Shown: positions 1 through 64,000 of the stretch, one piece after another
How the letters are laid out: each line of letters begins with the position of its first letter
Numbering within the stretch: the first letter of the stretch is position 1
From: an uncultured Gemmatimonadaceae bacterium
GTDB taxonomy: Bacteria; Gemmatimonadota; Gemmatimonadetes; Gemmatimonadales; Gemmatimonadaceae
Length of the DNA stretch: 64,000 bases
Direction: 5' to 3'
Assembly (NCBI GenBank): GCA_963829055.1
Contig: CAWHHI010000011.1
Coordinates: forward strand, 480,001 to 544,000
Program-made: the position numbers and the translations under genes
The notes under the pieces: model-generated
Database searches by the model: none
The model's input: only the letters and a program-made list of their open reading frames with translations
What the model was told of the DNA's origin: nothing

Positions 1-17
1 CACAGGTCGGAAAGTAG

Positions 18-159
18 GTCATTCGGCGAGCGGGTGCATCGGCGAGCCCGGAGGCGCGGAGTCGAGGAATCGCGATCCTACCGGGTCGAGGCCCTCTATC
101 CGAGCGATCGCGATTCCTCGACTGCGCGTGCGCTCCGCGCACGCTCCGCTCGGAATGAC
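18..159. repeat. REP-like palindromic element, family A (GTCATTC...GGAATGAC)
   Basis: Termini GTCATTC/GGAATGAC and inner inverted pair GTCGAGGAATCGCGATC / GATCGCGATTCCTCGAC; near-identical layout at 43685-43807; lies directly after the esterase stop codon. Confidence 0.8.
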
Positions 160-162
160 ACC

Positions 163-883
163 CTAGTCATGCCCGCCGATGTACAGGCCGATCATCTTCT
201 CCCAGATCGGCCAGTCGTGCGCGTGGCCGTTCCAGATGCGCAGCGCGTTGCCGATCCCCTTCTCCCAGAGGATCCGCGAGAACTCCCGATTGTTCTCGTA
301 CATCGGGTCGCCCTGGCCGATCGCGAAGATGAGGTCCTGCGCCCGGAACGCGGCCAGGCGTCCCGGATCGTGCTCGTGCTGCATGAAGTCGAACGGGTTG
401 CAGGCGTAGACGTTCGTCGTCCGAGTAGCCGCCCGTGAACCGCTTGATGTCGTAGTTGCCGCTCATCCCGATGATGCGATTCACGCGTTCGGGATAGCGA
501 AAGCCGAAGCTCGCGGCGTGGAACGCGCCGAAGCTCGCGCCGGTCGCGATCACATACGGGTTGTCGTTCCTGGACATCGAGAACGGCAACACCTCGTCGG
601 CGATGTACGACAGGTACTGCAGATGACGCCACGCCTGCGCGCCTGGATGCAGATGCTTGCCGTACCAGCTCTCGTCGTGGACCTGATCCACGCAGTACAG
701 CTGAATCCAGCCGTTGTTGATCTGGTCACGCAGCACTTCGTGCATGCGCCGATCCGGCCATTCGCTGTGCGTCCCCATCGTCGTCGGAAACACGATCACC
801 CGGGCACCGGCGTGACCGATGACCTGCAGGTGCATGTATTTGTTGAGTGACGGACTATGCCACCCGGCGTGTTCGTGGTGCAT
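163..883 (-). CDS. Esterase family alpha/beta hydrolase (frameshift near 415)
   Basis: WHSPSL..GHAGARVIVFPT start, GASFGAFHA nucleophile elbow in ORF 167..883; C-terminal HAHDWPIW in ORF 163..384. Confidence 0.8.
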
Positions 884-888
884 TGTTT

Positions 889-990
889 GGGAACTGGGGA
901 CTGGGGACTAGGGACTACGGCTGGTTGCTGGTCGCTCGTGCTGGTCGCTGGTCGAGAGCTGACGGCGGGCTGATGACCCGGGTCATGGCC
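889..990. repeat. Composite heptamer-repeat element (GGGGACT block, CTGGTTGCTGG block, GCTGATG-like block)
   Basis: Tandem GGGGACT variants followed by CTGGTTGCTGG variants; same block order at 33725-33835 (inverted) and 36520-36598. Confidence 0.7.
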
Positions 991-995
991 GATGG

Positions 996-1794
996 CTACG
1001 TCTGCAACAGGAATGGCAACGCCTCGCCAAGCCGGCGACCCCAGTCGACCTCGTTGTGGCGACCCTTGGGATCCTCGACCCAGCGCAGCTCACTGCCCAG
1101 CATGTATCCCTTCTCGACGAGCGCATCGCGCATTCGTCGGGCATCGTCCAACGCGACTTTCCCTTCCCGCGCGCCGATATCCAGGTAGATCCGACCAGGA
1201 ACGTGCGCGGCCGATTCCAGCTCTGGAAAAATGCTGCGTCCAGCGAACCACAGCGAGGGGCTCAACACGCCAACGAAGCCGAAGACCGATGGGATTGCGC
1301 AGGTAGGCATACAGCGTGATCAGCCCGCCCATGGATGATCCGACCATCCCCGTATGCGCGCGATCCGGACGCGTGCGGAAGCCGGCGTCGACGAGCGGCT
1401 TGACCGTCCCGATGATCCAGTCGAGGTACAGATCGCCCTTCCCACCACCAACCTTCGCGTCGACGTACGGCGAATACTCGGCGAGCCGGTCCGCGCCCAT
1501 GTTCGGGATGCCGACGACGATCGCCTCGAGCGACCGCTTCCCGGCGCGCTCCATGGCCGTATCGACGCGCCACGGCTCCGCGTAGCTCGTGCGCGGGTCG
1601 AACAGATTCTGCCCGTCATGCATGTAGATGACGGGATACCGGCGCTCCGCGCGCGAGTAGGCGGGCGGGAGCCAGACGGTGAGGTCGCGGCGGTTGCCGA
1701 GTTCGGCGCTCGGGACGTCGGGGAGCGTCACGAGCGTGCCGCGGGCGCGACGCGCGCGGACGCGCGGCCAGAGCGCGCTTCGACGCTGGGTCAC
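996..1794 (-). CDS. Alpha/beta hydrolase (putative esterase; frameshift near 1290)
   Basis: YPVIYMHDGQNLFD, GSSMGG nucleophile motif; C-terminus LSPSLWF...HNEVDWGRRL in ORF 996..1310. Confidence 0.85.
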
Positions 1795-2531
1795 GAGCGA
1801 GGCCGAATTCGGCCTGTCAGTTTCGAAGCCGGAGATACGTCACCACCTGGGTCCGCCTGCCGTACGTAGAGAGCCTGTCGACGGCGGAATCTACACTGAC
1901 CCGGCGGGGCACGGCACGGAGGAGATGCGGGCGGAATTCCGCACGAGGAGGCACCCGTCGGGAGGGGCTTTCCGTGCTCCGCACCGCACCTCCCCGTTAT
2001 GCCATTCTAACGTGCCCTTCGGTGGTGCCCTTCGGGGGAAGGTGACGCGCCCAACGTCAAAGCAGGGCGCGTTCCCACACCGCGAAACCGCGATTTCATG
2101 CGTTAGGCGCGTGGATTCGAACTCAAGGCTGAAGAACGCGACTCTTGACACGCCACGTCCGGCGCACGGCGGCGACAGGCGTTGGTGGAACGCCACACAG
2201 GAGGCAGTACAGAGGCAATGTGCCCGTGCGTGCCGCGGTGCTCAACGTCGCAGAACGCGTGAGTGGTCCGACCACCAATCATCATCGCTGGGATCGCGAG
2301 CGACGATCCGCCCGCGTTAGGCGGGCGCGCGACGCCACGTGTGCCCACGCAGCCGAACCTGGTGCGTCCGTGGACCAGCCCCGACAGCGCCGGCGCTGCA
2401 ATCGCTAGAATCTCCTAATGTCCGGCCAGACCCAGCCCAGACCATAGCGCGCGCCCGTCCCGGCATTACGTTTTTGTCGCAGGCCAACGCCGCTGTCCCG
2501 CGGCGCCCGTCGCACATCCGGGAGCCACCCG

Positions 2532-3741
2532 ATGGACACGACCACCACCGATTGTCCGCTCGCTGTCACGCTCGCGGCGGCCCTCCGCGAGCAGCGCGAC
2601 ATGCTCACGAGCCGTTGGCTGCTGCGCATCGCCGACCGCGTGAATCTGACGCCCAATCGGATCTTTCCATCGGACGACCTCATTGACCACGTGCCGCTGC
2701 TGCTCCTCGGCATCGCGGACTACATTGAGGATCCGGCGCGCCCCGTACTCGCGGAGACGCCCGTCATCGCGAAGGCCATGGAGCTCGGCGCGTTGCGTCA
2801 TACGCAGGGCTTCGACGAACATCAGCTGCTCAAGGAATACGAGATCCTGGGTGGCATTCTCTTTCAGTTCGTCGCCGATACCGTCACCGAGATCGGGACC
2901 GAGTGCACACCCAGTGAGTTGGTGACCTGTGCCAGCCGACTCTTTCAGGCCATCGCCGTGATCCAGCAAGCGACGACGACCCAGTTCCTCATGCTGGCGC
3001 GCGCGCAGATCACGGAGCGTGAGGATCGACTGCGCACGTTCAACCGCACGCTCACGCACGAGCTCCGGAATCGCATCGGCGCAGCGCTCGGTGCGGCGCA
3101 GATCATGGACATGCCCGACATCGACCCGAGCGAGCGGCAGCGATTGAACGACGTCGTGATGCGGAACGTCGAGAGCATGCGCGTGGTGCTCGACAACCTG
3201 CTCGTGCTCACCGGGATCCCGATCGACACGCGACAGCAGCGTCACGTGCACTTGCCGGAAGCGGCGCAGGAAGCAGCACGTCAGGTGCGCGCGGCGGCGC
3301 GAGCGAAGAACGTCGCGATTCGCGTCGACCCGCTGCTGCCGGCCGTCGAGGTGAGCGCGGCAGCGGTGGAGCTCTGCCTAACGAATCTGCTGGCGAACGC
3401 GATCAAGTACTCCGACCCCGACGCGAGCGACCGGTGGGTCGAGGTCCGCGGTCGCCTCGAAACGCGCGACGGCGAACCGACGGAAGTCATCGTCGAAGTC
3501 GTGGACAACGGCATTGGCGTGCCGCCCGAGCGCGCGGTCGCGTCTCTTCCAGCGCTTCTTCCGCGCGCACGAAGGCGCGATGCCCGACATCGAGGGCACC
3601 GGCCTCGGGCTCAGCATCATCCGCGATACGGTCGGCGGACTTGGCGGACGCGCGTGGGCCGAGTTTCCGGAGAAGGGATCGACGTTCGCGTTCTCGCTGC
3701 CGTGCCGGCGCGAGACCGATGCCGACGCGCTGCTGGCCTAA
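2532..3741 (+). CDS. Sensor histidine kinase with N-terminal RsbRD_N-like helical domain (frameshift near 3537)
   Basis: THELRNRI H-box, NLLANAIKY N-box, DNGIG G1; GTGLGLSI G2 in ORF 3514..3741; N-terminal LGALRHTQGFD pattern. Confidence 0.85.
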
Positions 3742-3772
3742 CGCCGCCAGCGGTTGGGCTGAACGCCCAGCG

Positions 3773-4223
3773 TCAGGGGTTGGGCGTTCGCACCGGCTCC
3801 CGATCCACCGAAACGCGATCGTCGTGGTGCACGCGCCACTCGCTCGCCGGCGCAGTCCCGGCCGCGAGCCGCTCATGGCTCACACCGCTCACTGGCTGAG
3901 CTGACGGCAAGTCGGCCGTCGGCCGTTGTCGGACAGCGAGCCAGACGAGCCAGAGCGCGAGTGGCGGTCCGATGAGCCACGCCATGATCGTCCCGAGTGG
4001 CGCCGAAGCGGCGAGCGTCTTCACGCCTTCTTCGACGACCGTGAAGTGGAAGACGGTGTTCTCGAATCCGGCCGTGATCGTGCCGTGGCCCTCTGGAAGG
4101 TGCGTGGCGCGCCACGACTGCGGGGATTGCCGGACCCAGCGCCACACCAGCGAGCCCGGCCCAGTACGCGGTCCAACTCGCGAGCAGCTGACCTGGACGC
4201 CACCGTCGTATCGAAAGCTCCAT
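3773..4223 (-). CDS. Hypothetical membrane protein (frameshift near 4118)
   Basis: N-terminal hydrophobic helix in ORF 3873..4223 joins a second helix WLIGPPLALWLVWL in ORF 3773..4261. Confidence 0.55.
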
Positions 4224-4284
4224 CGTGAGACCTCCGCGTTTCTCTCGCGCTTCACGCGCATATTACTCGCGTGTCACGCGCGTT

Positions 4285-5383
4285 TCACGTCGCCCAGCGA
4301 ATCTCGCGCTCCGTCGCGTCCTCCTCGAGAAACGCGAGCAGACGCTCCCCTTCCTCGTCCAATGCGGTGCGCACGCGCTTCGTTACCGCGCCGAAGGGCT
4401 CGATGACGAGTACCGCCGTCTTCCGCTTTCGTTCCGACTTCCACGTGCCCGCAACGATTCCATCCACGAGGAACGTCGCGCGCACCTGCAGGTTCTTGAG
4501 CGTGACGCGCGAGCGATGATCGTCGGCGACGATGCGTGTCCGGTCGTCGTGCGACAGCACGAGGTTGTCGAAGTCGGGAACGAAGCGAGCCGGTGCCAGG
4601 ACGTCCTCGTCCGGGCGCGGCGCACTCGGCAAGTCGAACAGCTCGCGCTTCCGCTCGTCGCGGAACGTGACGAGCGACGGCCGAAGCGTCTCGAACACGT
4701 CGCGGAGGCCGTTCATGCCCGACCACGCCTGCGCATCGGCGGGCGTCGCCGGCCCGAATGCGCCGAGGTACCGCAGCACGAGCGCTTCGGCTGACGCCGC
4801 CGAGGTGGAGATGCTGCGGCCGAGCCAGCCGTCGGCGAGCGCGAAATCCGCGGCGGCGGGAAATGCCCAGAGCGCGTCGGTCGGCACCTGCACGAGCGGC
4901 AGATGGGTGCGGACGGCATAACCCATCGCCCGTTCGTCGCCGTCGGGAAACTTCTGGACGAGGTGATTCCGCAGCGCGTCGAACGTTGCTGGCGTCTTGC
5001 CGAAGAACCGCCGCGCCTCCGCGATCACGGCGTCCATGTCGAACGTCGACGTGCGGTCGCGAAGGATGGACTGCGCGCCGCGCGTCAGCATCGGATGCAG
5101 GACGCCACGCATCGCGGCGTAATCGGCGGTGGTCATGAGGTGCAGCGTGCCGCGCATCGCGGTGACCCGAACGATGGTGCGCTCCTGCAGCGCGCGGGCG
5201 AGCTCGGCTCGTTGGAACCCCTGCACGCGCGTCCACAGTCCGACGAACGGTGGTCGCGCCACCTGCGCCTGCATCCCGACGAGTCGCGCGACGCCATCGA
5301 CCGCGGTGGAGGTCCTCGCGCTCGAGCAGCATCTGGCGCGCGAGCAGCGCGCGGTTGAGGGCGCGCCTGGTGAGCGTGGTCAT
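4285..5383 (-). CDS. HTH_42 winged-helix protein, AlkZ-like DNA glycosylase (frameshift near 5312)
   Basis: LNRALLARQMLLER start, QAQ motif, MRGTLH, RYLGAFGPAT, FDNLVLSH, LVDGIVAGTW. Confidence 0.85.
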
Positions 5384-5428
5384 GTGATGCGGGAAGTCTG
5401 CAGAGTCGTCAGCCCGAGCGGCGGCGTT

Positions 5429-5534
5429 GTCATCCCGAGGAGCAACAGCGACGAGGGATCTTCTCGAACGTCATCGTGGCCGGCCCTAGCTACGATACCA
5501 TCACAGGAGATCCCTCGCTGCGCTCGCGGATGAC
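5429..5534. repeat. REP-like palindromic element, family B (GTCATCCCGAG...GGATGAC)
   Basis: Inverted termini, inner GAGGGATC/GATCCCTC pair; spacer matches the reverse complement of the 35820-35930 copy. Confidence 0.75.
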
Positions 5535-5538
5535 AATC

Positions 5539-6366
5539 CTACCAGCGGCGCGCGAAGCCAGCGCCGACGAAGTAATCCGTATCGGCCCCGTTGAAGCCGA
5601 CGCCCGCGCGAACGTCCAGCTGAAAGTTTGGCGTCAGGCCCGCCGTGAGGCCCGCGTTCCCGTACGCGCTGCGCGACGCCCCATCGAGCCTCGGATCGAA
5701 GCCGAAGACCTCGGCGTACATGCCGTAGCGCTCGGTGAGCGACACGCCTAACGATCCACTCGCCGCCCACTCCATGTACCGCTGACTCTCCTCCACCCCC
5801 CACCTGGCGTTGAGATTCGCGCCGAACGAGAGACGCTCGCTGAGCGTCCAGCTCGTCGCGAGCTTTGCCTCGGGTTGCATCGCTTGCTGCCGGAACACGG
5901 CGCTGCCCGTCGGCACACTCGTCGCGGCGAGGAGCGACACCGAGGGGACAAAGGACGGTTTCTCCGGCCCATCGTGCAGCCGGACCTTCATCCCCACGGC
6001 CGCATCCTCGAAACCGTCCACGTCGCCGTCGGGCGACGTGATCGTCGAGTACGACCCGATGTCCAGCCGAAGCTCTGCGCGTTGAGCAACGCCAATCCGC
6101 ACCAACGCCTCACCGGCGGTGTTGATCGTGTACGCATTGATACGCGTGAGCGTGTAACCGCCCTCGAGTTGCACGCGTTTCGGCGCTACGGTTTCGACCG
6201 CCTCCGTGAAGTCCGGGCGATCGGACACGAGCGCGACCTCACCCGGTCGAGCGGTCGCGCAGCCAGCGCTGAACCCTAACGCGACGACGAACGCGACGTG
6301 GCGCGGGACGCCACCACGACCAAAAACACGACGCGTGTTGTGCGACTCGCGGTCGGTTGGGTTCAC
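5539..6366 (-). CDS. Outer-membrane beta-barrel 'transporter' (Phenol_MetA_deg-like)
   Basis: Lipoprotein-like signal (SAGC), DRPDFTE motif, alternating beta strands, C-terminal W; true start may lie ~25 codons downstream. Confidence 0.75.
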   Translation of the reverse strand: MNPTDRESHNTRRVFGRGGVPRHVAFVVALGFSAGCATARPGEVALVSDRPDFTEAVETVAPKRVQLEGGYTLTRINAYTINTAGEALVRIGVAQRAELRLDIGSYSTITSPDGDVDGFEDAAVGMKVRLHDGPEKPSFVPSVSLLAATSVPTGSAVFRQQAMQPEAKLATSWTLSERLSFGANLNARWGVEESQRYMEWAASGSLGVSLTERYGMYAEVFGFDPRLDGASRSAYGNAGLTAGLTPNFQLDVRAGVGFNGADTDYFVGAGFARRW

Positions 6367-8592
6367 CGGTCGACCAGCGATTCGGCCGGCGCGGCAACGA
6401 ACCCGAGCCTGACGGCGATCGCGCAGAGACGTGCATCCGCCAGGCGTTCCGTGTCAGGGAACGCGTCGTGAAAGCGAGTCTGCACGTCGAACGGGATGTG
6501 CAGTTGCTCCAGCTCGAACAGATCGAGCAGTGCCGCGACCCGTTCGATGTCAGCGTCACTCGAGTCTTCCCTCAATCGCGTAACCGCGTCGAGGAGCGCG
6601 CTCGTCAGCTTCGCGCTGGTCTCGCCCGCTGGTGAGATGGCGCTCGTCGGTCCCGAACGCCGCGGTCACGAGCCGACGACGAATCCCCTGCACCACCACG
6701 TCGCGCTGCCGTTCCGTCATCTCCGCGAGCGTGAGCTCGATCGGCGCATGTGGCGCCGAGTCTCGCGACGCGACGCGCACGTGCGCGATGACGCTCGATG
6801 GCGCGTGGTGGCCGGCTCCGTTTCCTGGTGCATTCCCCAGTGCGCTGGATGGAACGCCCGTCACGTCCACGGCGAACACCGAGCGCTCCCCGGTGCGGCG
6901 CTGCGTCACCGTGATCCCGTCGTCCGACGCCGCCACCTCGAGCGCCTTCGCGGTCGCACGCCATCGTTCGTCGTTAGGCGCGACGGCGTGCGCCGCAGCC
7001 ACCGAGCCTGCGAGCCGCGTTACCTGATCGATATGCGGCTTGGCCATCGTCAGATAGACATCGCGGCCGGTGCCGATGCCGGGATCGTTGCTCTGTGCGG
7101 TCGCGAGGCGAGCGAGGAGCGCATCCTCGAGCCGCGCGCCGTCCGGGCCCGCGAGCTCGATCGCCCGGGCCGCATATCGCAGCACCTCGATGGGCTCGAG
7201 GCCGCCAATGTCATCGAAGAACCACGCGCACGACGTGAAGATCCGCAGCGCACCGCGTTCCATCTCCAGCAAGGACTGGGGACTCGGGACCGGGGACTGG
7301 GAAACGTCGCCTCGTGCACGCGGCGCGATTCGCTCGGCCACCCATTGAGAGATGCGTTCGGGCGTTCCGACGACCTCGCCGTAGGCATCACGCACGGCCC
7401 ACGGGTCATCGAAGTAGCGGCGCGCCTCACGCTCATAGACCGCGTGAATGCCGTCGGCGAGCTCTGCGATCGCCTCGCGCAGCGGAGCGCGCCACGCCTG
7501 ACTCGTTCCCTGGTGCATGCGACAGCTGCAGTCCGATCGCCACCGCTCCACACCGTGCGCACAACTCCACGCACTCGGCGCCACGATCTCGACGTCATCC
7601 GTCGCCGGATGCTTCGCGAGATACGAGGCGTAGTTCCCGACGTCGACGTGCTTCGTCGCCTGCAGGTCGAGCACCACGCGCGCGAGCGCCATCTCCGAGA
7701 ACCGATGGTGGTGTCCGTACGTCTCGCCGTCGGTTGCCGCGGACACGAGGCGATGCCGCCCACGGGCATGGTCGGCTGGGTCCGCGATGGCGAGCATCTC
7801 GCCCGTCGTGAGCGGGCGAGTCCCGCCGTCGCTCTTGGGATCCGGCTCCCAGTGCGCGGCGCCGACCAGTCCGCCGTCACGCGGCGTGCGCCGTCGATCG
7901 CCACGCGCGAGCATGCGCTTCGCCCACACGTTCGCGTCCCGCAGCAGCCCACCGAACGCGATGCCGTGCGAGATGTCGCCGTCGTAGATGCACAGCGTGA
8001 TCGTGCGGCCGTTGCTCGTGGTATAGCGCCCGGGGTGTCCATCGTTAGGCACCGATTTCACCTGCCCCGGCGCCACGACCGTGAAGCGCATGCCTTCCTG
8101 CGCGAGCACGTCGAGGGTCTCGTCGTCCAGCGCGGTTTCCGGCAGCCACATGCCTTCGGGGTCCCGCCCGAACCGCCGACGAAAATCGGCGATCCCCCAC
8201 CGCACTTCCGTGACCTTGTCGCGGCGGCTACTCAGTGGAAGGATCGCGTGGTGATAGGGCTGCGCGATGGCGTTACCGTGGCCGAGCCGCGCGAGGCTCT
8301 TGCGGTCGGCGTCGAGAACGCGCGCGTACGTGTCCGGCGCCGCGTGCTCCAGCCACTCGAGCAGCGTCGGCCCGAAGTTGAAGCTGATGTACTCGAGGGT
8401 GTTGACGATCTGGCTGATGCGCCCGTCCGGCGCGAGCACGCGCGCCGCGACGACGGTGCGGTAGCTCTCCTGCTCGATGCGGGAGTTCCAGTCGTGGTGC
8501 GGCGCGGCCGACGCCTCGCGCTCGATCTCTTCGAGCCACGGGTTCTCGCGCGGCGGTTGATAGAAGTGGCCGTGAATGACGATCGAACGCAT
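6363..8592 (-). CDS. GH57-family DUF3536 domain protein (frameshift near 6635)
   Basis: IHGHFYQPPRENPW, GMWLPET, ATDGETYGHH, WSCAHGVERWRSDC, FTSCAWFFDD; C-terminus continues in ORF 6363..6575. Confidence 0.85.
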
Positions 8593-8665
8593 GAACGGGA
8601 ATCGGAATGGCGGAATGGCGAACGGCGGACAGCGGTGCTGCGAGCGCGCGATGGTATCCTGCAAC

Positions 8666-10402
8666 CTATCGTGATGCCACGATCCTGCCCGCCGTCCGCC
8701 CGTCCCGCCCGATTCCCGATTCCCGATTCCCGATTCCCGACAGCACCGCTTTCACCGACTCCAGCACATCCGGAAACACATCGTCCTGCGTCCGCAGCTC
8801 GAGCGCGACATTCGTGGCGCGCTGGAGGTCGCCGGAAGCGAGGCCGTCCTCGATCGCGTCGATCAGGCGATCGCACGCGTCGGCATGCCCGTTGAAGCGC
8901 TTGATACCGTAGTCCGTCACCGCGCCCGTCGAGATGATGAACTGCCAGTCCGAAGACTGCACGAGCAGCAGCTCGCGTGCAGCCTGCGCGAGCGCGTCGT
9001 ACGCTGACGGCAACTCGATCGCCTCGCGCGCCATCGTCCAGAACCGCTCCTCGATGGTCCAGATCCTCGGCCACGTCCAGGCCGTCTGGGCGTTGAGCCA
9101 CATGCTGAAATCGCCGTTCGCGCCCCATGATCCGGTCGCGAGCCGCAGGCCGGTTCTCGCGCGGAACGTGTCGAGGTGCGTCGAGGCTGTCGCCGGCCTC
9201 ACGTTAGGTTGCTCCCGCAGCGCACGGTATACGTTGCCGAGAAATTCCGGGCCCTCGTACCACCAGTGGCCAAACAGCTCCGTGTCGAACGGCGCGACGA
9301 CGACGCCTCGGCGATGCGCCGGGTGCGTCGCCGCGATCGTCGCCAGCAGGCTCGCGAAGTGCGCGGCGTGCGCGGATGTCATGGCACTCGCGGTTGGCGG
9401 GTCGTATGGCTCCTTCTGACCAAGGTCAACGCCATTGCCCGTGACGCGCCACAGCTTCAGCCCGCCCGGCCAGCGGATCTTGTGGAACTCGAGGTAGCGT
9501 CCGTCGCCCGGATAGCCCTGGAAACGACTCCACACCTGTGCCGACGACTCCGGATCGCGGATGAACGCCGCCACGGTCTCGGACGTGTACGCCGACGTCA
9601 CGCGATAGGCGCGATACGGCGTCCGTGTCGCCTCCCACTGCGCGTCGGCCGACGCGACGTGCTCCAGTTCATTCGCCACCACCTGCCCATAGAGGCCGAG
9701 TGGGCTGCCGGCCCGCGCCATGTGCGCGTCGGCGAAGAAGAACCGGAACCCCGCATCCGCGAGGTATTCCTCGATGCCCGGGCGCGGTCCGGTGTCCGGA
9801 GCGTTAGGCAGCGGCTTCCATGGGCCGCGCGGGCGATACGCGCACTCCGGCAGCCAGCACCCGCGCGGCGCTTGGCCGAAGAGCCGCTTGTGCTCGCGCT
9901 GTCCGACGTCGAGCTGGAGTTGAATGCTCTCGTCGCGCGCGAGGAGCGGCAGGAACGCGTGCGTCGCCGCGGACCCGATGATCTCGAGCCGGCCGCGCGC
10001 CTCGAAGTCGCGGAAGACCGAGATGATGTCGCCATCGATCGAACGGAACAGTGCGCGCAACCGCGTGAGCCGTTCGCGCCAGTAGTCGACGAGCGGAATC
10101 AGGTACGTATCGCCCGTTTCCCGAAGCGATGCGGGCGCCTCATCGCAATGCGTCAGGCGCTGCTCGAAGTACAGCTCGAGCTCCGCACGGAACGCGTCGC
10201 TCGCCAACTGGTTGGCGAGCACTGGCGTGAACCCGATCGTGACGGGCGCCGTGACGCCTTCGGCTTCCATCGCCCGCAGCGTTTCGACCAGCGGCAGGTA
10301 CGTGTCGATCGCTGCCTCGGTGAGCCAGTCGCTGCCATGTGGCCAGCGACCGTGATTCAAGACGTACGGCAGATGACTATGTAGAGCGAAAACGAAATCC
10401 AT
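8666..10402 (-). CDS. GH57 1,4-alpha-glucan branching enzyme (DUF1957 domain)
   Basis: HSHLPYV, WLPECAY, YLEFHK, PFDTELFGHWW, QSSDWQF motifs. Confidence 0.9.
   Translation of the reverse strand: MDFVFALHSHLPYVLNHGRWPHGSDWLTEAAIDTYLPLVETLRAMEAEGVTAPVTIGFTPVLANQLASDAFRAELELYFEQRLTHCDEAPASLRETGDTYLIPLVDYWRERLTRLRALFRSIDGDIISVFRDFEARGRLEIIGSAATHAFLPLLARDESIQLQLDVGQREHKRLFGQAPRGCWLPECAYRPRGPWKPLPNAPDTGPRPGIEEYLADAGFRFFFADAHMARAGSPLGLYGQVVANELEHVASADAQWEATRTPYRAYRVTSAYTSETVAAFIRDPESSAQVWSRFQGYPGDGRYLEFHKIRWPGGLKLWRVTGNGVDLGQKEPYDPPTASAMTSAHAAHFASLLATIAATHPAHRRGVVVAPFDTELFGHWWYEGPEFLGNVYRALREQPNVRPATASTHLDTFRARTGLRLATGSWGANGDFSMWLNAQTAWTWPRIWTIEERFWTMAREAIELPSAYDALAQAARELLLVQSSDWQFIISTGAVTDYGIKRFNGHADACDRLIDAIEDGLASGDLQRATNVALELRTQDDVFPDVLESVKAVLSGIGNRESGIGRDGRTAGRIVASR
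8707..8740. repeat. Tandem heptamer (CCCGATT)n overlapping the 3' end of the branching enzyme gene
   Basis: CCCGATT about 4.5 times; same unit at 12392-12424. Confidence 0.8.
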
Positions 10403-10420
10403 TGTTCCTTGCCGACTGCG

Positions 10421-10523
10421 CTGGTGGCTGGGTGGTTATGCTCGTGGCTGGATGACGCTGGGTGTCAGCAACAAGCCGCAACCAGCGTCACCCAGCCACC
10501 AGCACGACCACCCAGCACCCAGC
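10421..10523. repeat. Imperfect hairpin built from CTGG(T/G)TG / CACCCAG repeats
   Basis: Left arm CTGGTGGCTGGGTGG...GACGCTGGGTG pairs with right arm CAACCAGCGTCACCCAGCCACCAGCACGACCACCCAGC; right arm is near-identical to the reverse complement of 36547-36594. Confidence 0.75.
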
Positions 10524-10536
10524 TTCAGTTCAACTG

Positions 10537-12340
10537 TTAGGCAACGCTTGCACCAACGTTCAATGCCCTTCTATACAGATCGCGGTAGCGAGCTTCGGAC
10601 TTCTCCCACCCGAAGTCACGCGCCATCGCTTCCCGCATCATCCCGCGCCATGCCTCCGGATCGTGATACTGATCCAGCGCTCGCACTGCCGCGTGCATGA
10701 ACTCCTCCGACGTGTAGCCGTCGAACAGGAAGCCCGTCACGCCGTCCTCGATCGTATCCGCCAGTCCACCGACGCGACGCGCCACCGGAATGGTGCCGTA
10801 GCGCTGCGCACGCATCTGCGTCAGTCCGCAGGGCTCGTACTGCGACGGCATGAGACACATGTCCGCGCCCGCCATCAGCCGGTGCTCGAGCCGATCCGTG
10901 AAGTTGAACTCACACGCGATGCGCCCTGGCGCGCGCTCCGCGAGCTCGCGCAACTCCGCCTCGTAACGCGGCTCTCCCGCGCCGAGAAACAGGAACTGCG
11001 CGTCGAGCGCGAAGTAGTCGTTGTAGCCGAGGATGAGATCGAGCCCCTTCTGATACGTCAGGCGCGCGCTCATCGCGAAGATCGGAATGTTCGCCCGCTG
11101 CTTGAGCCCGAAGATGCGCTGCAGCGACGCCTTGCATTTCTTCTTGTTCTCGAGCGTCTCGCGGCGTGTAGTGCGTCGTGATCTGTTTGTCGTTCGCCGG
11201 ATCCCACACGCGTTGATCGATGCCGTTCACGATGCCGACGAATCGGTCACGCAGCCCGATGAACGTGTCCTGCAGTCCGAAACCGCCGAACGGCGTGCGC
11301 AGCTCGTGCGCGTGCGTCGGGCTCACCGTCGTCGCCATGTCGGAGAACGTCAGGCCGCCCTTGAGGAAGTTCATCCGATCGTACCACTCGAGGTGACGAT
11401 GGGTGAACAGCTCCCACGGCAGTCCGACGTCGGCCATCGTGTGCGCCGGATACTGGCCCTGGAATCCCGCGTTATGCACCGACAGCACCGTGCGCACCTG
11501 ACGGTAGTACTGATCCGCCATGAAGTACGTGCGCAGGTACACGGACGCGAGCGCGGCATGCCAGTCGTGCGCGTGGAGAATGACCGGCGCCTCGGGCGCG
11601 ATGCGCGGCAACGCCAGCAGCGCGGCGAGCGAGAAGAATGCATAACGCCGCGGATTGTCCGGATAATCGTACCCGTTCTCACCATAGAGTCCGGGCCGAT
11701 CGAAGAAATGCGGATGATCGAGGAAGTACACGCGCGGGCTGCCGCGGGACTTCGAGCGACGGTCGGGCGTGATCTGAAACAGGCGCGCCTGCTCCTGCAT
11801 CGGGCCCACCTGCACCATGAACGGCTCGCCCACCGGCTCGAGGTTCGGCGCGACGGCGTGCACCTGGCGATAGAGCGGCATGATGATCGCCGTCGGAATG
11901 CCCGACGCCGACTGGAACTCGGCCAGACTCTTCACCGCTTCGCCAAGGCCGCCCGTCCGCGCGAACGGCGCAAGCTCGGCGACGATGTGCACCACCGATA
12001 CGATGCGTCCGTCGTCGGAGCGGAGCGGGTTGAGCGCGTCGGGGATCGCCGGCTGTGCGCCGGACCGACTCCGCACGGTGCCCGGCTCCCGAATTGACGA
12101 CGTCTGCTGGGCGTCGGCCGCTGAATACGGGTCGAGTGGGTCGACGCTCTCGGCCATCATCGTGTCGTCAGGCGCGACTGGCATGAACGATGGCCCGATG
12201 CCGACCTCGCGGTCGCCTGTGACGCCTGGCGTGGGCGGCGCCGCCGCGCCCGCCGAATACGCGATGCCCTCGGCCTCGGGATCGCGCATCGATTCACCCG
12301 TGCCCATCTCTTCCCGGCCGCCCTTCCGTCTCGCTCTCAT
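10537..12340 (-). CDS. glgA: Glycogen synthase (GT5) with long N-terminal extension (frameshift near 11160)
   Basis: ELAPFARTGGLG, HAHDWH, HNAGFQG, TVSPTHA, NGID; ARLTYQKG, MPSQYEPCGLTQM, VGGLADT in ORF 10537..11073; exact start uncertain. Confidence 0.9.
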
Positions 12341-12391
12341 TGTCTCACCGCTTTGATCTGCCGCTGCGGATTCCAGCCATCCGTTGACCGA

Positions 12392-12424
12392 CCGATTCCC
12401 GATTCCCTATTCCCGATTCCCGAC
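12392..12424. repeat. Tandem heptamer (CCCGATT)n
   Basis: CCGATTCCCGATTCCCTATTCCCGATTCCCGAC directly after the glgP stop. Confidence 0.75.
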
Positions 12425-14600
12425 TCAGGCGGTTGGCGGATCGTCGCCTGTCGTGTCCCCGGCCACTGCCGGAACGTAGTAGTTGGTCACGTACTCCTGG
12501 AGCATTCGCCGCGCCGTAAAAAAGGAGCCCGACACGCGGAGGGCGTGCTTCATCTTCTGCACGAAACCTACGGGTACACCATCTTCGTTCCGTTCATAGA
12601 AAAGCGGAACCACATGACGCTCGAGAAGAACGTACAGGCGTTCCACATCTTCGCGATCGGCGTCTGTGCCGCGAGCCGCCGTGGGGATCGCCCAGCCGTT
12701 CAGGCCATCGAACGCCTCCGGCCACCATCCATCGAGCGTCGAGAGGTGCGGCACGCCATTCAGCGCCGCCTTCATCCCGCTCGTCCCGCTCGCTTCCATC
12801 GGAACGCGCGGCAGGTTCATCCAGAGATCCACGCCCTGCACGAGCACGTGCGCCAGGTGCAGGTCGTAGTCCTCGATGAACGCGACGCGCCCTTCCAGGC
12901 TCGGATCCCGGCTGAAGTTGTAGACCTCCTGCAGAATCTCCTTGCCCGGATTGTCGGACGGATGCGCTTTGCCGGCGAAGATCGAGCTGCACTGGTCTCC
13001 GCTGGTTCGTCAATAGCTCGCGCAACCGCTCGAGGTCCTCGAAGATCAGGTTCGCGCGCTTGTACGTCGCGAACCGCCGCGCGAACCCGATCGTGAGCGC
13101 GTTCGGATCGAGCAACGTCCCGGCACCAACAACATGCGCGGCCTCCTTCCACTGCCGCGCCCAACGGCGTCGCGCCTGCTCGCGAATGAAGCCGATCAGC
13201 CGGCGCTTCATTCGATGATGCGCGCGCCACAGCTCGCCGTCATCGATCGACAGCACGCAGTCCCAGAAGCCCGGCTCGTCGAGCCGACTTCCCCAATGCT
13301 TTCCGGCCTTTTCGTCCAGCAGCTCCATGACGTCGCGCGCCATCCACGTCGCCAGGTGAACGCCGTTCGTGATGTGCCCGATGGGCACATCGTCCGCCGT
13401 CCGCTCGGGCCAGAGGTTCCGCCAGATCTCGCGCGAGACCTCGCCGTGCCGCTTGGCGACGCCGTTCACGTGCGACGATAGACGAAGCGCCGCCACGGTC
13501 ATGTGGAACTGCCCGTGATTCTCGATCGGATGGCGTCCGAATTCGGCGATACGCTCGCGCGGGACCTTCATCTCGTCCCAGATCGGGCCCGTGCATTCCG
13601 CGACCTGGTCCATCATGAACGAGTCGTGCCCAGCAGGCACCGGCGTGTGGGTCGTGAAGACGCTCGTCGCCCGAACACGACGCACGGCCTCGTCGAAGTC
13701 GACGCCCTGGAGGACGTACTCGCGAACGCGCTCCACGAGCATGAACGCCGCGTGTCCCTCGTTGGCATGCCACGCCGCCGGCTCGATGCCGACCGCGCGC
13801 AGCACGCGCACGCCTCCGACGCCGAGGATCCATTCCTGGCGCAAGCGAAGATCGGGGCCGCCGGCGTACAGCTTACTGGCGAGATCGCGGTCCTGCGGGT
13901 CGTTCTCCTCGAGGTTCGTGTCGAGGAAATAGACCGGCACGCGACCCACCATCATGCGCCACGCCCCGACGTGAATGTCGCGGCCGTGCGTCTGCACGAC
14001 GGCGAGCCACGGCTTCTGTCCCGGCCCGAACACCTGCTCCAGTGGCGCACTCGACGGATCGAACTGCTCGTCCGTGTCCTCCTGCCATCCGTCGAGACGG
14101 AGGTGCTGGTCGAAGTAGCCCTTCGTGTAGAAGAGGCCCACGCCAACGAGTGGGACCCCAAGATCCGAGGCGGCCTTGCAGTGATCGCCGGCCAGCACGC
14201 CGAGGCCACCGGAGTAGATCGGCACGGAGTTGTGGAGGCCGAACTCCGCGCAGAAATACGCGATCGGCCGGGTGACGAGATCGGGCTGGTTTTTGGCGAA
14301 CCACGTGTCCTGGTTCGATCGCTCACGCTCGAGTTTCTGCATGAGGCGATCGTACATCTCGAGGAACTGCGGATCGCGCGCGACGGCACTGAGACGTTCC
14401 GGGTGAACGCGCCGGAGCACCTGAATCGGATTGTGTCGCGTGAAGTGCCACAACGGCTCGTCGATGGTCGCGAACAGCGTGCGAGCGTTGCGGCTCCAGC
14501 TCCACGAAATGTTCATCGCCAGCGACGCGAGTCCTTCGATGCGCGGTGGCAGGTACGGGAATCGTCGGCGGTTGGCCATGACCGGGTAGGCTAATGGCAT
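12425..14600 (-). CDS. glgP: Alpha-glucan (glycogen) phosphorylase (frameshift near 12985)
   Basis: AYFCAEFG, YSGGLGVLAGDH, NEGHAAF, FTTHTPVPAGHD, GFARRFATYKR, MEASGTSGMKAA PLP site. Confidence 0.93.
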
Positions 14601-14952
14601 CGAGCGATGCCGGGAAGCCGAGTGAAACGAAGGTGCCGGATACTGCTCTGCATTCACGCATCATCGCGCGGCGGTCGGTGGGAACGACGATGGCGCGGAT
14701 GAAACGGAAGAAGCAGGATAGCGCTCGGTAGGGGCAGCTCCGCGCGCAACGAGCGGAGAATTTGGGAACAGCCCTCGGGACGGGTTGGTCTACCGAGCGG
14801 CTGTTCCCATTGCTTCAGAGAGTCCGGTGATGAGCCAGCGTCAATGCAAAGCCGGATCCGGCCGTTTTCCGTCTCATCCGCCCAATCGCAGTTCCCACCG
14901 GCCCCGGCGCGATGATGCCGACGGCACGAACGGCCGACGCGATGATCGCGGA

Positions 14953-16881
14953 TCAGGCAGGCGGCGGCGCCTTCGTCGTATCCGCGCCGATCGTCCCCTT
15001 ACAGAAAACCTCCACCTGCTTCGCCGAGATGGGCTGGAGCTGCGTGAGGTAGTCCTGGTACTGCTTCACGGCTTCGGCCGCGACCTCCACACCCGCCGCG
15101 AGATTCGGCTGCGCGAACGCCAGCATGTCGAAGCCGAGCCGACTCAGTTCGCAGTCCTTCGTCTTTGGCGCCTCGGTGGCCGCGCTCTGCGCGACCGACA
15201 ACGCCGCCGCGCCCATCAGGAGCTTCGCCTGTGGCGAGTTCTTCACGCTGTCCGCCAGCGCGAGGAACCGCAACGCGAGCATGTAATCCGGGCGCATCTT
15301 CGTGCTGTTCGCCGCGCGGTACAACTGGTTGCCGCGGGCGAGCGCGAACTGCGCGATCAGCGCGCTGTCCTCGCCGACGGAGAGCGCGCGTTTGAGCGTC
15401 GCGAACGCGCTGTCGTTCTGCCCCAATTCCGCCTGGGCGCGCGCGAGCTGGATGTGCCCGTGCTGAATCGTGGAGTCGAGCGCCAGCGCCTCACGCATCA
15501 CGTCCACCGACTCCTCCGCCTTCCCGCGCGTCTTGAGGTCCTGCGACTGCATGATCTTGAACTCCGCGTTCTGCGGGAATGCCGCGAGACCACGCGTTAG
15601 GCCCTCGACCGCTTCGCCACGTACGAGCTGCACGTACATCGAGAAGATGCGCGGATCCTTCGGGAAGGCCTGCAGCCCGCGCGCCGCGACCTCGACCGCG
15701 CGCACCACGTCCCCATTGGACTTGTACGCGGTCGCCAACCGGAGCAGGAACGTCGAGTCCTTCATCGACAGCGAGTCGGTGGCGAGCAGGATGCCGCCGA
15801 TGCGCGTCGCTTCCTTCCACGACTTGTTCGCGAACAGCACCTGCCACCGGAGTCGCAACAGTCCCATGTGCTCCGGCGCGGCATCCGACAGCCGCGCCAC
15901 GAGCGGCTCGGCTTTCAGTGAGTTGCCGTCGAAGATCAGCGCGGAAACGACGCGCTCGCCGAGCGCGATGTCGGTCGTGTCGGCCGCTTGCAGTCGCAGC
16001 CACATCTCCGCTGCGCGATCCTTGTTCTTGAGGACGTCGTACGCCTGCGCCGCGCCCTCGAGCGCGTAAAAGCTCGCCGTGTCTACACGCAGCATCTCAC
16101 TCACGACGCCCAACACGGAATCAGCCGCGGTTCCAACCACGAGATGCGCGGCGAGCATGCATCGCCGAGCGAGCGTCGAGCGCGGGTAGAGCTTCACGCC
16201 TTCACGCGCCGCCTCGACTGCCTGAGCCGCTCGCCCGTCGCGGAGATGGTTCTCGCAGCGACGCTGCGGCGTGAGCTGTCGTCGCGCCTCGGTGACCGCG
16301 GCCGCCATTCGCGCTGCCGCACGCTCCGCATCAGGATCGATGGCGTCGGGGAGCGGCTGCTGCATGCGGACGTCGCGCGCGAGAATCAGGCGCGCGCTGA
16401 CGCGATAGCCCGCCGGCGTCTTGTCCACGGTGCCCATGAGGTACTCGTCCGCTCGCAGGTAGCGCGACAGCGCGCGCACCTGCGTCAGGTCGGGCACCAT
16501 ATCCGCTGGGAATCCGGCGTTGAACAGCGCCGTGGTCAGCGACTTCTCGTCGACGACCTCGAGATCGCGTTTGTTGCCCGCCTTCTCGACGCGTCCGCGG
16601 ATCTCGTCGGCGACCTTGTTGCCGACCTTCTTGTCAGCGCTCTTGAAGGGCGCGATGAGCAAGCCCTGTTGGGTGAACTCCTGCTGGCGTTGGGCGCCGA
16701 GGGGAGAGCCCGCCGGGGCTACGAGTGCCAGGAACAACGTCGCGACGGCCACAGCACGTATCGCGCGCCCAGAAACGCACCACTCCACCGGTGATCCTCG
16801 ACGAAAAGACAAGGCCGACCGTCCCCCGGCCGGCTCGACCGCCACGTCACATATGCGAACGTTAAATCGCCGGACGAACAA
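14953..16881 (-). CDS. Secreted TPR-like helical repeat protein, hypothetical
   Basis: Intact 642-codon ORF; signal-peptide-like AIRAVAVATLFLALVAPA...GAQ (true start probably near 16775); Ala/Leu-rich TPR-like helices. Confidence 0.7.
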   Translation of the reverse strand: MFVRRFNVRICDVAVEPAGGRSALSFRRGSPVEWCVSGRAIRAVAVATLFLALVAPAGSPLGAQRQQEFTQQGLLIAPFKSADKKVGNKVADEIRGRVEKAGNKRDLEVVDEKSLTTALFNAGFPADMVPDLTQVRALSRYLRADEYLMGTVDKTPAGYRVSARLILARDVRMQQPLPDAIDPDAERAAARMAAAVTEARRQLTPQRRCENHLRDGRAAQAVEAAREGVKLYPRSTLARRCMLAAHLVVGTAADSVLGVVSEMLRVDTASFYALEGAAQAYDVLKNKDRAAEMWLRLQAADTTDIALGERVVSALIFDGNSLKAEPLVARLSDAAPEHMGLLRLRWQVLFANKSWKEATRIGGILLATDSLSMKDSTFLLRLATAYKSNGDVVRAVEVAARGLQAFPKDPRIFSMYVQLVRGEAVEGLTRGLAAFPQNAEFKIMQSQDLKTRGKAEESVDVMREALALDSTIQHGHIQLARAQAELGQNDSAFATLKRALSVGEDSALIAQFALARGNQLYRAANSTKMRPDYMLALRFLALADSVKNSPQAKLLMGAAALSVAQSAATEAPKTKDCELSRLGFDMLAFAQPNLAAGVEVAAEAVKQYQDYLTQLQPISAKQVEVFCKGTIGADTTKAPPPA

Positions 16882-16941
16882 AGGTTGTCAAGCTGCGCAC
16901 CCGCCGTCTCGTCATAATACGTCTCGCCCCCGCAAATCCGG

Positions 16942-19900
16942 TCATCCGATCTCGACCACGACCTCGTGGCGTTGCCCATCGTCCACCAGCGGGATCGTCA
17001 GCTCCGCCCGATCCGCTCCATCGACCGTCACCCGCGTGACGTCCTGGTCGCGGCCAACTCTCGTGACGGTCACGGCATACGTGGACGACAGGTAGCGATA
17101 CTCCAGCGCGAACGACTTCCAGGCGCGCGGCACGCACGGCTCGATCGTCAGCGTCTCGCCGTGCTTCGTGAACCCGAGAATGGTCTCGAGGCCAACCCGG
17201 TACATCCACGACGCCGACCCGGTGTACCACGTCCAGCCGCCGCGCCCCAGATGCCCGGTGGCCGTGTACACGTCGGCAGCCACCACGTAGGGCTCTACCT
17301 TATACCTGCTCACGTCCTCCGGCGTCACCGAATGCGTGAGCGGATTGATCATCTGATACAGCTCGAAGGCGCGGTCGCCGTCGCCGGCCAGAGCGGTCGC
17401 GAGGACAGCCCAGAGCGCCGCATGGGTGTACTGCGCGCCGTTCTCCCGCACGCCAGGGAGATAGCCTTTGATGTAGCCCGGGTCGTGGACGGTCTTATCG
17501 AACGGCGGCGTGAGCAGCATGATCAGCCGCGCGTCGGGTCGCACGAGCCGCTCCTGCAGCGACGCCATGGCGCGCGCGCGCTTGTCCAGCTCTCCGGCGC
17601 CGGAGATCACGCTCCAGCTCTGCGCGATCGAGTCGATCTGGCACTCGTCATTCTCGGCCGAGCCTAACGGGGCGCCGTCGTCGAAGTAGGCGCGGCGGTA
17701 CCACGCGCCGTCCCACGCCGCCTCGTTGGCGGCTTTCGCGTACAGCTCCGCCGATACGCGCAGCTCGCCGGCGGACGCGCCGTCGCCCTGGCTGTCGCAG
17801 TGATCGGCGAACGCGCGCAGGGTGTCGTTGAGGAACCAGGCGAGCCACACGCTCTCCCCACGCCCCTCGATGCCGACGCGGTTCATGCCATCGTTCCAGT
17901 CGCCGACGCCGATGAGCGGCAGCCCGTGCGCACCGACGGTGCAGGCATGGCGCAGCGCCCGCAGGCAGTGCTCGTAGAGCGATGCCGTCTGCGTCGGATA
18001 CGTTAGGCAGGTCGTACACCTCGTGCTCGTGCGGCTCGAGCGGCCGCATCTCGATGAACGGCACGAGCTCGTTCAGGATCGTCGGCGTCGCCTGTCGTCC
18101 GGATGTAGTGATCCACGACGAACGGGAGCCACACGAGATCGTCCGAGAAGCGCGTGCGCGTACCGCGGCCGGTGTGCGCGTGCCACCAGTGCTGCACGTC
18201 GCCCTCGACGAACTGCCGCGCCGCCGATCGCAGGATGTGCTCGCGCGCGATGGCCGGATCGTGATACACGAACGCCATGGCGTCCTGCAGCTGGTCGCGG
18301 AAGCCGAACGCGCCGCTCGACTGATAGAACGCCGATCGCGCCCACATGCGACACGAGAGCGCCTGATAGAGCGACCAGCGATTGATCATCGCGTCGAACG
18401 TGGCGTCCGGCGTTTTCACCGTGATCGTCCCGAGGCGGTGCGCCCAGTCGGCGATGGTGGCGTCGATCGCCGCGTTCGCGGCGCCCGTGCCGCCATACCT
18501 TCCGATCAGCGTGCGCGCCTCGTCCACGCCACGGGCGGCGCCCAGCAGCACGATGACGTCGCGTGTTTCGTTAGGCGCGAGCGAGATCGTGCGCCTGCAG
18601 TGCGGCACACGGGTCGACGGCGGCGCCCACGGTCTCGCCGAGCGCCGCGCCGTCTGCCAGTCCAATCGGCCGCTGCAGGTCACCGTTCCGGCCGATGAAC
18701 TCACGCCGATCGGCCGTGTAGCCGGCGAGCGGCTCGCTGATCCAGCTGAACGCGACGCGGTCGGCGAAGCTGGCGTCGAAGTAGTTCGACGCGAAGATCG
18801 CCTGCGTCTCGCGGTCGAACGTCGTCACGATCTGGTGCTGCGTGTGCTCGCGCATGACGCCCAGCGCCCACTCGACGAAGCTCGTCATGGTCAGCGCAGC
18901 GGGTCGACCGCTCCGATTTGTCAGGCGAAGACGCGTGAGCTTGACCGGATCGGTGGGTGCCATGCTGACGGTGAGCTCACTGGCGATTCCGCCGCGCTCG
19001 TGCAGGAACGTGGTGAATCCCGCACCGTGCCGCACGGTGTACTGAGAGCTGTCGCGCGCGATGGCCGGCGTGGGCGACCACAGCGCGCCCGATCGCATCA
19101 CGCAGGTAGACGATCTCGGTGCACGGGTCGCTCACCGGGTCGTTGTACCACGGCGTTAGGCGGAAGAAGTAGCTGTTCTCGACCCAGGCAAACCCACCAC
19201 CGCGCTCGGTGACGACGAACCCCGCCTGCGGATTCGCGATGACGTTCGACCACGGCGCCGGCGGCAGGGCGTCGCCGGTGAGGGTGATTTCGTAGTCCAG
19301 GTCGGGCGTGAGGCCGTGTTTCAGCACCGGCGACTTGGGCGCCGGGAACGGGGAACCGGGAACCGAGGCTGCTCGCTGTTTGCTGCGTGCAGCACCGGTT
19401 CCTGGTTCCCCGTTCCCGGTTCCCGCTTTGTCTCCTCGTCCGAAATCAGGAAGCTCGAAGCTCTCGGCGAGATCGAGCGCGGCGTCGCGCGCATACGCTT
19501 TCGCGCGCGCCAGCACCGTGCTCACCACGCCTTCGCCGCTCACGTCGCTGACGGTTCGTGGGTCCCACGCACCGTTCCCCGAATCTCGATTCGAGAAGAT
19601 CGACAGGCGACGCGGTCGCTCCGGCTCGTCAGGCGGCTGCTCCTCGACCTCCGGCGCGTCGAGCACGCGCCCGAGCCCGAGCCCGTCACAGACGACGTGA
19701 ACGCGCGCCGTCGTGCGCACCAACCGCAACACATCGGGCATCAGCAGGTCGGCGCGTCTGATGAAGATGCCGCCCGGCTTGTCCGCGAGATGCGTTTCGC
19801 TCGATCCCATCACCATCGCGAGCAGTTGGTCGGCAAGCTCCTGTTGATAGGACGGTGCTCGCGTGATGAGAATGACGAGATCCACCGTCATTCCCTTGAG

Positions 19901-22900
19901 CCGCCAGTAACGATGCGCCTGCAGCAGTTGCCGCACCGTCGGCAGCCCTTCGACGGAGTCGATCGTCGCGAGCAGAATGGGCCAGTCGCCCGACAGACCG
20001 ACGGTCCACAGCTCTCGCTGCCCGAGACGGTTTTCGCGCATCTCGTGCTGCGTCGAGCGGGTCGGCGGGTTCGAGTAGAACAGGTGCCCCGCCATCTGCT
20101 GGAAGAGCGCCGCGTCCGACGGCGTTAGGCCGAGGTCGCGGAGCTCGACCTGCGTGCGCGTCCACGAGAGGTCGAGGGCCCGCTGCGCGCTGTACGGCTG
20201 GCGATACAGGTCCGCCAACTCGATCGCCCGCTCTCGCGTCTCCGCGACGAGCGTGGTGAACGCCACGCGCGCGGACTGCCCCGGCGCGAGCCGCACCCGC
20301 GCCCGAAGCGCGAAGATCGGATCGAGCACCGCGCCAGCGGTGCCGCTCAGTTTCGCCGAAGGCTCGAGCGCCGCGGGGCTGCGCGTGTCACGGCCACGCC
20401 CCACGAACTGCGCGCGGTCCGTCTCGAACGTGATGTCGCCGACGAGCTCGGGGCCGACGGCTGCCACGTGGGCGAGCCATCGTCGCGGCTCGTCGCTCGC
20501 GCGCGGACGGCGCGTCGCCAGGATCGCGCGCTCCGCCTGCACGCCACTCGGTCTCGACGAACAGGTTCGCGAACGCCGGGTGTGCTCGATCCGCATCCGG
20601 CGACGCGAGCACGATCTCGCCGTAGCTCGTGAGCTCGATCTCGCGCTCGATCCCCGAATGGTTGACGACCGTCACGCGCCGGACCTCGGCGTTGTCGTCC
20701 GAGACGACCGTCACGTCGAGCCGCGTCTCGACGTCGCCGTCTCGGCGGTCGAAGGAGATGCGGTCCATCGCGAACGACGCCTGATACGAGTCTGCCCGCT
20801 TCCCGGTCGGCTGAAACGTCGCGGACCACAGCCGACCTTCGGTGATATCGCGAACGTAGCACCACTGCCCGTGGTCGTCGCGCGTGCCATCGGCGCGCCA
20901 GCGGGTGATGGCGAGCTGCTCGTAGCGGCTGTAGCCGGCCCCGGCGTTGCTGAGCATCACGGTGAAGGGCAGACTCGCCAGCAGCCCCACGCGCGGCTGC
21001 GGCGTGTCCGGCGTCTCGACCTGCCTAACGGCTGGCTTCTCCCTCTCGACCGGCACGCGTCCGCCCTCCGCATCGCTCTCCTGCGCTTCCTGCAGGACGA
21101 GTCGGCGCGGGATACGCTCGTGCAGCACGAGCTCCACCGCGCGCGCGAGCGGCTCCGAGTGGAAGCGGCGTTGCCACGAATGGTCCGCCAATGCATTCGC
21201 GAGCGCGACGAAGCTCATGCCAATGTGGTGCGCCATGTACGCGCCCACCACACTCCTCGTCTGGCCCGGATCGGGGCGCGTGAAGTCCAGCGCCTCGCGG
21301 AACCCGTACGGACCCAGCATCCCCTCGCGCTCGAGCGCCGCGAGGTTGCGCATGGCTTCGTGTGGCTCCACCAGCAGCGCCAGCGCCGTCGCGTACGGCG
21401 CAATGACGACTTCCTTTCCGAGTCCGCGCTTGAGCGCGAGGTCGGGCACGCCGAACGCGCGGTACTGATACGTCATGTGCCGATCGCGCACGTTGTACGC
21501 CGACTCCGAAATCCCCCACGGCACCGAACGCTCGGCCGCATAGTCGATCTGACGCCGCACCGCGCCACGATACGTCTGATCGAGCAGCGTGTACGGGAAC
21601 GAGCGCATGACGAGCAGCGGCATCAGATACTCGAACATGCTGCCGCTCCACGACACGAGCGCCGTCGAGCGCGAAGACGCCGTGAGCGAGCGGCCGAGTC
21701 GGAACCAGTGCTCCACCGGCACGTCGTCCTTCGCGATCGCGACGTAGCTCGCGAGGCGCGCCTCCGACGCGAGCAGGTCGTAGTACGAGTTATCGAGGGT
21801 CGCCGAGTCCACGCTGTAGCCGATGGCGAACAGCTTGCGCCGAGCGTCGTAGAGGAACTTGAAGTCCATCTCCATCGCGTAGCGCTGCGCCGTGTGAGCG
21901 ATCGCCTCGAGCCGATCGACGCGCTCGCGGAGAATCGCGTTCGTCTCTGCTCCCACGCGCGGGGCGAGGTTCTCTGCGTCGCCAAGCTGCGTCCGCTCAG
22001 CCACGTGACGCTCGGCCAGGTTGGCCGCCCACGTCAGCCACTCACGCGCGCGCGGTGCTTCCTTCGGCGCCAGACCGGCCGCGTTCAACGTGGCATCCGC
22101 GCTGGCAAGCGCGCGCGATACGCGGACGAGTCCCGCGTCGTCCGTGACATCGGCGATCTCCGTGCGCGCCGTCTTGAGCAGCGCCGCGGCCTTCGACACC
22201 GCTTGCCAGCGTGCCGGATCCCCGACGCGCCCCGAGCTCGCGGCATCCGCGAACGACTCGTGTGTGATCGTCAGCGCCGACGCCAGTGCACGAACCGGCG
22301 CGCGCGCGTCCGGCGCCGACTCGATGATCTCGCGACACGCCTGCTTCAGCGCCAGCAGATGCCCCGCCAGATTGCCGCTGTCCACCGTCGAGATGTACGC
22401 GGGCTGCAGGACCTCGAGCCCCTGGAGATCGTACCAGTTGAAGAAGTGTCCGCGGTGCCGCCGCATGCGCTCGAGCGACTGGAACACGTGCTCGAGTCGG
22501 TCGAGCATCTCGCCGCACGTGAGCAGTCCGAGGTCGTACGCGCTCGTGATGCCCAGCAGTTGCAGCCCGACGTTCGTCGGAGATGTCCGCAACGCGACGA
22601 CCGGCTCCGGCGATTCCTGGAAGTTGTCGGGCGCGAGCCATTGCGTCTGCTCGCTGACGAACCGCTCGAAGAACCGCCAGTGGAAGATCGCATACCGCAT
22701 CGCGCGGTCGCGCTCGTCGGCGGCGAGTCTGAGCTCGCGGCGGAGCGCCGGCGCGCTCAGCGCGTGCGCGACGAGTGGGCCGACGGCCCACAGGAGCACG
22801 ATCGGAAGCGCGTACGCCAGCGTCGGCAGATGAACCGGGAGTCCGCTGGAGAATCCGACGTCGGCGCGGTGCCACGCGCTGATCCCGACGAGCACCGCGA

Positions 22901-25800
22901 TCACCAGCGTCACCGCCTCGGCCGGCAGCATGCGCCGCCACACCTCACGCTGCGAGCCAGCCGTCGTGCGCTCCGTCTGCGACGCCGTCTGCCACTCGAG
23001 CAGGTGACGCTTGGTCGCGAACAGGCGCACGAGCGTGCGTACGATCGCGTCCGCGGACACCCACGCCTGATGCGGCAGCACGATGACCGTCAGCGCGAAC
23101 TGCTGCGCACTCGTCACCGCGTCGCGCCACACGGCCGCGTAGTAGGCGAACAACGATTTATCGGCGGGCGGCCGAACCACTGCCAGCGTTAGGCCGAACA
23201 GCCACGGGAATCCGATCGCGATCAGCACCGCCGCGGTCCATGGACCTTGCGGCACCGGCAGAACAGTCCATCCGGCGACGAGCAGCAAGAGCTGGAAGAT
23301 CTCGACCGTGCTGCGCCGCAGGTTGTCGAAGATCTTCCACCGGGAAACGGCGGACAGTCTGTTGTGCTCGGCGCGTCCATCGGGCCGGGGAACGGCGCTG
23401 CCGATCCATCGCAGAATCTGCCAGTCACCGCGAATCCATCGGTGCTTCCGACGCGTGTACGTGAGGTATCGGGTCGGGTAGTCGTCGTACAGTTCGATGT
23501 CGGTAACGAGCCCGGCGCGCGCGAACGCGCCCTCGATGAGATCGTGGCTCAGCAACACGTTCTCGGCGAACCGGCCGTGCGTCGCGCGCTCGAACGCGTC
23601 GACGTCGTAGATCCCCTTCCCCGTGTACGACCCCTCGCCGAACAGATCCTGGTAGACGTCGGAGACGGCCGTCGTGTAGGGGTCGACGCCCGGATGCCCC
23701 GAATGGATCGACGCGAACCGCGACCGATACGCGCTCGTCAGCGAGACACCCACGCGCGGCTGCAGGATACCGTACCCCTCCGTGACGCGGCCCCGCTCCG
23801 GATCGAACACCGGGCGGTTGAGCGGGTGCGCCATCGCGCCGACGAGCAGTTGCGCCGCGTCAGGCGGGAGCACCGTGTCGGAGTCCAGCGTGATGACGAG
23901 CCGGACCTCGCCTAACGGGGTCGGGTCGCCGACGATGCGCGAGAACGCGTCACGCGCACCGCCGCGCAGATACTGATTGAACTCGGAGAGCTTGCCTCGC
24001 TTTCGCTCCCAGCCCATCCACACGCGTTGGCTGTCGTTCCAGCGACGCGGCCGATGGAAGAGGTAGAAGAGCGTCTGATCGTTGCGACCGTACTTCTCGT
24101 TCAGCGCGGCAAGCCCCGCCGCGGCCGCATCGAGGATCGCCGCGTCGTCAGGCATCGTTTCCGATGGCGCGTCGAGAAAATCCGTGAGCAGCGCGAAGTG
24201 CAGGTGCGGGTCACGGTTCGCGAGAAACTGGACTTCCAGGTGTTCGATGGCCTCTCGCGCCGCGTCGACACTGCCGAGCAGCGTCGGTACGACGACTGCC
24301 GTCCGCCACTCCGCGGGAATGCCGCGCTCGCGAAACTCGAGCTTCGGGATGAGGCGCGGGTCGGTCACGAACGTGACCAGCTGATTCACCACGCTGACGC
24401 CGATCTCGCTCGCGGGCACGAGCGCCAGCAGGAGTACGAGGAGCGTCGCGCCCGCTCCAATGGGGCCAGCCACGGCGAGCGCCGCGGCGAGCGCCGCCAG
24501 CGTCACGAGAATGAGTGATGGGAAATAGGCCGCGTTAGGCCTGCGGGAGATCGCGCGCCGCAACCGCTCGTGCCACCGCGGGCTGTAGTGTACCGCCGCC
24601 TCGAGCTCGGCGAGGCCGCGGTCGACGAGCCAGTAGCCCACGTGGCGACGACGTTGGCCTGGTCCCTCAGCCGGCTGCCGGTTCGCGAGGTCGATCGCGA
24701 TTTCAGCCACCTTCGCTTCATCGCGCTCGGTCCGCTTCGCCAGCCGTTCGATCTCGTGTCGATACCGATCGCGCGCGGCGAACGTCATGGACGTGTAATC
24801 GCCCGTCGGATCGCCACGCAGCACACGCTCGATCGCGCTCTGCGACTCGACAAAACTGTTCCAGTCGAGACGCGCGATCGTTCGCAGACTCGTGATGCTG
24901 TTCGCGATCGTGACGCGGGTGATCGCGGCGCGCTGATTCGCGCGCGCTACCGCCTCCTCCGCGCTCATCAGATCCTCGGCGATCCACTGCTCGAGCCAGA
25001 CGAGCGGCGTGAACGAGGCCTGGATACGACCGGATCTGCGACAGGAAGCGCGAGACGAAGATCGCCGACAACTTCGGCGTGTGATCCACGAACTCGTGGA
25101 GGGCGACGCCGAGTTGCTTGGGCCCTGCCTCGCTCGCCTTTCGCAGCTGCTCAGCGGCGGCGTCCGCCGCGCGTACTTCGTCGAGCCGCGACAACGTACG
25201 GCGCGTCATCCGCCGGATGTTCTCGATCAGGCCCAGCCGCAGCATCGCCGGAATCGCCCACAGCTCGCCGATACGCAGCGGCGCGATGCGCTGGAACTCG
25301 CGCACGAACAGCTCCGTGTTCGCGAGGTCGAGATGCCCCTCGGTGTTCGCGATCAACTCGATCGCGATCTCGTACACGCGGGGGAAGCGCGCGAGCGGCC
25401 CGATTGCGAGCTCGGGCAGCTCCCGGTAGTAGCCGCGCGGGAGCGTCGCGCGAATCTCGCGAATGTGCTCTTCGACCGTGTAGAAATTATCGAGGAGCCA
25501 TTCACCAGCAGGACTTACATCGATGCCCTCATCGGCCGCTTCGCCAAGCGCCTCTCGGGCCTCGAGCAGGATGCTGTAGGTCTCTTCGAGTCGCCCGAGT
25601 AGCGGGACCTTGCGTCCCTTCCCAGACGGGCGGACACGTTGGCGCCGCGCCAACGCGCGCGCATGCTCCGCAAGCCGGTCGGCACCAAGCAGCTCGCCGC
25701 GGATGGGGCCGACGAGAGGCTCTTGCCGACCGTTCGTTGCGCGCGCCAACATGCGCGCGAGGAGTCCTGTTCTTCTCGCCGGGGGTGTACTGGTCGCCAC
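16942..25800 (-). CDS. cgs: Cyclic beta-1,2-glucan synthase-like protein (Cgs/NdvB/ChvB: GT84 + glucoamylase-like + GH94), split by about 6 frameshifts
   Basis: EWLLDNFY, WMGWERKRGKL, ITLDSDT, GKGIYDVDAF, SHDLIEG, HRWIRGDWQ, RTSPTNVG, YDLLASEARL, SWSGSMFEY, QSSGAFGFRDQLQD, GDWNDGMN, ENGAQYTH, WYTGSASW in consecutive overlapping ORFs. Confidence 0.9.
19343..19425. repeat. GGGAACC-heptamer hairpin inside the cgs coding region
   Basis: CGGGAACGGGGAACCGGGAACCG (19343-19365) pairs with CGGTTCCTGGTTCCCCGTTCCCG (19396-19418), 1 mismatch in 23. Confidence 0.8.
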
Positions 25801-25890
25801 GATCCATAAACTTGAGTCGTGGAGCGAACTTTAGCAGTTACTGGGCCGTGATGGTCGAGATTTCTGACGTCGACCTCGCTTCGCTCCGCG

Positions 25891-26599
25891 TCACCGATAC
25901 GCAGGACGCAGATTCGGCGCTGTCCGAGCCGCAGGTGAGACGTTGAGTCGGTAGCCGGCGAAGATGCAAAGCAGGCCGAGCAGTTCCGTTACGTACAACA
26001 CCTCGGTGTGGCCGAATCTCGTGAAAGTCGCCACCAATGCCTGGCAGGATTCCACCCACGGCAATGCACACGTTGCCGATGAATCGGTGATACGTCTCGT
26101 GCGTCCGCCGATACCTGATGGCGGACACGATCGCTCCGCCCACGAGAAAGATCACGGCGTACAGGTTGATGAACGGGCTGAACAGTCGAACCCACCGCCA
26201 CTCCAGCACTTTGCCAGTCAGTCGAAACGGTTCGACGAGCGAGTAGTCGATCGGCGACGCGATCACGCACGCACTCGCGATGACGATGACTGTCGCGACG
26301 ATCGCCGAAAGCCAGTTGGCCGCCTTGCGATTCACGTGGAGATACACGGAGCCCTGGGCCAGCGGCGCGCCTCCGAGTAGCGCACCCGTGATGTACCACG
26401 CGCGAAACACGGGTTCATGCCAGCCTAGCAACGTCGTCGCCGACTCGGTGATCGTTCCGGCAGCATACGTGAGCATGCCGATCCCCCACCACAGGAGATG
26501 CGGAGCACGCCGATCCATCCATCGGCCGAGCACCATGCCCGCGAACGCCAGCGCGACGACAGTCGTGATGATCGGGATGAACTGGATGGCGTGTCGCAT
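25891..26599 (-). CDS. Hypothetical multi-pass membrane protein (frameshift near 26030)
   Basis: About 7 hydrophobic helices; after the shift reads FTRFGHTEVLYVTELLGLLCIFAGYRL to a stop at 25891. Confidence 0.7.
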
Positions 26600-26616
26600 T
26601 GTCTGGTTGGTTGTCG

Positions 26617-28825
26617 TCAGAACTCGACGACGAGCGACGTGCTCAGGCTCCGTCGCGGCTCGGGACGGAAGAACGACGCATTCGCGAATTCCGCGTAGAG
26701 CGCGTTCGTGAGGTTGTTCACGCCAAGCATGAGTGACGTGCGACTGCGTCCACGCTCGAACAGCGCAGCCTGCGCGCGGACATCATGCACCGTGAACGCA
26801 GGAAGCACCGCGCCGACGGGACTCGAACCGGCAATGATGTCCTTCTGCTCGCCGTTGTGCCGCAGTGCGTATCCGACCGACACGCGGTTGCCCACCGGGC
26901 GCCATGCGGCGTCGAACACCACCTTGCGCGAGTACGTGTCACCGACCGGGCTGTTGGGATCGGTGACGTTCTTCGACTGAATGCGAGAGAAGTTCGCCGA
27001 GAGATCGAAGGCGTTCAGCGCGCGCGCACCAGCCGTGAGCTCCAGCCCGCGGAAACGCAGATGATCGACGTTGACGTTCTTGTAGACAGGCAAGCGAGTC
27101 ACCGTGTCGCCGGTTGCCTCGATCGCGATGCCATCGTGCACGTTGTTCTGGAACACGAAGCCTTCCGCGAACAACGCCCCGCGACGCCACCGCGCACCGA
27201 CGTCGACGTTGAGGCTCGTCTCGGGATCGAGATCGAGGTTTCGCGCCTGGTATCCCGAGCCTTCGGGCGTGGGACCGTCGAAGAAGCGCTCGACCAGATT
27301 CGGCGACCGGAAGCCGCGCCCCACCGAAGCGATGAGGTTGAGCCCGGACGCCGCACGCACGAGCAGGTTCGCGGTGCCCACCGCCGTACGGTCACGGCTC
27401 TCGTACGAGGACGTGAGGCCTGGCGTGTCCCGCGTCTCCGCAACGACGTCCTGCACGCGCGCGCCGAGAATGACCGACACGCGCTCAACGACCCGCATGT
27501 CCCCCTGGGCGAACAGACCCGCGCTCCGGAACGTCGCGTTAGGTACCTGCGGCGTCGTGCTGACCTGCGACCGCGGCGGGCCGAACCCCGTGACGACCGT
27601 CAGGCTGGAATCGGTGTTGTCGGAATGGTCGCGGAATGCATCCGCGCCATACGTCATCAGCAGGCGATTCCCGACGAGCTTCGTCACCTCGGCCCTGAAC
27701 CCGAGGCTCTGGAGGTCCGTCCAGTTCCGCTGCTGCGAGGTCACGCCCGCCGTGGATGGCAGTCCGCCCCCGAACGGCACGAACACGTCGAGATCCGAGA
27801 TGCCGGGTGTTCTGCTGCAGGTACGTCGTCAGCTCGACGCGGTCGGCGACGGCTGTGCGCAGGGCCAGGGCGCGCCAGCCTAACGAGTAGCGCGACACGT
27901 CCTGATCCGGATACGTGATCTGAATGGTGGGGGCACCCGTCACGCCGAGATCGCCGTTCGCGACATAGCCGAATCCCGCGTCCCGTGCCGTGTAGTGCTC
28001 CGCGCGCGCGAACAGCGACTGCGACCGACCGAGGTCCCAGCCGGCCGTCGCGTTGTAGGAGTAGTCGCGAACGCCGGTGTCGTTCACGCGAACGTCGCTC
28101 GGGAGATCGATGTCGCCGAAGCTACCCGACGGCGCCGTGTATGATCGCGTGTCTCGATAGGCACCGCTCGCTCGAAACGCGAAGCGGCCCGATCGCCCCT
28201 GAACGCCCGCGCTCGGTGTCTGTTGCTTGTCCGCCGTAGAGTACCGGAAGCCAGCCCATCCATGAAACGAGTCGCCACCTGTTGGCAGACCCGGCGTGAT
28301 GATGTTCACGACGCCGCCAATGGCATCGGTGCCGTAGAGCACTGACGCTGGGCCGCGCACGACTTCCACCCGGTCGATGCCGTTGATGCCAGCGATCGCC
28401 GGCAACTCTCCGAAATCCTGCTGGCGGCGGGAGTTGTTCAGGCGCAGCCCGTCCTCCAGGAGAAGAATGCGCTGACCGCTGAGCCCGCGAATGGTCGGCC
28501 GCGTCTGATTCGTACCGACGCCAGTGATGTCGAGCCCAGGCAGATCACGAAACGCGTCGACAGGTGTGTTCGGCATCCGCCGGTGCAGCGTCGCCGAGTC
28601 GATGACGCTCACGGCCGCGGGCGTGTCGAAGACGTCCTTCTCGGTGCGCGTCGCCGTGATCACCACTTCCCCGAGGGATCTCGCTCGCCGGCGTGAGGAA
28701 TCCGCCCGCGCTGCAGAGTCTCGCGCGGTTGGTGACTGGGCAGCGGACACGGTGGCGATCGTCGCACTGGCGATGAAGGACCAGACTACGGCGAGCGACC
28801 GCGGTCGCGCCGATATGAGGAGCAT
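26617..28825 (-). CDS. TonB-dependent receptor (frameshift near 27795)
   Basis: EVVITATR TonB box, PTIRGL, EVVRGPASVLYGTDAIGGVVNIIT plug, GFRSPNL, LDPETS, VNNLTN, C-terminal F. Confidence 0.9.
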
Positions 28826-29135
28826 CAATTCTCTCGCTTGTTTCGATTCGTGGAGTGAACGCGCGCCCCTGTGTTGCGGTGTCAGCGTGGTGAGATATCG
28901 GACGGGCAGCGCACTTCTACCATATGACTCCTTCGCGAGCCTTGGCATTCGGCACGGTACGGAGTGGAATCTCGGTACAAATACGGAACGTGTCCGAATT
29001 CGCGGCCGGAGTCTTGCGCACGGTTTCGTTCGCGCGACTGACGTCGACCTGTTCCGCATTGCAATGCTCCGGCGATGACCCCTCATGCCGGCATTGGTGT
29101 CCCTCGTATGTCGTTGCTGCTTCTGTCCCGGCTCG

Positions 29136-31242
29136 GTGACACTCACTCACGATCCTTCGAACCCTGACGACGAACGCTTTCACACGCCGATCGAGGCCGA
29201 AGCGTTAGCGCGCGGCCTCGCGGCGCGTAGTCCATCGCGTCTGGCCACGGCGCTTCGCATCACCGAATCGGTGAATCGCGAAACGACGCTGGTCGAAGGA
29301 CTCGCTGCGCTCGTCGCGGGCGTGCGCGAGGCGCTCGCGACGGACACAGCGGCGGTCCTGCTGGTGGAGGATTCCGCCGATGGTCAGGTGCTCGTGATGT
29401 ACGCGGGCCGCGGCCGGGCCCTGGGCGACGCGAACGCGCGCATCCCGGTCGGCCGAGGGCTTCTCGGGCGCATCGCGGAGCGTCGTGAGACTGTTGTGAT
29501 CGACAACCTCCGCGAGCTCGGCGATGTCCCGATTCCACTCGGCACCGAGCACGTCGTTTCGTTCATTGGCGTTCCGGTGGTTGATCAGGGTCGGCTGATC
29601 GGCGTGTTGTACGCCGGCTCACGCACGCCGCGCCGATTTGGTGACGATGACCGTCAACTGATCGAGCTCGTCGCGTCGGGCGCTGGTCCGACGATCGCAC
29701 GCGCACGTCTCGGCGACGCACTCGATCTGTATCGCCGACAGCTCGAAACGCAGACCGGCGAGCTCGAGGCTACAGCGAGCGAGCTCGAGCTGACGGTCAC
29801 AGGCGCTGCGACGCGCCAACGCCGAGCTCGCAGCGACAGCCGAGGCCGCTCGTGCCGCACAGGTCGCCGCCGAAGCCGCCAACCGCGCGAAGTCGGCGTT
29901 TCTCGCGACGATGTCACACGAGCTCCGCACACCGCTCAACGCGATTCTCGGCTACGCGTCGTTGCTGCTCGATGGTCTCGCAGGACCACTCGACGCGCCA
30001 CAGCGCGACTTCGTCGAGCGCACGCGGGCGAGTGGCCGGCATCTGCTCGGACTCGTCGAGGAAGTGCTCGACATCGCGAAGGTCGAGGCCGGCCAGATGC
30101 GCGTGGACGTCGGACCCGTAGCAGCGGCTCGCGTCATCAACACCGCGGTCACCCTCGTGCGTCCGCAGGCGGCATCGGCCGGTGTGAACGTCGATGCGTC
30201 ACAGTGCGAGTCCGTGTTAGGCGAGGTCACCGGCGACGAGCGGCGCGTCCGTCAGATTCTGCTCAACCTGCTCGCCAACGCGATCAAGTTCACCCGAGCC
30301 GGCGGCCGCATCACCGTGCGCTGTGAGCGCGTGGAGGGAAAGTCGCCGTTCACGCCCGGGTCGCTCGGATCCTGGATGTGCCTGGGCGTCACCGACACGG
30401 GAATCGGCATCGATCCCGAGCACCTCGAGACGATCTTCGAGCCGTTCGTGCAGCTCGACGCGAGCCACACGCGGGCGCGCGGCGGCACGGGCCTTGGTCT
30501 GGCCATCAGCCGCCGCTTCGCGCGACTCATGGGCGGCGACATCACGGTCTCGAGTCGCGTCGGCCAGGGCACGACGTTCACGCTGTGGCTGCCGGCGTGG
30601 GAGCGCGATCGACCGGCGACCGCGCGTCCGGCACACTGGCGCGACGGCGAGCGCATCACGACGCCGCAGCATCTGAGCGTGCGCTTCGCCGGGACCAGGG
30701 CGGGGCGCGTGGCGTTAGGCGAGCTGCTCGTCATCACGGCAGCCGACATCGTGGCGACGGTCGTCGACCGATTGCGAGGCGATCCCCAGATTCCGCGGGC
30801 GCGCGAAGTCACGCGCACGGAGCTCGAGGATCACATCGCGACGTACCTCAGCGACATCGGTCAGATGTTCGCGGTCCTCGATGAGCGCGGCACCGACCGC
30901 ACGCCGCTCATCATCGACGGCACGACCATCCAGCGTCTCATCGCCGAGCGCCATGGCGCGCAGCGGTATCGTCTCAAGTGGACGGAGGAGGAGCTCCGAC
31001 GCGAGCTCTCGACGCTGCTCGCCGAGGTCGAACGCGTCGTGCTCGACTCGTCGCTGCTCACGGGGTCTCCGCCCAGTGACACCGTTCCGCTGCTCCGCGT
31101 GATTCTGCAGGAGGCGGAAGAGGTGAGCGTGCTGGGATTCCACGAGGCGGCGGCACGCGACCGGAGTCGTCAGGAAGCCGAGACTGGACAGCAGCACGGA
31201 GCCGAGCCGGGACAGCAGCCCGTCCATTCGAGGAGCGACTGA
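29136..31242 (+). CDS. GAF sensor histidine kinase with C-terminal RsbRD_N-like domain (frameshift near 29803)
   Basis: GAF (GRGLLGRIA, SFIGVPV, FGDDD), ANRAKSAFLATMSHELRTPLNAI, NLLANAIKFT, DTGIGI, GGTGLGL; C-terminal HGAQRYRLKW. Confidence 0.85.
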
Positions 31243-31263
31243 CGCGCGTCGCCGACGACGTTT

Positions 31264-31926
31264 CTACGGAGTGACGAGGCCCTCTTCGACCGCGAGCCGC
31301 GTCAGTCCGGCAACGCTGTGAATGTCCAGCTTGCGCATGAGACTCTCGCGGTGTGTCTCGATCGTGCGCGGGCTGATGCCGTAGCGCGCGGCGATCTCCT
31401 TGTTCGTCTCGCCGTTCGCGATCCCCTCCAGCACCTCGCGTTCGCGTCCGGTGAGGAGCGCGAGCTTCGACACGCGCGCCATTCGATCAGACTCGCCGCG
31501 TAAGGCGTCGCCGAGACGCACCGCCATGGCGGCGCTGAAGAACGACTCACCGCGGTCCACCGCGCGAACCGCGTCACGCAACTCGTTAGGCGACGAGTCC
31601 TTCCGCAGGTAGCCGTGGGCGCCGGCACGCACGGCCTGCAGCACGTACTCCGCCTCGTCGTGCACGCTCAGGATCAGCACGCGCGCGCGTGGTGCGGCGC
31701 CGCGGACGTCACCGATGACCTCGAGCCCTGTTCCGTCCGGCATCGAGACGTCGAGCACCACGACGTCGGGCTCGCACTCGCCCGCCAGTTTCACTGCTTC
31801 GGAACCACTCGCCGCTTCGCCGACGACGTCGAAACCACGCGACGCGGCGAGCACGTTCCGGATGCCCTCGCGGACGACGGCGTGGTCGTCTGCCACGAGT
31901 ACGCGAATGCGGGGTGCGCTCTTCAT
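31264..31926 (-). CDS. NarL/LuxR-family response regulator
   Basis: VADDHAVVREG, LDVSMPD, GAHGYLRK, LTGREREVL..G.TNKEIA HTH. Confidence 0.93.
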   Translation of the reverse strand: MKSAPRIRVLVADDHAVVREGIRNVLAASRGFDVVGEAASGSEAVKLAGECEPDVVVLDVSMPDGTGLEVIGDVRGAAPRARVLILSVHDEAEYVLQAVRAGAHGYLRKDSSPNELRDAVRAVDRGESFFSAAMAVRLGDALRGESDRMARVSKLALLTGREREVLEGIANGETNKEIAARYGISPRTIETHRESLMRKLDIHSVAGLTRLAVEEGLVTP

Positions 31927-33719
31927 CCTGCCGCCTGATCGACCGGGAGGCGAACGGCCAGTCGCGTGCCGCCGTCAGCGGCGTTCGTCAGCCGCATCGC
32001 CCCGCCTAACGCGCCGAGGCGTTCGCCCATACCCGTCAGGCCGAGCCCGGGATCGCCCGTCAGGCCGCGACCGTCATCGCGTACCTCGAGGTCGAGCGCG
32101 CCAGCCCGCTGCACGAGCACGATCGTCACCGACTGCGCGCGCGCGTGGCGCGCGACGTTCGACAGCGCTTCCTGCAGGGCGCGGAACAGCGCCAGCTCCG
32201 CGTCCCGCGACAGTGGCGGCAACGCGCTCGGCGCCGTGAACGACATGACGATTCCGGTGCGTTCCCCGAATCCCTCGACCAGCGCGTGCAGCGCCGAGAG
32301 CAATCCCAGCTCGTCGAGCAGTGGCGGACGGAGATCGCGCGCGATGCTCCGGATGCTCGCCATTCCCGTATCGACCAGATCGAGCACGCGATCCATCCGC
32401 GGGGCGAGCGCGGGTTCGACGGACTCGCGCAACACGCCGAGCTGCAGCTTCACCGCCGCGAATGCCTGCGCCGTCTCGTCATGCAGCTCCAGCGAGATGC
32501 GGCGTCGCTCTTCCTCGTGTTGCCGTACCATGCGCACCGAGAGCCGCTCGAGCTGACGGGTGCGTGCGGCCAACCGACTCGTCAGGTCCGCGTTCTCCAG
32601 GGCCGCGCCGACCTGCCGGCCGAGCGTGCGCAGGAACTCCTGACCGAGCGCGGTGAACGGATCGCCCTCGTTCCCGACGATCACGAGCGCGCCGACGTGC
32701 TCGGCGTCGCGGATGACGGGCAGCACCGCGAGGTACGCGAAGTCGTCGCAGGACTGATCGAACGGGTCGGGCCAGTCGCGCGCCACTTCGGGAGAGCCGG
32801 AGCGCATGGCTTGGCGCATGGTCTCCCACGCGGGGCCGAGTGGGGCGCGCCCGCCCCAGCCGGCGCACGCGCCGACGCCGCGCACGAAGACTCCGGTCTT
32901 CTCCGCCTCGGCGCCATTTCCGTTCGCGGTCGAATCGGTGGCTCGATCGGTCAGACATAACGCGGCCCCACGCACGCCGCCCAGCGCCAGCGGTCGAGCC
33001 AGCAGCGAGTCGATGACGTCCGGGCCAGGTTGCGTGGGCGACCCGCTCGCGGACTGAAGGTCACCCGACAGCGCCGAGAGCGTCGCGAGCCCGCGGCGAA
33101 GATCTTCGACGACGAGCATCAGGATGCCGGCGCCAAGCGCGAGGACGAAGCAGATGTCGAGATAGTAGCCCCACGGATTCCACGCGCCGCGAGCCCGAAG
33201 CAGTGGGTAGTCGAGGTGGTGCAGCCCCCAGAGCACGAGGACGCCGGCGACGAAGCCGGCTGCGCGCGATCCAGTACGGCGGTGATAGCGCCAGAACGTC
33301 AGGCCTGTCCAGAGTGTCGCCAGGCTGAGGAACAGCACGGCGGGCCCTGCGGCGAGAAAGAAGTTCGCGAGCCGATAGATGGCGACGTAGGACCAGAGCG
33401 GCGGGAACAACACGAGTGCGAGATACCACCGTCGCCACTCGACGCGCTGCGAGAACGCGAGCGCGGCCCCCAGAAGCGCGAGCGCCGTCCAGCCGGTGAG
33501 TACTTGATGGACGTAGAGCCAGGGCTCGGAGGCGGTCGTGAGGAACCCACAGATCGCGCCAATGCGGAGCACGTACAGCCCCCACGCGACTGCCCACCAG
33601 AGGAAGTACCGCTTGCGAAACTGGACGAACAGAAATGCGCACAACGCGGCGATGCCCAGGGTGATGACCGCCTGGAGCAACGCGGCATTCAGTTCACTGA
33701 GGGATGCGGGGCGCATCAC
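31923..33719 (-). CDS. Membrane sensor histidine kinase (about 7 TM + GAF + HisKA_3)
   Basis: EEERRRISLELHDE, EALSNVARHA, DDGRG, GLGLTGM; 4-bp overlap with the regulator. Confidence 0.9.
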   Translation of the reverse strand: MMRPASLSELNAALLQAVITLGIAALCAFLFVQFRKRYFLWWAVAWGLYVLRIGAICGFLTTASEPWLYVHQVLTGWTALALLGAALAFSQRVEWRRWYLALVLFPPLWSYVAIYRLANFFLAAGPAVLFLSLATLWTGLTFWRYHRRTGSRAAGFVAGVLVLWGLHHLDYPLLRARGAWNPWGYYLDICFVLALGAGILMLVVEDLRRGLATLSALSGDLQSASGSPTQPGPDVIDSLLARPLALGGVRGAALCLTDRATDSTANGNGAEAEKTGVFVRGVGACAGWGGRAPLGPAWETMRQAMRSGSPEVARDWPDPFDQSCDDFAYLAVLPVIRDAEHVGALVIVGNEGDPFTALGQEFLRTLGRQVGAALENADLTSRLAARTRQLERLSVRMVRQHEEERRRISLELHDETAQAFAAVKLQLGVLRESVEPALAPRMDRVLDLVDTGMASIRSIARDLRPPLLDELGLLSALHALVEGFGERTGIVMSFTAPSALPPLSRDAELALFRALQEALSNVARHARAQSVTIVLVQRAGALDLEVRDDGRGLTGDPGLGLTGMGERLGALGGAMRLTNAADGGTRLAVRLPVDQAAG

Positions 33720-33724
33720 ACAAA

Positions 33725-33835
33725 GCTATCAGCCATCGAGCCATCAGCCATCAGCTCCAGCAAGCACCAGCCAGCAACCAGCTTCAGTCCCCAGTCCGCC
33801 GAGTCCCCAGTCCCCAGTCCCCAGTCGCTAGTCCC
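33725..33835. repeat. Composite heptamer-repeat element (inverted copy)
   Basis: CAGCCAT x3, CCAGCAA/CCAGCAC block, then (AGTCCCC)n. Confidence 0.75.
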
Positions 33836-35423
33836 CCGTCGTCCCCACGTGCATTCTGCGTTCGGTTGCCGCGAACCCGTCCGAGGCGACCTGATCGCGC
33901 TTCGCGAGAGAAACGAGAATGCCCACCGCGAATGACAGCGGGATCGTCACGAGCGCCGGATTCTTGAGCGGGAACCATGCGTCGGCATGCTTGAGCAGGT
34001 CCACCTGAATCGTCGGCGAGAACCAGATCAGGAGCAACGTCGTCACCGTGCCGATCACCATGCTCGAGACGACCCCTTCCGTCGTACACCGCTTCCAGAA
34101 AATCGACAGGACGAGCGCGGGAAAGTTGCCGCTCGCGGCGATCGCGAAGGCGAGCGAGACCATGTACGCCACGTTCTGCCCCTTGAACAGAATGCCGAGC
34201 AGCACCGCGATGACGTCCGAGCGCGACCGTCGCCACGCGCGCGACGCGGAGCTGTTCGCGCGCGTCAGCCTTGCCGTGGCGGAACACGTTGACCCACAGA
34301 TCGTGCGACAGCGCGGCCGCGCCGGAGAGCGTGAGCCCCGCCACCACCGCCAGGATCGTCGCGAACGCGACGGCGGCGATGAATCCGAGGAACGGCGTGC
34401 CGCCTAACACTTCCGCGAGCAACGGCGCCGCCATGTTGCCGCCCTTGTCCACCGCCTTGATGGCGTCCGGACCGACGAGCACCATCGCGCCGAAGCCGAG
34501 CACGAACGTCATCAGGTAGAACACGCCGATGAGGCCCGTCGCGTAGAACACCGACGTCCGCGCGGCGCGCGCGTCGGGTACCGTGTAGAAGCGCATCAGA
34601 ATGTGCGGCAGTCCGGCCGTGCCGAACATGAGCGCCATGCCTAACGAAATCGCATCCAGCGGCGCGGCGACGAGCTTGCCCGGCGCGAGGACGGCGTCGC
34701 CGTAGCGGTCCGCCGCCGCCGCGAACAGCGCGAGCGGATTCATCCCGAACTTCGCGAGCACCATGATGGCCAGAAGGCCGGCGCCGCCGAGCAGCAGGCC
34801 GGCTTTCACGATCTGCACCCACGTCGTCGCGATCATCCCGCCGAACAGCACGTACGCCAGCATCGCCGCGCCGACGATCACGATCGCCGTTTCGTACTGC
34901 AGACCGAACATGAGCCGGATCAATCCGCCGGCTCCGACCATCTGCGCGATCAGGTAGAAGATCACCGTCGACAGCGTTCCGATGGCCGCCGCGATGCGCA
35001 CCGGCGTCTGACTGCAGTCGAGCCGCGACAACATCGGCGAACGTGTACTTGCCGAGATTCCGCAGCGGCTCGGCGATCAGGAACAGGACGACTGGCCATC
35101 CGACGAGCCAGCCCGTCGAGTAGATGAGACCGTCGAACCCGGTGGTCGAGACGAGACCCGGCGATCCCCAGGAACGACGCCGCGCTCATGTAATCGCCCG
35201 CGAGCGCCATTCCGTTCTGCGCGGGCGTGATGGTTCGACCCGCCGCGTAGAAGTCCTCGGTGGTCCGCGTTCGTCGTGCGGCCCAGTACGTGATGCCGAG
35301 CGTGATCGCGATGAAAGCGAAGAAGAACACCATCGCGATGACGTTAGGCTCGCCGATCCGCGTCGTTACGGTGGCGCCCGCCGGCGCCTGTTGGGCCGCC
35401 TGGACGATCGTCATGACGGTCAT
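33828..35423 (-). CDS. actP: Cation/acetate symporter (SSS family; frameshifts near 35160, 35030, 34220)
   Basis: [78 protein letters not shown]. Confidence 0.9.
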
Positions 35424-35701
35424 GTCGCTCGCCCCTCACGTCGCACGGCTTCGAGCCCGGCGTCGTAGTGCGTGTTCGCCCAGCGCACGTAGATCCACGT
35501 GAGCACCCACGACAGCACGATCACGAGCGCGCCGAGCAGCACGCCGACGCTGAGTCCCCGCGTCACGAGACGTCCCATGAGCGGCTTGTTGTACGCGATG
35601 AGCAGGATGAAACCGAAGTAGATGGCGACCATCACTGCCGTGAGGCTGATGGCGATGCGCCACCGCGTTTCCGCGAGCGACCGAAACCGCTGATCGGACA
35701 T
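35420..35701 (-). CDS. DUF485 (YjcH-like) inner membrane protein
   Basis: [22 protein letters not shown]; overlaps the actP start, as in the usual DUF485-actP pair. Confidence 0.88.
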
Positions 35702-35819
35702 GCGCCGCAATAGGATCGGGGGCCCAGCGAGGCTGGGAACGTGGACCGGGAACCGGACCCGGTGGTGAGCCGCCCGCAAACCTGCTTCCGGAAGGCGGAA
35801 GCAGCAACGGCGGGAAGTT

Positions 35820-35930
35820 GTCATCCCGAGAAGCGCAGCGACGAAGGAGGGACCTTCTGTGATGGCATCGAGCCGGCCACGAGCAATTCACAGAGGATCC
35901 CTCGCTGCGCTACGCTGCGCTCGGGATGAC
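35820..35930. repeat. REP-like palindromic element, family B
   Basis: GTCATCCCGAG...CTCGGGATGAC termini; GAGGGACC/GATCCCTC inner pair. Confidence 0.8.
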
Positions 35931-35969
35931 ACACCTCCTTCCCAGGGCCTCCTTCCTACGGCCTCGTTC

Positions 35970-36470
35970 CTATCCGCTACTCGGCGCCGGATCGATGATG
36001 GGTGTCAGCCCAAGCCATTTCCGCACGTAGCCCATCTGCCCCACGTGGTAGGCCTCGTGCAGCGAGAAGTACCCGATCGCCCCGCGCAGCGTCGCATCCG
36101 TCGTCGGCACCCGCGATGCCGGCGGTGCCGCCAGGTCGGTCTCGGTCAACACCGTCAGGCGCTGCACGAGGATATCCGACAGCTCCTCCCACACCGTGAC
36201 GATCTCCTGCGGCTTGGGGTAGAGTGACGCCGGACCGACCTTCGCCCCGGTATCGAACAGGCTCCCCCACGGGAACGCGTGCGGAACGCCGACGAGTGTC
36301 ACCAGACGGGTCCGGAAATGCGTTACGTGCCCAGCCAACCAGAGCAACGGATTCGACAACTCCCCCGGGCGCCGCATTGCCTCCTCAGCGTCTACCCCAT
36401 TCATCGCCTTACTGAACAGATTGGTCGTGATCCGAAACTGCTCCGCCACCGGCCCGATGCTCGCGTGCAT
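35970..36470 (-). CDS. DinB family protein
   Basis: NPLLWLAGHV and HEAYHVGQ His motifs. Confidence 0.85.
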   Translation of the reverse strand: MHASIGPVAEQFRITTNLFSKAMNGVDAEEAMRRPGELSNPLLWLAGHVTHFRTRLVTLVGVPHAFPWGSLFDTGAKVGPASLYPKPQEIVTVWEELSDILVQRLTVLTETDLAAPPASRVPTTDATLRGAIGYFSLHEAYHVGQMGYVRKWLGLTPIIDPAPSSG

Positions 36471-36519
36471 GCGCACTCCGTCATGTGTTGCGTGTACCGT
36501 GTAACGTAGATTGACCCCT

Positions 36520-36598
36520 GGGGACTGGGGACTGAGGAACTGCGGCTGGTTGCTGGGTGGTCGTGCTGGTTGCTGGGTGACGCTGGGTGCGGCTGCGT
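36520..36598. repeat. Composite heptamer-repeat element
   Basis: GGGGACTGGGGACTGAGGAACT followed by CTGGTTGCTGGGTGGTCGTGCTGGTTGCTGGGTGACGCTGGG. Confidence 0.75.
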
Positions 36599-36744
36599 GC
36601 AGCGAGCAGCGCGTGGTGTCCTAGGCGGTAATAGCAGCAGCGGGCAGCGTGCGGCCGCAGCATGCAGCCGTCGGCCGAGGTGCCCAGCGTCGCTGCAGCA
36701 GCTATCGGATGTGACTTCGCCCGCGCACCAGAAGTTGACTATCT

Positions 36745-37290
36745 GTGGATACCTCTGACGCCGCCGTAATTCGGCGAGTCCTGAACGGAGACGTCGAAGC
36801 GTACTCGATTCTCGTCGAGCGCTACTTCGACCATTACGTTCGCTTTGCCGTCCACCTCGTGGGCAACCGCGAGGATGCCGAAGAGGTCGTTCAGGACACC
36901 TTTCTTCGGGCGTACCGCGCACTCGGCCGCTACGAGGAACGGGAACGCTTCGGCGCCTGGCTGTTGCGCATCCTGGTGAACCGCGCGCGTACCGTGAGTG
37001 CCATGGGTCGCCGCCGGGAGAAGATGTTCCCGGACCAGGTCGACGACACCCTGCCCGAGGCAGCCGAGGCGCACCCGGCCGAGCGTGCGGCGCTCCGCGA
37101 AGAGGTGGCGCGAGCGCTCTCGCAGATCGGGACCGACCAGCGCGAGGCGTTCCTGCTCCATTACGTCGAAGGGCTGAGCTACGAAGAGATGGCCGCCGTG
37201 ACCGGTTCCGGGATATCGGCGCTCAAGATGCGAGTCAAGCGGTCGTGCGAACGACTGCGTGAGATCCTTCAGGGGGTGAATCGTGTTTGA
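36745..37290 (+). CDS. ECF sigma factor (sigma-70 family)
   Basis: DAEEVVQDTFLRAY, FGAWLLRILVN, REAFLLHYVEGLSYEEMA. Confidence 0.92.
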   Translation: MDTSDAAVIRRVLNGDVEAYSILVERYFDHYVRFAVHLVGNREDAEEVVQDTFLRAYRALGRYEERERFGAWLLRILVNRARTVSAMGRRREKMFPDQVDDTLPEAAEAHPAERAALREEVARALSQIGTDQREAFLLHYVEGLSYEEMAAVTGSGISALKMRVKRSCERLREILQGVNRV

Positions 37291-37932
37291 TCGTGTGCCG
37301 GCACCAGACCCGCTCGCGTCGCTCATCGACGAGCTCCGCGAGCCCGTTGTGGGCGACCCGGCGGCGAAGCGTCGGGTGATGGAGTTGGTTCGCGAATGCC
37401 CTGTCCCCGTCGCGACCGTCGGCGCTCGCGTACACGCGCTCCCGACGCGCTCCCGCGGCATTCGCCGCGATCCGCAAGCTGCGCGGCGAGCGGAGCGAAT
37501 TCCGACGCAGCGCGACCGCGAGCACGCTCGCGACCGCCGCCGGGATCGCCCTCCTCATGGCCGTCGGCAATCAGGACCGAGCGACGCCGCGCCTGACGCC
37601 CGCGCGCCGCGCCGTCATCATCGGCGATAGCGTTGCCTCCGTCGCGTCGGCGATCCGGGACACGCTTCGCATCGTCCAGTTCATCCTCACGGCACCTGCC
37701 GCGTCACGGGTGGCGCTCGCAGGCGACTTCAACGGCTGGGACACGCGCTCCGTACCGCTCACGCGCGAGACGCGAGACGGACGTTGGGCCGTCACGCTCG
37801 CGCTCGCGCCGGGCCGCCACCAATTACGCCTACGTCGTCGACGACACCCAGTGGGTGCGCGACCCCGTCGGCACGCCGGCCGAGCCTAACGAGCTGACGC
37901 CGCCGCGCTCGGTCGTCATCATCAACCGTTAG
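37283..37932 (+). CDS. Putative anti-sigma-like membrane protein with C-terminal CBM48 / isoamylase early-set domain (2-3 frameshifts)
   Basis: Overlaps the sigma stop; hydrophobic TLATAAGIALLMAVG; VQFILTAPAASRVALAGDFNGWD, GRWAVTLALAPG, YAYVVDDTQWVRDP. Confidence 0.75.
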
Positions 37933-37990
37933 GCGCCGTCCGAGGTCCGCATCGTCGCGGAACGATTCCGGTCGGCGACGATCGCGGCTC

Positions 37991-38319
37991 CAACGGCAAC
38001 TGCCGATCACCGCGGAGGACTGCTTCGGTAAGCGTCTCAGACGAAGGGAGCGAGCGGATTCGTCTGATCAGGCGGATCGACTCCTCGAACGTGCAGGGCG
38101 CTACGGCAACGAGCGGAATTGAAGGAGGAACGGCCCCGGACATCGAATGCGATGCCGAGGCCGTTCCCAAAGAATCCCCGCCGCTTGCGTGACCAGCTGT
38201 CCCGGTCGCGATCGGATCAGGCCCTTTCAGTCGTTTCCGGCCTCTTCTCAAAACACCTTCGTTCTGGATGGTTGCCGAAGCAGTCCTCGGCGTCCTCCGT
38301 GAACTTGCTGTTGCCGTTG
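37991..38319. repeat. About 330-bp element with long imperfect terminal inverted repeats (MITE-like)
   Basis: CAACGGCAAC (37991) / GTTGCCGTTG (38310-38319), GAGGACTGCTTCGG / CCGAAGCAGTCCTC, CAGACGAAGG / CCTTCGTTCTG. Confidence 0.55.
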
Positions 38320-38353
38320 TCGTCGCATCGCACGACGCATTGCGGCGCGAGAA

Positions 38354-40795
38354 TCAGTCGCCCCGCAACGCGTCCGTCGGATCCACGTGGGCCGCGCGGC
38401 GTGCAGGCAGATAGCTCGCCGTGAACGCGACCGCCGTCACCAGCACCGTCACACCCACGAACGTGATCGGATCGCTGGCGCCAATGCCGTACAGCAGTCC
38501 GCGCATGGCACGCGTCGCCAGGAACCCAGCGACAATGCCCGAGGTGAGGCCCACCGCCGTCAGACGCATCCCTTCGCCGACGACCATACGCACCACCTGC
38601 GCCTCCTGCGCGCCTAACGCCCGGCGGATGCCGATTTCTCGTGAGCGCTCGGCGACGGCGTACGAGAGAACACCGTAGATCCCGACGGACGCCAGAACGA
38701 GCGCGAGCAACGCGAACGTGACGAGCAGCGCCATCGTGAACCGTCGTTGCGCGACGGAAGCAGCGATGAGCTGCTCCATCGTCGCCACCTCCGCCAGCGG
38801 TGTGCCATGCGCTGCCTCCCGAACGGCGGCGCGAACGCGGAGCCACCAGCGCGAGCGGATCCGTGCGCGCGCGCACGATCAGCGCAATGTCGTCCGAATT
38901 CTGCTGCGTATACGGCACGTACATCTCGGGCTTGGGCGTCACATCGAGCCCGGAATAGCTCACGTCGTCCACCACGCCGACGATCGTGCGCCACTCGTTT
39001 GACCCCGATTGCACGCGACGACCGAGCGCTCGGCCGTCTCCGAAATGCAGCTTGCGCGAACCGGCGATTCACCACGACGACCTTCGGCGACGTCTCGTCG
39101 TCCGAACGCGTTAGGCTCCGGCCCTCACGGACAGGAATACGCAACGTCTCGAAGTACCCCGGCGCGACGATGTAGAAACGCGCCTGCGGTTGCTGCTGGC
39201 CGGCGGGGGTGGGCTTCCCCTCGATCTCCAGACCAAAGAAGTCCTCGCGCTCGCTGAATGGTACGAGCGACGATGCGCTCACCGATGATACTCCAGGCAG
39301 GTGCGAGACGCGCTCGAGCAACGCGCTGTATAGCGCTCGCCGCGACGGCTCGTTCGGGTAGTCGCGTCCCGATGGGCGGAGACTCGCCGTGAGGACGCCG
39401 CGGGGCTCGAATCCTGGGCTCACAGCCATGAGCCGAGCGATGCTCCGCGTGAGCAGGCCAGCGGCGACGAGCAGGACCATCGCCAGGGCAACCTGCGCCA
39501 CGACGAGTCCCGATCGCGCGCGACGAGAGCGCCGATCGCTACTCGATCTGCGACCACCGTCGTTGAGCGCGCGTGCGAGGTCGACGCGCGACGCGCGCAC
39601 CGCCGGGACGATCCCGAACACGAGCCCGGTCAGCACCGACGCGACCATCGCGAACGCGAGCACGCGCGTGTCCACCCCAACGTCTGCGACTCGCGGGAAG
39701 CCCGCGGGCAGCATGCCGCGCAGCGCATCCGTCCCCCAGACGACCACGATCAATCCTAACGCGCCACCAAGGACCGCGAGCACCACACTTTCCGTCAGAG
39801 CCTGTGCGATGATCCTGCCGCGACCGGCGCCGAGCGCGGCGCGTACGGTGACCTCACGCTGCCGCCTGGTGGCACGCGCGAGCTGAAGGTTCGCGACGTT
39901 CGCACACGCGATGAGCAGCACGAGCGCGACCGCACCGAGAAGCGTGAGCAGCGCGGGCCGCACGGGAGCCGCGATCTGTTCAGGGAGCGGAATGATGGTC
40001 GACGTCCAGCCGACGTTGCTCGCTGGAAATGCCTGAGCCATGCGCCGCGACGTCTCGGTCGCTGCCGCACGAGCCTGAGACAGCGCCACCCCATCCCGGA
40101 GCCGCGCGATCACACCGAGGTATCGCCCGTCGCGCCTCGGATAGGCGGGGTCGATCACGTGCGGCACCCAGAATTCCGGTCTTCACTTTCGTGAGGATCG
40201 GGTACATCGACGGCAGCGGGAAGCGGAACGACTCGGGCATGACGCCGACGACCGTGAGCCGCTCGCCGTCGATCTCGACCGGCTTTCCGAGAATGTCGGT
40301 GGCGCCGCCGAAGCGTCGCTGCCAGAGGTCGTGCGACAGCAACACCACACCGGGCCGACCCGGCTGCTCCTCCTGCGGGGTGAAGCCGCGGCCGACAACG
40401 GGCCGGACGCCGAGCGTCGTCAGCAGCGACGGCGTGAGCTCCGCGCCCCAGAGCTGCTCCGCATCGCCGTCGCCGCCGAACGTCGACGACCGATAGCGAA
40501 ACGCACCGGCGTCGCTGAACACAGCGCGGTCCGCCCGGTAGTCGGTGAAGTTGCCGGGCGACGTCGGGATGTGCGTCACCCCGAAGTCCATCGCCGGATT
40601 GTCTTCCCAGATCATGACCAGACGATCCGGCGCCTGGTACGGCAGCGGCCGCAGGATGACGCCGTTCACGACGCTGAAGATGGCCGTGTTGGCGCCGATA
40701 CCTAACGCGAGCGTGATCACCACGGCGGCGGTGAACGTCGGGGCTCGCCGCAACGAGCGGAGCGTCGCGCGGAGATCGTGCAACAGCGAATCCAT
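38354..40795 (-). CDS. ABC permease, ADOP/MacB-like duplicated permease (several frameshifts)
   Basis: TLALGIGANTAIFSVVNGVILRPLPY, LLIACANVANLQLARA, RAALGAGRGR, GIYGVLSY..REIGIRRALGA, YLPARRAAHVDP. Confidence 0.9.
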
Positions 40796-40971
40796 GGGGT
40801 GTGCTCTCGATTGTGGCAGCCACGCCCAAGGGAAGATGCATGCCTCGTTGATGAAGTCGGCAACCCGTTGTCCCACAGCGGCTTGCGACTGAGACACGGG
40901 CGGTCGCTTTGATCGTTTCCGAACAGGTCATCCCACTGCCGAACAGAGGACCGATCCTTGCGCGACGCGCG

Positions 40972-41481
40972 ATGCACATTGGCGTCGTCGCTAACTTCAC
41001 CGGTCCCTCCAACGTGTCTCCCGACGGTCGATCGAGCTCCGGCAATACTCGCGTCCTCATCATTGCGACCGACCCAATGGTCGCTGCACTCGTCGGGCTC
41101 CTGCTCGACCCCGACCGATACGACCCGCTGTTTCCGCACGCCGAAGAACGGCCAGAAGACGCACTCGCGCGCGTCAGGCCACCGCTGGTGCTCGTGCTGG
41201 ACTGCGACCTGGACGCCGCCCACTCCGACCTGTTTTACGCACGCACCGCGAAGACACGAGCGACTGTTGTCCTGTTCGGACCACCAGGCAGTCGCGACAC
41301 CGTCGTCGAGCTCGCGCAGCTCCGAGGCGTCCCGTACGTGTACCTCCCTACCGACCGCGCGGCGCTCACGGAAGCGATTCAGACAGCCATCGTGCACGCG
41401 ATGAGCGCCGGTGTCTGGAGTATTGCGGCTCCGTTTTTCCTGGGCGCGCTCGCATTCTCGAGGCTCGTGGCCGCGTCCTGA
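40972..41481 (+). CDS. Hypothetical protein, degenerate receiver-like domain with hydrophobic C-terminal tail
   Basis: RVLIIATD..., RPPLVLVLDCD, TVVLFG, YLPTDRAAL resemble REC secondary-structure pattern. Confidence 0.5.
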   Translation: MHIGVVANFTGPSNVSPDGRSSSGNTRVLIIATDPMVAALVGLLLDPDRYDPLFPHAEERPEDALARVRPPLVLVLDCDLDAAHSDLFYARTAKTRATVVLFGPPGSRDTVVELAQLRGVPYVYLPTDRAALTEAIQTAIVHAMSAGVWSIAAPFFLGALAFSRLVAAS

Positions 41482-41554
41482 TTCATTGTCTCGGCCGCGC
41501 ACTGCCAGCAGCGCTTGGCGTCGCCGCGCCTCTCCGCCACATCCTTTGTCACAT

Positions 41555-42595
41555 ATGACACCGGTGACACTCGCCGCGCCTCGCGACGACGATGAGCTCG
41601 AGGAACTCCTCTCGCGCCCGGCGCCGGCCGTCATCGACGCACTGCGTCGCGCGCCCGGTGACGTCATCATCCTCGGCGCCGGCGGCAAGATGGGACCGTC
41701 GCTCGCCACGATGGTACGACGCGCGGCCGACGCCCTCGATGACGGTCGAGACGTCACTGCCGTCTCTCGCTTCTCATCGCCTGACGCGGCTACGCGGCTC
41801 GAGCACGCAGGCATCCGCGTCGTGCGAGCCGAGCTCGGCGATCGTGACGCCATCGCGCGCCTGCCTGACGCGGCGAACGTCATCTACATGGCGGGGCAGA
41901 AATTCGGGACGCGTGATCTGCCGTCGCTCACGTGGGCGGTGAACACGCTCGTGCCCGCAATGGTCGCCGAGCGCTATGCATCGTCACGCATCGTCGCGTT
42001 TTCCACGGGGAACGTGTACCCGCTATCGCCGGCCAGCGGCACGGGGTCGCGCGAAAGCGACGCACTCACGCCCGTCGGTGAATACGCGAACTCGTGCGTC
42101 GGACGCGAGCGCGTCCTCGAGCACATATCGCGCACGCGCGGAACACCGATGTCGATCATTCGACTCAATTACGCGGTCGACCTGCGCTACGGCGTGCTCG
42201 TGGACATTGCGCAGCACATAGCCGCCGGTGAGCCCGTGCGGGTCGACATGGGATACGTGAACGTGATCTGGCAGGGTGATGCGAATGCGCAGGCCATCCG
42301 CGCCCTCGAGCTCGCCGCCTCGCCGCCGTTCGTGGTGAACGTCACCGGACCCGAACGACTCTCGGTTCGCGAAACCGCCGCGAAGCTCGGTGCGCTGCTC
42401 GGTGTTACTCCGCGCACCGAGGGCACCGAGGCGCCAGACGCGCTGCTCAGTGACACGTCGCTCGCGCAATCGCGCTTCGGACCGCCCGACGTCTCGACGG
42501 ACCAGCTCATCGAGTGGGTCGCCTCATGGGTCGCGCGCGGCGGAACTCGACTGGGCAAGGCGACGAAGTTCGAGGTGCGCGATGGTCGCTACTAA
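41555..42595 (+). CDS. NAD-dependent epimerase/dehydratase family protein
   Basis: GAGGKMG, MAGQKFG, FSTGNVYP, EYANSCVGRER, RLNYAVDLRYG. Confidence 0.88.
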   Translation: MTPVTLAAPRDDDELEELLSRPAPAVIDALRRAPGDVIILGAGGKMGPSLATMVRRAADALDDGRDVTAVSRFSSPDAATRLEHAGIRVVRAELGDRDAIARLPDAANVIYMAGQKFGTRDLPSLTWAVNTLVPAMVAERYASSRIVAFSTGNVYPLSPASGTGSRESDALTPVGEYANSCVGRERVLEHISRTRGTPMSIIRLNYAVDLRYGVLVDIAQHIAAGEPVRVDMGYVNVIWQGDANAQAIRALELAASPPFVVNVTGPERLSVRETAAKLGALLGVTPRTEGTEAPDALLSDTSLAQSRFGPPDVSTDQLIEWVASWVARGGTRLGKATKFEVRDGRY

Positions 42596-43676
42596 CGGTC
42601 GCCTCGAAACGCTGACGGCACTCCAGGCGATCCGCTCCGGCTGCGTCATCCCGGCGCACCCACTCGCGCTCACGGAGGATCGCAAGCTCGACGAGCGCCA
42701 TCAACGCGCGCTGACTCGGTACTATGTCGCCGCCGGCGCGGGCGGCATCGCCGTCGGCGTGCACACGACGCAGTTCGCCATCCGTGAGGCGAAGCACAGC
42801 CTGCTCCGTCCGGTCCTCGAGCTCGCGGCGACGACTGCGCGAGGCGCATTGCCCAGGCTTGGCGGCTCGCTCGACGCTCCGCGCCTCGCTCCATTCGCGC
42901 TCGTCGCCGGCGTCTGTGGTCCCACTCGTCAGGCGGTCGCCGAGGCAGAGCTCGCGAATTCGTTAGGCTACCACGCCGGTCTCCTCAGCCTCGCCGCCAT
43001 GCGCGGCTCGGAGCCCGCGGCGATCATCGCTCACTGCCGAGCGATCGCCGACGTCATGCCGCTCGTCGGCTTCTACCTGCAACCGGCGGTCGGCGGCATC
43101 CCGCTGGGCTACGCGTTCTGGCGAGAGTTCGCCGAGATCCCGAACGTCGTCGCCGTGAAGGTCGCGCCGTTCGACCGCTATCGAACGATCGATGTCGTCC
43201 GAGCCGTGAGCGACGCCGGCCGGACCGATATCGCGCTCTACACCGGCAACGACGACAACATCGTCGGGGATCTCGTAACGCCGTTCCCATTCGGCCAGGA
43301 CGGAGCGCCTCGTCGCTTCGTCGGCGGCTTGTTCGGCCAGTGGGCGGTGTGGACGCGTCGCGCCGTCGAGTTGCTCGATCAGGCGCGCGCAGCGAGCGAG
43401 ACCGATCACGTCCCGGCAGACTTGCTTCGCGTGGGCGCGGCACTCACCGACGCGAATGCCGCGGTGTTCGACGTGCGACACGCGTTCGCGGGCTGCATCG
43501 CGGGCATCCACGAGGTGCTGCGCCGGCAGGGACTCATGCGGGGCATCTGGTGCCTCGATCCGGCGGAAGGTCTCTCGCCGGGCCAGTCGGCGGAGATCGA
43601 CCGCGTGACGCGGTCTTACCCCGACCTCACCGACGACGAGTTCGTCGCCGCGCACCTGGACAGCTGGCTCGCCTAA
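42582..43676 (+). CDS. Dihydrodipicolinate synthase family aldolase
   Basis: VIPAHPLAL, GVHTTQF, FYLQPAVGG, KVAPFDRY (Schiff-base Lys), YTGNDD. Confidence 0.88.
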   Translation: MVATNGRLETLTALQAIRSGCVIPAHPLALTEDRKLDERHQRALTRYYVAAGAGGIAVGVHTTQFAIREAKHSLLRPVLELAATTARGALPRLGGSLDAPRLAPFALVAGVCGPTRQAVAEAELANSLGYHAGLLSLAAMRGSEPAAIIAHCRAIADVMPLVGFYLQPAVGGIPLGYAFWREFAEIPNVVAVKVAPFDRYRTIDVVRAVSDAGRTDIALYTGNDDNIVGDLVTPFPFGQDGAPRRFVGGLFGQWAVWTRRAVELLDQARAASETDHVPADLLRVGAALTDANAAVFDVRHAFAGCIAGIHEVLRRQGLMRGIWCLDPAEGLSPGQSAEIDRVTRSYPDLTDDEFVAAHLDSWLA

Positions 43677-43684
43677 CGCGTTGT

Positions 43685-43807
43685 GTCATTCCGAGCGGAG
43701 CGACGAAGGGCGGAGTCGAGGAATCGCGATCGTCCGCGCCCAGAGGGCCCTCTACCCGGACGATCGCGATTCCTCGACTCGCGCCTCGGCGCTCCGCTCG
43801 GAATGAC
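43685..43807. repeat. REP-like palindromic element, family A, between convergent genes
   Basis: GTCATTCCGAGCGGAGCG / CGCTCCGCTCGGAATGAC termini and GAGTCGAGGAATCGCGATCGTCC / GGACGATCGCGATTCCTCGACTC inner arms. Confidence 0.85.
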
Positions 43808-43821
43808 CGGGGCTTTGCGTC

Positions 43822-44316
43822 TTACCGGCTGACGAGCTGCGCGTGCCACGAGTCGCGCATCGGCCGCTCGAACTCCTGCCGCCACGCCGACGCCGACGTG
43901 ATCGCCGTATCGAACACCGGCGTATCCGGCCCGATGCGTCCGTCGGCCACGAGCTGATTGAACGCATTCCGCGTCGTCACGTTGACGCGCCCGTCCGCAT
44001 CACGATAGTACACGCGGCCGCCACCGAGCATCGTCGTTCCGAGCACCGGCTCGAGCCGCGCGAGCGTGCGGAACAATCCGTCGATCGAGCACCCCGACGC
44101 GCCAGCCGTCGACTGATCGACACCGATCGCGAGGAAGCGGTCGTCGCGCCACTCACGTGCGCACGCGAGCGGAGCGCCGTGGGCGTTCCACTGCGCGAGA
44201 AAATCATCGACGGCGCTCAGAAGCTGCTCCGTTGCCGCCGGAGACGGTTCGGCCGCCGCGCCGAACACCCAGACGCGTGCGTCGTCGGGAAGCGAATCGA
44301 AAGACACTCGAGGCAT
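43822..44316 (-). CDS. Conserved hypothetical protein
   Basis: FDSLPDDARVWVF, WNAHGAPL, ASGCSID, TPVFD, SWH motifs; typical codon usage. Confidence 0.75.
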   Translation of the reverse strand: MPRVSFDSLPDDARVWVFGAAAEPSPAATEQLLSAVDDFLAQWNAHGAPLACAREWRDDRFLAIGVDQSTAGASGCSIDGLFRTLARLEPVLGTTMLGGGRVYYRDADGRVNVTTRNAFNQLVADGRIGPDTPVFDTAITSASAWRQEFERPMRDSWHAQLVSR

Positions 44317-44497
44317 GAGTCGGTCGCTGTGTGTCGCTGGTGTCGCTGTGCGAAGAGCCACGAATCGTGACCATATCAGATGCTTGCCGAAAGCTAACGC
44401 CCGCTGCCGCTGTCCAATCCCATCGCGGGTGACGACAGCGCGGCGGATCGCGTACCATTCCGAACGACGCCGCGCTCCCCACCACACACCCTGAATC

Positions 44498-45764
44498 GTG
44501 GCCGCACTCCATACCGCCGTCGCTGCGCCTGTTCGGCAGCGCTCCACTCGAGGCGACCGGGACGTCCGTCGAGCAATTCCTGCTTCTTCTCGCGGTCATC
44601 CTCGTTGCCGCGAAAGTGCTCGGTGAGCTCGCGGAGCGCATCGGTCAGCCGGCCGTCGTTGGAGAGCTCCTCGCCGGTGTGATTCTCGGCCCGTCTATCC
44701 TGGGCTTCGTCGACCCCACGCTCCCGTCGCTCCACCTGCTCGCTGAGATCGGCGTCGTGCTGCTGCTCTTCGGCATCGGCCTCGAGACAGATCTGAAGCG
44801 ACTCATGAGCGTCGGCGGCGCTGCATTCACCGTCGCGGTCGTCGGCGTGGTCCTGCCATTCGCGGCGGGATTCGGTGTCGCGCGCGGGCTCGGCCTCGAA
44901 CTACTTCCTGCCATCGTCGCCGGCGCGGCGCTCACGGCGACGTCGGTCGGTATCACCGCGCGCGTGCTCTCCGACCTCGGTCAGCTCAAGAGCGTCGAAG
45001 GCCAGATCGTACTCGGCGCCGCCGTCATCGATGACGTTATCGGCCTCGTGATCCTGGCCGTCGTCAGCGACCTCGTCGCAGGGAACGCACCGAGCGTGCT
45101 CGGAGTGCTGCGCACCACGGGCATCGCGTTCGGCTTTCTCGCGGCGGCGCTGCTGCTCGGCCGCGTCATCGTGCCCCCGCTGTTCTCACTCGTAGCACGC
45201 ACGGGGAAGGAACACACACTCGCGTCGATGGCCCTCGCACTCGCGTTTCTGCTCGCGGTGGCAGCCTCCGAAATCGGCTCGGCGCTCATCGTCGGCGCGT
45301 TCGCGGCGGGGCTCGTGCTCGCGCCAACAGAGCATGTGCACGTCATCGAGCGCGGCATCATCCGGCTCGCGAACGTGTTCGTGCCCATCTTCTTCGTCGC
45401 TGTCGGCGCGGCGGTCGACGTGCGCACGTTCGGGTCGCGCGACGTCCTCATTGTCGGGTTCGCACTCACGGCCGTGGCGATCGTTGGAAAGTTCGCGGCC
45501 GGATTCGCGCCCGTATGGATCAAGGCGAACAAGACGCTCATCGGCGTCGGCATGATCCCACGCGGTGAGGTCGGCCTGATCTTCGCGCAGACCGGGTTGA
45601 CTGCCGGCGTGATCGACGCGGGCGAGTACAGCGCGCTCATGCTCATGGTGCTCGTGACCACGTTCATCGCGCCCCCACTGCTCCGCCAGCTCATCTCGAA
45701 GATGGCCGGCGCGACGCGTGATACCGACATTGGCGCGGTCGGCGAGATGACCACGGAAGCCTGA
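44498..45764 (+). CDS. Cation:proton antiporter, CPA2 (KefB/NapA-like); start uncertain
   Basis: GQPAVVGELLAGVILGP, LFGIGLE, ATSVGIT, AAVIDDV, PIFFVAVG, GMIPRGEV. Confidence 0.9.
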
Positions 45765-45799
45765 CCTGGTCCGCTGGTATCCACCTAGTATTCACCGCC

Positions 45800-47599
45800 A
45801 TGATCGCAGAGTCCTTCACCGCGACCATCGCACTCATCGGTATCGTCATTCTCGTCGCGTCGCTGCTGTCGGGCGCCGTCGAGCGGACTGGCATGCCGCA
45901 GGTCGCGATCTTTCTCCTCCTCGGCGCCGTACTCGGCCCGATCGGGCTGAACCTCTTCGACCTCGCCCTGGATTCGCCCGCGCTCCACGCGATCGCGACG
46001 CTCGCGCTCGTGCTGGTGCTGTTCAGTGACGCGATCTCCATCGACCTGCGAGAAGTCAAACGCAATTCCCGCCTCGCGCTGCTCGTGCTCGGACCGGGGT
46101 CGCTCATTCCAGCAGTGCTCATCGCCGTCGCGTCCCGGTACCTGCTCGGCCTCCACTGGGCGGCATCCGCGATCGTCGGCGCCGCACTCGCGTCAACCGA
46201 TCCCGTCCTGCTTCGCGGGCTGCTGCGCCGGCAGGACGTGCCTGCGCAGGCACGGCTCGCGCTGCGGCTCGAGAGCGGGATGAACGACGTGGTGCTGCTG
46301 CCCATCGTCGTGTTGAGCATGCTGTTCCTTCCTGGCCTGCCTGCTGGCGTGCATCCAAGCGCAGCCCGGCTCGCACTCGGGCTCCTCATCCTCGGACCGG
46401 GCGCAGGCGTGTTGGCCGGGCTGGTGGGCATCACGCTGCTGGATCGTATTCGCAAGAGCGTCGGCGTCCGACGAGACTACGAATCGCTGTACGCACTCGG
46501 CGTCGCGTTCACGGCGTTCGCCGCCGCCGAGGCGGCAGGTGGCAGCGGATTTCTCGCGGCGTTCGCGGCAGGAATCACCGTTGCTGCTCTCGACGTGGAG
46601 CTGTGTGACTGCTTCCTGGATTACGGCGAAGCAACGGCGGAAATGTTCCTGCTGCTCACGTTCGTGGCGTTCGGCGCGTCGCTGATCTGGCAGGGGCTCA
46701 GCATCGTGAGCTTGCGGAGCCTGACGTTCGCGTTCTTCGCGCTCATCATCCGCACCCTCGTGCTGTTCCCGGTGCTGAAGCGCGCCGGCCTGGATCGGCG
46801 GAGTCTGCGCATTGTGGCGTGGGTCGGCCCGCGTGGACTCAGCACGCTGTTGCTGGTCCTGCTCCCGGTGTTCGCCGGCATCCCAGATAGCGCACAATTG
46901 TTCACGATCTGCTGCCTCGTCGTGCTCCTGTCCGTGCTTCTGCACGGCAGCGCGATCGGCCTGATCGTGCGTCGGCCTCAGCCCGCGCCGGGCGCGGCCA
47001 TCAATCCTGCTTCCGCGTTAGGTGCATTGGCGCCGGGCGCGCCGCCACTGGCAGCGAAAGCCCCGACGCCAGCGCTCGAGGTTATCCCGCCACTCGCGAC
47101 AGAGGCGGCGCTCGCGGCAAAGCCGGCAACCGAGACACGGGATGCGGTCGCGGCGAAACCAGCGCTCGACGGAACACCGCAGGACACCGCCGCTGAGCAG
47201 GCCGAGCCGCCGATCCCCGAGAAGATCACCATCGACGAGATGCAGGCGATGCAGAGCGCCGGCGAGACGCCACTGGTGCTCGACGTTCGGACGCAACGCA
47301 CCTACGAAGCCGATCCGTTCATTGCGCGTGGCGCGGTGCGCTTACCGCCCTTGGATGCGGTGCGCCTCGCGACGGCGCACCGCATCCCGTGGAAGGCGAC
47401 GCTCGTCGCCTACTGTGCCTGAAAGAACGAAGAGACAAGCACCCGTGTGGTGCGAGAGCTGAGACGAGCCGGTTGGAAGCGAGCCCGCGCCCTCAAGGGC
47501 GGGTGGGCCGAGTGGCGTGCGCGCAACCTGCCGGTCGACCCGGCGGAGCCTAACGAGTTGGAGCCTCAGTCGCCCTCGGCGCGACCGAACATCAGGTGA
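45800..47599 (+). CDS. NhaP-type (CPA1) cation:proton antiporter fused to a C-terminal rhodanese domain; predicted Sec at TGA 47420-47422
   Basis: LFSDA, ASTDPV, ESGMND, GPRGLST; linker; LDVRTQRTY...ARGAVRL...VAYCA-TGA-KNEETSTRVVRELRRAGWKRARALKGGWAEWRARNLPVD, next stop at 47597-47599. Confidence 0.8.
47439..47453 (+). promoter_or_regulatory. Candidate bacterial SECIS apical hairpin
   Basis: GCACC-CGTGT-GGTGC; 5-nt loop starts 21 nt after the TGA, with G at loop position 2 followed by T. Confidence 0.5.
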
Positions 47600-49049
47600 A
47601 TCAATGGTCGGTCCTCCGTGCGGGCGAACACGTACACGTGGTCGCCCGCCGTGATCGTCGTGTCTCCCTTCGGCGGCACGACGTCCTGCCCGCGGACGAT
47701 CAATGCCACCGACGCACCGTCGGGAAACGGGAGATCGGCCAGGGACACGCCGGCGACGGCAAGCGCCTCGTCGACGTAGAACGACATCAGCTCGCCGTTG
47801 AGCGGCTGCATGGACTCGATCTCCAGCACCGCCGGCGGAGCAGGCGCTTCATTCGTGCCGAGGCCGAGTCGTCGCGTTACCCAGCCGACGGTCGTTCCCG
47901 GTACCAGCGCGTTGATGACGACGATGAAGAACACGACGTCGAAGATGCGCAGCGAGCCCGGCGCACCCGCCAGCACGGGGATCGTCGCGAGAATGATCGG
48001 CACGGCCCCGCGAAGTCCGACCCATCCGATGTACGCGACTTCCCGCGCGCGATACCCGAATGGGAGGAGACACAGCCAGACGACGAGAGGCCGCGCGACT
48101 ACGGCAAGAAACAGCGCGAGCGCGAGCCCAATGCCGGCGACGTCGAACAGCCGTGACGGAAACACCAGCAATCCGAGCACGAGGAACATCACCACTTGCC
48201 CGAGCCACGCGAGCGCGTGGTGTACGCGGAGCAACCCGGCGCGGTACGGCAGCGGGCCGTTGCCGAGAATCAGCCCCGTGACGTACACCGAGAGGAAGCC
48301 GCTGCCGTGCAGGATCGTCGGCACGCCGAACGCGAGGAATGCGATCGCCGAGCGTGAGCGCCGGATAGAGTCCTCCGCCCGGCAACTTGACGCGCCGCAA
48401 CAACGCACGACCGCCGTATCCGAACGCCACGCCAAGCGCGCCGCCGACGACCATCTCGACGACGAACTCGAGCGGCAGATTCCAGTACGATGCGTGACCG
48501 CCGCTCGCGAGTTGCGCGGTCAACGCGGTCGTCAGCATCACGGCGACGGGATCGTTGATGCCTGATTCGACCTCGAGCGTGACGCCGACGCGCCGCTTGA
48601 GGTGAAGGCCGCTTCCACGCAGAACGGAGAACACCGCGGCGGCGTCTGTGGACGACACGACCGCGCCAAGAACGAGCGCCTCCGTCCACGAGAAGCCGAG
48701 CACGTGGCCCGCCGAGCGCAATGAGCGCGGTGGTGCCTAACACACCGACCGTGGCCAGCACTCCCGCCGGCTTTGCCGTCTCGCGCACGGCATCCATCGG
48801 CGTGTGCAGACCGCCGTCGAACAGGATGAGCACGAGCGCGACGGTGCCGAGCCGGAACGCGACCGCGTAATTCTCGAACGCGATGCCGCCGATGCCCTCG
48901 GAGCCGGCGAGCACGCCGATGAGCAGGAATGCCAGGGCTACCGGGACCGCGAAGCGTTCCGCGGCCCGGCTGAAGATGATGCTCAGCGCCAGCAGGACGC
49001 CGAACGTCGTGAGGAGGAGCGCGGTCGCCAGCGGCTCGGTGCCAGTCAC
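47566..49049 (-). CDS. cvrA: K+/H+ antiporter NhaP2/CvrA-like with TrkA-C domain (frameshifts near 48712 and 48345)
   Basis: AGSEGIGGI, ILFDGG, SSTDAAAVFSVLR, ESGINDP, GSGFLSVY, WVGLRGAVPIILA, PKGDTTITAGDHV. Confidence 0.88.
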
Positions 49050-49097
49050 GCGCTACTCCTCACGATGGAGGGGTGAAGGAAAATTGCGGTCGTCAGG

Positions 49098-49340
49098 CTA
49101 CTCCGAATCGGAGTGCACGAGACGCCGCAGGCTCTCGCTGGCTGGCGATTGCCGCGACTGACGAAGCATGAGAACGAACCCGGCTGCGAAGATCACTCCC
49201 GATGCCACGAGCAACGGGATACGCAGCGCTTGCGGCACGAACAGCGCCGTCAGGACAGGGATGAAGGAACACGCCATGACGATCAGCCACCGCTCGGTCT
49301 TTGGCGACGCGGTGGGACCACGGTTGATATTCTCGGACAT
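49098..49340 (-). CDS. Small two-helix membrane protein, hypothetical
   Basis: GGAG RBS upstream of ATG; two hydrophobic segments. Confidence 0.55.
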   Translation of the reverse strand: MSENINRGPTASPKTERWLIVMACSFIPVLTALFVPQALRIPLLVASGVIFAAGFVLMLRQSRQSPASESLRRLVHSDSE

Positions 49341-49916
49341 ATACGGCTCCGCCCGCCGCGTGACACTCTGTCACGCAGCGGCTTTGTGGTTGTCAGTTGT
49401 TGTTGGGAGACGCGGTGGCGTGCGGCCGTGGACTCAGGCGCGCTACGCTATGTCCGAACGAGGCGGAGCAGTGGCGTCGTACGGTTTGCCATCGCCACAG
49501 CCGGCGCATGGGGAGCGGCGCGGTATCGGCGCGACCGACGCGCTCGGCAACGGCGACAGCTACTCGTCCACGCGAGCGATTCCAGCGGCGGACGGATTCG
49601 CGCCTCCGACATGCGCGACGGTTGGACTCCGCAGCGGCAGCACACCGCGCGCTCGTGATCCGAGCGACGGCGCCGCCGGATCGTAGACGCGCCGATGTCG
49701 GCATCACCGACGTGGTGCGCACGAAGCCCGACAATGAGCGGCGCCCTCGTCTGCTCGACGCCCGAGACACCACATGGTCGCGACCCGAAGGCCGCGACCA
49801 CGAGGATGCACAGGCGAAACAGCAGCGAAGAGAACAGGCGCGGGCTCCGGACAAAGGCGTGCCGAAAACTAATCGGCGACACCCGCGCCTGCCTAACTAC
49901 ACAGTGAGCGACAATG

Positions 49917-50861
49917 CTACGGCTTCACCGCCGATGGCAGCTGAACCATCGGCATCGCGTTGCCCGTTACCTGCGGCATTTGCCCGTTCCAGCGCTTCGC
50001 CATCTCGTACTGCACCAGATTCGCCGTCACACTCGCTGACAGGAGCAGATTCGCCTTGGCCTGCGCTTCGGCCTCCGCGAGAATCGCCTTCGCGCGACCC
50101 GCCGCCTTGATCGAATCGCCCTGCGCCTGGAACTGGTTCTTCTGCAGTTCGTTCTGCGCCGTGAGCGCCTGCTGTTGCATCACGTTCTTCGTGTTGATCG
50201 CGTCGATGACGCCCTGCGGCGCGCGCAGCTCGTTGATCGTGAACTGCTTGACGACGATCCCGTAGGGTGCGAGCCGGTCCGAGATCCGCCCCTGCGTCTT
50301 GTTCACCACCTCGGCCTTCTTCGGCCCGATGACGTCCGCGATCGGCTCGGTGCCCACGACCTCCTGAAGCGCCTGACGAATCGACTGCTTCACATACCCG
50401 TGCTGGATGGTCGCGATGTCCGTGCGGAACGTCTGGTAGAGCGCCGGCACACGCGTCGGGTCGAGCTCGAACGACATGGACACGTCGAGCGAGATCGGCT
50501 GCCCTTCCACGCTGTTGACGTTGATCTCGTCGTTGCCCCGTGAGCCCTCATTGTTCCCGCGCGTCAGCACGAGCGTCTGCATGTACACCGGGTACTCCTC
50601 GATCTGACTGAGGATGCGGGTTCCGCGGATGCAGCCCGGGCCGAGTGGCGTGCGATCCACGCCGCCGCCGGCGCGATGGATCAGGATGCCGACATGTCCA
50701 GGATTGATGTACGTGACCGTCGAGGGCAGGAGCACGAGCAGCAGAATGAGCGCGGCCGCGGTGAACAACAGCCGACCAATCTTCGTTCCGAAGCTGGACC
50801 CACGATCGCCGCGCATGCCACCACGAATGGTACCGAGGCGATCGCCGATTGAGCTCTCCAC
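49917..50861 (-). CDS. SPFH/prohibitin (band 7) family protein
   Basis: INPGHVGI, NSVEGQPISLDVS, AINTKN, AEAEAQAKAN, RWNGQMP; probable short compensated frameshift near 50620. Confidence 0.88.
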   Translation of the reverse strand: MESSIGDRLGTIRGGMRGDRGSSFGTKIGRLLFTAAALILLLVLLPSTVTYINPGHVGILIHRAGGGVDRTPLGPGCIRGTRILSQIEEYPVYMQTLVLTRGNNEGSRGNDEINVNSVEGQPISLDVSMSFELDPTRVPALYQTFRTDIATIQHGYVKQSIRQALQEVVGTEPIADVIGPKKAEVVNKTQGRISDRLAPYGIVVKQFTINELRAPQGVIDAINTKNVMQQQALTAQNELQKNQFQAQGDSIKAAGRAKAILAEAEAQAKANLLLSASVTANLVQYEMAKRWNGQMPQVTGNAMPMVQLPSAVKP

Positions 50862-51010
50862 CGTTATCTCCTTGACCGGCCGGGGCCGACGTTAGGCCGC
50901 CGGCCGCATCATCCTGGGTGACGGTTCCAGACTTCCCGCGGACGCGGCGTCTGTCCCGTTAGGTGTACTACGAACTTCTAACGCAACTGTTTCTTCCAAC
51001 CGATCCGCAA

Positions 51011-51271
51011 TCAGACGTGCCCATCGATCGCTTCACGGTAACACTCCGGGCACATCACCTCGCCCGATTCGAGCCGCACCATCTCCCGCTCCTCGTGCGC
51101 GCCATGCAGCGCGCACGTTAGGCTCACCGCGCGTTCGATCTGCTTGCGATTGCGCGATTGCTCGAGCACTCGTCCCGGCGCGGTGTAGTGACGCACGACG
51201 AAGACGACGAGCGTCACCGCCACCACGAGCAACGCCACGAACATCACGCCTTCGATGATGATCGCGTTCAT
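51011..51271 (-). CDS. Small membrane-anchored protein with CxxH...CxxC motif
   Basis: N-terminal TM helix; CALH and CPEC; 4-bp overlap with the flotillin gene. Confidence 0.7.
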   Translation of the reverse strand: MNAIIIEGVMFVALLVVAVTLVVFVVRHYTAPGRVLEQSRNRKQIERAVSLTCALHGAHEEREMVRLESGEVMCPECYREAIDGHV

Positions 51272-52605
51272 CGCTTGGTCGAAGGGGACATCACCGGGGA
51301 GAGCGACGACACCGGCGAGCTCACCGGCGAATTGACCGGCGCTGTGCCATTGCCGTCGAGCAATCCTGCCTTACCCACGAGCTGCGCCGCGAGCACCGTC
51401 TGGATCACGCTCGTGATGCTGTTCGTCGTGGACTCGGCCGCGCTGTCGCCACCGTTCGAGATCGTGATGAGCTTCGCCTGCGCCAACGCGTCCGCGATCG
51501 CGGGGCCGAGCTGCGGCAGGAGCTCGATCTGCTTGTACCGGAAGTAGCTCTCGCCACCGGCGGCAATCGCCTCGTTCACCTTGTGGATCGCCTCGGCCGT
51601 CGCGTCCGCGACCGTGCGAATCCGGATCGCCTCGGCGTCCGCCGACGCGACCGCTTCAATGCGCACGCGTTCTGCATCGGCTTTCGCCTGCGCGATCTGC
51701 GTCGCATCGAGCTCCGATGTACGCTGCAACGCGAGCGCATCCTGCTTCTTGGCTTCCGCCTGCGCGATGAGCGCGGCGTTCGACGCACGCGTCTGCTCGA
51801 GCTCACGCTGCTTGTCGGAGATGGCGCGCTCGGCATCGAGCTGCGCTTCCTTCGCGCGGCGCATCTGCTGCGCCGTCGCGATCTCGGCGTTCGCCTGCGC
51901 TTCGACGGCGCTCTGACGACGACGCGCTTCCGCGACTTCGCTCTGAACGACCTTGATGTTCAGCGAGTTGAAGACGAGCCCGAGATCCGTGAGCTCGCGC
52001 GAGCACGCCTTGCGGATGATCACCGCGAGCGGATCGTCTTCGTCCTCCATGCGTCGCTGTGAGCCGTCAGCGTCGTGGCGTTCCGTGCGCACGACAGCGA
52101 CTGACGCTGCCGCTTCGAGCAGCGCGCGCGGTGTCGGCGCCGTGCGCGCCGAGTACAGCTGATCGTGCGTGAGCAGGTTGATCGCTCGACGGCCGGAGCT
52201 CGACAACAGATCGGTCAGCGTGTTCAGCTGGTCTGCGTCGCTCTTACTGAAGAAGCGGTTCGCCGCCGTCTTGATCATCGTGTCGCTGTCGCCGACGGAC
52301 ACGATGGCGCTCGCGAGCACGCGCACCTTGATCGGACGCGGGACATCGCTGTCATCGATGTCTGCTGTCTGATCAGTGATGTCGAGATCGACGTTGATGA
52401 CTTTGCTCGAGATCGTCGTTCCCGTCGTGAGCAACGGAATTTCCTTGGACTTCCCGGGACCGCGATAGATCACGGATCCGCCGTGAAGCCAGCTCACGAT
52501 GCGAATGGTGCCTGCTTCGACGTTGCGCAGGAACGACGCAACGATGCCAGGGATGACTATGAAGACTCCAACGAGGATCGCGCCTATCAGGTAGATGTTC
52601 ATCAT
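51268..52605 (-). CDS. Flotillin-like SPFH protein
   Basis: N-terminal TM, SPFH core (IKTAANRF, LGLVFNSLNIK), AEA-rich coiled coil. Confidence 0.8.
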   Translation of the reverse strand: MMNIYLIGAILVGVFIVIPGIVASFLRNVEAGTIRIVSWLHGGSVIYRGPGKSKEIPLLTTGTTISSKVINVDLDITDQTADIDDSDVPRPIKVRVLASAIVSVGDSDTMIKTAANRFFSKSDADQLNTLTDLLSSSGRRAINLLTHDQLYSARTAPTPRALLEAAASVAVVRTERHDADGSQRRMEDEDDPLAVIIRKACSRELTDLGLVFNSLNIKVVQSEVAEARRRQSAVEAQANAEIATAQQMRRAKEAQLDAERAISDKQRELEQTRASNAALIAQAEAKKQDALALQRTSELDATQIAQAKADAERVRIEAVASADAEAIRIRTVADATAEAIHKVNEAIAAGGESYFRYKQIELLPQLGPAIADALAQAKLITISNGGDSAAESTTNSITSVIQTVLAAQLVGKAGLLDGNGTAPVNSPVSSPVSSLSPVMSPSTKR

Positions 52606-52700
52606 AAAAGTTTGGTTCCCTTGGCTTAGTAGTCGCTCGGCGCCGCGTCGTTGCGCTTGGAGCGAGACGGTGACCCTAGGTCTCCGACGCGCTCGGCGTG

Positions 52701-53378
52701 CTACGCGCCGAGATATGTGACTGTGCAGCGATTGCGCGTGTCGTCGACTGCCTCGATGCGCAGGCGATCGCCCGCTCGCACCTTCCGCGCAGTCGCTCGT
52801 TCCGCAGGATTCAGCGTCGCCAGGAGCTGCACCACCTGACCGTCGAGCTCGACGGCGACGAGGCCGTGGCCGTTCGCATCGAAGCTCGTGACCGCGCGCG
52901 CCTCGTCCGTCACGACACTCTCGAGTGTGACAGCCGGGGACGAGGCGAAGCGGAACAGGAATCGCCAGAGCGGCGCGACGAGCAGCCACTCGAACGCCAC
53001 GCCGGCGCCTAACGCGGCAATCAGCAGAGCGGGCTCGGCGAGCACCGGACGCAGCAGCAGACCTGCCGCACCGAATCCGACGAGCATGCTGAACGCGACG
53101 CGTGGCTGCAGGAGAGAAAGGACGCGCGAGGCACCGGAGGCACGCGCGCTTCCTGCGCGGCCGGTCGATGCGACCACGTGGGCCGCGCCTCCATGATCAT
53201 GACCGGCATGACCGCTGTGCCCGGGGCCGCCATGACCGTGGCTGCCGTGACCGTGCCCATGAGCGTGCCCGTGAGCGGCATGCCCGTGACCTGCGTGCGT
53301 CGAGTGTGCGAAACCGCTCAACGCCATGACGCCGAGACCAACACTCCCGAGCGTCAGGCCGAACGTGTAGGGGTCCAT
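52701..53378 (-). CDS. NfeD/YqiJ-like membrane protein with His-rich loop
   Basis: TM helices, His/Gly-rich segment, C-terminal OB-fold-like GLVAVELDGQVVQLLA...GDRLRIEAVD; upstream of flotillin. Confidence 0.75.
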   Translation of the reverse strand: MDPYTFGLTLGSVGLGVMALSGFAHSTHAGHGHAAHGHAHGHGHGSHGHGGPGHSGHAGHDHGGAAHVVASTGRAGSARASGASRVLSLLQPRVAFSMLVGFGAAGLLLRPVLAEPALLIAALGAGVAFEWLLVAPLWRFLFRFASSPAVTLESVVTDEARAVTSFDANGHGLVAVELDGQVVQLLATLNPAERATARKVRAGDRLRIEAVDDTRNRCTVTYLGA

Positions 53379-53472
53379 GGTTTGTAGTGAGCGCCCCAAA
53401 GCGAAAAGGGAGTGAGCCACACCGCGGAAGGCGGTGACCGCATCACTCCCAATCGATAGGCGCGCACACAAT

Positions 53473-53531
53473 AAGTATACGTGTACTTCCGCCGCGTCGT
53501 TTCGCAGCCTCGCCAATCGTAATAATTACAA
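53473..53531. promoter_or_regulatory. Two AT-rich palindromic operator-like sites upstream of the NfeD/flotillin operon
   Basis: AAGTATAC|GTGTACTT (53473-53488) and GTAAT-A-ATTAC (53519-53529). Confidence 0.45.
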
Positions 53532-53562
53532 CGACTTAGACGATGATGAAGGGGCTTGCGCC

Positions 53563-54457
53563 TTATTTGCCGAGCTCGTGTCGGAGGGCCCCGGCGAGCT
53601 CCGGGTAGTCGAAATGGAATCGCGAGTCGAGCAGCCGCTGAGGGAGAACGCGCTGCCCCGAGAGCAACGTCTCTTCGCCCATCTCCGCCGAACATGAGCT
53701 TCACCGCAAACTCGGGAACCGTCGCGAGCGCAGGCCGGTGAAGCACCTCGCCGAGTGTGTGTGAGAACTGCGCGTTGGTCGCGGGATTGGGTGCGGTGAC
53801 GTTTACCGGACCGGTGATTGCGTCCGTCTCCATGAGAAAGACGAGCGCGCGCAGAAGATCGTGCATACCGATCCAGCTCATCCACTGATCGCCTCTGCCG
53901 ATCTTCCCTCCGCCCCCAAGGTTGAACAACGGCAGCAGCTTGGCGAGAACGCCGCCGTCGGGGTGCATAACGAGTCCGAGACGCGGGTACACGAGACGCA
54001 CGCCGGCATCGCGAGCCGGCGTCGCGGCATTCTCCCATTGCTGGACGACGTCGGCGAGAAAGCCGCGGCCGGGCGCGCTGCTCTCGTCGAGCGCATCGCT
54101 ACCGCGCGATCCGTAGATGCCGATCGCCGAAGTGCTGAGGAAGACGCGTGGCGGCGTTCTGACGGCAGCCATCGTCTTCGCGAGGATCTCTGTGCTCCGC
54201 AGTCGGCTCGTGAGGATCGCGCGCTTGTGCTCCTGCGTCCACCGTTGCGCGACGTTCTCGCCCACCAGGTTCACGACGACGTCAGCGCCATCGAGCGCGG
54301 CGGGGTCGAGGCGACCTGCGTTCAGATCCCACTGGAAATCCACGCCGCGGCTGGACGCTCGGCCAATGCGCCGTAGCTCATGTCCTGCTTTTGTCAGGTG
54401 ACGGGCGAACGCGGTGCCCAGAAAACCCGATGCTCCTGCGATCGCGACGGTAGTCAC
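53563..54457 (-). CDS. TIGR01777/YfcH-family NAD-dependent oxidoreductase (frameshift near 53685)
   Basis: GASGFLG, VVNLVGE, SAIGIYG, QWMSWI, GPVNVTAPNP; tail LLSGQRVLPQRL after the shift. Confidence 0.9.
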
Positions 54458-54466
54458 AGTGGTTTC

Positions 54467-55168
54467 TTACGCTTGGAGCTCGAGGCTCCGCCAGAGGTAC
54501 CAGGAGGCGACGGTGCGATACGGCGCCCACACTGCTCCGATCTTGCTGACTCGCACAGGAAGGGGGCGTTTGCGTAGTCGATACGCGAGCTGAATCGCCT
54601 TCTGAATTCCGAGATCGAGCTCCGGAAGTACGTCCGGTCGCCCGAGCCGGAACATGAGGAACATCTGTGCCGTCCAGCGACCGACGCCCTTCACCTGAAC
54701 GAGTACATTGATCACGTCATCGTCGGACAGCTCGTGCAGTGCCTCGATGGGAAGCTCGTTCGCCGCGACGCGCGCTGCGAGATCCTTCAGGTAGGAGAGC
54801 TTCTGCCGAGACAATCCGGCGCCTCGCAGATGGTCATCGGGCGTGATCGCCAGCTCGTCAGGCAGCGGCGCTCGACCGCCGTACAGATCCAGGACGCGGC
54901 CGTGGATCGTCGCCGCCGCCTTGCCTGAAAGCTGCTGGTAGATGATGGACCGACACACGGCGTCGAAGTGCGTGCCGGCGGTCGCGCGAACCAGGCGAAA
55001 CGGACCGACACGGCGAATGACGTCGCCGAGCACTGGATCGGCGGCGGTGAGGTAGGCGATCGCGCGGCGAGGCGTGCGCGGAAGCGTCGGCGGCGTGGAC
55101 AACCGAGGAGCAGGAATGGCAGAGGCCCGTTGATGAAAAACGATGGGTCCTGCCGTCGGCAGGCCCAC
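54467..55168 (-). CDS. DNA-3-methyladenine glycosylase II (AlkA/HhH-GPD family); start may lie near 55102
   Basis: IIYQQLSGKAAATI, AGLSRQK, VKGVGRWTAQMFLMFRLGRPDV, WAPYRTVASWYLW. Confidence 0.9.
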   Translation of the reverse strand: MGLPTAGPIVFHQRASAIPAPRLSTPPTLPRTPRRAIAYLTAADPVLGDVIRRVGPFRLVRATAGTHFDAVCRSIIYQQLSGKAAATIHGRVLDLYGGRAPLPDELAITPDDHLRGAGLSRQKLSYLKDLAARVAANELPIEALHELSDDDVINVLVQVKGVGRWTAQMFLMFRLGRPDVLPELDLGIQKAIQLAYRLRKRPLPVRVSKIGAVWAPYRTVASWYLWRSLELQA

Positions 55169-55242
55169 CGCATAACGATCTCACGTGCAGGCGACGGTCA
55201 CCAGTCTCGCTCACTCGCGAACGCGGCGGCGACCGCCAGATC

Positions 55243-55491
55243 CTACTTCCCGCGTTGCCGATCGTGCGCGAGCCGATTCTTCTCGCTCTGCAAGTCGGCG
55301 TCGTCGTGCTGTTGCCGATCTTCGTGAATCTTGTGGCGACCCAATTCGGCCCCGCTCGCGTTCGGCTCGCCTTCGTCCGCCTGGTCTCCGCCACTCTGGA
55401 GCTGCTCGAGATTCCTTTGACGCGCCTTGTCGCCGTATTCGCCCTCGGCATGCCGCTGAGCGCCCGGCTGATTGTTGCTCTGATCTTTCAT
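55243..55491 (-). CDS. Small hydrophilic hypothetical protein
   Basis: GGAGG RBS upstream of ATG; typical codon usage; acidic, Gln/His-rich. Confidence 0.6.
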   Translation of the reverse strand: MKDQSNNQPGAQRHAEGEYGDKARQRNLEQLQSGGDQADEGEPNASGAELGRHKIHEDRQQHDDADLQSEKNRLAHDRQRGK

Positions 55492-55825
55492 GGACACCTC
55501 CGGCTTACAACCGGAGGGGCAAGCGACATGCCGACCGCCTGCCGCGTGCTCAGATGTCGCCGCGCGATGACGTCGTCATCACGAGCACGATACGATCGGC
55601 CGACGATCCAGGGAACGCGTAGACGTCGTTCGCGCCGGGAACCTGGCGGGAGCCGCGAGCCGAGCGGGTCGTGCGCCCGGCTGGAATCGGTACGGCGGCA
55701 AACCGGGACCGGATTGCCCCGCATGGCGGCCATGGATTGGCGTATCGTTCGAGCGTTGCGACGAGTAGCGGAATCCTGGACCCAATCGCGGTGTATCAAC
55801 CGCGGTGTACCAAACGCGGTGTATC

Positions 55826-56746
55826 ATGGGACGCCCCGTCGTTTCCGATCGCAGGACCTCGACCACGAGATTCACTGTGTTGCGCCATACTCGATCTTCC
55901 GGGCTGCCGTCCGCGCTGCTTCTGACGACCGCACTTGCTCTCGGTGCGTGTCGCGACCGGGCGGCCGACGACACCGCAGTGACGGATTCCGCGCTCGCGC
56001 GCGATCTCACTCTCGCGAGCGCGGCTGCTGCTCCCGTCCCTGAGCTTCGCGACATTCCCGACTCGGCACCTCCGGTAGAGGAGATGCCGCGCGAGCCCGT
56101 CGTGCGTCGCTCACCGGCACCGGTACGCGCACCGGTACGTGAGAAACCGAAGCCCGTGACGACCGCCCCCGCGCCAGCGCCTGTGGTCGAGACGCCAGCG
56201 CCTGCGCCCGCACCCACGCGCACCGGCGTGATCGGAGCCGGCACGATGGTCGGAATGACACTCGATTCCCGCGCCTGCTCGGACGCGAATCGACCGGGCG
56301 ACAAGATGGTCGCCCATACCAGCGAGGCGGTGACGGGGACGAACGGCGTGGTCTTTCCGGCGGGCTCGCCCGTGGTGGTCGAGGTCGCGACGGTGGTTCA
56401 GGGAGGGACTCCCGACTCATCGACCGTGACGTTCCGCGTGAAGTCGATCGAGGTCAACGGCGTCGCCCATGCCGTGACCGGCGACGTGATCGCCACCGGG
56501 ACGCTGGACAAGACGCGCGTGGAGACCAAGGCTGCGGACAAGAAGAAAGTGATTGGCGGCGCGATCCTTGGCGCCATCGTCGGCAAAGTGGCGGGCGGCG
56601 GTGCGAGAGGGACGATCATTGGCGCCGCGGCCGGAGCGGCTGCAGGAGCGGCCGCGGCCGCCGTGTCAGCGAAATACGAGACGTGCGTGCCCGCTGGAGC
56701 CCCGCTCAGGATGACCATCAGCGCGCCCATCGTGGTCGAGTTGTAG
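55826..56746 (+). CDS. Hypothetical lipoprotein with Pro-rich linker and glycine-zipper
   Basis: LALGAC lipobox, PAPAP linker, GGAILGAIVG..GAAAGAAAG; start uncertain. Confidence 0.7.
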   Translation: MGRPVVSDRRTSTTRFTVLRHTRSSGLPSALLLTTALALGACRDRAADDTAVTDSALARDLTLASAAAAPVPELRDIPDSAPPVEEMPREPVVRRSPAPVRAPVREKPKPVTTAPAPAPVVETPAPAPAPTRTGVIGAGTMVGMTLDSRACSDANRPGDKMVAHTSEAVTGTNGVVFPAGSPVVVEVATVVQGGTPDSSTVTFRVKSIEVNGVAHAVTGDVIATGTLDKTRVETKAADKKKVIGGAILGAIVGKVAGGGARGTIIGAAAGAAAGAAAAAVSAKYETCVPAGAPLRMTISAPIVVEL

Positions 56747-56890
56747 TCGAGTTGTAGCGGTGGTCGACGTGTAGGGCCCGCTAGGGCTACGGTCGCGGCA
56801 GTCGGAACGCGTGCCCGGCGAGGTGCGCACGAATATGTTCAAGCACCCGCCTCGGCGGGCGTTCCAGCGAATCACCCACTCTGTAAGGTC

Positions 56891-57922
56891 ATGCGCGTCA
56901 TCGTCATCGCGGCGTTGTCTCTGCTGCCCGCCATTCCTCTGCTCGGGCAGACCCCGACAAGCTCCGCCGCCGTCCACCGCGGCCTCGAGTCGATCACCGC
57001 GGCCGATGTGAAGCGACGCATTGCGATCATCGCCGACGATTCGATGGGCGGACGTGACACGCCAAGCCGCGGGCTCGACGCCACGGCACGCTACATTGCG
57101 TCGGAATTTCAACGTTTCGGCCTGACACCGGGCGGCGACAGCGGCACGTTCATTCAGCGGTATCCCATCCCGGGAAGTCGCGAGGGCCGACCGAGCGGGG
57201 CGTCGCGGACGGCGCCTAACGTTGTCGGTGTGCTCGAAGGGTCCGACCCGGTCCTCAAGAACGAGTACATCGTGCTTTCCGCCCACATGGACCACGTGGG
57301 CATTGGCGCACCCGTGGACGGCGACTCGATCTACAACGGCGCCGATGACGACGCGTCAGGCACAACGGGTGTCATCGAACTGGCGGAAGCGTTGAGCATG
57401 CCCGGCGCCCGCCCCAAACGCTCCGTCGTGTTCCTCACCGTGAGCGGCGAGGAGCACGGGCTCTGGGGCAGCGCCTGGTTCAGCGAACACCCCGTCGTAC
57501 CGATGTCGCAGGTGGTGGCGGATCTGAACATCGACATGATCGGCCGCAACTGGAAGGACACCATCGTCGTGATCGGCAAGGAGCACTCCGACCTGGGCGC
57601 AACGCTCGACCGCGTGAATCGCGCGCATCCCGAGCTGCGCATGAAGGCGATCGATGACATTCGGCCGGAGGAGAACTTCTACTTCCGGTCCGACCACTAC
57701 AACTTCGCGCGGAAGGGCGTGCCGATTCTGTTCTTCTTCAATGGCACGCACCCGGACTATCACGGGCCTAACGACGAGCCGGACCGCATCGACGCCGAGA
57801 AGGAATCGCGCATCGTACGCCTCGTGTACCTGATCACACAGGAAGTAGGTGACGCGCCGGCGCGTCCCGCGTGGAACCCGGCCAGCTACAAGCGCATCGT
57901 GCGCCCGCAGACGCGCGAGTGA
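56891..57922 (+). CDS. M28 family metallopeptidase
   Basis: Signal peptide, SAHMDHVG, NGADDDASG, SGEEHGLWGS, NIDMIG, RSDHYNF, DYHGPND. Confidence 0.93.
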   Translation: MRVIVIAALSLLPAIPLLGQTPTSSAAVHRGLESITAADVKRRIAIIADDSMGGRDTPSRGLDATARYIASEFQRFGLTPGGDSGTFIQRYPIPGSREGRPSGASRTAPNVVGVLEGSDPVLKNEYIVLSAHMDHVGIGAPVDGDSIYNGADDDASGTTGVIELAEALSMPGARPKRSVVFLTVSGEEHGLWGSAWFSEHPVVPMSQVVADLNIDMIGRNWKDTIVVIGKEHSDLGATLDRVNRAHPELRMKAIDDIRPEENFYFRSDHYNFARKGVPILFFFNGTHPDYHGPNDEPDRIDAEKESRIVRLVYLITQEVGDAPARPAWNPASYKRIVRPQTRE

Positions 57923-58295
57923 CGAGCCTGATCGCCGCACGTACAGCGGCTGCCGCAGGCGCCGCCGCACCGAGTGTTGCCAGAACTAACGCGGTCGTAA
58001 GCCGGGTGGCTCCCATGTAATGCACACTCCGATCAAGGGAGAAGAACCGGACGCGATCGTGCCACTTGCTCCTCTTCCAAAGCTCGATCGTACGACGAAC
58101 GGGTCGCGTTATCCTGGGTGGGAGGGAACGCGACTCATCCTTGGGCGAGAGAATCTTACTCAGATCGGGCGAACGGCAAAGCCCGGCAGCCGAGGACAAT
58201 CACCAATAGCGTTGCCAGCCCGGGCAGCGCATACTACCGGGCCGCAGCAGCCGTGATTCCGCAGCGACTCTCCCGAGCCCTAACGCCAAGCCTCG

Positions 58296-58661
58296 ATGTC
58301 TTCCGTCAGCTTCTTTCGCTGGTCCGACCTTCCCGAGGAGCGTTTGTCGCCGCTGCTCGGGCGCAAGCTCATCACCGGTAGCCGGATGATGCTCGCGCAC
58401 GTGTATCTCAAGAAGGGATGCATTGTTCCCAAGCACAATCACGAGAACGAGCAGTTGACCTACATTCTCGAGGGCGCGCTACGCTTCTCGATCGGCGAGG
58501 ATGGAAGCGAGACGGTCGACGTGCGGGCGGGAGAGGTGCTGCACATTCCCTCGTTCGTCTGGCACCAGGCCGAGGCGCTCGAGGACACGCTCGACGTGGA
58601 CGTGTTCAGTCCACCGCGTCAGGACTGGATCGACAAGACGGACGCGTACCTTCGGCGTTAG
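58296..58661 (+). CDS. Cupin domain protein
   Basis: PKHNHENEQ, IPSFVWH, DVFSPPRQDW. Confidence 0.9.
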   Translation: MSSVSFFRWSDLPEERLSPLLGRKLITGSRMMLAHVYLKKGCIVPKHNHENEQLTYILEGALRFSIGEDGSETVDVRAGEVLHIPSFVWHQAEALEDTLDVDVFSPPRQDWIDKTDAYLRR

Positions 58662-59068
58662 GCGCGGCGGCGAATGGCGTGGCGGATGGCGGCGGCGATG
58701 CCCACCGCCACGCCGACCCCGATCATCAGCAGACCGAGCGACGACTGCGCGCTGAAGTAGTCGGCGCGCTGTACGTACGACGTGACGCCGGCAGGCAGTG
58801 TCTGCGTGCCGTTCGCGAGCGACGCGAGGCCGTTCCGCGCGAGCAGGAACAACGTGGTGCCGGCGACGATCGTGAGCATCGAGAGCGCATCCCACAGTCG
58901 GTCGGCGGAGTGCACGACACTGGCGGCGCCGTGCGGGCCACGCGGCTGAACGAACTCGATGTGTGCCGGGACTCCGAGCGGTGTATCCACGCGTGCCTCG
59001 CGATGACGGTTCCAGTACCTGTCTCGACCTACCTCATGCGATGACGCGTGACCGGGCCCGGATGGCAC
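58658..59068 (-). CDS. Small membrane protein, hypothetical (start may be 58989)
   Basis: Two hydrophobic helices in the C-terminal half. Confidence 0.5.
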   Translation of the reverse strand: MPSGPGHASSHEVGRDRYWNRHREARVDTPLGVPAHIEFVQPRGPHGAASVVHSADRLWDALSMLTIVAGTTLFLLARNGLASLANGTQTLPAGVTSYVQRADYFSAQSSLGLLMIGVGVAVGIAAAIRHAIRRRA

Positions 59069-59206
59069 TCAGGTGCGAGTGCTGTTGATAGCAGGCGATT
59101 CCGGCCTCGATTGCAGATTGGCAAAGCCGCGTGACGGCGAGGCCGTCGTTGCCAATTCTGGCAATACGGCCTGCATCGCCTGCTCAACAGCTGACGCTCG
59201 CCTCCA

Positions 59207-59860
59207 CTAGGGCTTGCTCCGGAGCATCTCCGCGAACTTCCGCTTCCACTCGTCTTTCATCGCCGAGACACGGACGCCCCTCCCCGCCCGCTTCGCCATT
59301 CCCATGAGCCCCAGCGGCGATGGGTGCGTGATCTGGTGATACGCAATGTCCGGATCGTCGCGGAGTCCGAGGTGCGTCCCGAGCAGCCAGTCCGCGGTCT
59401 TGCCAAGGACGATCACGCTGTGCAGTCCGCGCCGCCGAGCTTTCGCGAGCTCCGCGCGCACGCGACGCACATTTTCAGGGCTGCTCATCTCGGCTTTTGT
59501 CGGCGCGCGGAAGTGCTCACCATCGTCCGTCGGGCAGACGGGATACGCGTTCGACAACGCGACGTCGCTGACGACGGGTCGGATCCCGGCCTCGACGAGC
59601 GCCGCACCATCCCACCGCACCTGGTCGAGCGGTCGGGTGAAGCGAACCCGATCTTCGGCCTCCAGCGCCTCGTACAACGGGCGACCGGCACGATCACCGA
59701 AGAACGGGATCTTCGACTTGTCGGCCCCGTTAGGCCCGGGTGCTTCGCCGAAAATGATCGCGGACACAGCCCCCTTGGCGGGGAAGAACGCGGGGACACG
59801 CGTACCCAGGATGCGTCCCTTTGGTGATGCGGATCGCCTGGCCTTCGCTACAGTGACCAT
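59207..59860 (-). CDS. Uracil-DNA glycosylase superfamily protein
   Basis: IFGEAPG..GA...IPFFGDRAG motif A, SNAYPVCP, IVLGKTA, HPSPL motif B. Confidence 0.8.
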   Translation of the reverse strand: MVTVAKARRSASPKGRILGTRVPAFFPAKGAVSAIIFGEAPGPNGADKSKIPFFGDRAGRPLYEALEAEDRVRFTRPLDQVRWDGAALVEAGIRPVVSDVALSNAYPVCPTDDGEHFRAPTKAEMSSPENVRRVRAELAKARRRGLHSVIVLGKTADWLLGTHLGLRDDPDIAYHQITHPSPLGLMGMAKRAGRGVRVSAMKDEWKRKFAEMLRSKP

Positions 59861-59902
59861 TGGTGCGCGCCTACCGTCTTTGGATTGATGATTCCATCCG
59901 CG

Positions 59903-61000
59903 ATGCGCGTGCCGGTTCTCCGGCGCGCGCTCTTGTTTCTCGGGGTACCTGTCCTCGTGATTCTGGTCACGAAAGTCGTGGCCGGAAGCGAGGTGCGAGG
60001 CGCTGTCGGTTCCCTGTTCAAGGAACCAGCGCTTCCCCCAGCCGAACTGGTCAACGTTCCCGTGTCGATACCGCGGGACCACGTCGTCGTGCTCGACGAT
60101 TCACTGTTCGGCCGCAGCGGGAAAGTCCGCTTCCGACTCCTCGGGCACAGTGAAGCAGAACAGGTGTCTGGCCTCAAGGACGTGTTCGGCGCGGAAGCCA
60201 TCGCGCGCCCGGCTGTTCTCGGGATGTCTACCGTCGACGATCCGCAGGCGTTCTCGTTCATCACGATGCGGTCCTGGCACGACAAGCGAGGCGCCTATGT
60301 CGGGCCGTACCGAATGGGCTGGTGGCCCGGCGAACGGACCATCGTCGCCACCAATTACGAGAACCCGGTCGGGTTCATCGAAGTGACACCGGACAACGCG
60401 AACACGCGTCTGTCGGAACACTTCCGGCTCAATGATTTCCTGACGCACGACCAGGATCGCGTGTGGCCGAAGTACGTCGTGCTGCGTGAGGCGTTGCTCG
60501 ACAAGCTCGAGCTCGTGCTCTCGACGATGGAAGCACAGGGCGTACCGACGCGCAGCGCGCACGTCCTGAGCGGATTCCGGGCGCCGTACTACAACGCCGG
60601 GCTCGTGGCCGAGGGCGCCGCGCGCGCGAGTCGGCATCAGTTCGGCGACGCCTCCGACATCATCATCGACAACGATCGCGATGGTCGTATGGACGACCTC
60701 AATCGTGATGGTCGCGTCGACTTCCGCGACACGGAGGTCATTCTCCGCGCCGTCGAGCGGGTCGAACGCACGTATCCGGAGCTCGTCGGCGGCTTGGGTC
60801 TCTATGCGGGCATGGGACCCAGTGGCCCGTTCGCACACATCGATGTACGCGGCTCGCGCGCGCGATGGACGAGCACCGGCACCTCCCAGCGTGCTGCGGC
60901 GCCTCGTTATGCATGGAGCGGCGATCCAGCGAGGGCCGAGCGGGTGCAGGGATGCAGCGCGACGGGCGCGTCGGCTGCGTTGTGCGTGGGCGTGAAGTAG
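59903..61000 (+). CDS. Peptidase M15A / YcbK-like D-Ala-D-Ala metallopeptidase
   Basis: LSEHFRL, LSGFRAPYYN, SRHQFGDASD, HIDVRG; Dx(D/N)xDG-like loops DNDRDG and DLNRDG. Confidence 0.8.
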   Translation: MRVPVLRRALLFLGVPVLVILVTKVVAGSEVRGAVGSLFKEPALPPAELVNVPVSIPRDHVVVLDDSLFGRSGKVRFRLLGHSEAEQVSGLKDVFGAEAIARPAVLGMSTVDDPQAFSFITMRSWHDKRGAYVGPYRMGWWPGERTIVATNYENPVGFIEVTPDNANTRLSEHFRLNDFLTHDQDRVWPKYVVLREALLDKLELVLSTMEAQGVPTRSAHVLSGFRAPYYNAGLVAEGAARASRHQFGDASDIIIDNDRDGRMDDLNRDGRVDFRDTEVILRAVERVERTYPELVGGLGLYAGMGPSGPFAHIDVRGSRARWTSTGTSQRAAAPRYAWSGDPARAERVQGCSATGASAALCVGVK

Positions 61001-61015
61001 AGGCGCCCTGGGCGG

Positions 61016-62008
61016 CTAGGCTACGCCGGTCATTGAGTTGCGTCCGGCGCGCGAATCGTCGTCACGATCAACGATGCGTGGTTGCCGGTCTCGCGCGTGG
61101 CGTGTCGCTTCGACGTTCCAGCCGCGCCGAATTCGCTCGTAGAAATAGCCTGCTGCGTACGCCACCTGCGACCACAGGTGGAGCACGGCGAGCATCAGAC
61201 CTCGCACCCCACCCGTGCGGCGCAGTGGATATGTGATGAGGCCGAAGTAGAAACGCACCGGCTCCAGTCGAAGCGACGGGTGCCCTCGTCCGGCGCGCGA
61301 GCGATGCAGGTCGAACGCACCGCGACCGTAGTAGAAATGCTGGCGGTTGAACCGCACGAACCCGAGTACGTGCGCGTGATCGACGACGATGTCGGCCACG
61401 TATTCGAGATCGTACCCGGCGCCCACCCACCGCTCGCAGAAATCGCGGTCTTCGGCCGCCGGGAGCGCGAACGTCTCGTCGAAGCCGCCGAGCTCCAGGA
61501 ACTCCACGCGTGGCACGGCGAGGTTGTTGGTGGTGAAGAACCGTCGCGCCGCGGAATTCTCGCCGAAGTAGTCGTACAGAAAATCGACGATGCCCTGACT
61601 CGCCGACGCGTAGATGTTATCCGTAAGGAGGTTCACGACCCGGCCCCCAACGCCTCGCGGCTTGCCGCTAGCGCTGATCGCGCGATCGATAGAGCTCAGC
61701 CAATCGGGGCGTGGTGCGCAGTCGTCATCGGTGAACACGAGATACCGCCCGCGCGCCAGGTCAGCGCCGGTGTTGCGCGCAGCGGCCGGCCCTCCATGCG
61801 GCGCACATACGAGCCGCGCGTCGAGCGATCGGTCCATCGACGCTACGAGATCGGCAGGGGGCACGGGACTGCCGTCGTCGACCACCACGAGCTCGAAGCG
61901 ATCCCGGGGGAAATCCTGTGACTCGATGGCCTTCAGGCAGCGCGCGAGAGCATCTCGCCGCCTGTAGGTGGGTATGACTATCGAGTAATCGGGACTGTTA
62001 GGGGTCAT
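61016..62008 (-). CDS. Glycosyltransferase family 2
   Basis: SIVIPTY, VVVDDGS, AARNTG, FTDDDC, GGFDE, AEDRDF. Confidence 0.92.
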   Translation of the reverse strand: MTPNSPDYSIVIPTYRRRDALARCLKAIESQDFPRDRFELVVVDDGSPVPPADLVASMDRSLDARLVCAPHGGPAAARNTGADLARGRYLVFTDDDCAPRPDWLSSIDRAISASGKPRGVGGRVVNLLTDNIYASASQGIVDFLYDYFGENSAARRFFTTNNLAVPRVEFLELGGFDETFALPAAEDRDFCERWVGAGYDLEYVADIVVDHAHVLGFVRFNRQHFYYGRGAFDLHRSRAGRGHPSLRLEPVRFYFGLITYPLRRTGGVRGLMLAVLHLWSQVAYAAGYFYERIRRGWNVEATRHARDRQPRIVDRDDDSRAGRNSMTGVA

Positions 62009-62081
62009 CGATGACGCAAGTTATTACAGCCCCACGGACGCGCGTAATGGATCCACACATGGCGGCAAGAAGCAATCCGGT

Positions 62082-62996
62082 TCAGGTCGGCTGACTGGCG
62101 AGCATTCGCCGCAGCTCGACCCGCCAATTGTCGAGGCGAATTCCAAATCGCTCAGCCGCCCGCCGATTGAACAGCGCCGAATACGCGGGCCTCGGCGCAA
62201 CGGCATTGAACTCTGCGGCAGAGGTTGGTATGACGACCGGCGCGGAAGCGCTAATCGCGCGCGCGGCGATGACCTCCTGCGCAATTTCGAACCGGCTCGC
62301 CTCGCCACTGCCGCCAAGATGGTAGACACCCCAATCGTCGCGCGGCACACGGAAATCGGTCGGCGTCGCAACTGTCCGCAGGATACCAGCCGTCGAGTCT
62401 GCAAGAGATTGGCTCCAGGTAGGCGATCCAACCTGATCCGTCACAACGCGTACCGGCCGGGACTCGTTCAACTGGCGCAGCAGCGTCGCAACGAAGCCGT
62501 TGCCCTCAGCGGAATACACCCAGCTCGTCCGGATAATGAAATGCGGTGCGTCAGACGCCGCGACCCCGCGTTCACCCGCGAGCTTGGTCGCTCCGTACAC
62601 ATTGATCGGGTTCGGCTCCGCATGTTCATCGTACGGCGTCGACGCCGCTCCGTCGAACACGTAGTCGGTCGAATAGTGGACGATCAGCGCCCCTACGTCG
62701 CGGGATGCTTCTGCCATCACCGTCGGCGCAACGTCATTCACCGCGCGCGCGAGATCCGGCTCACGCTCGGCTCGATCGACATTCGTCAGGGCCGCGGCGT
62801 TCACGACGGCCGCGGGGCGCACGCGGTGGATGACAGCGCGCAGCGTGTCCGGTTTCGTGAGGTCGGCGTCCGCTCGAGACGGCGCGACCACAGCCCCCAG
62901 GGGCGCGAGCGCTCGCAGCAGCTGACGCCCGACCTGTCCTGTGCCGCCGAACAACAGGAGTGGCCGACTCGGGCGCTCCTGCGATGCCTCGTTCAC
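62082..62996 (-). CDS. rfbD: dTDP-4-dehydrorhamnose reductase
   Basis: GGTGQVG, NAAALTNVDRAE, HYSTDYVFDG, YGATK, RTSWVY, DQVGSPT, PRPAYS. Confidence 0.92.
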   Translation of the reverse strand: MNEASQERPSRPLLLFGGTGQVGRQLLRALAPLGAVVAPSRADADLTKPDTLRAVIHRVRPAAVVNAAALTNVDRAEREPDLARAVNDVAPTVMAEASRDVGALIVHYSTDYVFDGAASTPYDEHAEPNPINVYGATKLAGERGVAASDAPHFIIRTSWVYSAEGNGFVATLLRQLNESRPVRVVTDQVGSPTWSQSLADSTAGILRTVATPTDFRVPRDDWGVYHLGGSGEASRFEIAQEVIAARAISASAPVVIPTSAAEFNAVAPRPAYSALFNRRAAERFGIRLDNWRVELRRMLASQPT

Positions 62997-63655
62997 CGAT
63001 CGAGCTGTGGAAGCCAGTCGCTCAACATGTCGCGCAGCAACGGAGCCGACGCGTCTCGCGGGGAGACAATGGCCTGGGCGATGGGCCACTCGATGCCGAT
63101 GCTCGCGTCATTCCAGCGGACCGCGCGCTCATCATCGGGCGAATAAAAATCGGAGCACTTGTAGACGACCACGGACACGTCCGATACAGTCTGGTACGCG
63201 TGCGCGAACCCGGGCGGAATGTACAGCTGTCGTCCGTTGGATTCGGACAGCATGTAGGCTGCCCAGCGGCCGAACGTTGGGGAACCGATGCGAACATCGA
63301 CCGCCACGTCGAAGACGTCGCCCATCGCGACGCTGACGAGCTTTCCCTGTGGTCGTGGATTCTGAAAATGCAGTCCGCGGATGACCCCGCGGCGCGAATG
63401 GGCCGCGTTATCCTGGACGAACCGCGGCAGACCGGCGTCCTCGCGCACTGCATCCTCGCGCCAGAGCTCCGTGAATGTTCCCCGCGTGTCACGGAACACG
63501 GGACGCTCGAACAGGCGGAGATCAGGCAGGACGACGGGTCCCCAATGCGATCCGTCCGGCACCGGGATTGCTCGGGTATGTGATCTGTCGCCACCGACTC
63601 TACTATCGCTCACTCGCGTCCCTCGGTCGCGCCACGCGCGAGAGCGCGGCGACAC
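62993..63655 (-). CDS. rfbC: dTDP-4-dehydrorhamnose 3,5-epimerase (start uncertain)
   Basis: DTRGTF, FVQDN..S..GVIRGLHFQ, QGKLV, DVAVDVR..SPTFG, PPGFAH, YKCS. Confidence 0.92.
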   Translation of the reverse strand: MSPRSRAWRDRGTRVSDSRVGGDRSHTRAIPVPDGSHWGPVVLPDLRLFERPVFRDTRGTFTELWREDAVREDAGLPRFVQDNAAHSRRGVIRGLHFQNPRPQGKLVSVAMGDVFDVAVDVRIGSPTFGRWAAYMLSESNGRQLYIPPGFAHAYQTVSDVSVVVYKCSDFYSPDDERAVRWNDASIGIEWPIAQAIVSPRDASAPLLRDMLSDWLPQLDR

Positions 63656-63886
63656 AGTCGTGGTATCAACCTAACCAGCACCTTGCACATTGCATGCGAC
63701 CCCTGCCGGGCGGGGCAATCGCTCAGTCAGTGCAATGATCGGGCTTGCTGCAGGTCGAACCTCAATTCTTCTTACGCTGAATGAACGCTCCTGCGGACAC
63801 CGAATGAATACTGCTGGGTCGCCTCGTTCGCTTCGTCACGTGGCCCTAACGACTGCCTGCACGAGGAACGCCAGAGGAGCACCGGT

Positions 63887-64000
63887 ATGATAGCCGCGGT
63901 GCGTCACGAACGTGCGCCAGATCACAACGGGATCTGGGTCGTCGTCGTGAACTGGCGGCAGACCGATGCAACGCTCGCGTGTCTCGCGTCGCTCGAGCGA
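63887..64000 (+). CDS. Glycosyltransferase family 2, 5' fragment running off the window
   Basis: GAGGAG RBS; MIAAVRHERAPDHNGIWVVVVNWRQTDATLACLASLER matches the GT2 N-terminal VNW..T..CL.SL pattern. Confidence 0.65.
   Translation, partial: MIAAVRHERAPDHNGIWVVVVNWRQTDATLACLASLER

Follow-up and report, generated by a model that had tools for sequence, protein, structure and literature searches.

A genome-wide octamer of Gemmatimonadaceae matches the end of integron attC sites and may be an uptake-sequence-like tag

The window analysed here, a stretch of 64 kb from an uncultured Gemmatimonadaceae bacterium, repeats one non-palindromic octamer throughout its genes, which raises the question of what the word is for and what reads it. 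A recount gave 38 exact copies, 16 of GCCTAACG and 22 of CGTTAGGC, in exact agreement with the coordinates of the first-pass annotation. Its chance figure of 2-3 copies was too high, since dinucleotide shuffles averaged 0.87 copies and never exceeded 5, and in place of its "about a dozen" one-mismatch copies the window really has 75, of which 20 are ACCTAACG, CCCTAACG, TCCTAACG, GCATAACG, GCCTAACA or GCCTAACT and the others are background-type words. The copies are mostly intragenic, as had been claimed (in our gene model 26 lie within coding sequence, 5 at the edges of genes and 7 outside coding sequence), and all four stop codons ascribed to them are real (TAA at 3739, TAG at 37930, TAA at 43674 and TAG at 58659). 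The conserved residues pointed out earlier were also recovered, the context of 17662 reading G-A-P-L-G-S and that of 19154 F-R-L-T-P-W, both on the minus strand. The copies are as follows.

2101..59735, unstranded: span with the 38 exact copies, one per 1.5 kb, a sample of the genome-wide pattern
2101..2108, minus: outside called genes (exact match and gene model)
2315..2322, minus: outside called genes (exact match and gene model)
3376..3383, plus: in histidine kinase gene, nGC-CTA-ACG frame
3736..3743, plus: gives TAA stop (3739) of the kinase's HATPase tail, 3382-3741
5746..5753, plus: coding, nCG-TTA-GGC frame (gene model)
6972..6979, minus: coding, CCT-AAC frame (gene model)
8043..8050, minus: coding, CCT-AAC frame (gene model)
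9802..9809, minus: in GH57 branching-enzyme gene, CCT-AAC frame
15595..15602, minus: in TPR protein gene, CTA-ACG frame
17662..17669, plus: in GH94 domain of cyclic glucan synthase-like gene (Pro-Leu-Gly)
18001..18008, minus: in frameshifted part of cyclic glucan synthase-like gene
18569..18576, minus: in frameshifted part of cyclic glucan synthase-like gene
19154..19161, minus: coding, Arg-Leu-Thr (gene model)
20123..20130, minus: coding, CTA-ACG frame (gene model)
21023..21030, plus: coding, GTT-AGG frame (gene model)
23187..23194, minus: coding, CTA-ACG frame (gene model)
23910..23917, plus: coding, TTA-GGC frame (gene model)
24533..24540, minus: coding, CCT-AAC frame (gene model)
27878..27885, plus: in TonB-dependent receptor gene, TTA-GGC frame
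30713..30720, minus: in histidine kinase gene; intact in 4/4 public runs
31584..31591, minus: coding, polymorphic (of the runs, 1 has it intact, 2 have an active variant and 1 has an inactive variant)
32004..32011, plus: in histidine kinase gene; intact in 4/4 public runs
34639..34646, plus: in sodium:solute symporter gene, TTA-GGC frame
35342..35349, minus: coding, CCT-AAC frame (gene model)
37884..37891, plus: inside ORF 37633-37932; 43 bp to next copy, a rare close pair
37927..37934, minus: gives TAG stop (37930) of ORF 37633-37932
38612..38619, plus: at or near end of MacB/FtsX permease gene
39109..39116, minus: coding, CTA-ACG frame (gene model)
42961..42968, minus: in DHDPS-family gene, TTA-GGC frame
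43671..43678, plus: gives TAA stop (43674) of ORF 42390-43676
47548..47555, plus: outside called genes (gene model)
50890..50897, minus: outside called genes (gene model)
51116..51123, minus: outside called genes (gene model)
53007..53014, plus: coding, TTA-GGC frame (gene model)
57214..57221, plus: in M28 peptidase gene, CCT-AAC frame
57766..57773, plus: in M28 peptidase gene, CCT-AAC frame
58656..58663, minus: gives TAG stop (58659) of ORF 58296-58661
59728..59735, minus: coding, CCT-AAC frame (gene model)

The whole genome carries 5,004 copies on 20 of 20 contigs (0.64 per kb), 49-fold more than expected from an order-2 Markov model, under which the word ranks first among all octamers of the genome. 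The first-pass annotation had suggested a codon-preserving null and a survey of related genomes. The enrichment survives the former, with 3,406 coding octamers against 81-116 in synonymous shuffles (35-fold), and the octamer is present in independent public assemblies and in relatives, so that neither of the outcomes named there as refuting, loss of enrichment under a codon-aware null or absence from other assemblies, was found. It occurs in 6/6 congeners, in a finished isolate replicon of Gemmatirosa kalamazoonensis (30 in 50 kb), on a megaplasmid, and in contigs of four independent public runs, where 9 of 12 copy-by-run cases are intact and one of the three copies tested is polymorphic. Dipeptides occur about as often as expected (Leu-Gly 1.05; Pro-Asn 1.40 vs 1.28 for Asn-Pro). 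Inside the octamer lie 1,440 of the 2,901 TTA codons, and genome-wide it supplies 127 of 584 TAA and 131 of 1,340 TAG stops; its reader, whatever its nature, thus shapes codon use strongly, accounting for half of the TTA codons and about one-fifth of the TAA stops.

Silent codon changes have introduced the octamer into genes, where it is kept across species. At four invariant Ala/Pro-Leu-Gly sites of RpoB it is found in 32 of 85 cases in octamer-rich genomes and in 0 of 120 in poor or outgroup genomes, and these RpoB copies are pure substitutions. Where the amino acids have not changed, 61 of 81 sites still hold an intact copy in genomes of the same genus (77-80% identity), and rare codons are kept at 101/151 positions inside motif-type contexts vs 96/466 outside, the sites being pooled over five relatives and therefore not independent. 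These observations support the octamer as a selected, genome-wide DNA word.

The spacing of the copies is evener than random (Fano factor 0.80). There are 69 pairs closer than 100 bp, compared with about 330 at the plateau, with all four orientations alike, and below 150 bp opposite orientations are as depleted as same ones (29/1,197, 26/1,198, 41/1,337 and 36/1,250), whereas 24 control octamers cluster instead of avoiding each other. The fitted exclusion length is 200±17 bp, or 118±28 bp in a Chthoniobacterales genome (G219), and the exclusion is gradual, with neither a hard core nor periodicity. Five one-mismatch variants are likewise avoided within about 200 bp of copies in any orientation, and the active motif is therefore defined by the mutual avoidance of copies and variants; the depletion seen for some variants genome-wide may be inflated by the null model. 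The word GCCTGACG appeared 3-fold enriched at first sight but was discounted as an active variant because it is not excluded near exact copies (ratio 1.02). The lack of strand polarity noted in the first-pass annotation was confirmed (406/453 and 659/638 against GC skew, which served as a proxy for replichore polarity in this 20-contig assembly).

The first-pass annotation overlooked the identity of the octamer with an integron site. The core consensus of attC is RYYYAAC for R'' and GTTRRRY for R'. The attC sites of this order begin with GCCTAACG, so the octamer equals the R'' box plus the next base. Its recurrence in a second phylum had also been overlooked: in G219, attC sites begin with RYCTAACGA and the genome-wide word is GCCTAACGA, the extra A of the Chthoniobacterales dialect being present in the genome's own attC sites as well. 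In both phyla, therefore, the attC sites of a lineage open with its own genome-wide word, and the active variants ACCTAACG, GCATAACG and GCCTAACA also serve as attC ends in Gemmatimonadaceae. However, the genomic octamers differ from attC sites in being lone, without L boxes or a partner arm, within genes and in both orientations, and the genome-wide logo differs from the attC logo.

Octamer-rich genomes make up 77 of the 201 Gemmatimonadaceae genomes (124 poor) and are scattered over a FastTree tree in which many deep nodes are weak. The octamer is also rich in one genus of a sister family and, as the dialect above, in a minority of Chthoniobacterales. Some phages carry it too. Some viral contigs reach 1.0-2.1 octamers per kb, above the density of the host, in a search biased to dense contigs, and tailed-phage structural genes are dense at two loci (L200, 16 in 14 kb; L410, 31 in 17 kb). 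Such dense phage copies are easier to explain by an intracellular benefit than by an uptake tag, and the polymorphism of one of the three copies compared between runs likewise counts against a tag of that kind. Pooled viral loci showed no exclusion (20 close spacings observed vs 19), the pool being mixed and search-biased. Strand-biased viral matches turned out to be attC arrays and not dispersed octamers.

We consider the most plausible, if still tentative, explanation to be that the octamer is an uptake-sequence-like tag spread by molecular drive, as in Neisseria and Haemophilus. Its likely reader would be a receptor that is specific for the sequence, recognises it on double-stranded DNA and most probably belongs to the DNA-uptake (competence) machinery; octamer-bearing fragments would recombine preferentially, leading to molecular drive. 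We infer that reading by a protein, and reading at uptake, are likely. The preference of the receptor may be tuned to, or descended from, recognition of the integron cassette end, which would be why two phyla have nearly the same word. It is a more doubtful proposal that a horizontally moving uptake receptor in soil bacteria of two phyla recognises cassette ends, fishing cassettes from soil DNA, and that its bias seeds lone attC cores in the bacteria's own genomes and in phages; if true, this would add a further family to the known uptake sequences and tie natural transformation directly to cassette recruitment.

Only the families Pasteurellaceae and Neisseriaceae are known to have uptake sequences, with HIP1 as a debated further case, and a literature search found no paper on the octamer. 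Like USS and DUS, it is non-palindromic, occurs about once per kb on both strands at silent positions inside genes, is strongly over-represented beyond codon use, originates through point mutations and persists at homologous sites. USS are low in newly acquired DNA, and the octamer has about half its usual density in the lowest-GC3 decile of genes (3.2 vs about 6.9 octamers per 10 kb), which may have a similar cause, although GC3 is a proxy for recent acquisition and any slowly gained word would behave so. On the other hand, USS and DUS are longer than 8 bp, whereas the octamer has 8 bp and no AT-rich flanks. It also differs in showing no 3' intragenic bias and no terminator-type pairs (the 5,004 copies form 4 inverted pairs spaced by 40 bp or less, whereas 23% of USS have another USS less than 100 bp away; PMC7811141), although terminator pairing is a common secondary feature of uptake sequences and not part of their core definition. 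Further differences are that it is near-identical in two phyla, equals an integron site and is dense in some phages. One in-frame orientation is favoured (odds ratios 146-250 vs 61-71), as has been described for uptake sequences (PMC2346458), and close copies are redundant in both systems, a second USS less than 100 bp away adding nothing to uptake (PMC7811141).

Competence genes (ComEC, ComEA, type IV pili) are another shared feature. The genome of the window encodes type IV pilins and a ComEA-like protein. The first-pass annotation had proposed correlating the octamer with competence genes; ComEC is present in 73 of 77 rich genomes, but also in 111 of 124 poor ones. It was found in 5/5 Verrucomicrobiota genomes reached via motif-bearing loci. 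Three genera lack ComEC; all are poor, and they group in one RpoB clade that is sister to a rich genus, which amounts to a single event. The ComP_DUS profile PF16732 matched 0/5 genomes with a silent control (0/14 controls matched). A cross-phylum screen of 2.0 of the 3.8 Mb of G219 against the predicted proteins of the window's genome found no reader protein. It gave 724 matches (692 referenced), 267 of them at ≥44% identity; 247 of the 267 were scanned with Pfam, the other 20 lying in the ribosomal-protein cluster, and the remaining matches were read by eye among the matches listed, a HerA-like gene being left unprofiled. TopIB was rejected as the reader (56/77 rich, 73/124 poor; missing from near-complete rich genomes), as were Ku (67/77 rich, 77/124 poor; missing from a whole rich genus) and a PD-(D/E)XK-like protein that is 67% identical across the phyla but was found in 0/200 genomes of the family, its gene lying on a mis-joined, low-GC piece of the window's assembly.

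It is possible, though rather unlikely, that the octamer is instead the site of an intracellular DNA-handling protein, such as a nucleoid organiser, a repair or topology factor, or a nuclease-protective self-mark. Since such a protein would act a few hundred bases either way, one site per region would suffice and phages would benefit, in agreement with the orientation-independent redundancy over 120-200 bp, the copies in the ribosomal-protein operon and on the megaplasmid, and the dense phage structural genes; the scattered spread over the tree and phyla would fit a mobile gene. However, the shared DNA-related candidates TopIB and Ku fail to track the octamer, the exclusion lacks a hard core or periodicity, and the attC match is left unexplained.

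We regard as unlikely the explanation that the octamers are lone R boxes selected or driven by the integron machinery itself (IntI, a protein derived from it or a cofactor of the host), which might read them, for instance, as preferred sites of genomic recombination or as cassette-making anchors. The letter identity with the attC end, dialect A included, the active variants that are attC ends, the stop codons supplied, and the presence of integrons in both the window's genome and G219 speak for it. However, IntI was detected in at least 50/77 rich vs at least 74/124 poor genomes (first 10 candidates per genome scored, E ≤ 1e-50), and poor genomes carry the same attC sites as rich ones. In the densest genus IntI was found in 1/5 genomes among the candidates listed, although MAGs can miss IntI. 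As its presence does not track the octamer, IntI was rejected as a sufficient or necessary reader, and no shared form of a stand-alone IntI N-terminal domain was seen in five rich genomes. Furthermore, the genomic target consensus of IntI is GWT only, according to bioRxiv 10.1101/2022.09.11.507474. The common attC start GTCTAACG is not enriched genome-wide, the left-arm attC pattern is matched by only 22 octamer copies, the genome's copies show no excess of attC-like inverted pairs at 40-140 bp, and the RpoB copies are substitutions.

A HIP1-like motif tied to a methyltransferase and spread via methyl-directed repair or methylation-dependent transformation is very unlikely. The octamer resembles HIP1 (GCGATCGC) in size, density and even spacing, and in being iterated thousands of times and conserved, and HIP1 is now linked to transformation (PMC13756078). 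However, HIP1 is palindromic and methylated by DmtA/DmtC, whereas the octamer is non-palindromic and not among the methylated motifs of G. kalamazoonensis, which carries it and whose SMRT methylome lists only RGATCY, ATGCAC and CCAGN7TCA (PMC3974934). A C5 methyltransferase was not found in 3/5 rich genomes (the window's, the 100% complete G061 and G219), nor was a type I N6 methyltransferase in the window's genome (86% complete), in a search outside of which PF01555-type enzymes lay. Of the first-pass reading, then, the genome-wide, selected, non-polar signal is supported and, of its three options, the uptake-like tag tentatively fits best, the HIP1-like motif is disfavoured, and a nucleoid-protein site is a possibility, though a rather unlikely one.

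Chi and KOPS are short, non-palindromic octamers, over-represented genome-wide. The octamer resembles them in length and abundance, but a signal of this kind for a directional translocase is highly improbable and largely refuted by the lack of GC-skew polarity and by the redundancy blind to orientation, which would not be expected of a one-way reader. Although the window's assembly has single-base insertions and mis-joined pieces, errors of sequencing or base calling, and codon or amino-acid usage, deserve practically no credence as sources of the octamer and are rejected by the congeners, the finished replicon, the four public runs, the synonymous shuffle and the near-expected dipeptides.

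Self-biased DNA exchange would reach into soil if abundant lineages there carried a tag as dense as the known uptake sequences. Since a cultured strain carries the octamer and relatives without it give natural controls, the idea is testable now. The identity with the attC end, including the lineage-specific extra base, would connect such a tag with two open questions, the recruitment of cassettes by integrons and the origin of attC sites.

All 38 exact copies of the octamer that the first-pass annotation had counted in the window were recovered in place, against 0.87 expected from dinucleotide shuffles, and the four stop codons it had ascribed to the octamer are indeed supplied by it; its figure of about a dozen one-mismatch copies was wrong, the window holding 75. 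The octamer occurs 5,004 times in the source genome G000 (7.78 Mb, 20 contigs, 86% complete), at 4.8-8.0 copies per 10 kb on each contig, and is its top-ranked 8-mer, 49-fold over an order-2 Markov model, with no conserved flanks around the copies beyond codon periodicity. The genome-wide signal proposed from the window extends to relatives, with 2,500-5,100 copies in 6/6 congeners tested, and in Gemmatirosa kalamazoonensis KBS708 the opening 50 kb of plasmid 1, a finished sequence, hold 30 octamers against 0.99 expected. Two of three window copies checked were intact in 4/4 independent public runs; the third was intact in a single run, and elsewhere took the form of an active variant (a one-mismatch form behaving like the octamer; two runs) or an inactive one (one run). 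Its presence in the congeners, the finished plasmid and contigs of four independent runs makes it virtually inconceivable that the octamer is an artefact. Near-identical DNA came chiefly from soil and rhizosphere runs. The window also contains REP-like hairpin repeats, found in congeners as well, whose core 11-mers occur 378-685 times in G000 and are unrelated to the octamer:
Window 40-165, REP-like hairpin repeat
Window 5426-5536, REP-like hairpin repeat
Window 19336-19431, REP-like hairpin repeat

The enrichment persisted under the codon-aware null model that had been suggested: on a simple in-house gene model (about 9,600 segments, 77% coding), G000 has 3,406 coding copies versus 81-116 in synonymous shuffles. 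The octamer contains 1,440 of the 2,901 TTA codons, provides 127/584 TAA and 131/1,340 TAG stops, and, across its four open frames, occupies 59%, 23%, 19% and 11% of the sites whose amino acids allow it. For CGTTAGGC on the coding strand the odds were 146-250 versus 61-71 for its complement, values that saturation may distort. In congener alignments (254 kb, five congeners, 77-80% identity), 71 of 117 ungapped copies were intact versus 21% for random octamers, and where the amino acids were unchanged the octamer was intact at 61 of 81 sites and a variant at 6 more, the relatives being pooled and the sites thus not independent. As controls, identity at four-fold codons was 54%, and 96 of 466 rare codons lying outside the motif were kept. 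At four invariant Ala/Pro-Leu-Gly sites of RpoB, TTA-GGC was found in 32/85 cases in rich genomes (at least 25 copies per Mb) versus 0/120 in genomes that are poor or belong to the outgroup; TTG remnants were not in excess at these sites across the 53 genomes. From the congener retention and the RpoB sites, we therefore conclude that the octamer is produced by synonymous substitution and actively kept. The retained sites may be old and inherited, or may have been gained again and again at the small number of positions open to the octamer; the data fit either.

Among 201 family genomes (the only tallies to include the unpublished G013, G055, G056 and G154), the trait is bimodal: 77 genomes, from 33 of 77 genera, are rich, and a single genus is mixed. 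An RpoB tree built from 22 rich, 28 poor and 3 outgroup genomes (7 genomes gave no match and G007 was left out as partial) requires 11 changes of the trait, against a mean of 17 and a minimum of 10 in 500 shuffles, and within well-supported clades rich genera stand next to poor ones. Of 119 phylum genomes from beyond the family, a tally that includes two unpublished genomes counted there only, those of genus g111 alone were rich on both strands (181-726 copies); G339 was borderline and strand-skewed. A scan of 9 of the 64 parts of GTDB for spaced octamer pairs gave 119 loci, 80 with flanks: 31 titled Gemmatimonadota (154 extra octamers in 173 kb), 33 titled Verrucomicrobiota (204 in 196 kb) and 16 with other titles (8 in 93 kb). 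Loci aligning over at least 500 bp to G000 numbered 23/32, 3/33 and 3/16, respectively, which points to the Gemmatimonadaceae as the most likely family of G000. In the Verrucomicrobiota, G219 (a genome titled Chthoniobacterales) has 2,254 copies and G220 has 2,494; of 80 genomes sampled from the order of G219, only five are clearly rich and one is borderline. G219 has a dialect of its own, GCCTAACGA, the form taken by 862 of the 1,060 copies counted over 2 Mb.

Octamer pairs less than 100 bp apart number 69 in G000 versus a plateau of about 330, and the depletion is equal in all four orientation classes; 24 control octamers were clustered, opposite to this avoidance. The pair correlation follows 1-exp(-d/200 bp), with ±17 on the length and no periodic peaks, and the G219 dialect has an exclusion length of its own, 118±28 bp. 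No polarity relative to GC skew was found in G000. Because the redundancy of close copies ignores orientation, a one-way translocase signal of the Chi or KOPS type is most improbable. The exclusion of variants near exact copies gave an independent readout of the active motif: ACCTAACG, CCCTAACG, GCATAACG, GCCTAACA and GCCTAACC are depleted there (0.36-0.45 of expected), whereas GCCGAACG, GCCTGACG, GCCTCACG, GCCCAACG and GCCTACCG are not (1.02-1.09). This suggests the logo (G>A>C)-C-(C>A)-TAAC-(G>A>C).

A methylation-linked motif, for which HIP1 offers a comparison (PMC13756078), is very unlikely, given that the G. kalamazoonensis methylome lists three m6A motifs without the octamer (PMC3974934) and that C5 methyltransferases, sought in five rich genomes, were not found in three.

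An integron-linked process is one candidate source of the octamer, which coincides with the starts of attC cassette sites. Most attC sites of G000 start with RCCTAACG; the starts beside family intI genes include GCCTAACG, GCATAACG, ACCTAAC and GTCTAACG; arrays in octamer-poor members of the order open with GCCTAACG and close with GTTAGGC; and all sites beside two G219 intI genes start with RYCTAACGAG, matching the G219 dialect. To judge from these sequences, the match is probably not due to chance: a receptor may have been tuned to cassette ends, or the cassette ends may have been shaped by the receptor. However, such a process is improbable as the source of the octamer: the genome-wide copies are lone boxes, GTCTAACG is not enriched genome-wide despite being an attC start, IntI does not track the octamer (50/77 rich versus 74/124 poor genomes), and the genomic target consensus of IntI is only GWT (bioRxiv 10.1101/2022.09.11.507474). 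The following integron features were recorded in G000:
L005:1429-2406 (-), on contig C20 at about 208 kb, IntI-like protein (TIGR02249, 266 bits, cut-off 265), its gene oriented toward its own attC array, not away
C4:2922-3170, further IntI N-terminal piece
C20 97-207 kb and 885-890 kb, attC sites, both full and half, away from the intI-like gene
C10 179-190 kb, attC sites, both full and half, away from the intI-like gene
In the L005 protein the catalytic Lys is presumably lost, and Arg appears to replace the first His of HxxR. The scattered sites of C20 and C10 suggest dispersed or decayed cassettes. Sites of attC type also flank small genes on the viral IMG/VR contigs L370, L363, L387, L341 and L372 (full sites were read for the first three). 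On L345 and L369 (IMG/VR, GC 0.42-0.43), an octamer-containing element is repeated before small genes on one strand in 14 and 7 copies; that of L345 is not attC-shaped, and a phage promoter or repeat is a possible identity for the element.

That the octamer is the site of an intracellular DNA-handling protein is a better candidate, if still a rather unlikely one. A cross-phylum screen of genes common to G000 and 53% of G219 found no protein recognizing the octamer; TopIB, Ku and a nuclease-like protein emerged as candidates and were ruled out by profiling across genomes. The type IB topoisomerase family is found in 129/201 family genomes, and G000 has two bacterial genes:
C4, about 51 kb, type IB topoisomerase
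C19, about 86 kb, type IB topoisomerase

We tentatively favor, by analogy, a tag spread by DNA uptake, like USS/DUS, although at somewhat less than even confidence. An uptake receptor favoring octamer-bearing DNA would spread the octamer through genomes. As described for USS/DUS, the octamer is non-palindromic, silent, evenly spaced and present on both strands (PMC7811141, PMC2346458, PMC1939737). Those sequences are low in new DNA (PMC7811141). The density of the octamer is halved in the lowest-GC3 genes of G000, though GC3 is only a proxy for recent acquisition and any word gained slowly would show the same; it is still present in the ribosomal-protein operon. In USS assays, the same source indicates, a second USS within 100 bp brought no extra uptake. 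Unlike USS/DUS, the octamer has no terminator pairs and no 3' bias in genes, and it is dense in some phage contigs, in a search biased to such contigs. No receptor for it came out of the cross-phylum screen. Three viral scans (40, 122 and 60 loci) with that bias gave several contigs in which octamers are dispersed over both strands, at densities of 0.4-2.1 per kb. Terminase and portal genes are present in L200, L410 and L338, and L187 encodes a predicted endolysin with 59% identity to a G000 protein. ComEC was found in 73/77 rich and 111/124 poor family genomes and in none of the 11 genomes of genera g18, g54 and g73. These genera, by their representatives, form one poor RpoB clade beside a rich genus, a single event, and likely lost competence once. 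No published description of the octamer was found in the literature searched, a coverage that takes in few subscription journals.

The frameshifts of the window are mostly single-base insertions missing from other public runs:
Window 12983, 18081, 18593, 19094-19095, 25019, 26028 and 27797, single-base insertions without counterpart
Because these insertions are absent from the contigs of other runs, the breaks in the glucan synthase-like, phosphorylase and TonB-receptor genes probably stem from assembly errors, not from pseudogene decay. Two octamer-free stretches of G000 look like mis-joined pieces:
C19:1-10000, GC 0.53-0.56, with three genes 67-79% identical to G219
C6:5440-55037, a 49.6-kb octamer desert, GC 0.70
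The octamer is usable as a check on binning.

Follow-up and report, generated by a model that had tools for sequence, protein, structure and literature searches.

An apparent stop codon in the gene of a cation/proton antiporter is almost certainly a selenocysteine codon, which falls within the active site of a C-terminal rhodanese domain. The gene lies in the window, that is, the whole stretch of 64,000 nucleotides that was analysed. From the comparison of sequences we consider it likely, with a probability of roughly nine in ten, that the gene encodes a single selenoprotein of 599 residues. This protein would consist of an antiporter, a linker and a rhodanese domain, and its UGA 541 would be decoded as selenocysteine via a hairpin that follows the codon. 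The TGA, the frame past it and the hairpin are beyond chance, since they are kept in dozens of genomes. The positions of all features are collected in Table 1.

Table 1. Features of the antiporter-rhodanese gene and of its neighbours, in positions of the window.
Feature	Position	Strand	Basis or remark
Upstream neighbour: second cation/proton antiporter, 382 aa	44616..45764	+	PF00999, E 4.3e-64
Full gene	45800..47599	+	599 codons + TGA stop; predicted Sec = codon 541
Membrane domain of CPA1/NhaP type (residues 20-391; roughly 13 helices)	45857..46972	+	Pfam PF00999, E 1.4e-42
C269-D270-C271 motif (TGT GAC TGC), start of helix 266-298, membrane domain	46604..46612	+	Alignment
Ala/Pro-rich linker, residues 397-463, length-variable, predicted disordered	46988..47188	+	pLDDT, alignment gaps
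Rhodanese domain, residues 471-581; 40/111 residues past the TGA	47210..47542	+	PF00581, NF041203, model
Cys539 codon (TGT), C of C-x-U	47414..47416	+	Invariance in 70 sequences
TGA, predicted selenocysteine 541, in the rhodanese loop at the place of the catalytic Cys	47420..47422	+	Locus comparison, alignment with 6mxv_A
Frozen synonymous sites and putative lower stem (47428-47433 / 47458-47463)	47428..47463	+	70-sequence alignment
SECIS-like upper hairpin, 5-bp stem GCACC/GGUGC, loop CGUGU	47439..47453	+	Comparison of 70 sequences
True stop codon, TGA	47597..47599	+	Frame reading
Convergent neighbour: antiporter with TrkA-C domain, broken into three reading frames	47566..49049	-	Pfam

Layout of the gene and of the encoded protein

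The open reading frame on the forward strand (45800..47422, 540 amino acids) ends with the residues ...LVAYCA at TGA 47420-47422. Past this codon the same frame stays open for 58 further codons, reading KNEETSTRVVRELRRAGW...GGWAEW...LPVD..., up to TGA 47597-47599. The original prediction had described a frame that halts in the middle of a rhodanese domain and then runs on to 47597, and its coordinates were confirmed. Read-through would yield a product of 599 residues, in which a linker predicted to be disordered joins a CPA1/NhaP-type antiporter to a rhodanese domain. Full-length orthologues carry the same in-frame TGA. That the gene specifies an antiporter of about 599 amino acids with Sec541 in its rhodanese tail, as was proposed at the outset, is backed by the conservation of the codon, by the selenocysteine machinery and by the hairpin.

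The read-through protein scored 146 bits against the Na_H_Exchanger profile (PF00999), with a match that covers positions 3-374 of the 375 in the profile, and the AlphaFold model has helices across residues 3-390. In an alignment of 36 sequences, T133-D134-P135 and N162-D163 were invariant. We take T-D-P and N-D to be the canonical motifs of cation/proton antiporters. With a profile match over the whole domain and both motifs conserved, the membrane domain is of the CPA1/NhaP type. The NCBIfam equivalogs for potassium/proton antiporters (NF003716 and relatives) did not reach their cut-off (147.6 vs 355 bits), so that the ion specificity is left unassigned by these profiles. A C-D-C motif in the membrane domain was invariant in 36/36 fused forms, both Sec and Cys, and was missing from all six paralogous antiporters that could be aligned at that place. 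The linker had pLDDT values below 50 at residues 397-452 and 457-463 of the AlphaFold model of the whole protein, and the region was gapped in both orthologue alignments (A1 and A5). Because the linker is disordered in it, the whole-protein model is uninformative on a docking of the tail to the membrane domain.

The rhodanese tail was analyzed with profiles and with a model of the domain. The Pfam Rhodanese profile (PF00581) matched residues 478-574 and spans the TGA (E 4e-8, 34 bits vs a cut-off of 22.2). The best NCBIfam domain match was NF041203 over residues 475-580 (81 bits, E 5.5e-23); its curated cut-off of 115 bits was reached neither with the protein (81 bits) nor in the genome search (77.9 bits). 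The (L)YCAU motif of this family is present, as VAYCAU in this gene and as LYCAU in most orthologues. The domain model had a mean pLDDT of 96.4, with a strand at residues 535-538, a loop at 539-544 and a helix at 545-556. In this model, a helix, two strands and a further helix are built from the 40 residues past the TGA, and the fold requires them. Structure comparison gave a TM-score of 0.80 to 2kl3, a solved rhodanese-like domain, and of 0.74 to 6mxv. By its score above the gathering threshold, its fold and the nucleophile position in the loop after the central strand, the tail is a rhodanese homology domain.

In the alignment with 6mxv_A, U541 falls on the Cys that this protein has in its YCGGGFRS loop, and Cys539 lies two residues ahead of the catalytic Cys. 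Cys539 was invariant in 70/70 sequences (TGT 64, TGC 6). The earlier statement that the TGA sits at a Cys position therefore stands in a refined form: by the 6mxv alignment, Sec541 corresponds to the canonical catalytic Cys and Cys539 is the extra residue. The active-site loop reads C-A-U-K-N-E-E-T-S.

The three open reading frames of the convergent neighbour match profile positions 4-91, 98-202 and 215-374 plus TrkA_C, with two frameshifts between them. These frameshifts mark the base-level quality of the assembly as imperfect.

Conservation of the TGA and of the frame beyond it

The column of the TGA was compared in 80 related public loci, mostly from Gemmatimonadales and some from Chloroflexota, Acidobacteriota and Myxococcota. 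TGA was found in 69 loci, TGC in 6 and TGT in 4, while one locus was unalignable. All alignable loci without TGA have Cys at this column (10/10), and the Cys forms P0103, P0115 and P0117 are C-x-C at the site. Thus the alternation of TGA and Cys among homologues, which had been named as a check on the original prediction, was seen (TGA 69/80, TGC/TGT 10/80). Among 41 genomes of relatives, six contain a fused orthologue (G000, G005, G009, G019, G031 and G033). In each of these six, YCAU stands at the same column, the downstream sequence is conserved and selA was found. All 8 of the 41 genomes without a selA match lack the TGA form. Weak TGA-containing rhodanese matches in G017 and G019:C221 were rejected; they have no C-x-U site, and the TGA in G017 is an ordinary stop after the domain.

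The frame past the TGA is under protein-level selection. Over the 40 codons that follow it, the entropy at codon positions 1, 2 and 3 was 0.52, 0.44 and 1.02, respectively. This is the same period-3 purifying selection as before the TGA, and many positions were invariant in 70 sequences. The earlier concern that the downstream frame might lack conservation was not borne out. These data bear on the possibility that the TGA is a true stop, so that the antiporter would have 540 residues and end in an incomplete rhodanese domain, with a remainder that is either decaying or a small open reading frame (GTG at 47447). Public gene callers agree with such an end: among the best 120 database relatives, 104 stop exactly at the TGA column (90% coverage) and carry names like "cation:proton antiporter". 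However, the 40 selected codons are needed for the fold, and a remnant would not keep the TGA in 69 loci over four phyla. A true stop is therefore very improbable.

It had also been a worry that the TGA might be a Cys codon (TGC or TGT) altered by a sequencing or assembly error, and the frameshifts in the adjacent gene of the assembly lend this some weight. Independent contigs, metagenomic ones from the DNA runs X3 and X4 and one from the RNA-library run X15, span the TGA and reveal no difference there, with the reservation that the X15 contig may stem from contaminating DNA; run X1 yielded no contig here, which does not speak for absence. In the database, a protein of different origin with 99% identity (P0002) stops at the same place. 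With the same letters in two DNA runs and in one RNA-library run, and with TGA in 69 of the 80 related loci from other genomes, the TGA is not to be put down to error; the chance that it is one is negligible.

Selenocysteine machinery and the downstream hairpin

The same genome was searched for selA, selB, selD and tRNA-Sec, as had been suggested, and all were found. The scores were 548 bits for selA, 315 bits for selB, 360 bits for selD and 71 bits for tRNA-Sec, which adjoins selD; all four are above the curated cut-offs. The selD gene has its own in-frame TGA and is thus Sec-containing. TGA also serves as the final stop codon of the antiporter gene itself, and no internal TGA occurs in selA, selB or the paralogues. 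In this genome, TGA therefore functions as an ordinary stop. UGA 541 would be decoded by the cell's own SelA, SelB, SelD and tRNA-Sec.

A GCACC-CGTGT-GGTGC hairpin with its loop 21 nt after the TGA had been predicted and was located as stated, with arms at 47439-47443 and 47449-47453 and the loop at 47444-47448. In the bSECIS model this distance is 16-37 nt. The stem-loop lies just 3' of the UGA and has an early G in the apical loop. The hairpin was present in all 70 TGA forms, each with G at loop position 2, and 99.7% of the cells of the upper helix were paired in these sequences. The middle pair of the stem was compensatory, being G-C in 56 sequences, A-U in 13 and G-U in one. Hence the hairpin also held up under comparison, as both conserved and covarying. 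A switch between A-U and G-C alters two amino acids jointly (T,V to A,A). Both states are interleaved on the tree, and at least three switches were counted by hand. Synonymous sites are frozen over the hairpin: Ser +6 was AGC in 70/70 and Val +9 was GTG in 69/70 sequences, and the synonymous-site entropy was 0-0.83 in codons +3 to +12 vs 1.35-1.73 at invariant residues further on. Among the Cys forms with readable DNA, the hairpin was lost in the fusions L113 and L124.

A possible lower stem of 6 bp had 89% pairing in 70 sequences, but it showed no covariation and was weak in this genome (3/6 pairs). A long-range pairing including the UGA, proposed by RNAalifold on 6 sequences, was not retained on 70 sequences. 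The single-sequence fold of 76 nt (47405-47480) was no more stable than shuffles (z 0.47), and the support for the hairpin thus comes from the comparison with relatives and not from folding energy. The UGA of selD in the same genome likewise has a hairpin behind it, with a comparable loop (C-G-G-G-C) starting 16 nt downstream. A whole-genome scan for TGA with a hairpin of the same loop type gave 24 matches, of which only this gene looked coding; the scan was filtered for 40 open codons upstream, and this filter excluded selD. We propose that the hairpin, with its 5-bp G+C-rich stem and a C-G-K-G-U loop 21 nt past the UGA, would act as a bacterial SECIS element and direct the insertion of selenocysteine.

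The conserved frame past the TGA would be explained by any read-through mechanism. UGA could be read without selenocysteine by a near-cognate tRNA (Trp, Cys or Arg), or a deviant code could give TGA a sense meaning. We regard this as very improbable, given the full Sec machinery, the co-occurrence of selA with the TGA form in 6/6 genomes, an alternative residue that is always Cys at the ten non-TGA loci, and a hairpin at SECIS distance that is tied to the TGA forms. The TGA stop of the gene itself and the uninterrupted selA, selB and paralogues likewise speak against it.

Known relatives and possible role of the tail

The C-x-U rhodanese selenoprotein is itself known, and only the antiporter fusion appears to be new. 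The known protein, "form 3", corresponds to NF041203 (rhodanese_LYCAU) and is named "COG0607 form 2" in a 2022 review; PMC13188914 and PMC9312934 list a C-x-U rhodanese-like protein as a predicted selenoprotein. The statement in the original prediction that rhodanese-like selenoproteins exist is thus correct, as far as these reviews and NF041203 catalogue the C-x-U type. The tail shares with form 3 the type of domain and the position of Sec in Y-C-A-U. In contrast to the known family, which is stand-alone with about 126 profile positions, the domain here forms the C-terminus of an antiporter with 599 residues. In PMC13188914 and PMC9312934 the term antiporter has 0 occurrences, and no printed description of an antiporter-rhodanese Sec fusion was found.

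Fusions with Cys (P0103, P0115, P0117 and L113) have the same architecture with 51-55% identity and the same C-D-C in the membrane domain. They differ from the Sec forms in being C-x-C and not C-x-U, in the missing hairpin of L113 and L124, and in the two rhodanese domains of P0117. Their places on the tree are interspersed with those of Sec forms. Their automatic name is 'NhaP-type Na+/H+ or K+/H+ antiporter/rhodanese-related sulfurtransferase'. DedA-rhodanese fusions with YCxCPNE, as named in the original prediction, do exist: L133 and L136 are VTT/DedA plus Rhodanese, with the same type of rhodanese loop (YCACPNEAT) tethered to a membrane protein. However, their partner is PF09335, they have Cys and not Sec, and their 34-40% identity refers to the tail alone. 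NhaP2-type CPA1 antiporters with TrkA-C, one of which adjoins the gene, share the Na_H_Exchanger domain and a cytoplasmic C-terminal accessory domain. In contrast, their tail is a TrkA-C of the nucleotide-binding type and not a rhodanese, and they are without Sec and without C-D-C.

The tail would be a cytoplasmic single-domain rhodanese on a long flexible linker, joined to an antiporter with apparently intact transport motifs. Sec541 would occupy the position of the catalytic nucleophile, with the invariant Cys two residues before it (C-x-U). From this anatomy we tentatively infer, at slightly below even odds, that the tail is a switch that tunes ion exchange by selenol/thiol redox chemistry or by accepting persulfide. 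A Se-S bond could link Sec541 to Cys539, and the tail may communicate with the family-specific C-D-C at the cytoplasmic side of the membrane domain. Ion exchange would then be tuned by the rhodanese tail much as by the TrkA-C or KTN regulatory tails of other antiporters.

A somewhat unlikely alternative also holds the protein to be a selenoprotein, with a tail that works as a sulfur- or selenium-transferase. At the membrane, Sec would receive a persulfide or a selenium species and pass it onward, and the membrane domain would be an anchor or the carrier of a linked substrate. Such a role would fit with a complete rhodanese fold that has Sec in the place of its catalytic nucleophile, with other Sec-containing transport-associated proteins listed in a review, and with the occurrence of the C-x-C/C-x-U domain both alone and on DedA/VTT proteins, as a portable catalytic module would occur. 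However, the invariant T-D-P and N-D motifs suggest ordinary ion exchange. A crude survey of neighbours revealed no conserved sulfur-carrier, sulfur or redox partner, and antiporters made up 4/16 upstream open reading frames; the survey used the longest flanking frame, which often is no real gene (19/30 without a Pfam match). The active-site loop is also without the basic residues that we presume to be typical of thiosulfate sulfurtransferases, which counts against a transferase.

Returning to the redox switch, a wider proposal would make the protein the first selenoprotein of the CPA superfamily, with a C-x-U/C-D-C selenol/thiol relay that directly gates cation/proton exchange, in soil Gemmatimonadota and in other phyla, according to the redox, persulfide or selenium state of the cell. 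In this view Sec would be ancestral and dominant, and Cys would have arisen later by reversion. Taken as a whole, we consider this proposal unlikely.

With TGA 541 as selenocysteine, public gene calls would shorten this widespread soil-bacterial protein by about 59 residues, and a whole widespread family of membrane transporters would be systematically cut short in public annotation. Because annotation stops at the UGA, selenoproteome counts would be too low for soil Gemmatimonadota, Acidobacteriota, Chloroflexota and Myxococcota. The hairpin, which is very small, highly conserved and forces two amino acids to co-vary, would be a clean case for improving models of bacterial SECIS elements, and the natural pair of Sec and Cys forms may offer a route to what selenium brings to a rhodanese active site. 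If our reading is true, a secondary ion transporter would join the short list of Sec-containing transport proteins.

Reading frame and the UGA codon in the window and its relatives

The reading frame opening at ATG 45800 encodes 540 amino acids and ends with LVAYCA at a TGA (47420-47422). Past this codon, translation in that frame can continue for 58 further codons to a second TGA (47597-47599), as the original prediction had described. In Pfam, the 599-residue read-through product matched Na_H_Exchanger (residues 20-391, E 1.4e-42) and, across the TGA, Rhodanese (residues 478-574, E 4e-8). In an alignment of 70 homologues with TGA at column 541 (TGA forms), mean entropies at codon positions 1/2/3 were 0.52/0.44/1.02 over the first 40 codons downstream of the TGA and 0.77/0.62/1.37 over the last 20 upstream of it. 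The downstream frame is evidently under protein selection. The codon for Cys539, two codons upstream of the UGA, is TGT in 64 of these 70 forms despite their G+C-rich genomes, a possible sign of constraint on the codon context ahead of the UGA.

Words from 46900-47700 were found in at least 20 sequencing runs of 15 studies (soil and rhizosphere metagenomes). Of four runs compared with the window, X1 yielded no contig and the other three did. Run X3 contributed a 695-nt contig (47003-47697), run X4 contigs spanning 46900-47423, 47394-47458 and 47429-47650, and the RNA library X15 a 151-nt contig (47333-47483) identical to the window. No differing letter was found at 47420-47422 in these contigs, which indicate presence only. 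The X15 contig suggests transcription of the antiporter-rhodanese gene, with the reservation that an RNA library can contain DNA.

The source assembly (G000) has 7.78 Mb in 20 contigs and is 86% complete. A search for the selenocysteine (Sec) machinery, proposed with the original prediction, found all components: selA (548 bits), selB (315 bits) and selD (360 bits, with its own in-frame TGA) scored above curated cut-offs, and tRNA-Sec, adjoining selD, reached 71 bits (gathering score 47). The selD product is itself a predicted selenoprotein. TGA is otherwise an ordinary stop in this genome: it terminates the antiporter-rhodanese gene too, and no internal stop interrupts selA, selB or the paralogous antiporters.

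Orthologues were sought in 41 genomes, the window's own and 40 relatives, with tallies that take in the unpublished G013, although no specific result depends on it. The fused orthologue was present in six (G000, G005, G009, G019, G031 and G033). All six have one TGA inside the rhodanese-part match, and each translated locus reads Y-C-A-U at the identical column, followed by conserved sequence. selA was found in all six; among the 41 genomes, none of the eight without a selA match had this form.

A scan of public genomes, one per species, gave 212 relatives. In the best 80 of these, column 541 was TGA in 69, TGC in 6, TGT in 4 and unaligned in one. The TGA forms came mostly from metagenome-assembled genomes of Gemmatimonadales/Gemmatimonadaceae; the remainder were labelled Chloroflexota, Bryobacterales/Bryobacteraceae, Terriglobales, Acidobacteriota and Kofleriaceae. 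The codon of locus L110 could not be aligned, probably owing to a frameshift, and at L102, L104, L121, L124 and L129 the match start and the Sec/Cys codon lie in different frames, suggesting that these assemblies contain frameshifts. The best 120 relatives in the protein collection include 104 that span exactly 90% of the query and end at the UGA, under names including "NhaP-type antiporter" and "cation:proton antiporter". All three proteins among these 120 that extend beyond column 541 (P0103, P0115, P0117) have C-x-C. Thus the anticipated alternation between TGA and Cys was seen in DNA (Cys codons in 10 of the 80 loci) and in protein. When 36 full-length forms were placed on a maximum-likelihood tree, the four Cys forms were dispersed among the Sec forms. 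Three state changes are needed, of which at least two are forced by well-supported branches. The identical hairpin occurs in all Sec forms on either side of the midpoint root, and therefore Sec would be the older state in this sample, on a tree without a true root.

A covarying hairpin downstream of the UGA

The predicted hairpin was recovered at the expected place. Folded as a single sequence, the region was no more stable than shuffled sequence. Across the 70 TGA forms, 99.7% of cells in the 5-bp helix are paired, with G-C in 56 forms, A-U in 13 and G-U in one at the middle position. The exchange between A-U and G-C alters two amino acids jointly (T,V in one state, A,A in the other). Both states are interleaved on the 36-form tree with at least three switches by hand count, a number that rises if poorly supported forks are trusted. 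Over the hairpin, synonymous sites are frozen: Ser +6 is AGC in 70/70 and Val +9 is GTG in 69/70, and all 70 forms have a CC ending at codon +7 and G-x-G at codon +10. Beyond the hairpin, the invariant residues Ala +16, Gly +17 and Gly +27 show free codon use (third-position entropy 1.52-1.73). No hairpin was found in the two full-length Cys forms with readable DNA (L113 and L124) or in the Cys-type domains L131-L139, where the letters differ. Below the helix, a 6-bp stem may form: among the TGA forms 89% of its cells are paired (three of six pairs in G000), and it shows no covariation in them. A hairpin also lies 16 nt after the selD UGA of G000, and its C-G-G-G-C loop closely resembles the five-letter loop of the antiporter gene.

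Coordinates of features in the window, in the source genome (G000) and at public loci (L)
Feature	Position	Strand	Remark
Hairpin	arms 47439-47443 + 47449-47453, loop 47444-47448	+	loop begins 21 nt after UGA
Cys539 codon	47414-47416	+	
C269-D270-C271 motif	46604-46612	+	start of helix 266-298, membrane domain
Upstream antiporter gene	44616-45764	+	same strand as antiporter-rhodanese gene
Convergent TrkA-C antiporter gene	47566-49049	-	three frames; Pfam profile positions 4-91, 98-202, 215-374
Overlapping ORFs	39980-40897, 40155-41063, 40717-41883	-	within 38217-43957
Overlapping ORFs	41411-42595, 42390-43676	+	within 38217-43957
selD	G000:C16:625106-626214	-	L001, L014; motif C-A-G-U; tRNA-Sec directly downstream
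DedA/VTT-domain membrane proteins	L133 2389-3333; L136 2398-3330	+	Nitrospirales, Burkholderiales

Structure of the tail and the membrane domain

The rhodanese domain, 40 of whose 111 residues are encoded after the TGA, was modelled from a 42-sequence alignment with a mean pLDDT of 96.4. The model shows a complete rhodanese fold (strand 535-538, loop 539-544, helix 545-556, then strand, helix and strand), and its top structural matches are rhodanese-like domains (TM-score 0.80 to 2kl3, 0.74 to 6mxv). In the sequence alignment with 6mxv_A, U541 shares a column with the Cys of that protein's classical loop, Y-C-G-G-G-F-R-S, and Cys539 lies two residues ahead of this column. Therefore Sec541 is the predicted catalytic nucleophile, and Cys539 an extra invariant residue. 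Invariant columns in the 42 domains are D495, R497, C539, U/C541, E544, T546 and G558. A catalytic role of the tail in sulfur or selenium transfer is considered rather unlikely.

The whole-protein model (mean pLDDT 80.4) has a helical membrane domain to residue 390, a disordered linker (pLDDT <50 at 397-452 and 457-463) whose length differs among orthologues, and a confidently folded tail whose placement relative to the membrane domain is undefined by the model. T133-D134-P135 and N162-D163, which we take to be the ion-binding motifs of CPA1 antiporters, are invariant in 36 sequences. The C-D-C motif is invariant in 36/36 fused forms, Sec and Cys alike, and absent from all six paralogous antiporters aligning at that place. 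The helix count, if the N-out/C-in topology of 13-helix NhaP proteins is assumed, would put this motif at the cytoplasmic face, in reach of the tail, and it may be a partner of the C-x-U tail.

Genomic setting, known relatives and proposed role

The stretch 44616-49049 holds three consecutive cation/proton antiporter genes. Behind the split of the convergent gene are two frameshifts or else indel errors of the assembly. The orthologue in G005, a genome of the same genus, is situated between matches to two further antiporter genes on its contig; the far-side match, counterpart of the convergent gene, has no internal stop. A divergent antiporter gene adjoins the orthologue in G033 and G031. Among other loci, 4 of 16 upstream ORFs tested were antiporters, three with a TrkA-C domain; no conserved redox or sulfur partner gene emerged from a crude neighbour survey of these loci. 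Several long ORFs overlap on the same strand at 38217-43957, which may be further assembly frameshifts.

C-x-U rhodaneses are known: two reviews name them "rhodanese-like selenoprotein form 3" (a table entry; 2026, PMC13188914) and "COG0607 form 2" (2022, PMC9312934). The words antiporter and exchanger are absent from both reviews, and Gemmatimonad is not mentioned in the former, nor does its list of Sec-containing transport proteins hold a CPA member. The antiporter tail is of this domain type, catalogued as NCBIfam NF041203. However, NF041203 is a stand-alone family, whereas the tail is fused and scores under the family cut-off; it would work like NF041203 while falling outside the family's definition. 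Full-text searches, with the hits listed judged by title or abstract, gave no relevant paper on a Sec-rhodanese antiporter, none pairing rhodanese with NhaP, and none on the antiporter-rhodanese in the Gemmatimonad selenoprotein literature; subscription journals or survey supplements could contain it. The fusion would be a new architecture of a known Sec-rhodanese kind, with a predicted function. In two DedA/VTT fusions the rhodanese loop is of the same type but reads YCACPNEAT, a C-x-C version, so that domains of this type recur as tails of membrane proteins.

The conserved UGA at the rhodanese catalytic position goes together with a covarying hairpin at the distance of a SECIS, in genomes equipped with Sec machinery, and Cys variants of the protein occur naturally. 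Judged from sequence, the gene product is a real, conserved, hidden selenoprotein of predicted function. SelB with Sec-tRNA would recognise the small hairpin and insert Sec at codon 541, giving the 599-residue protein. We put at about 40-50% the regulatory reading, by which the tail would use its selenol to sense or accept oxidants, persulfide or a selenium species. Ion exchange would then be modulated by the state of the tail, an Se-S bond between Sec541 and Cys539 that may exchange with the C-D-C motif.
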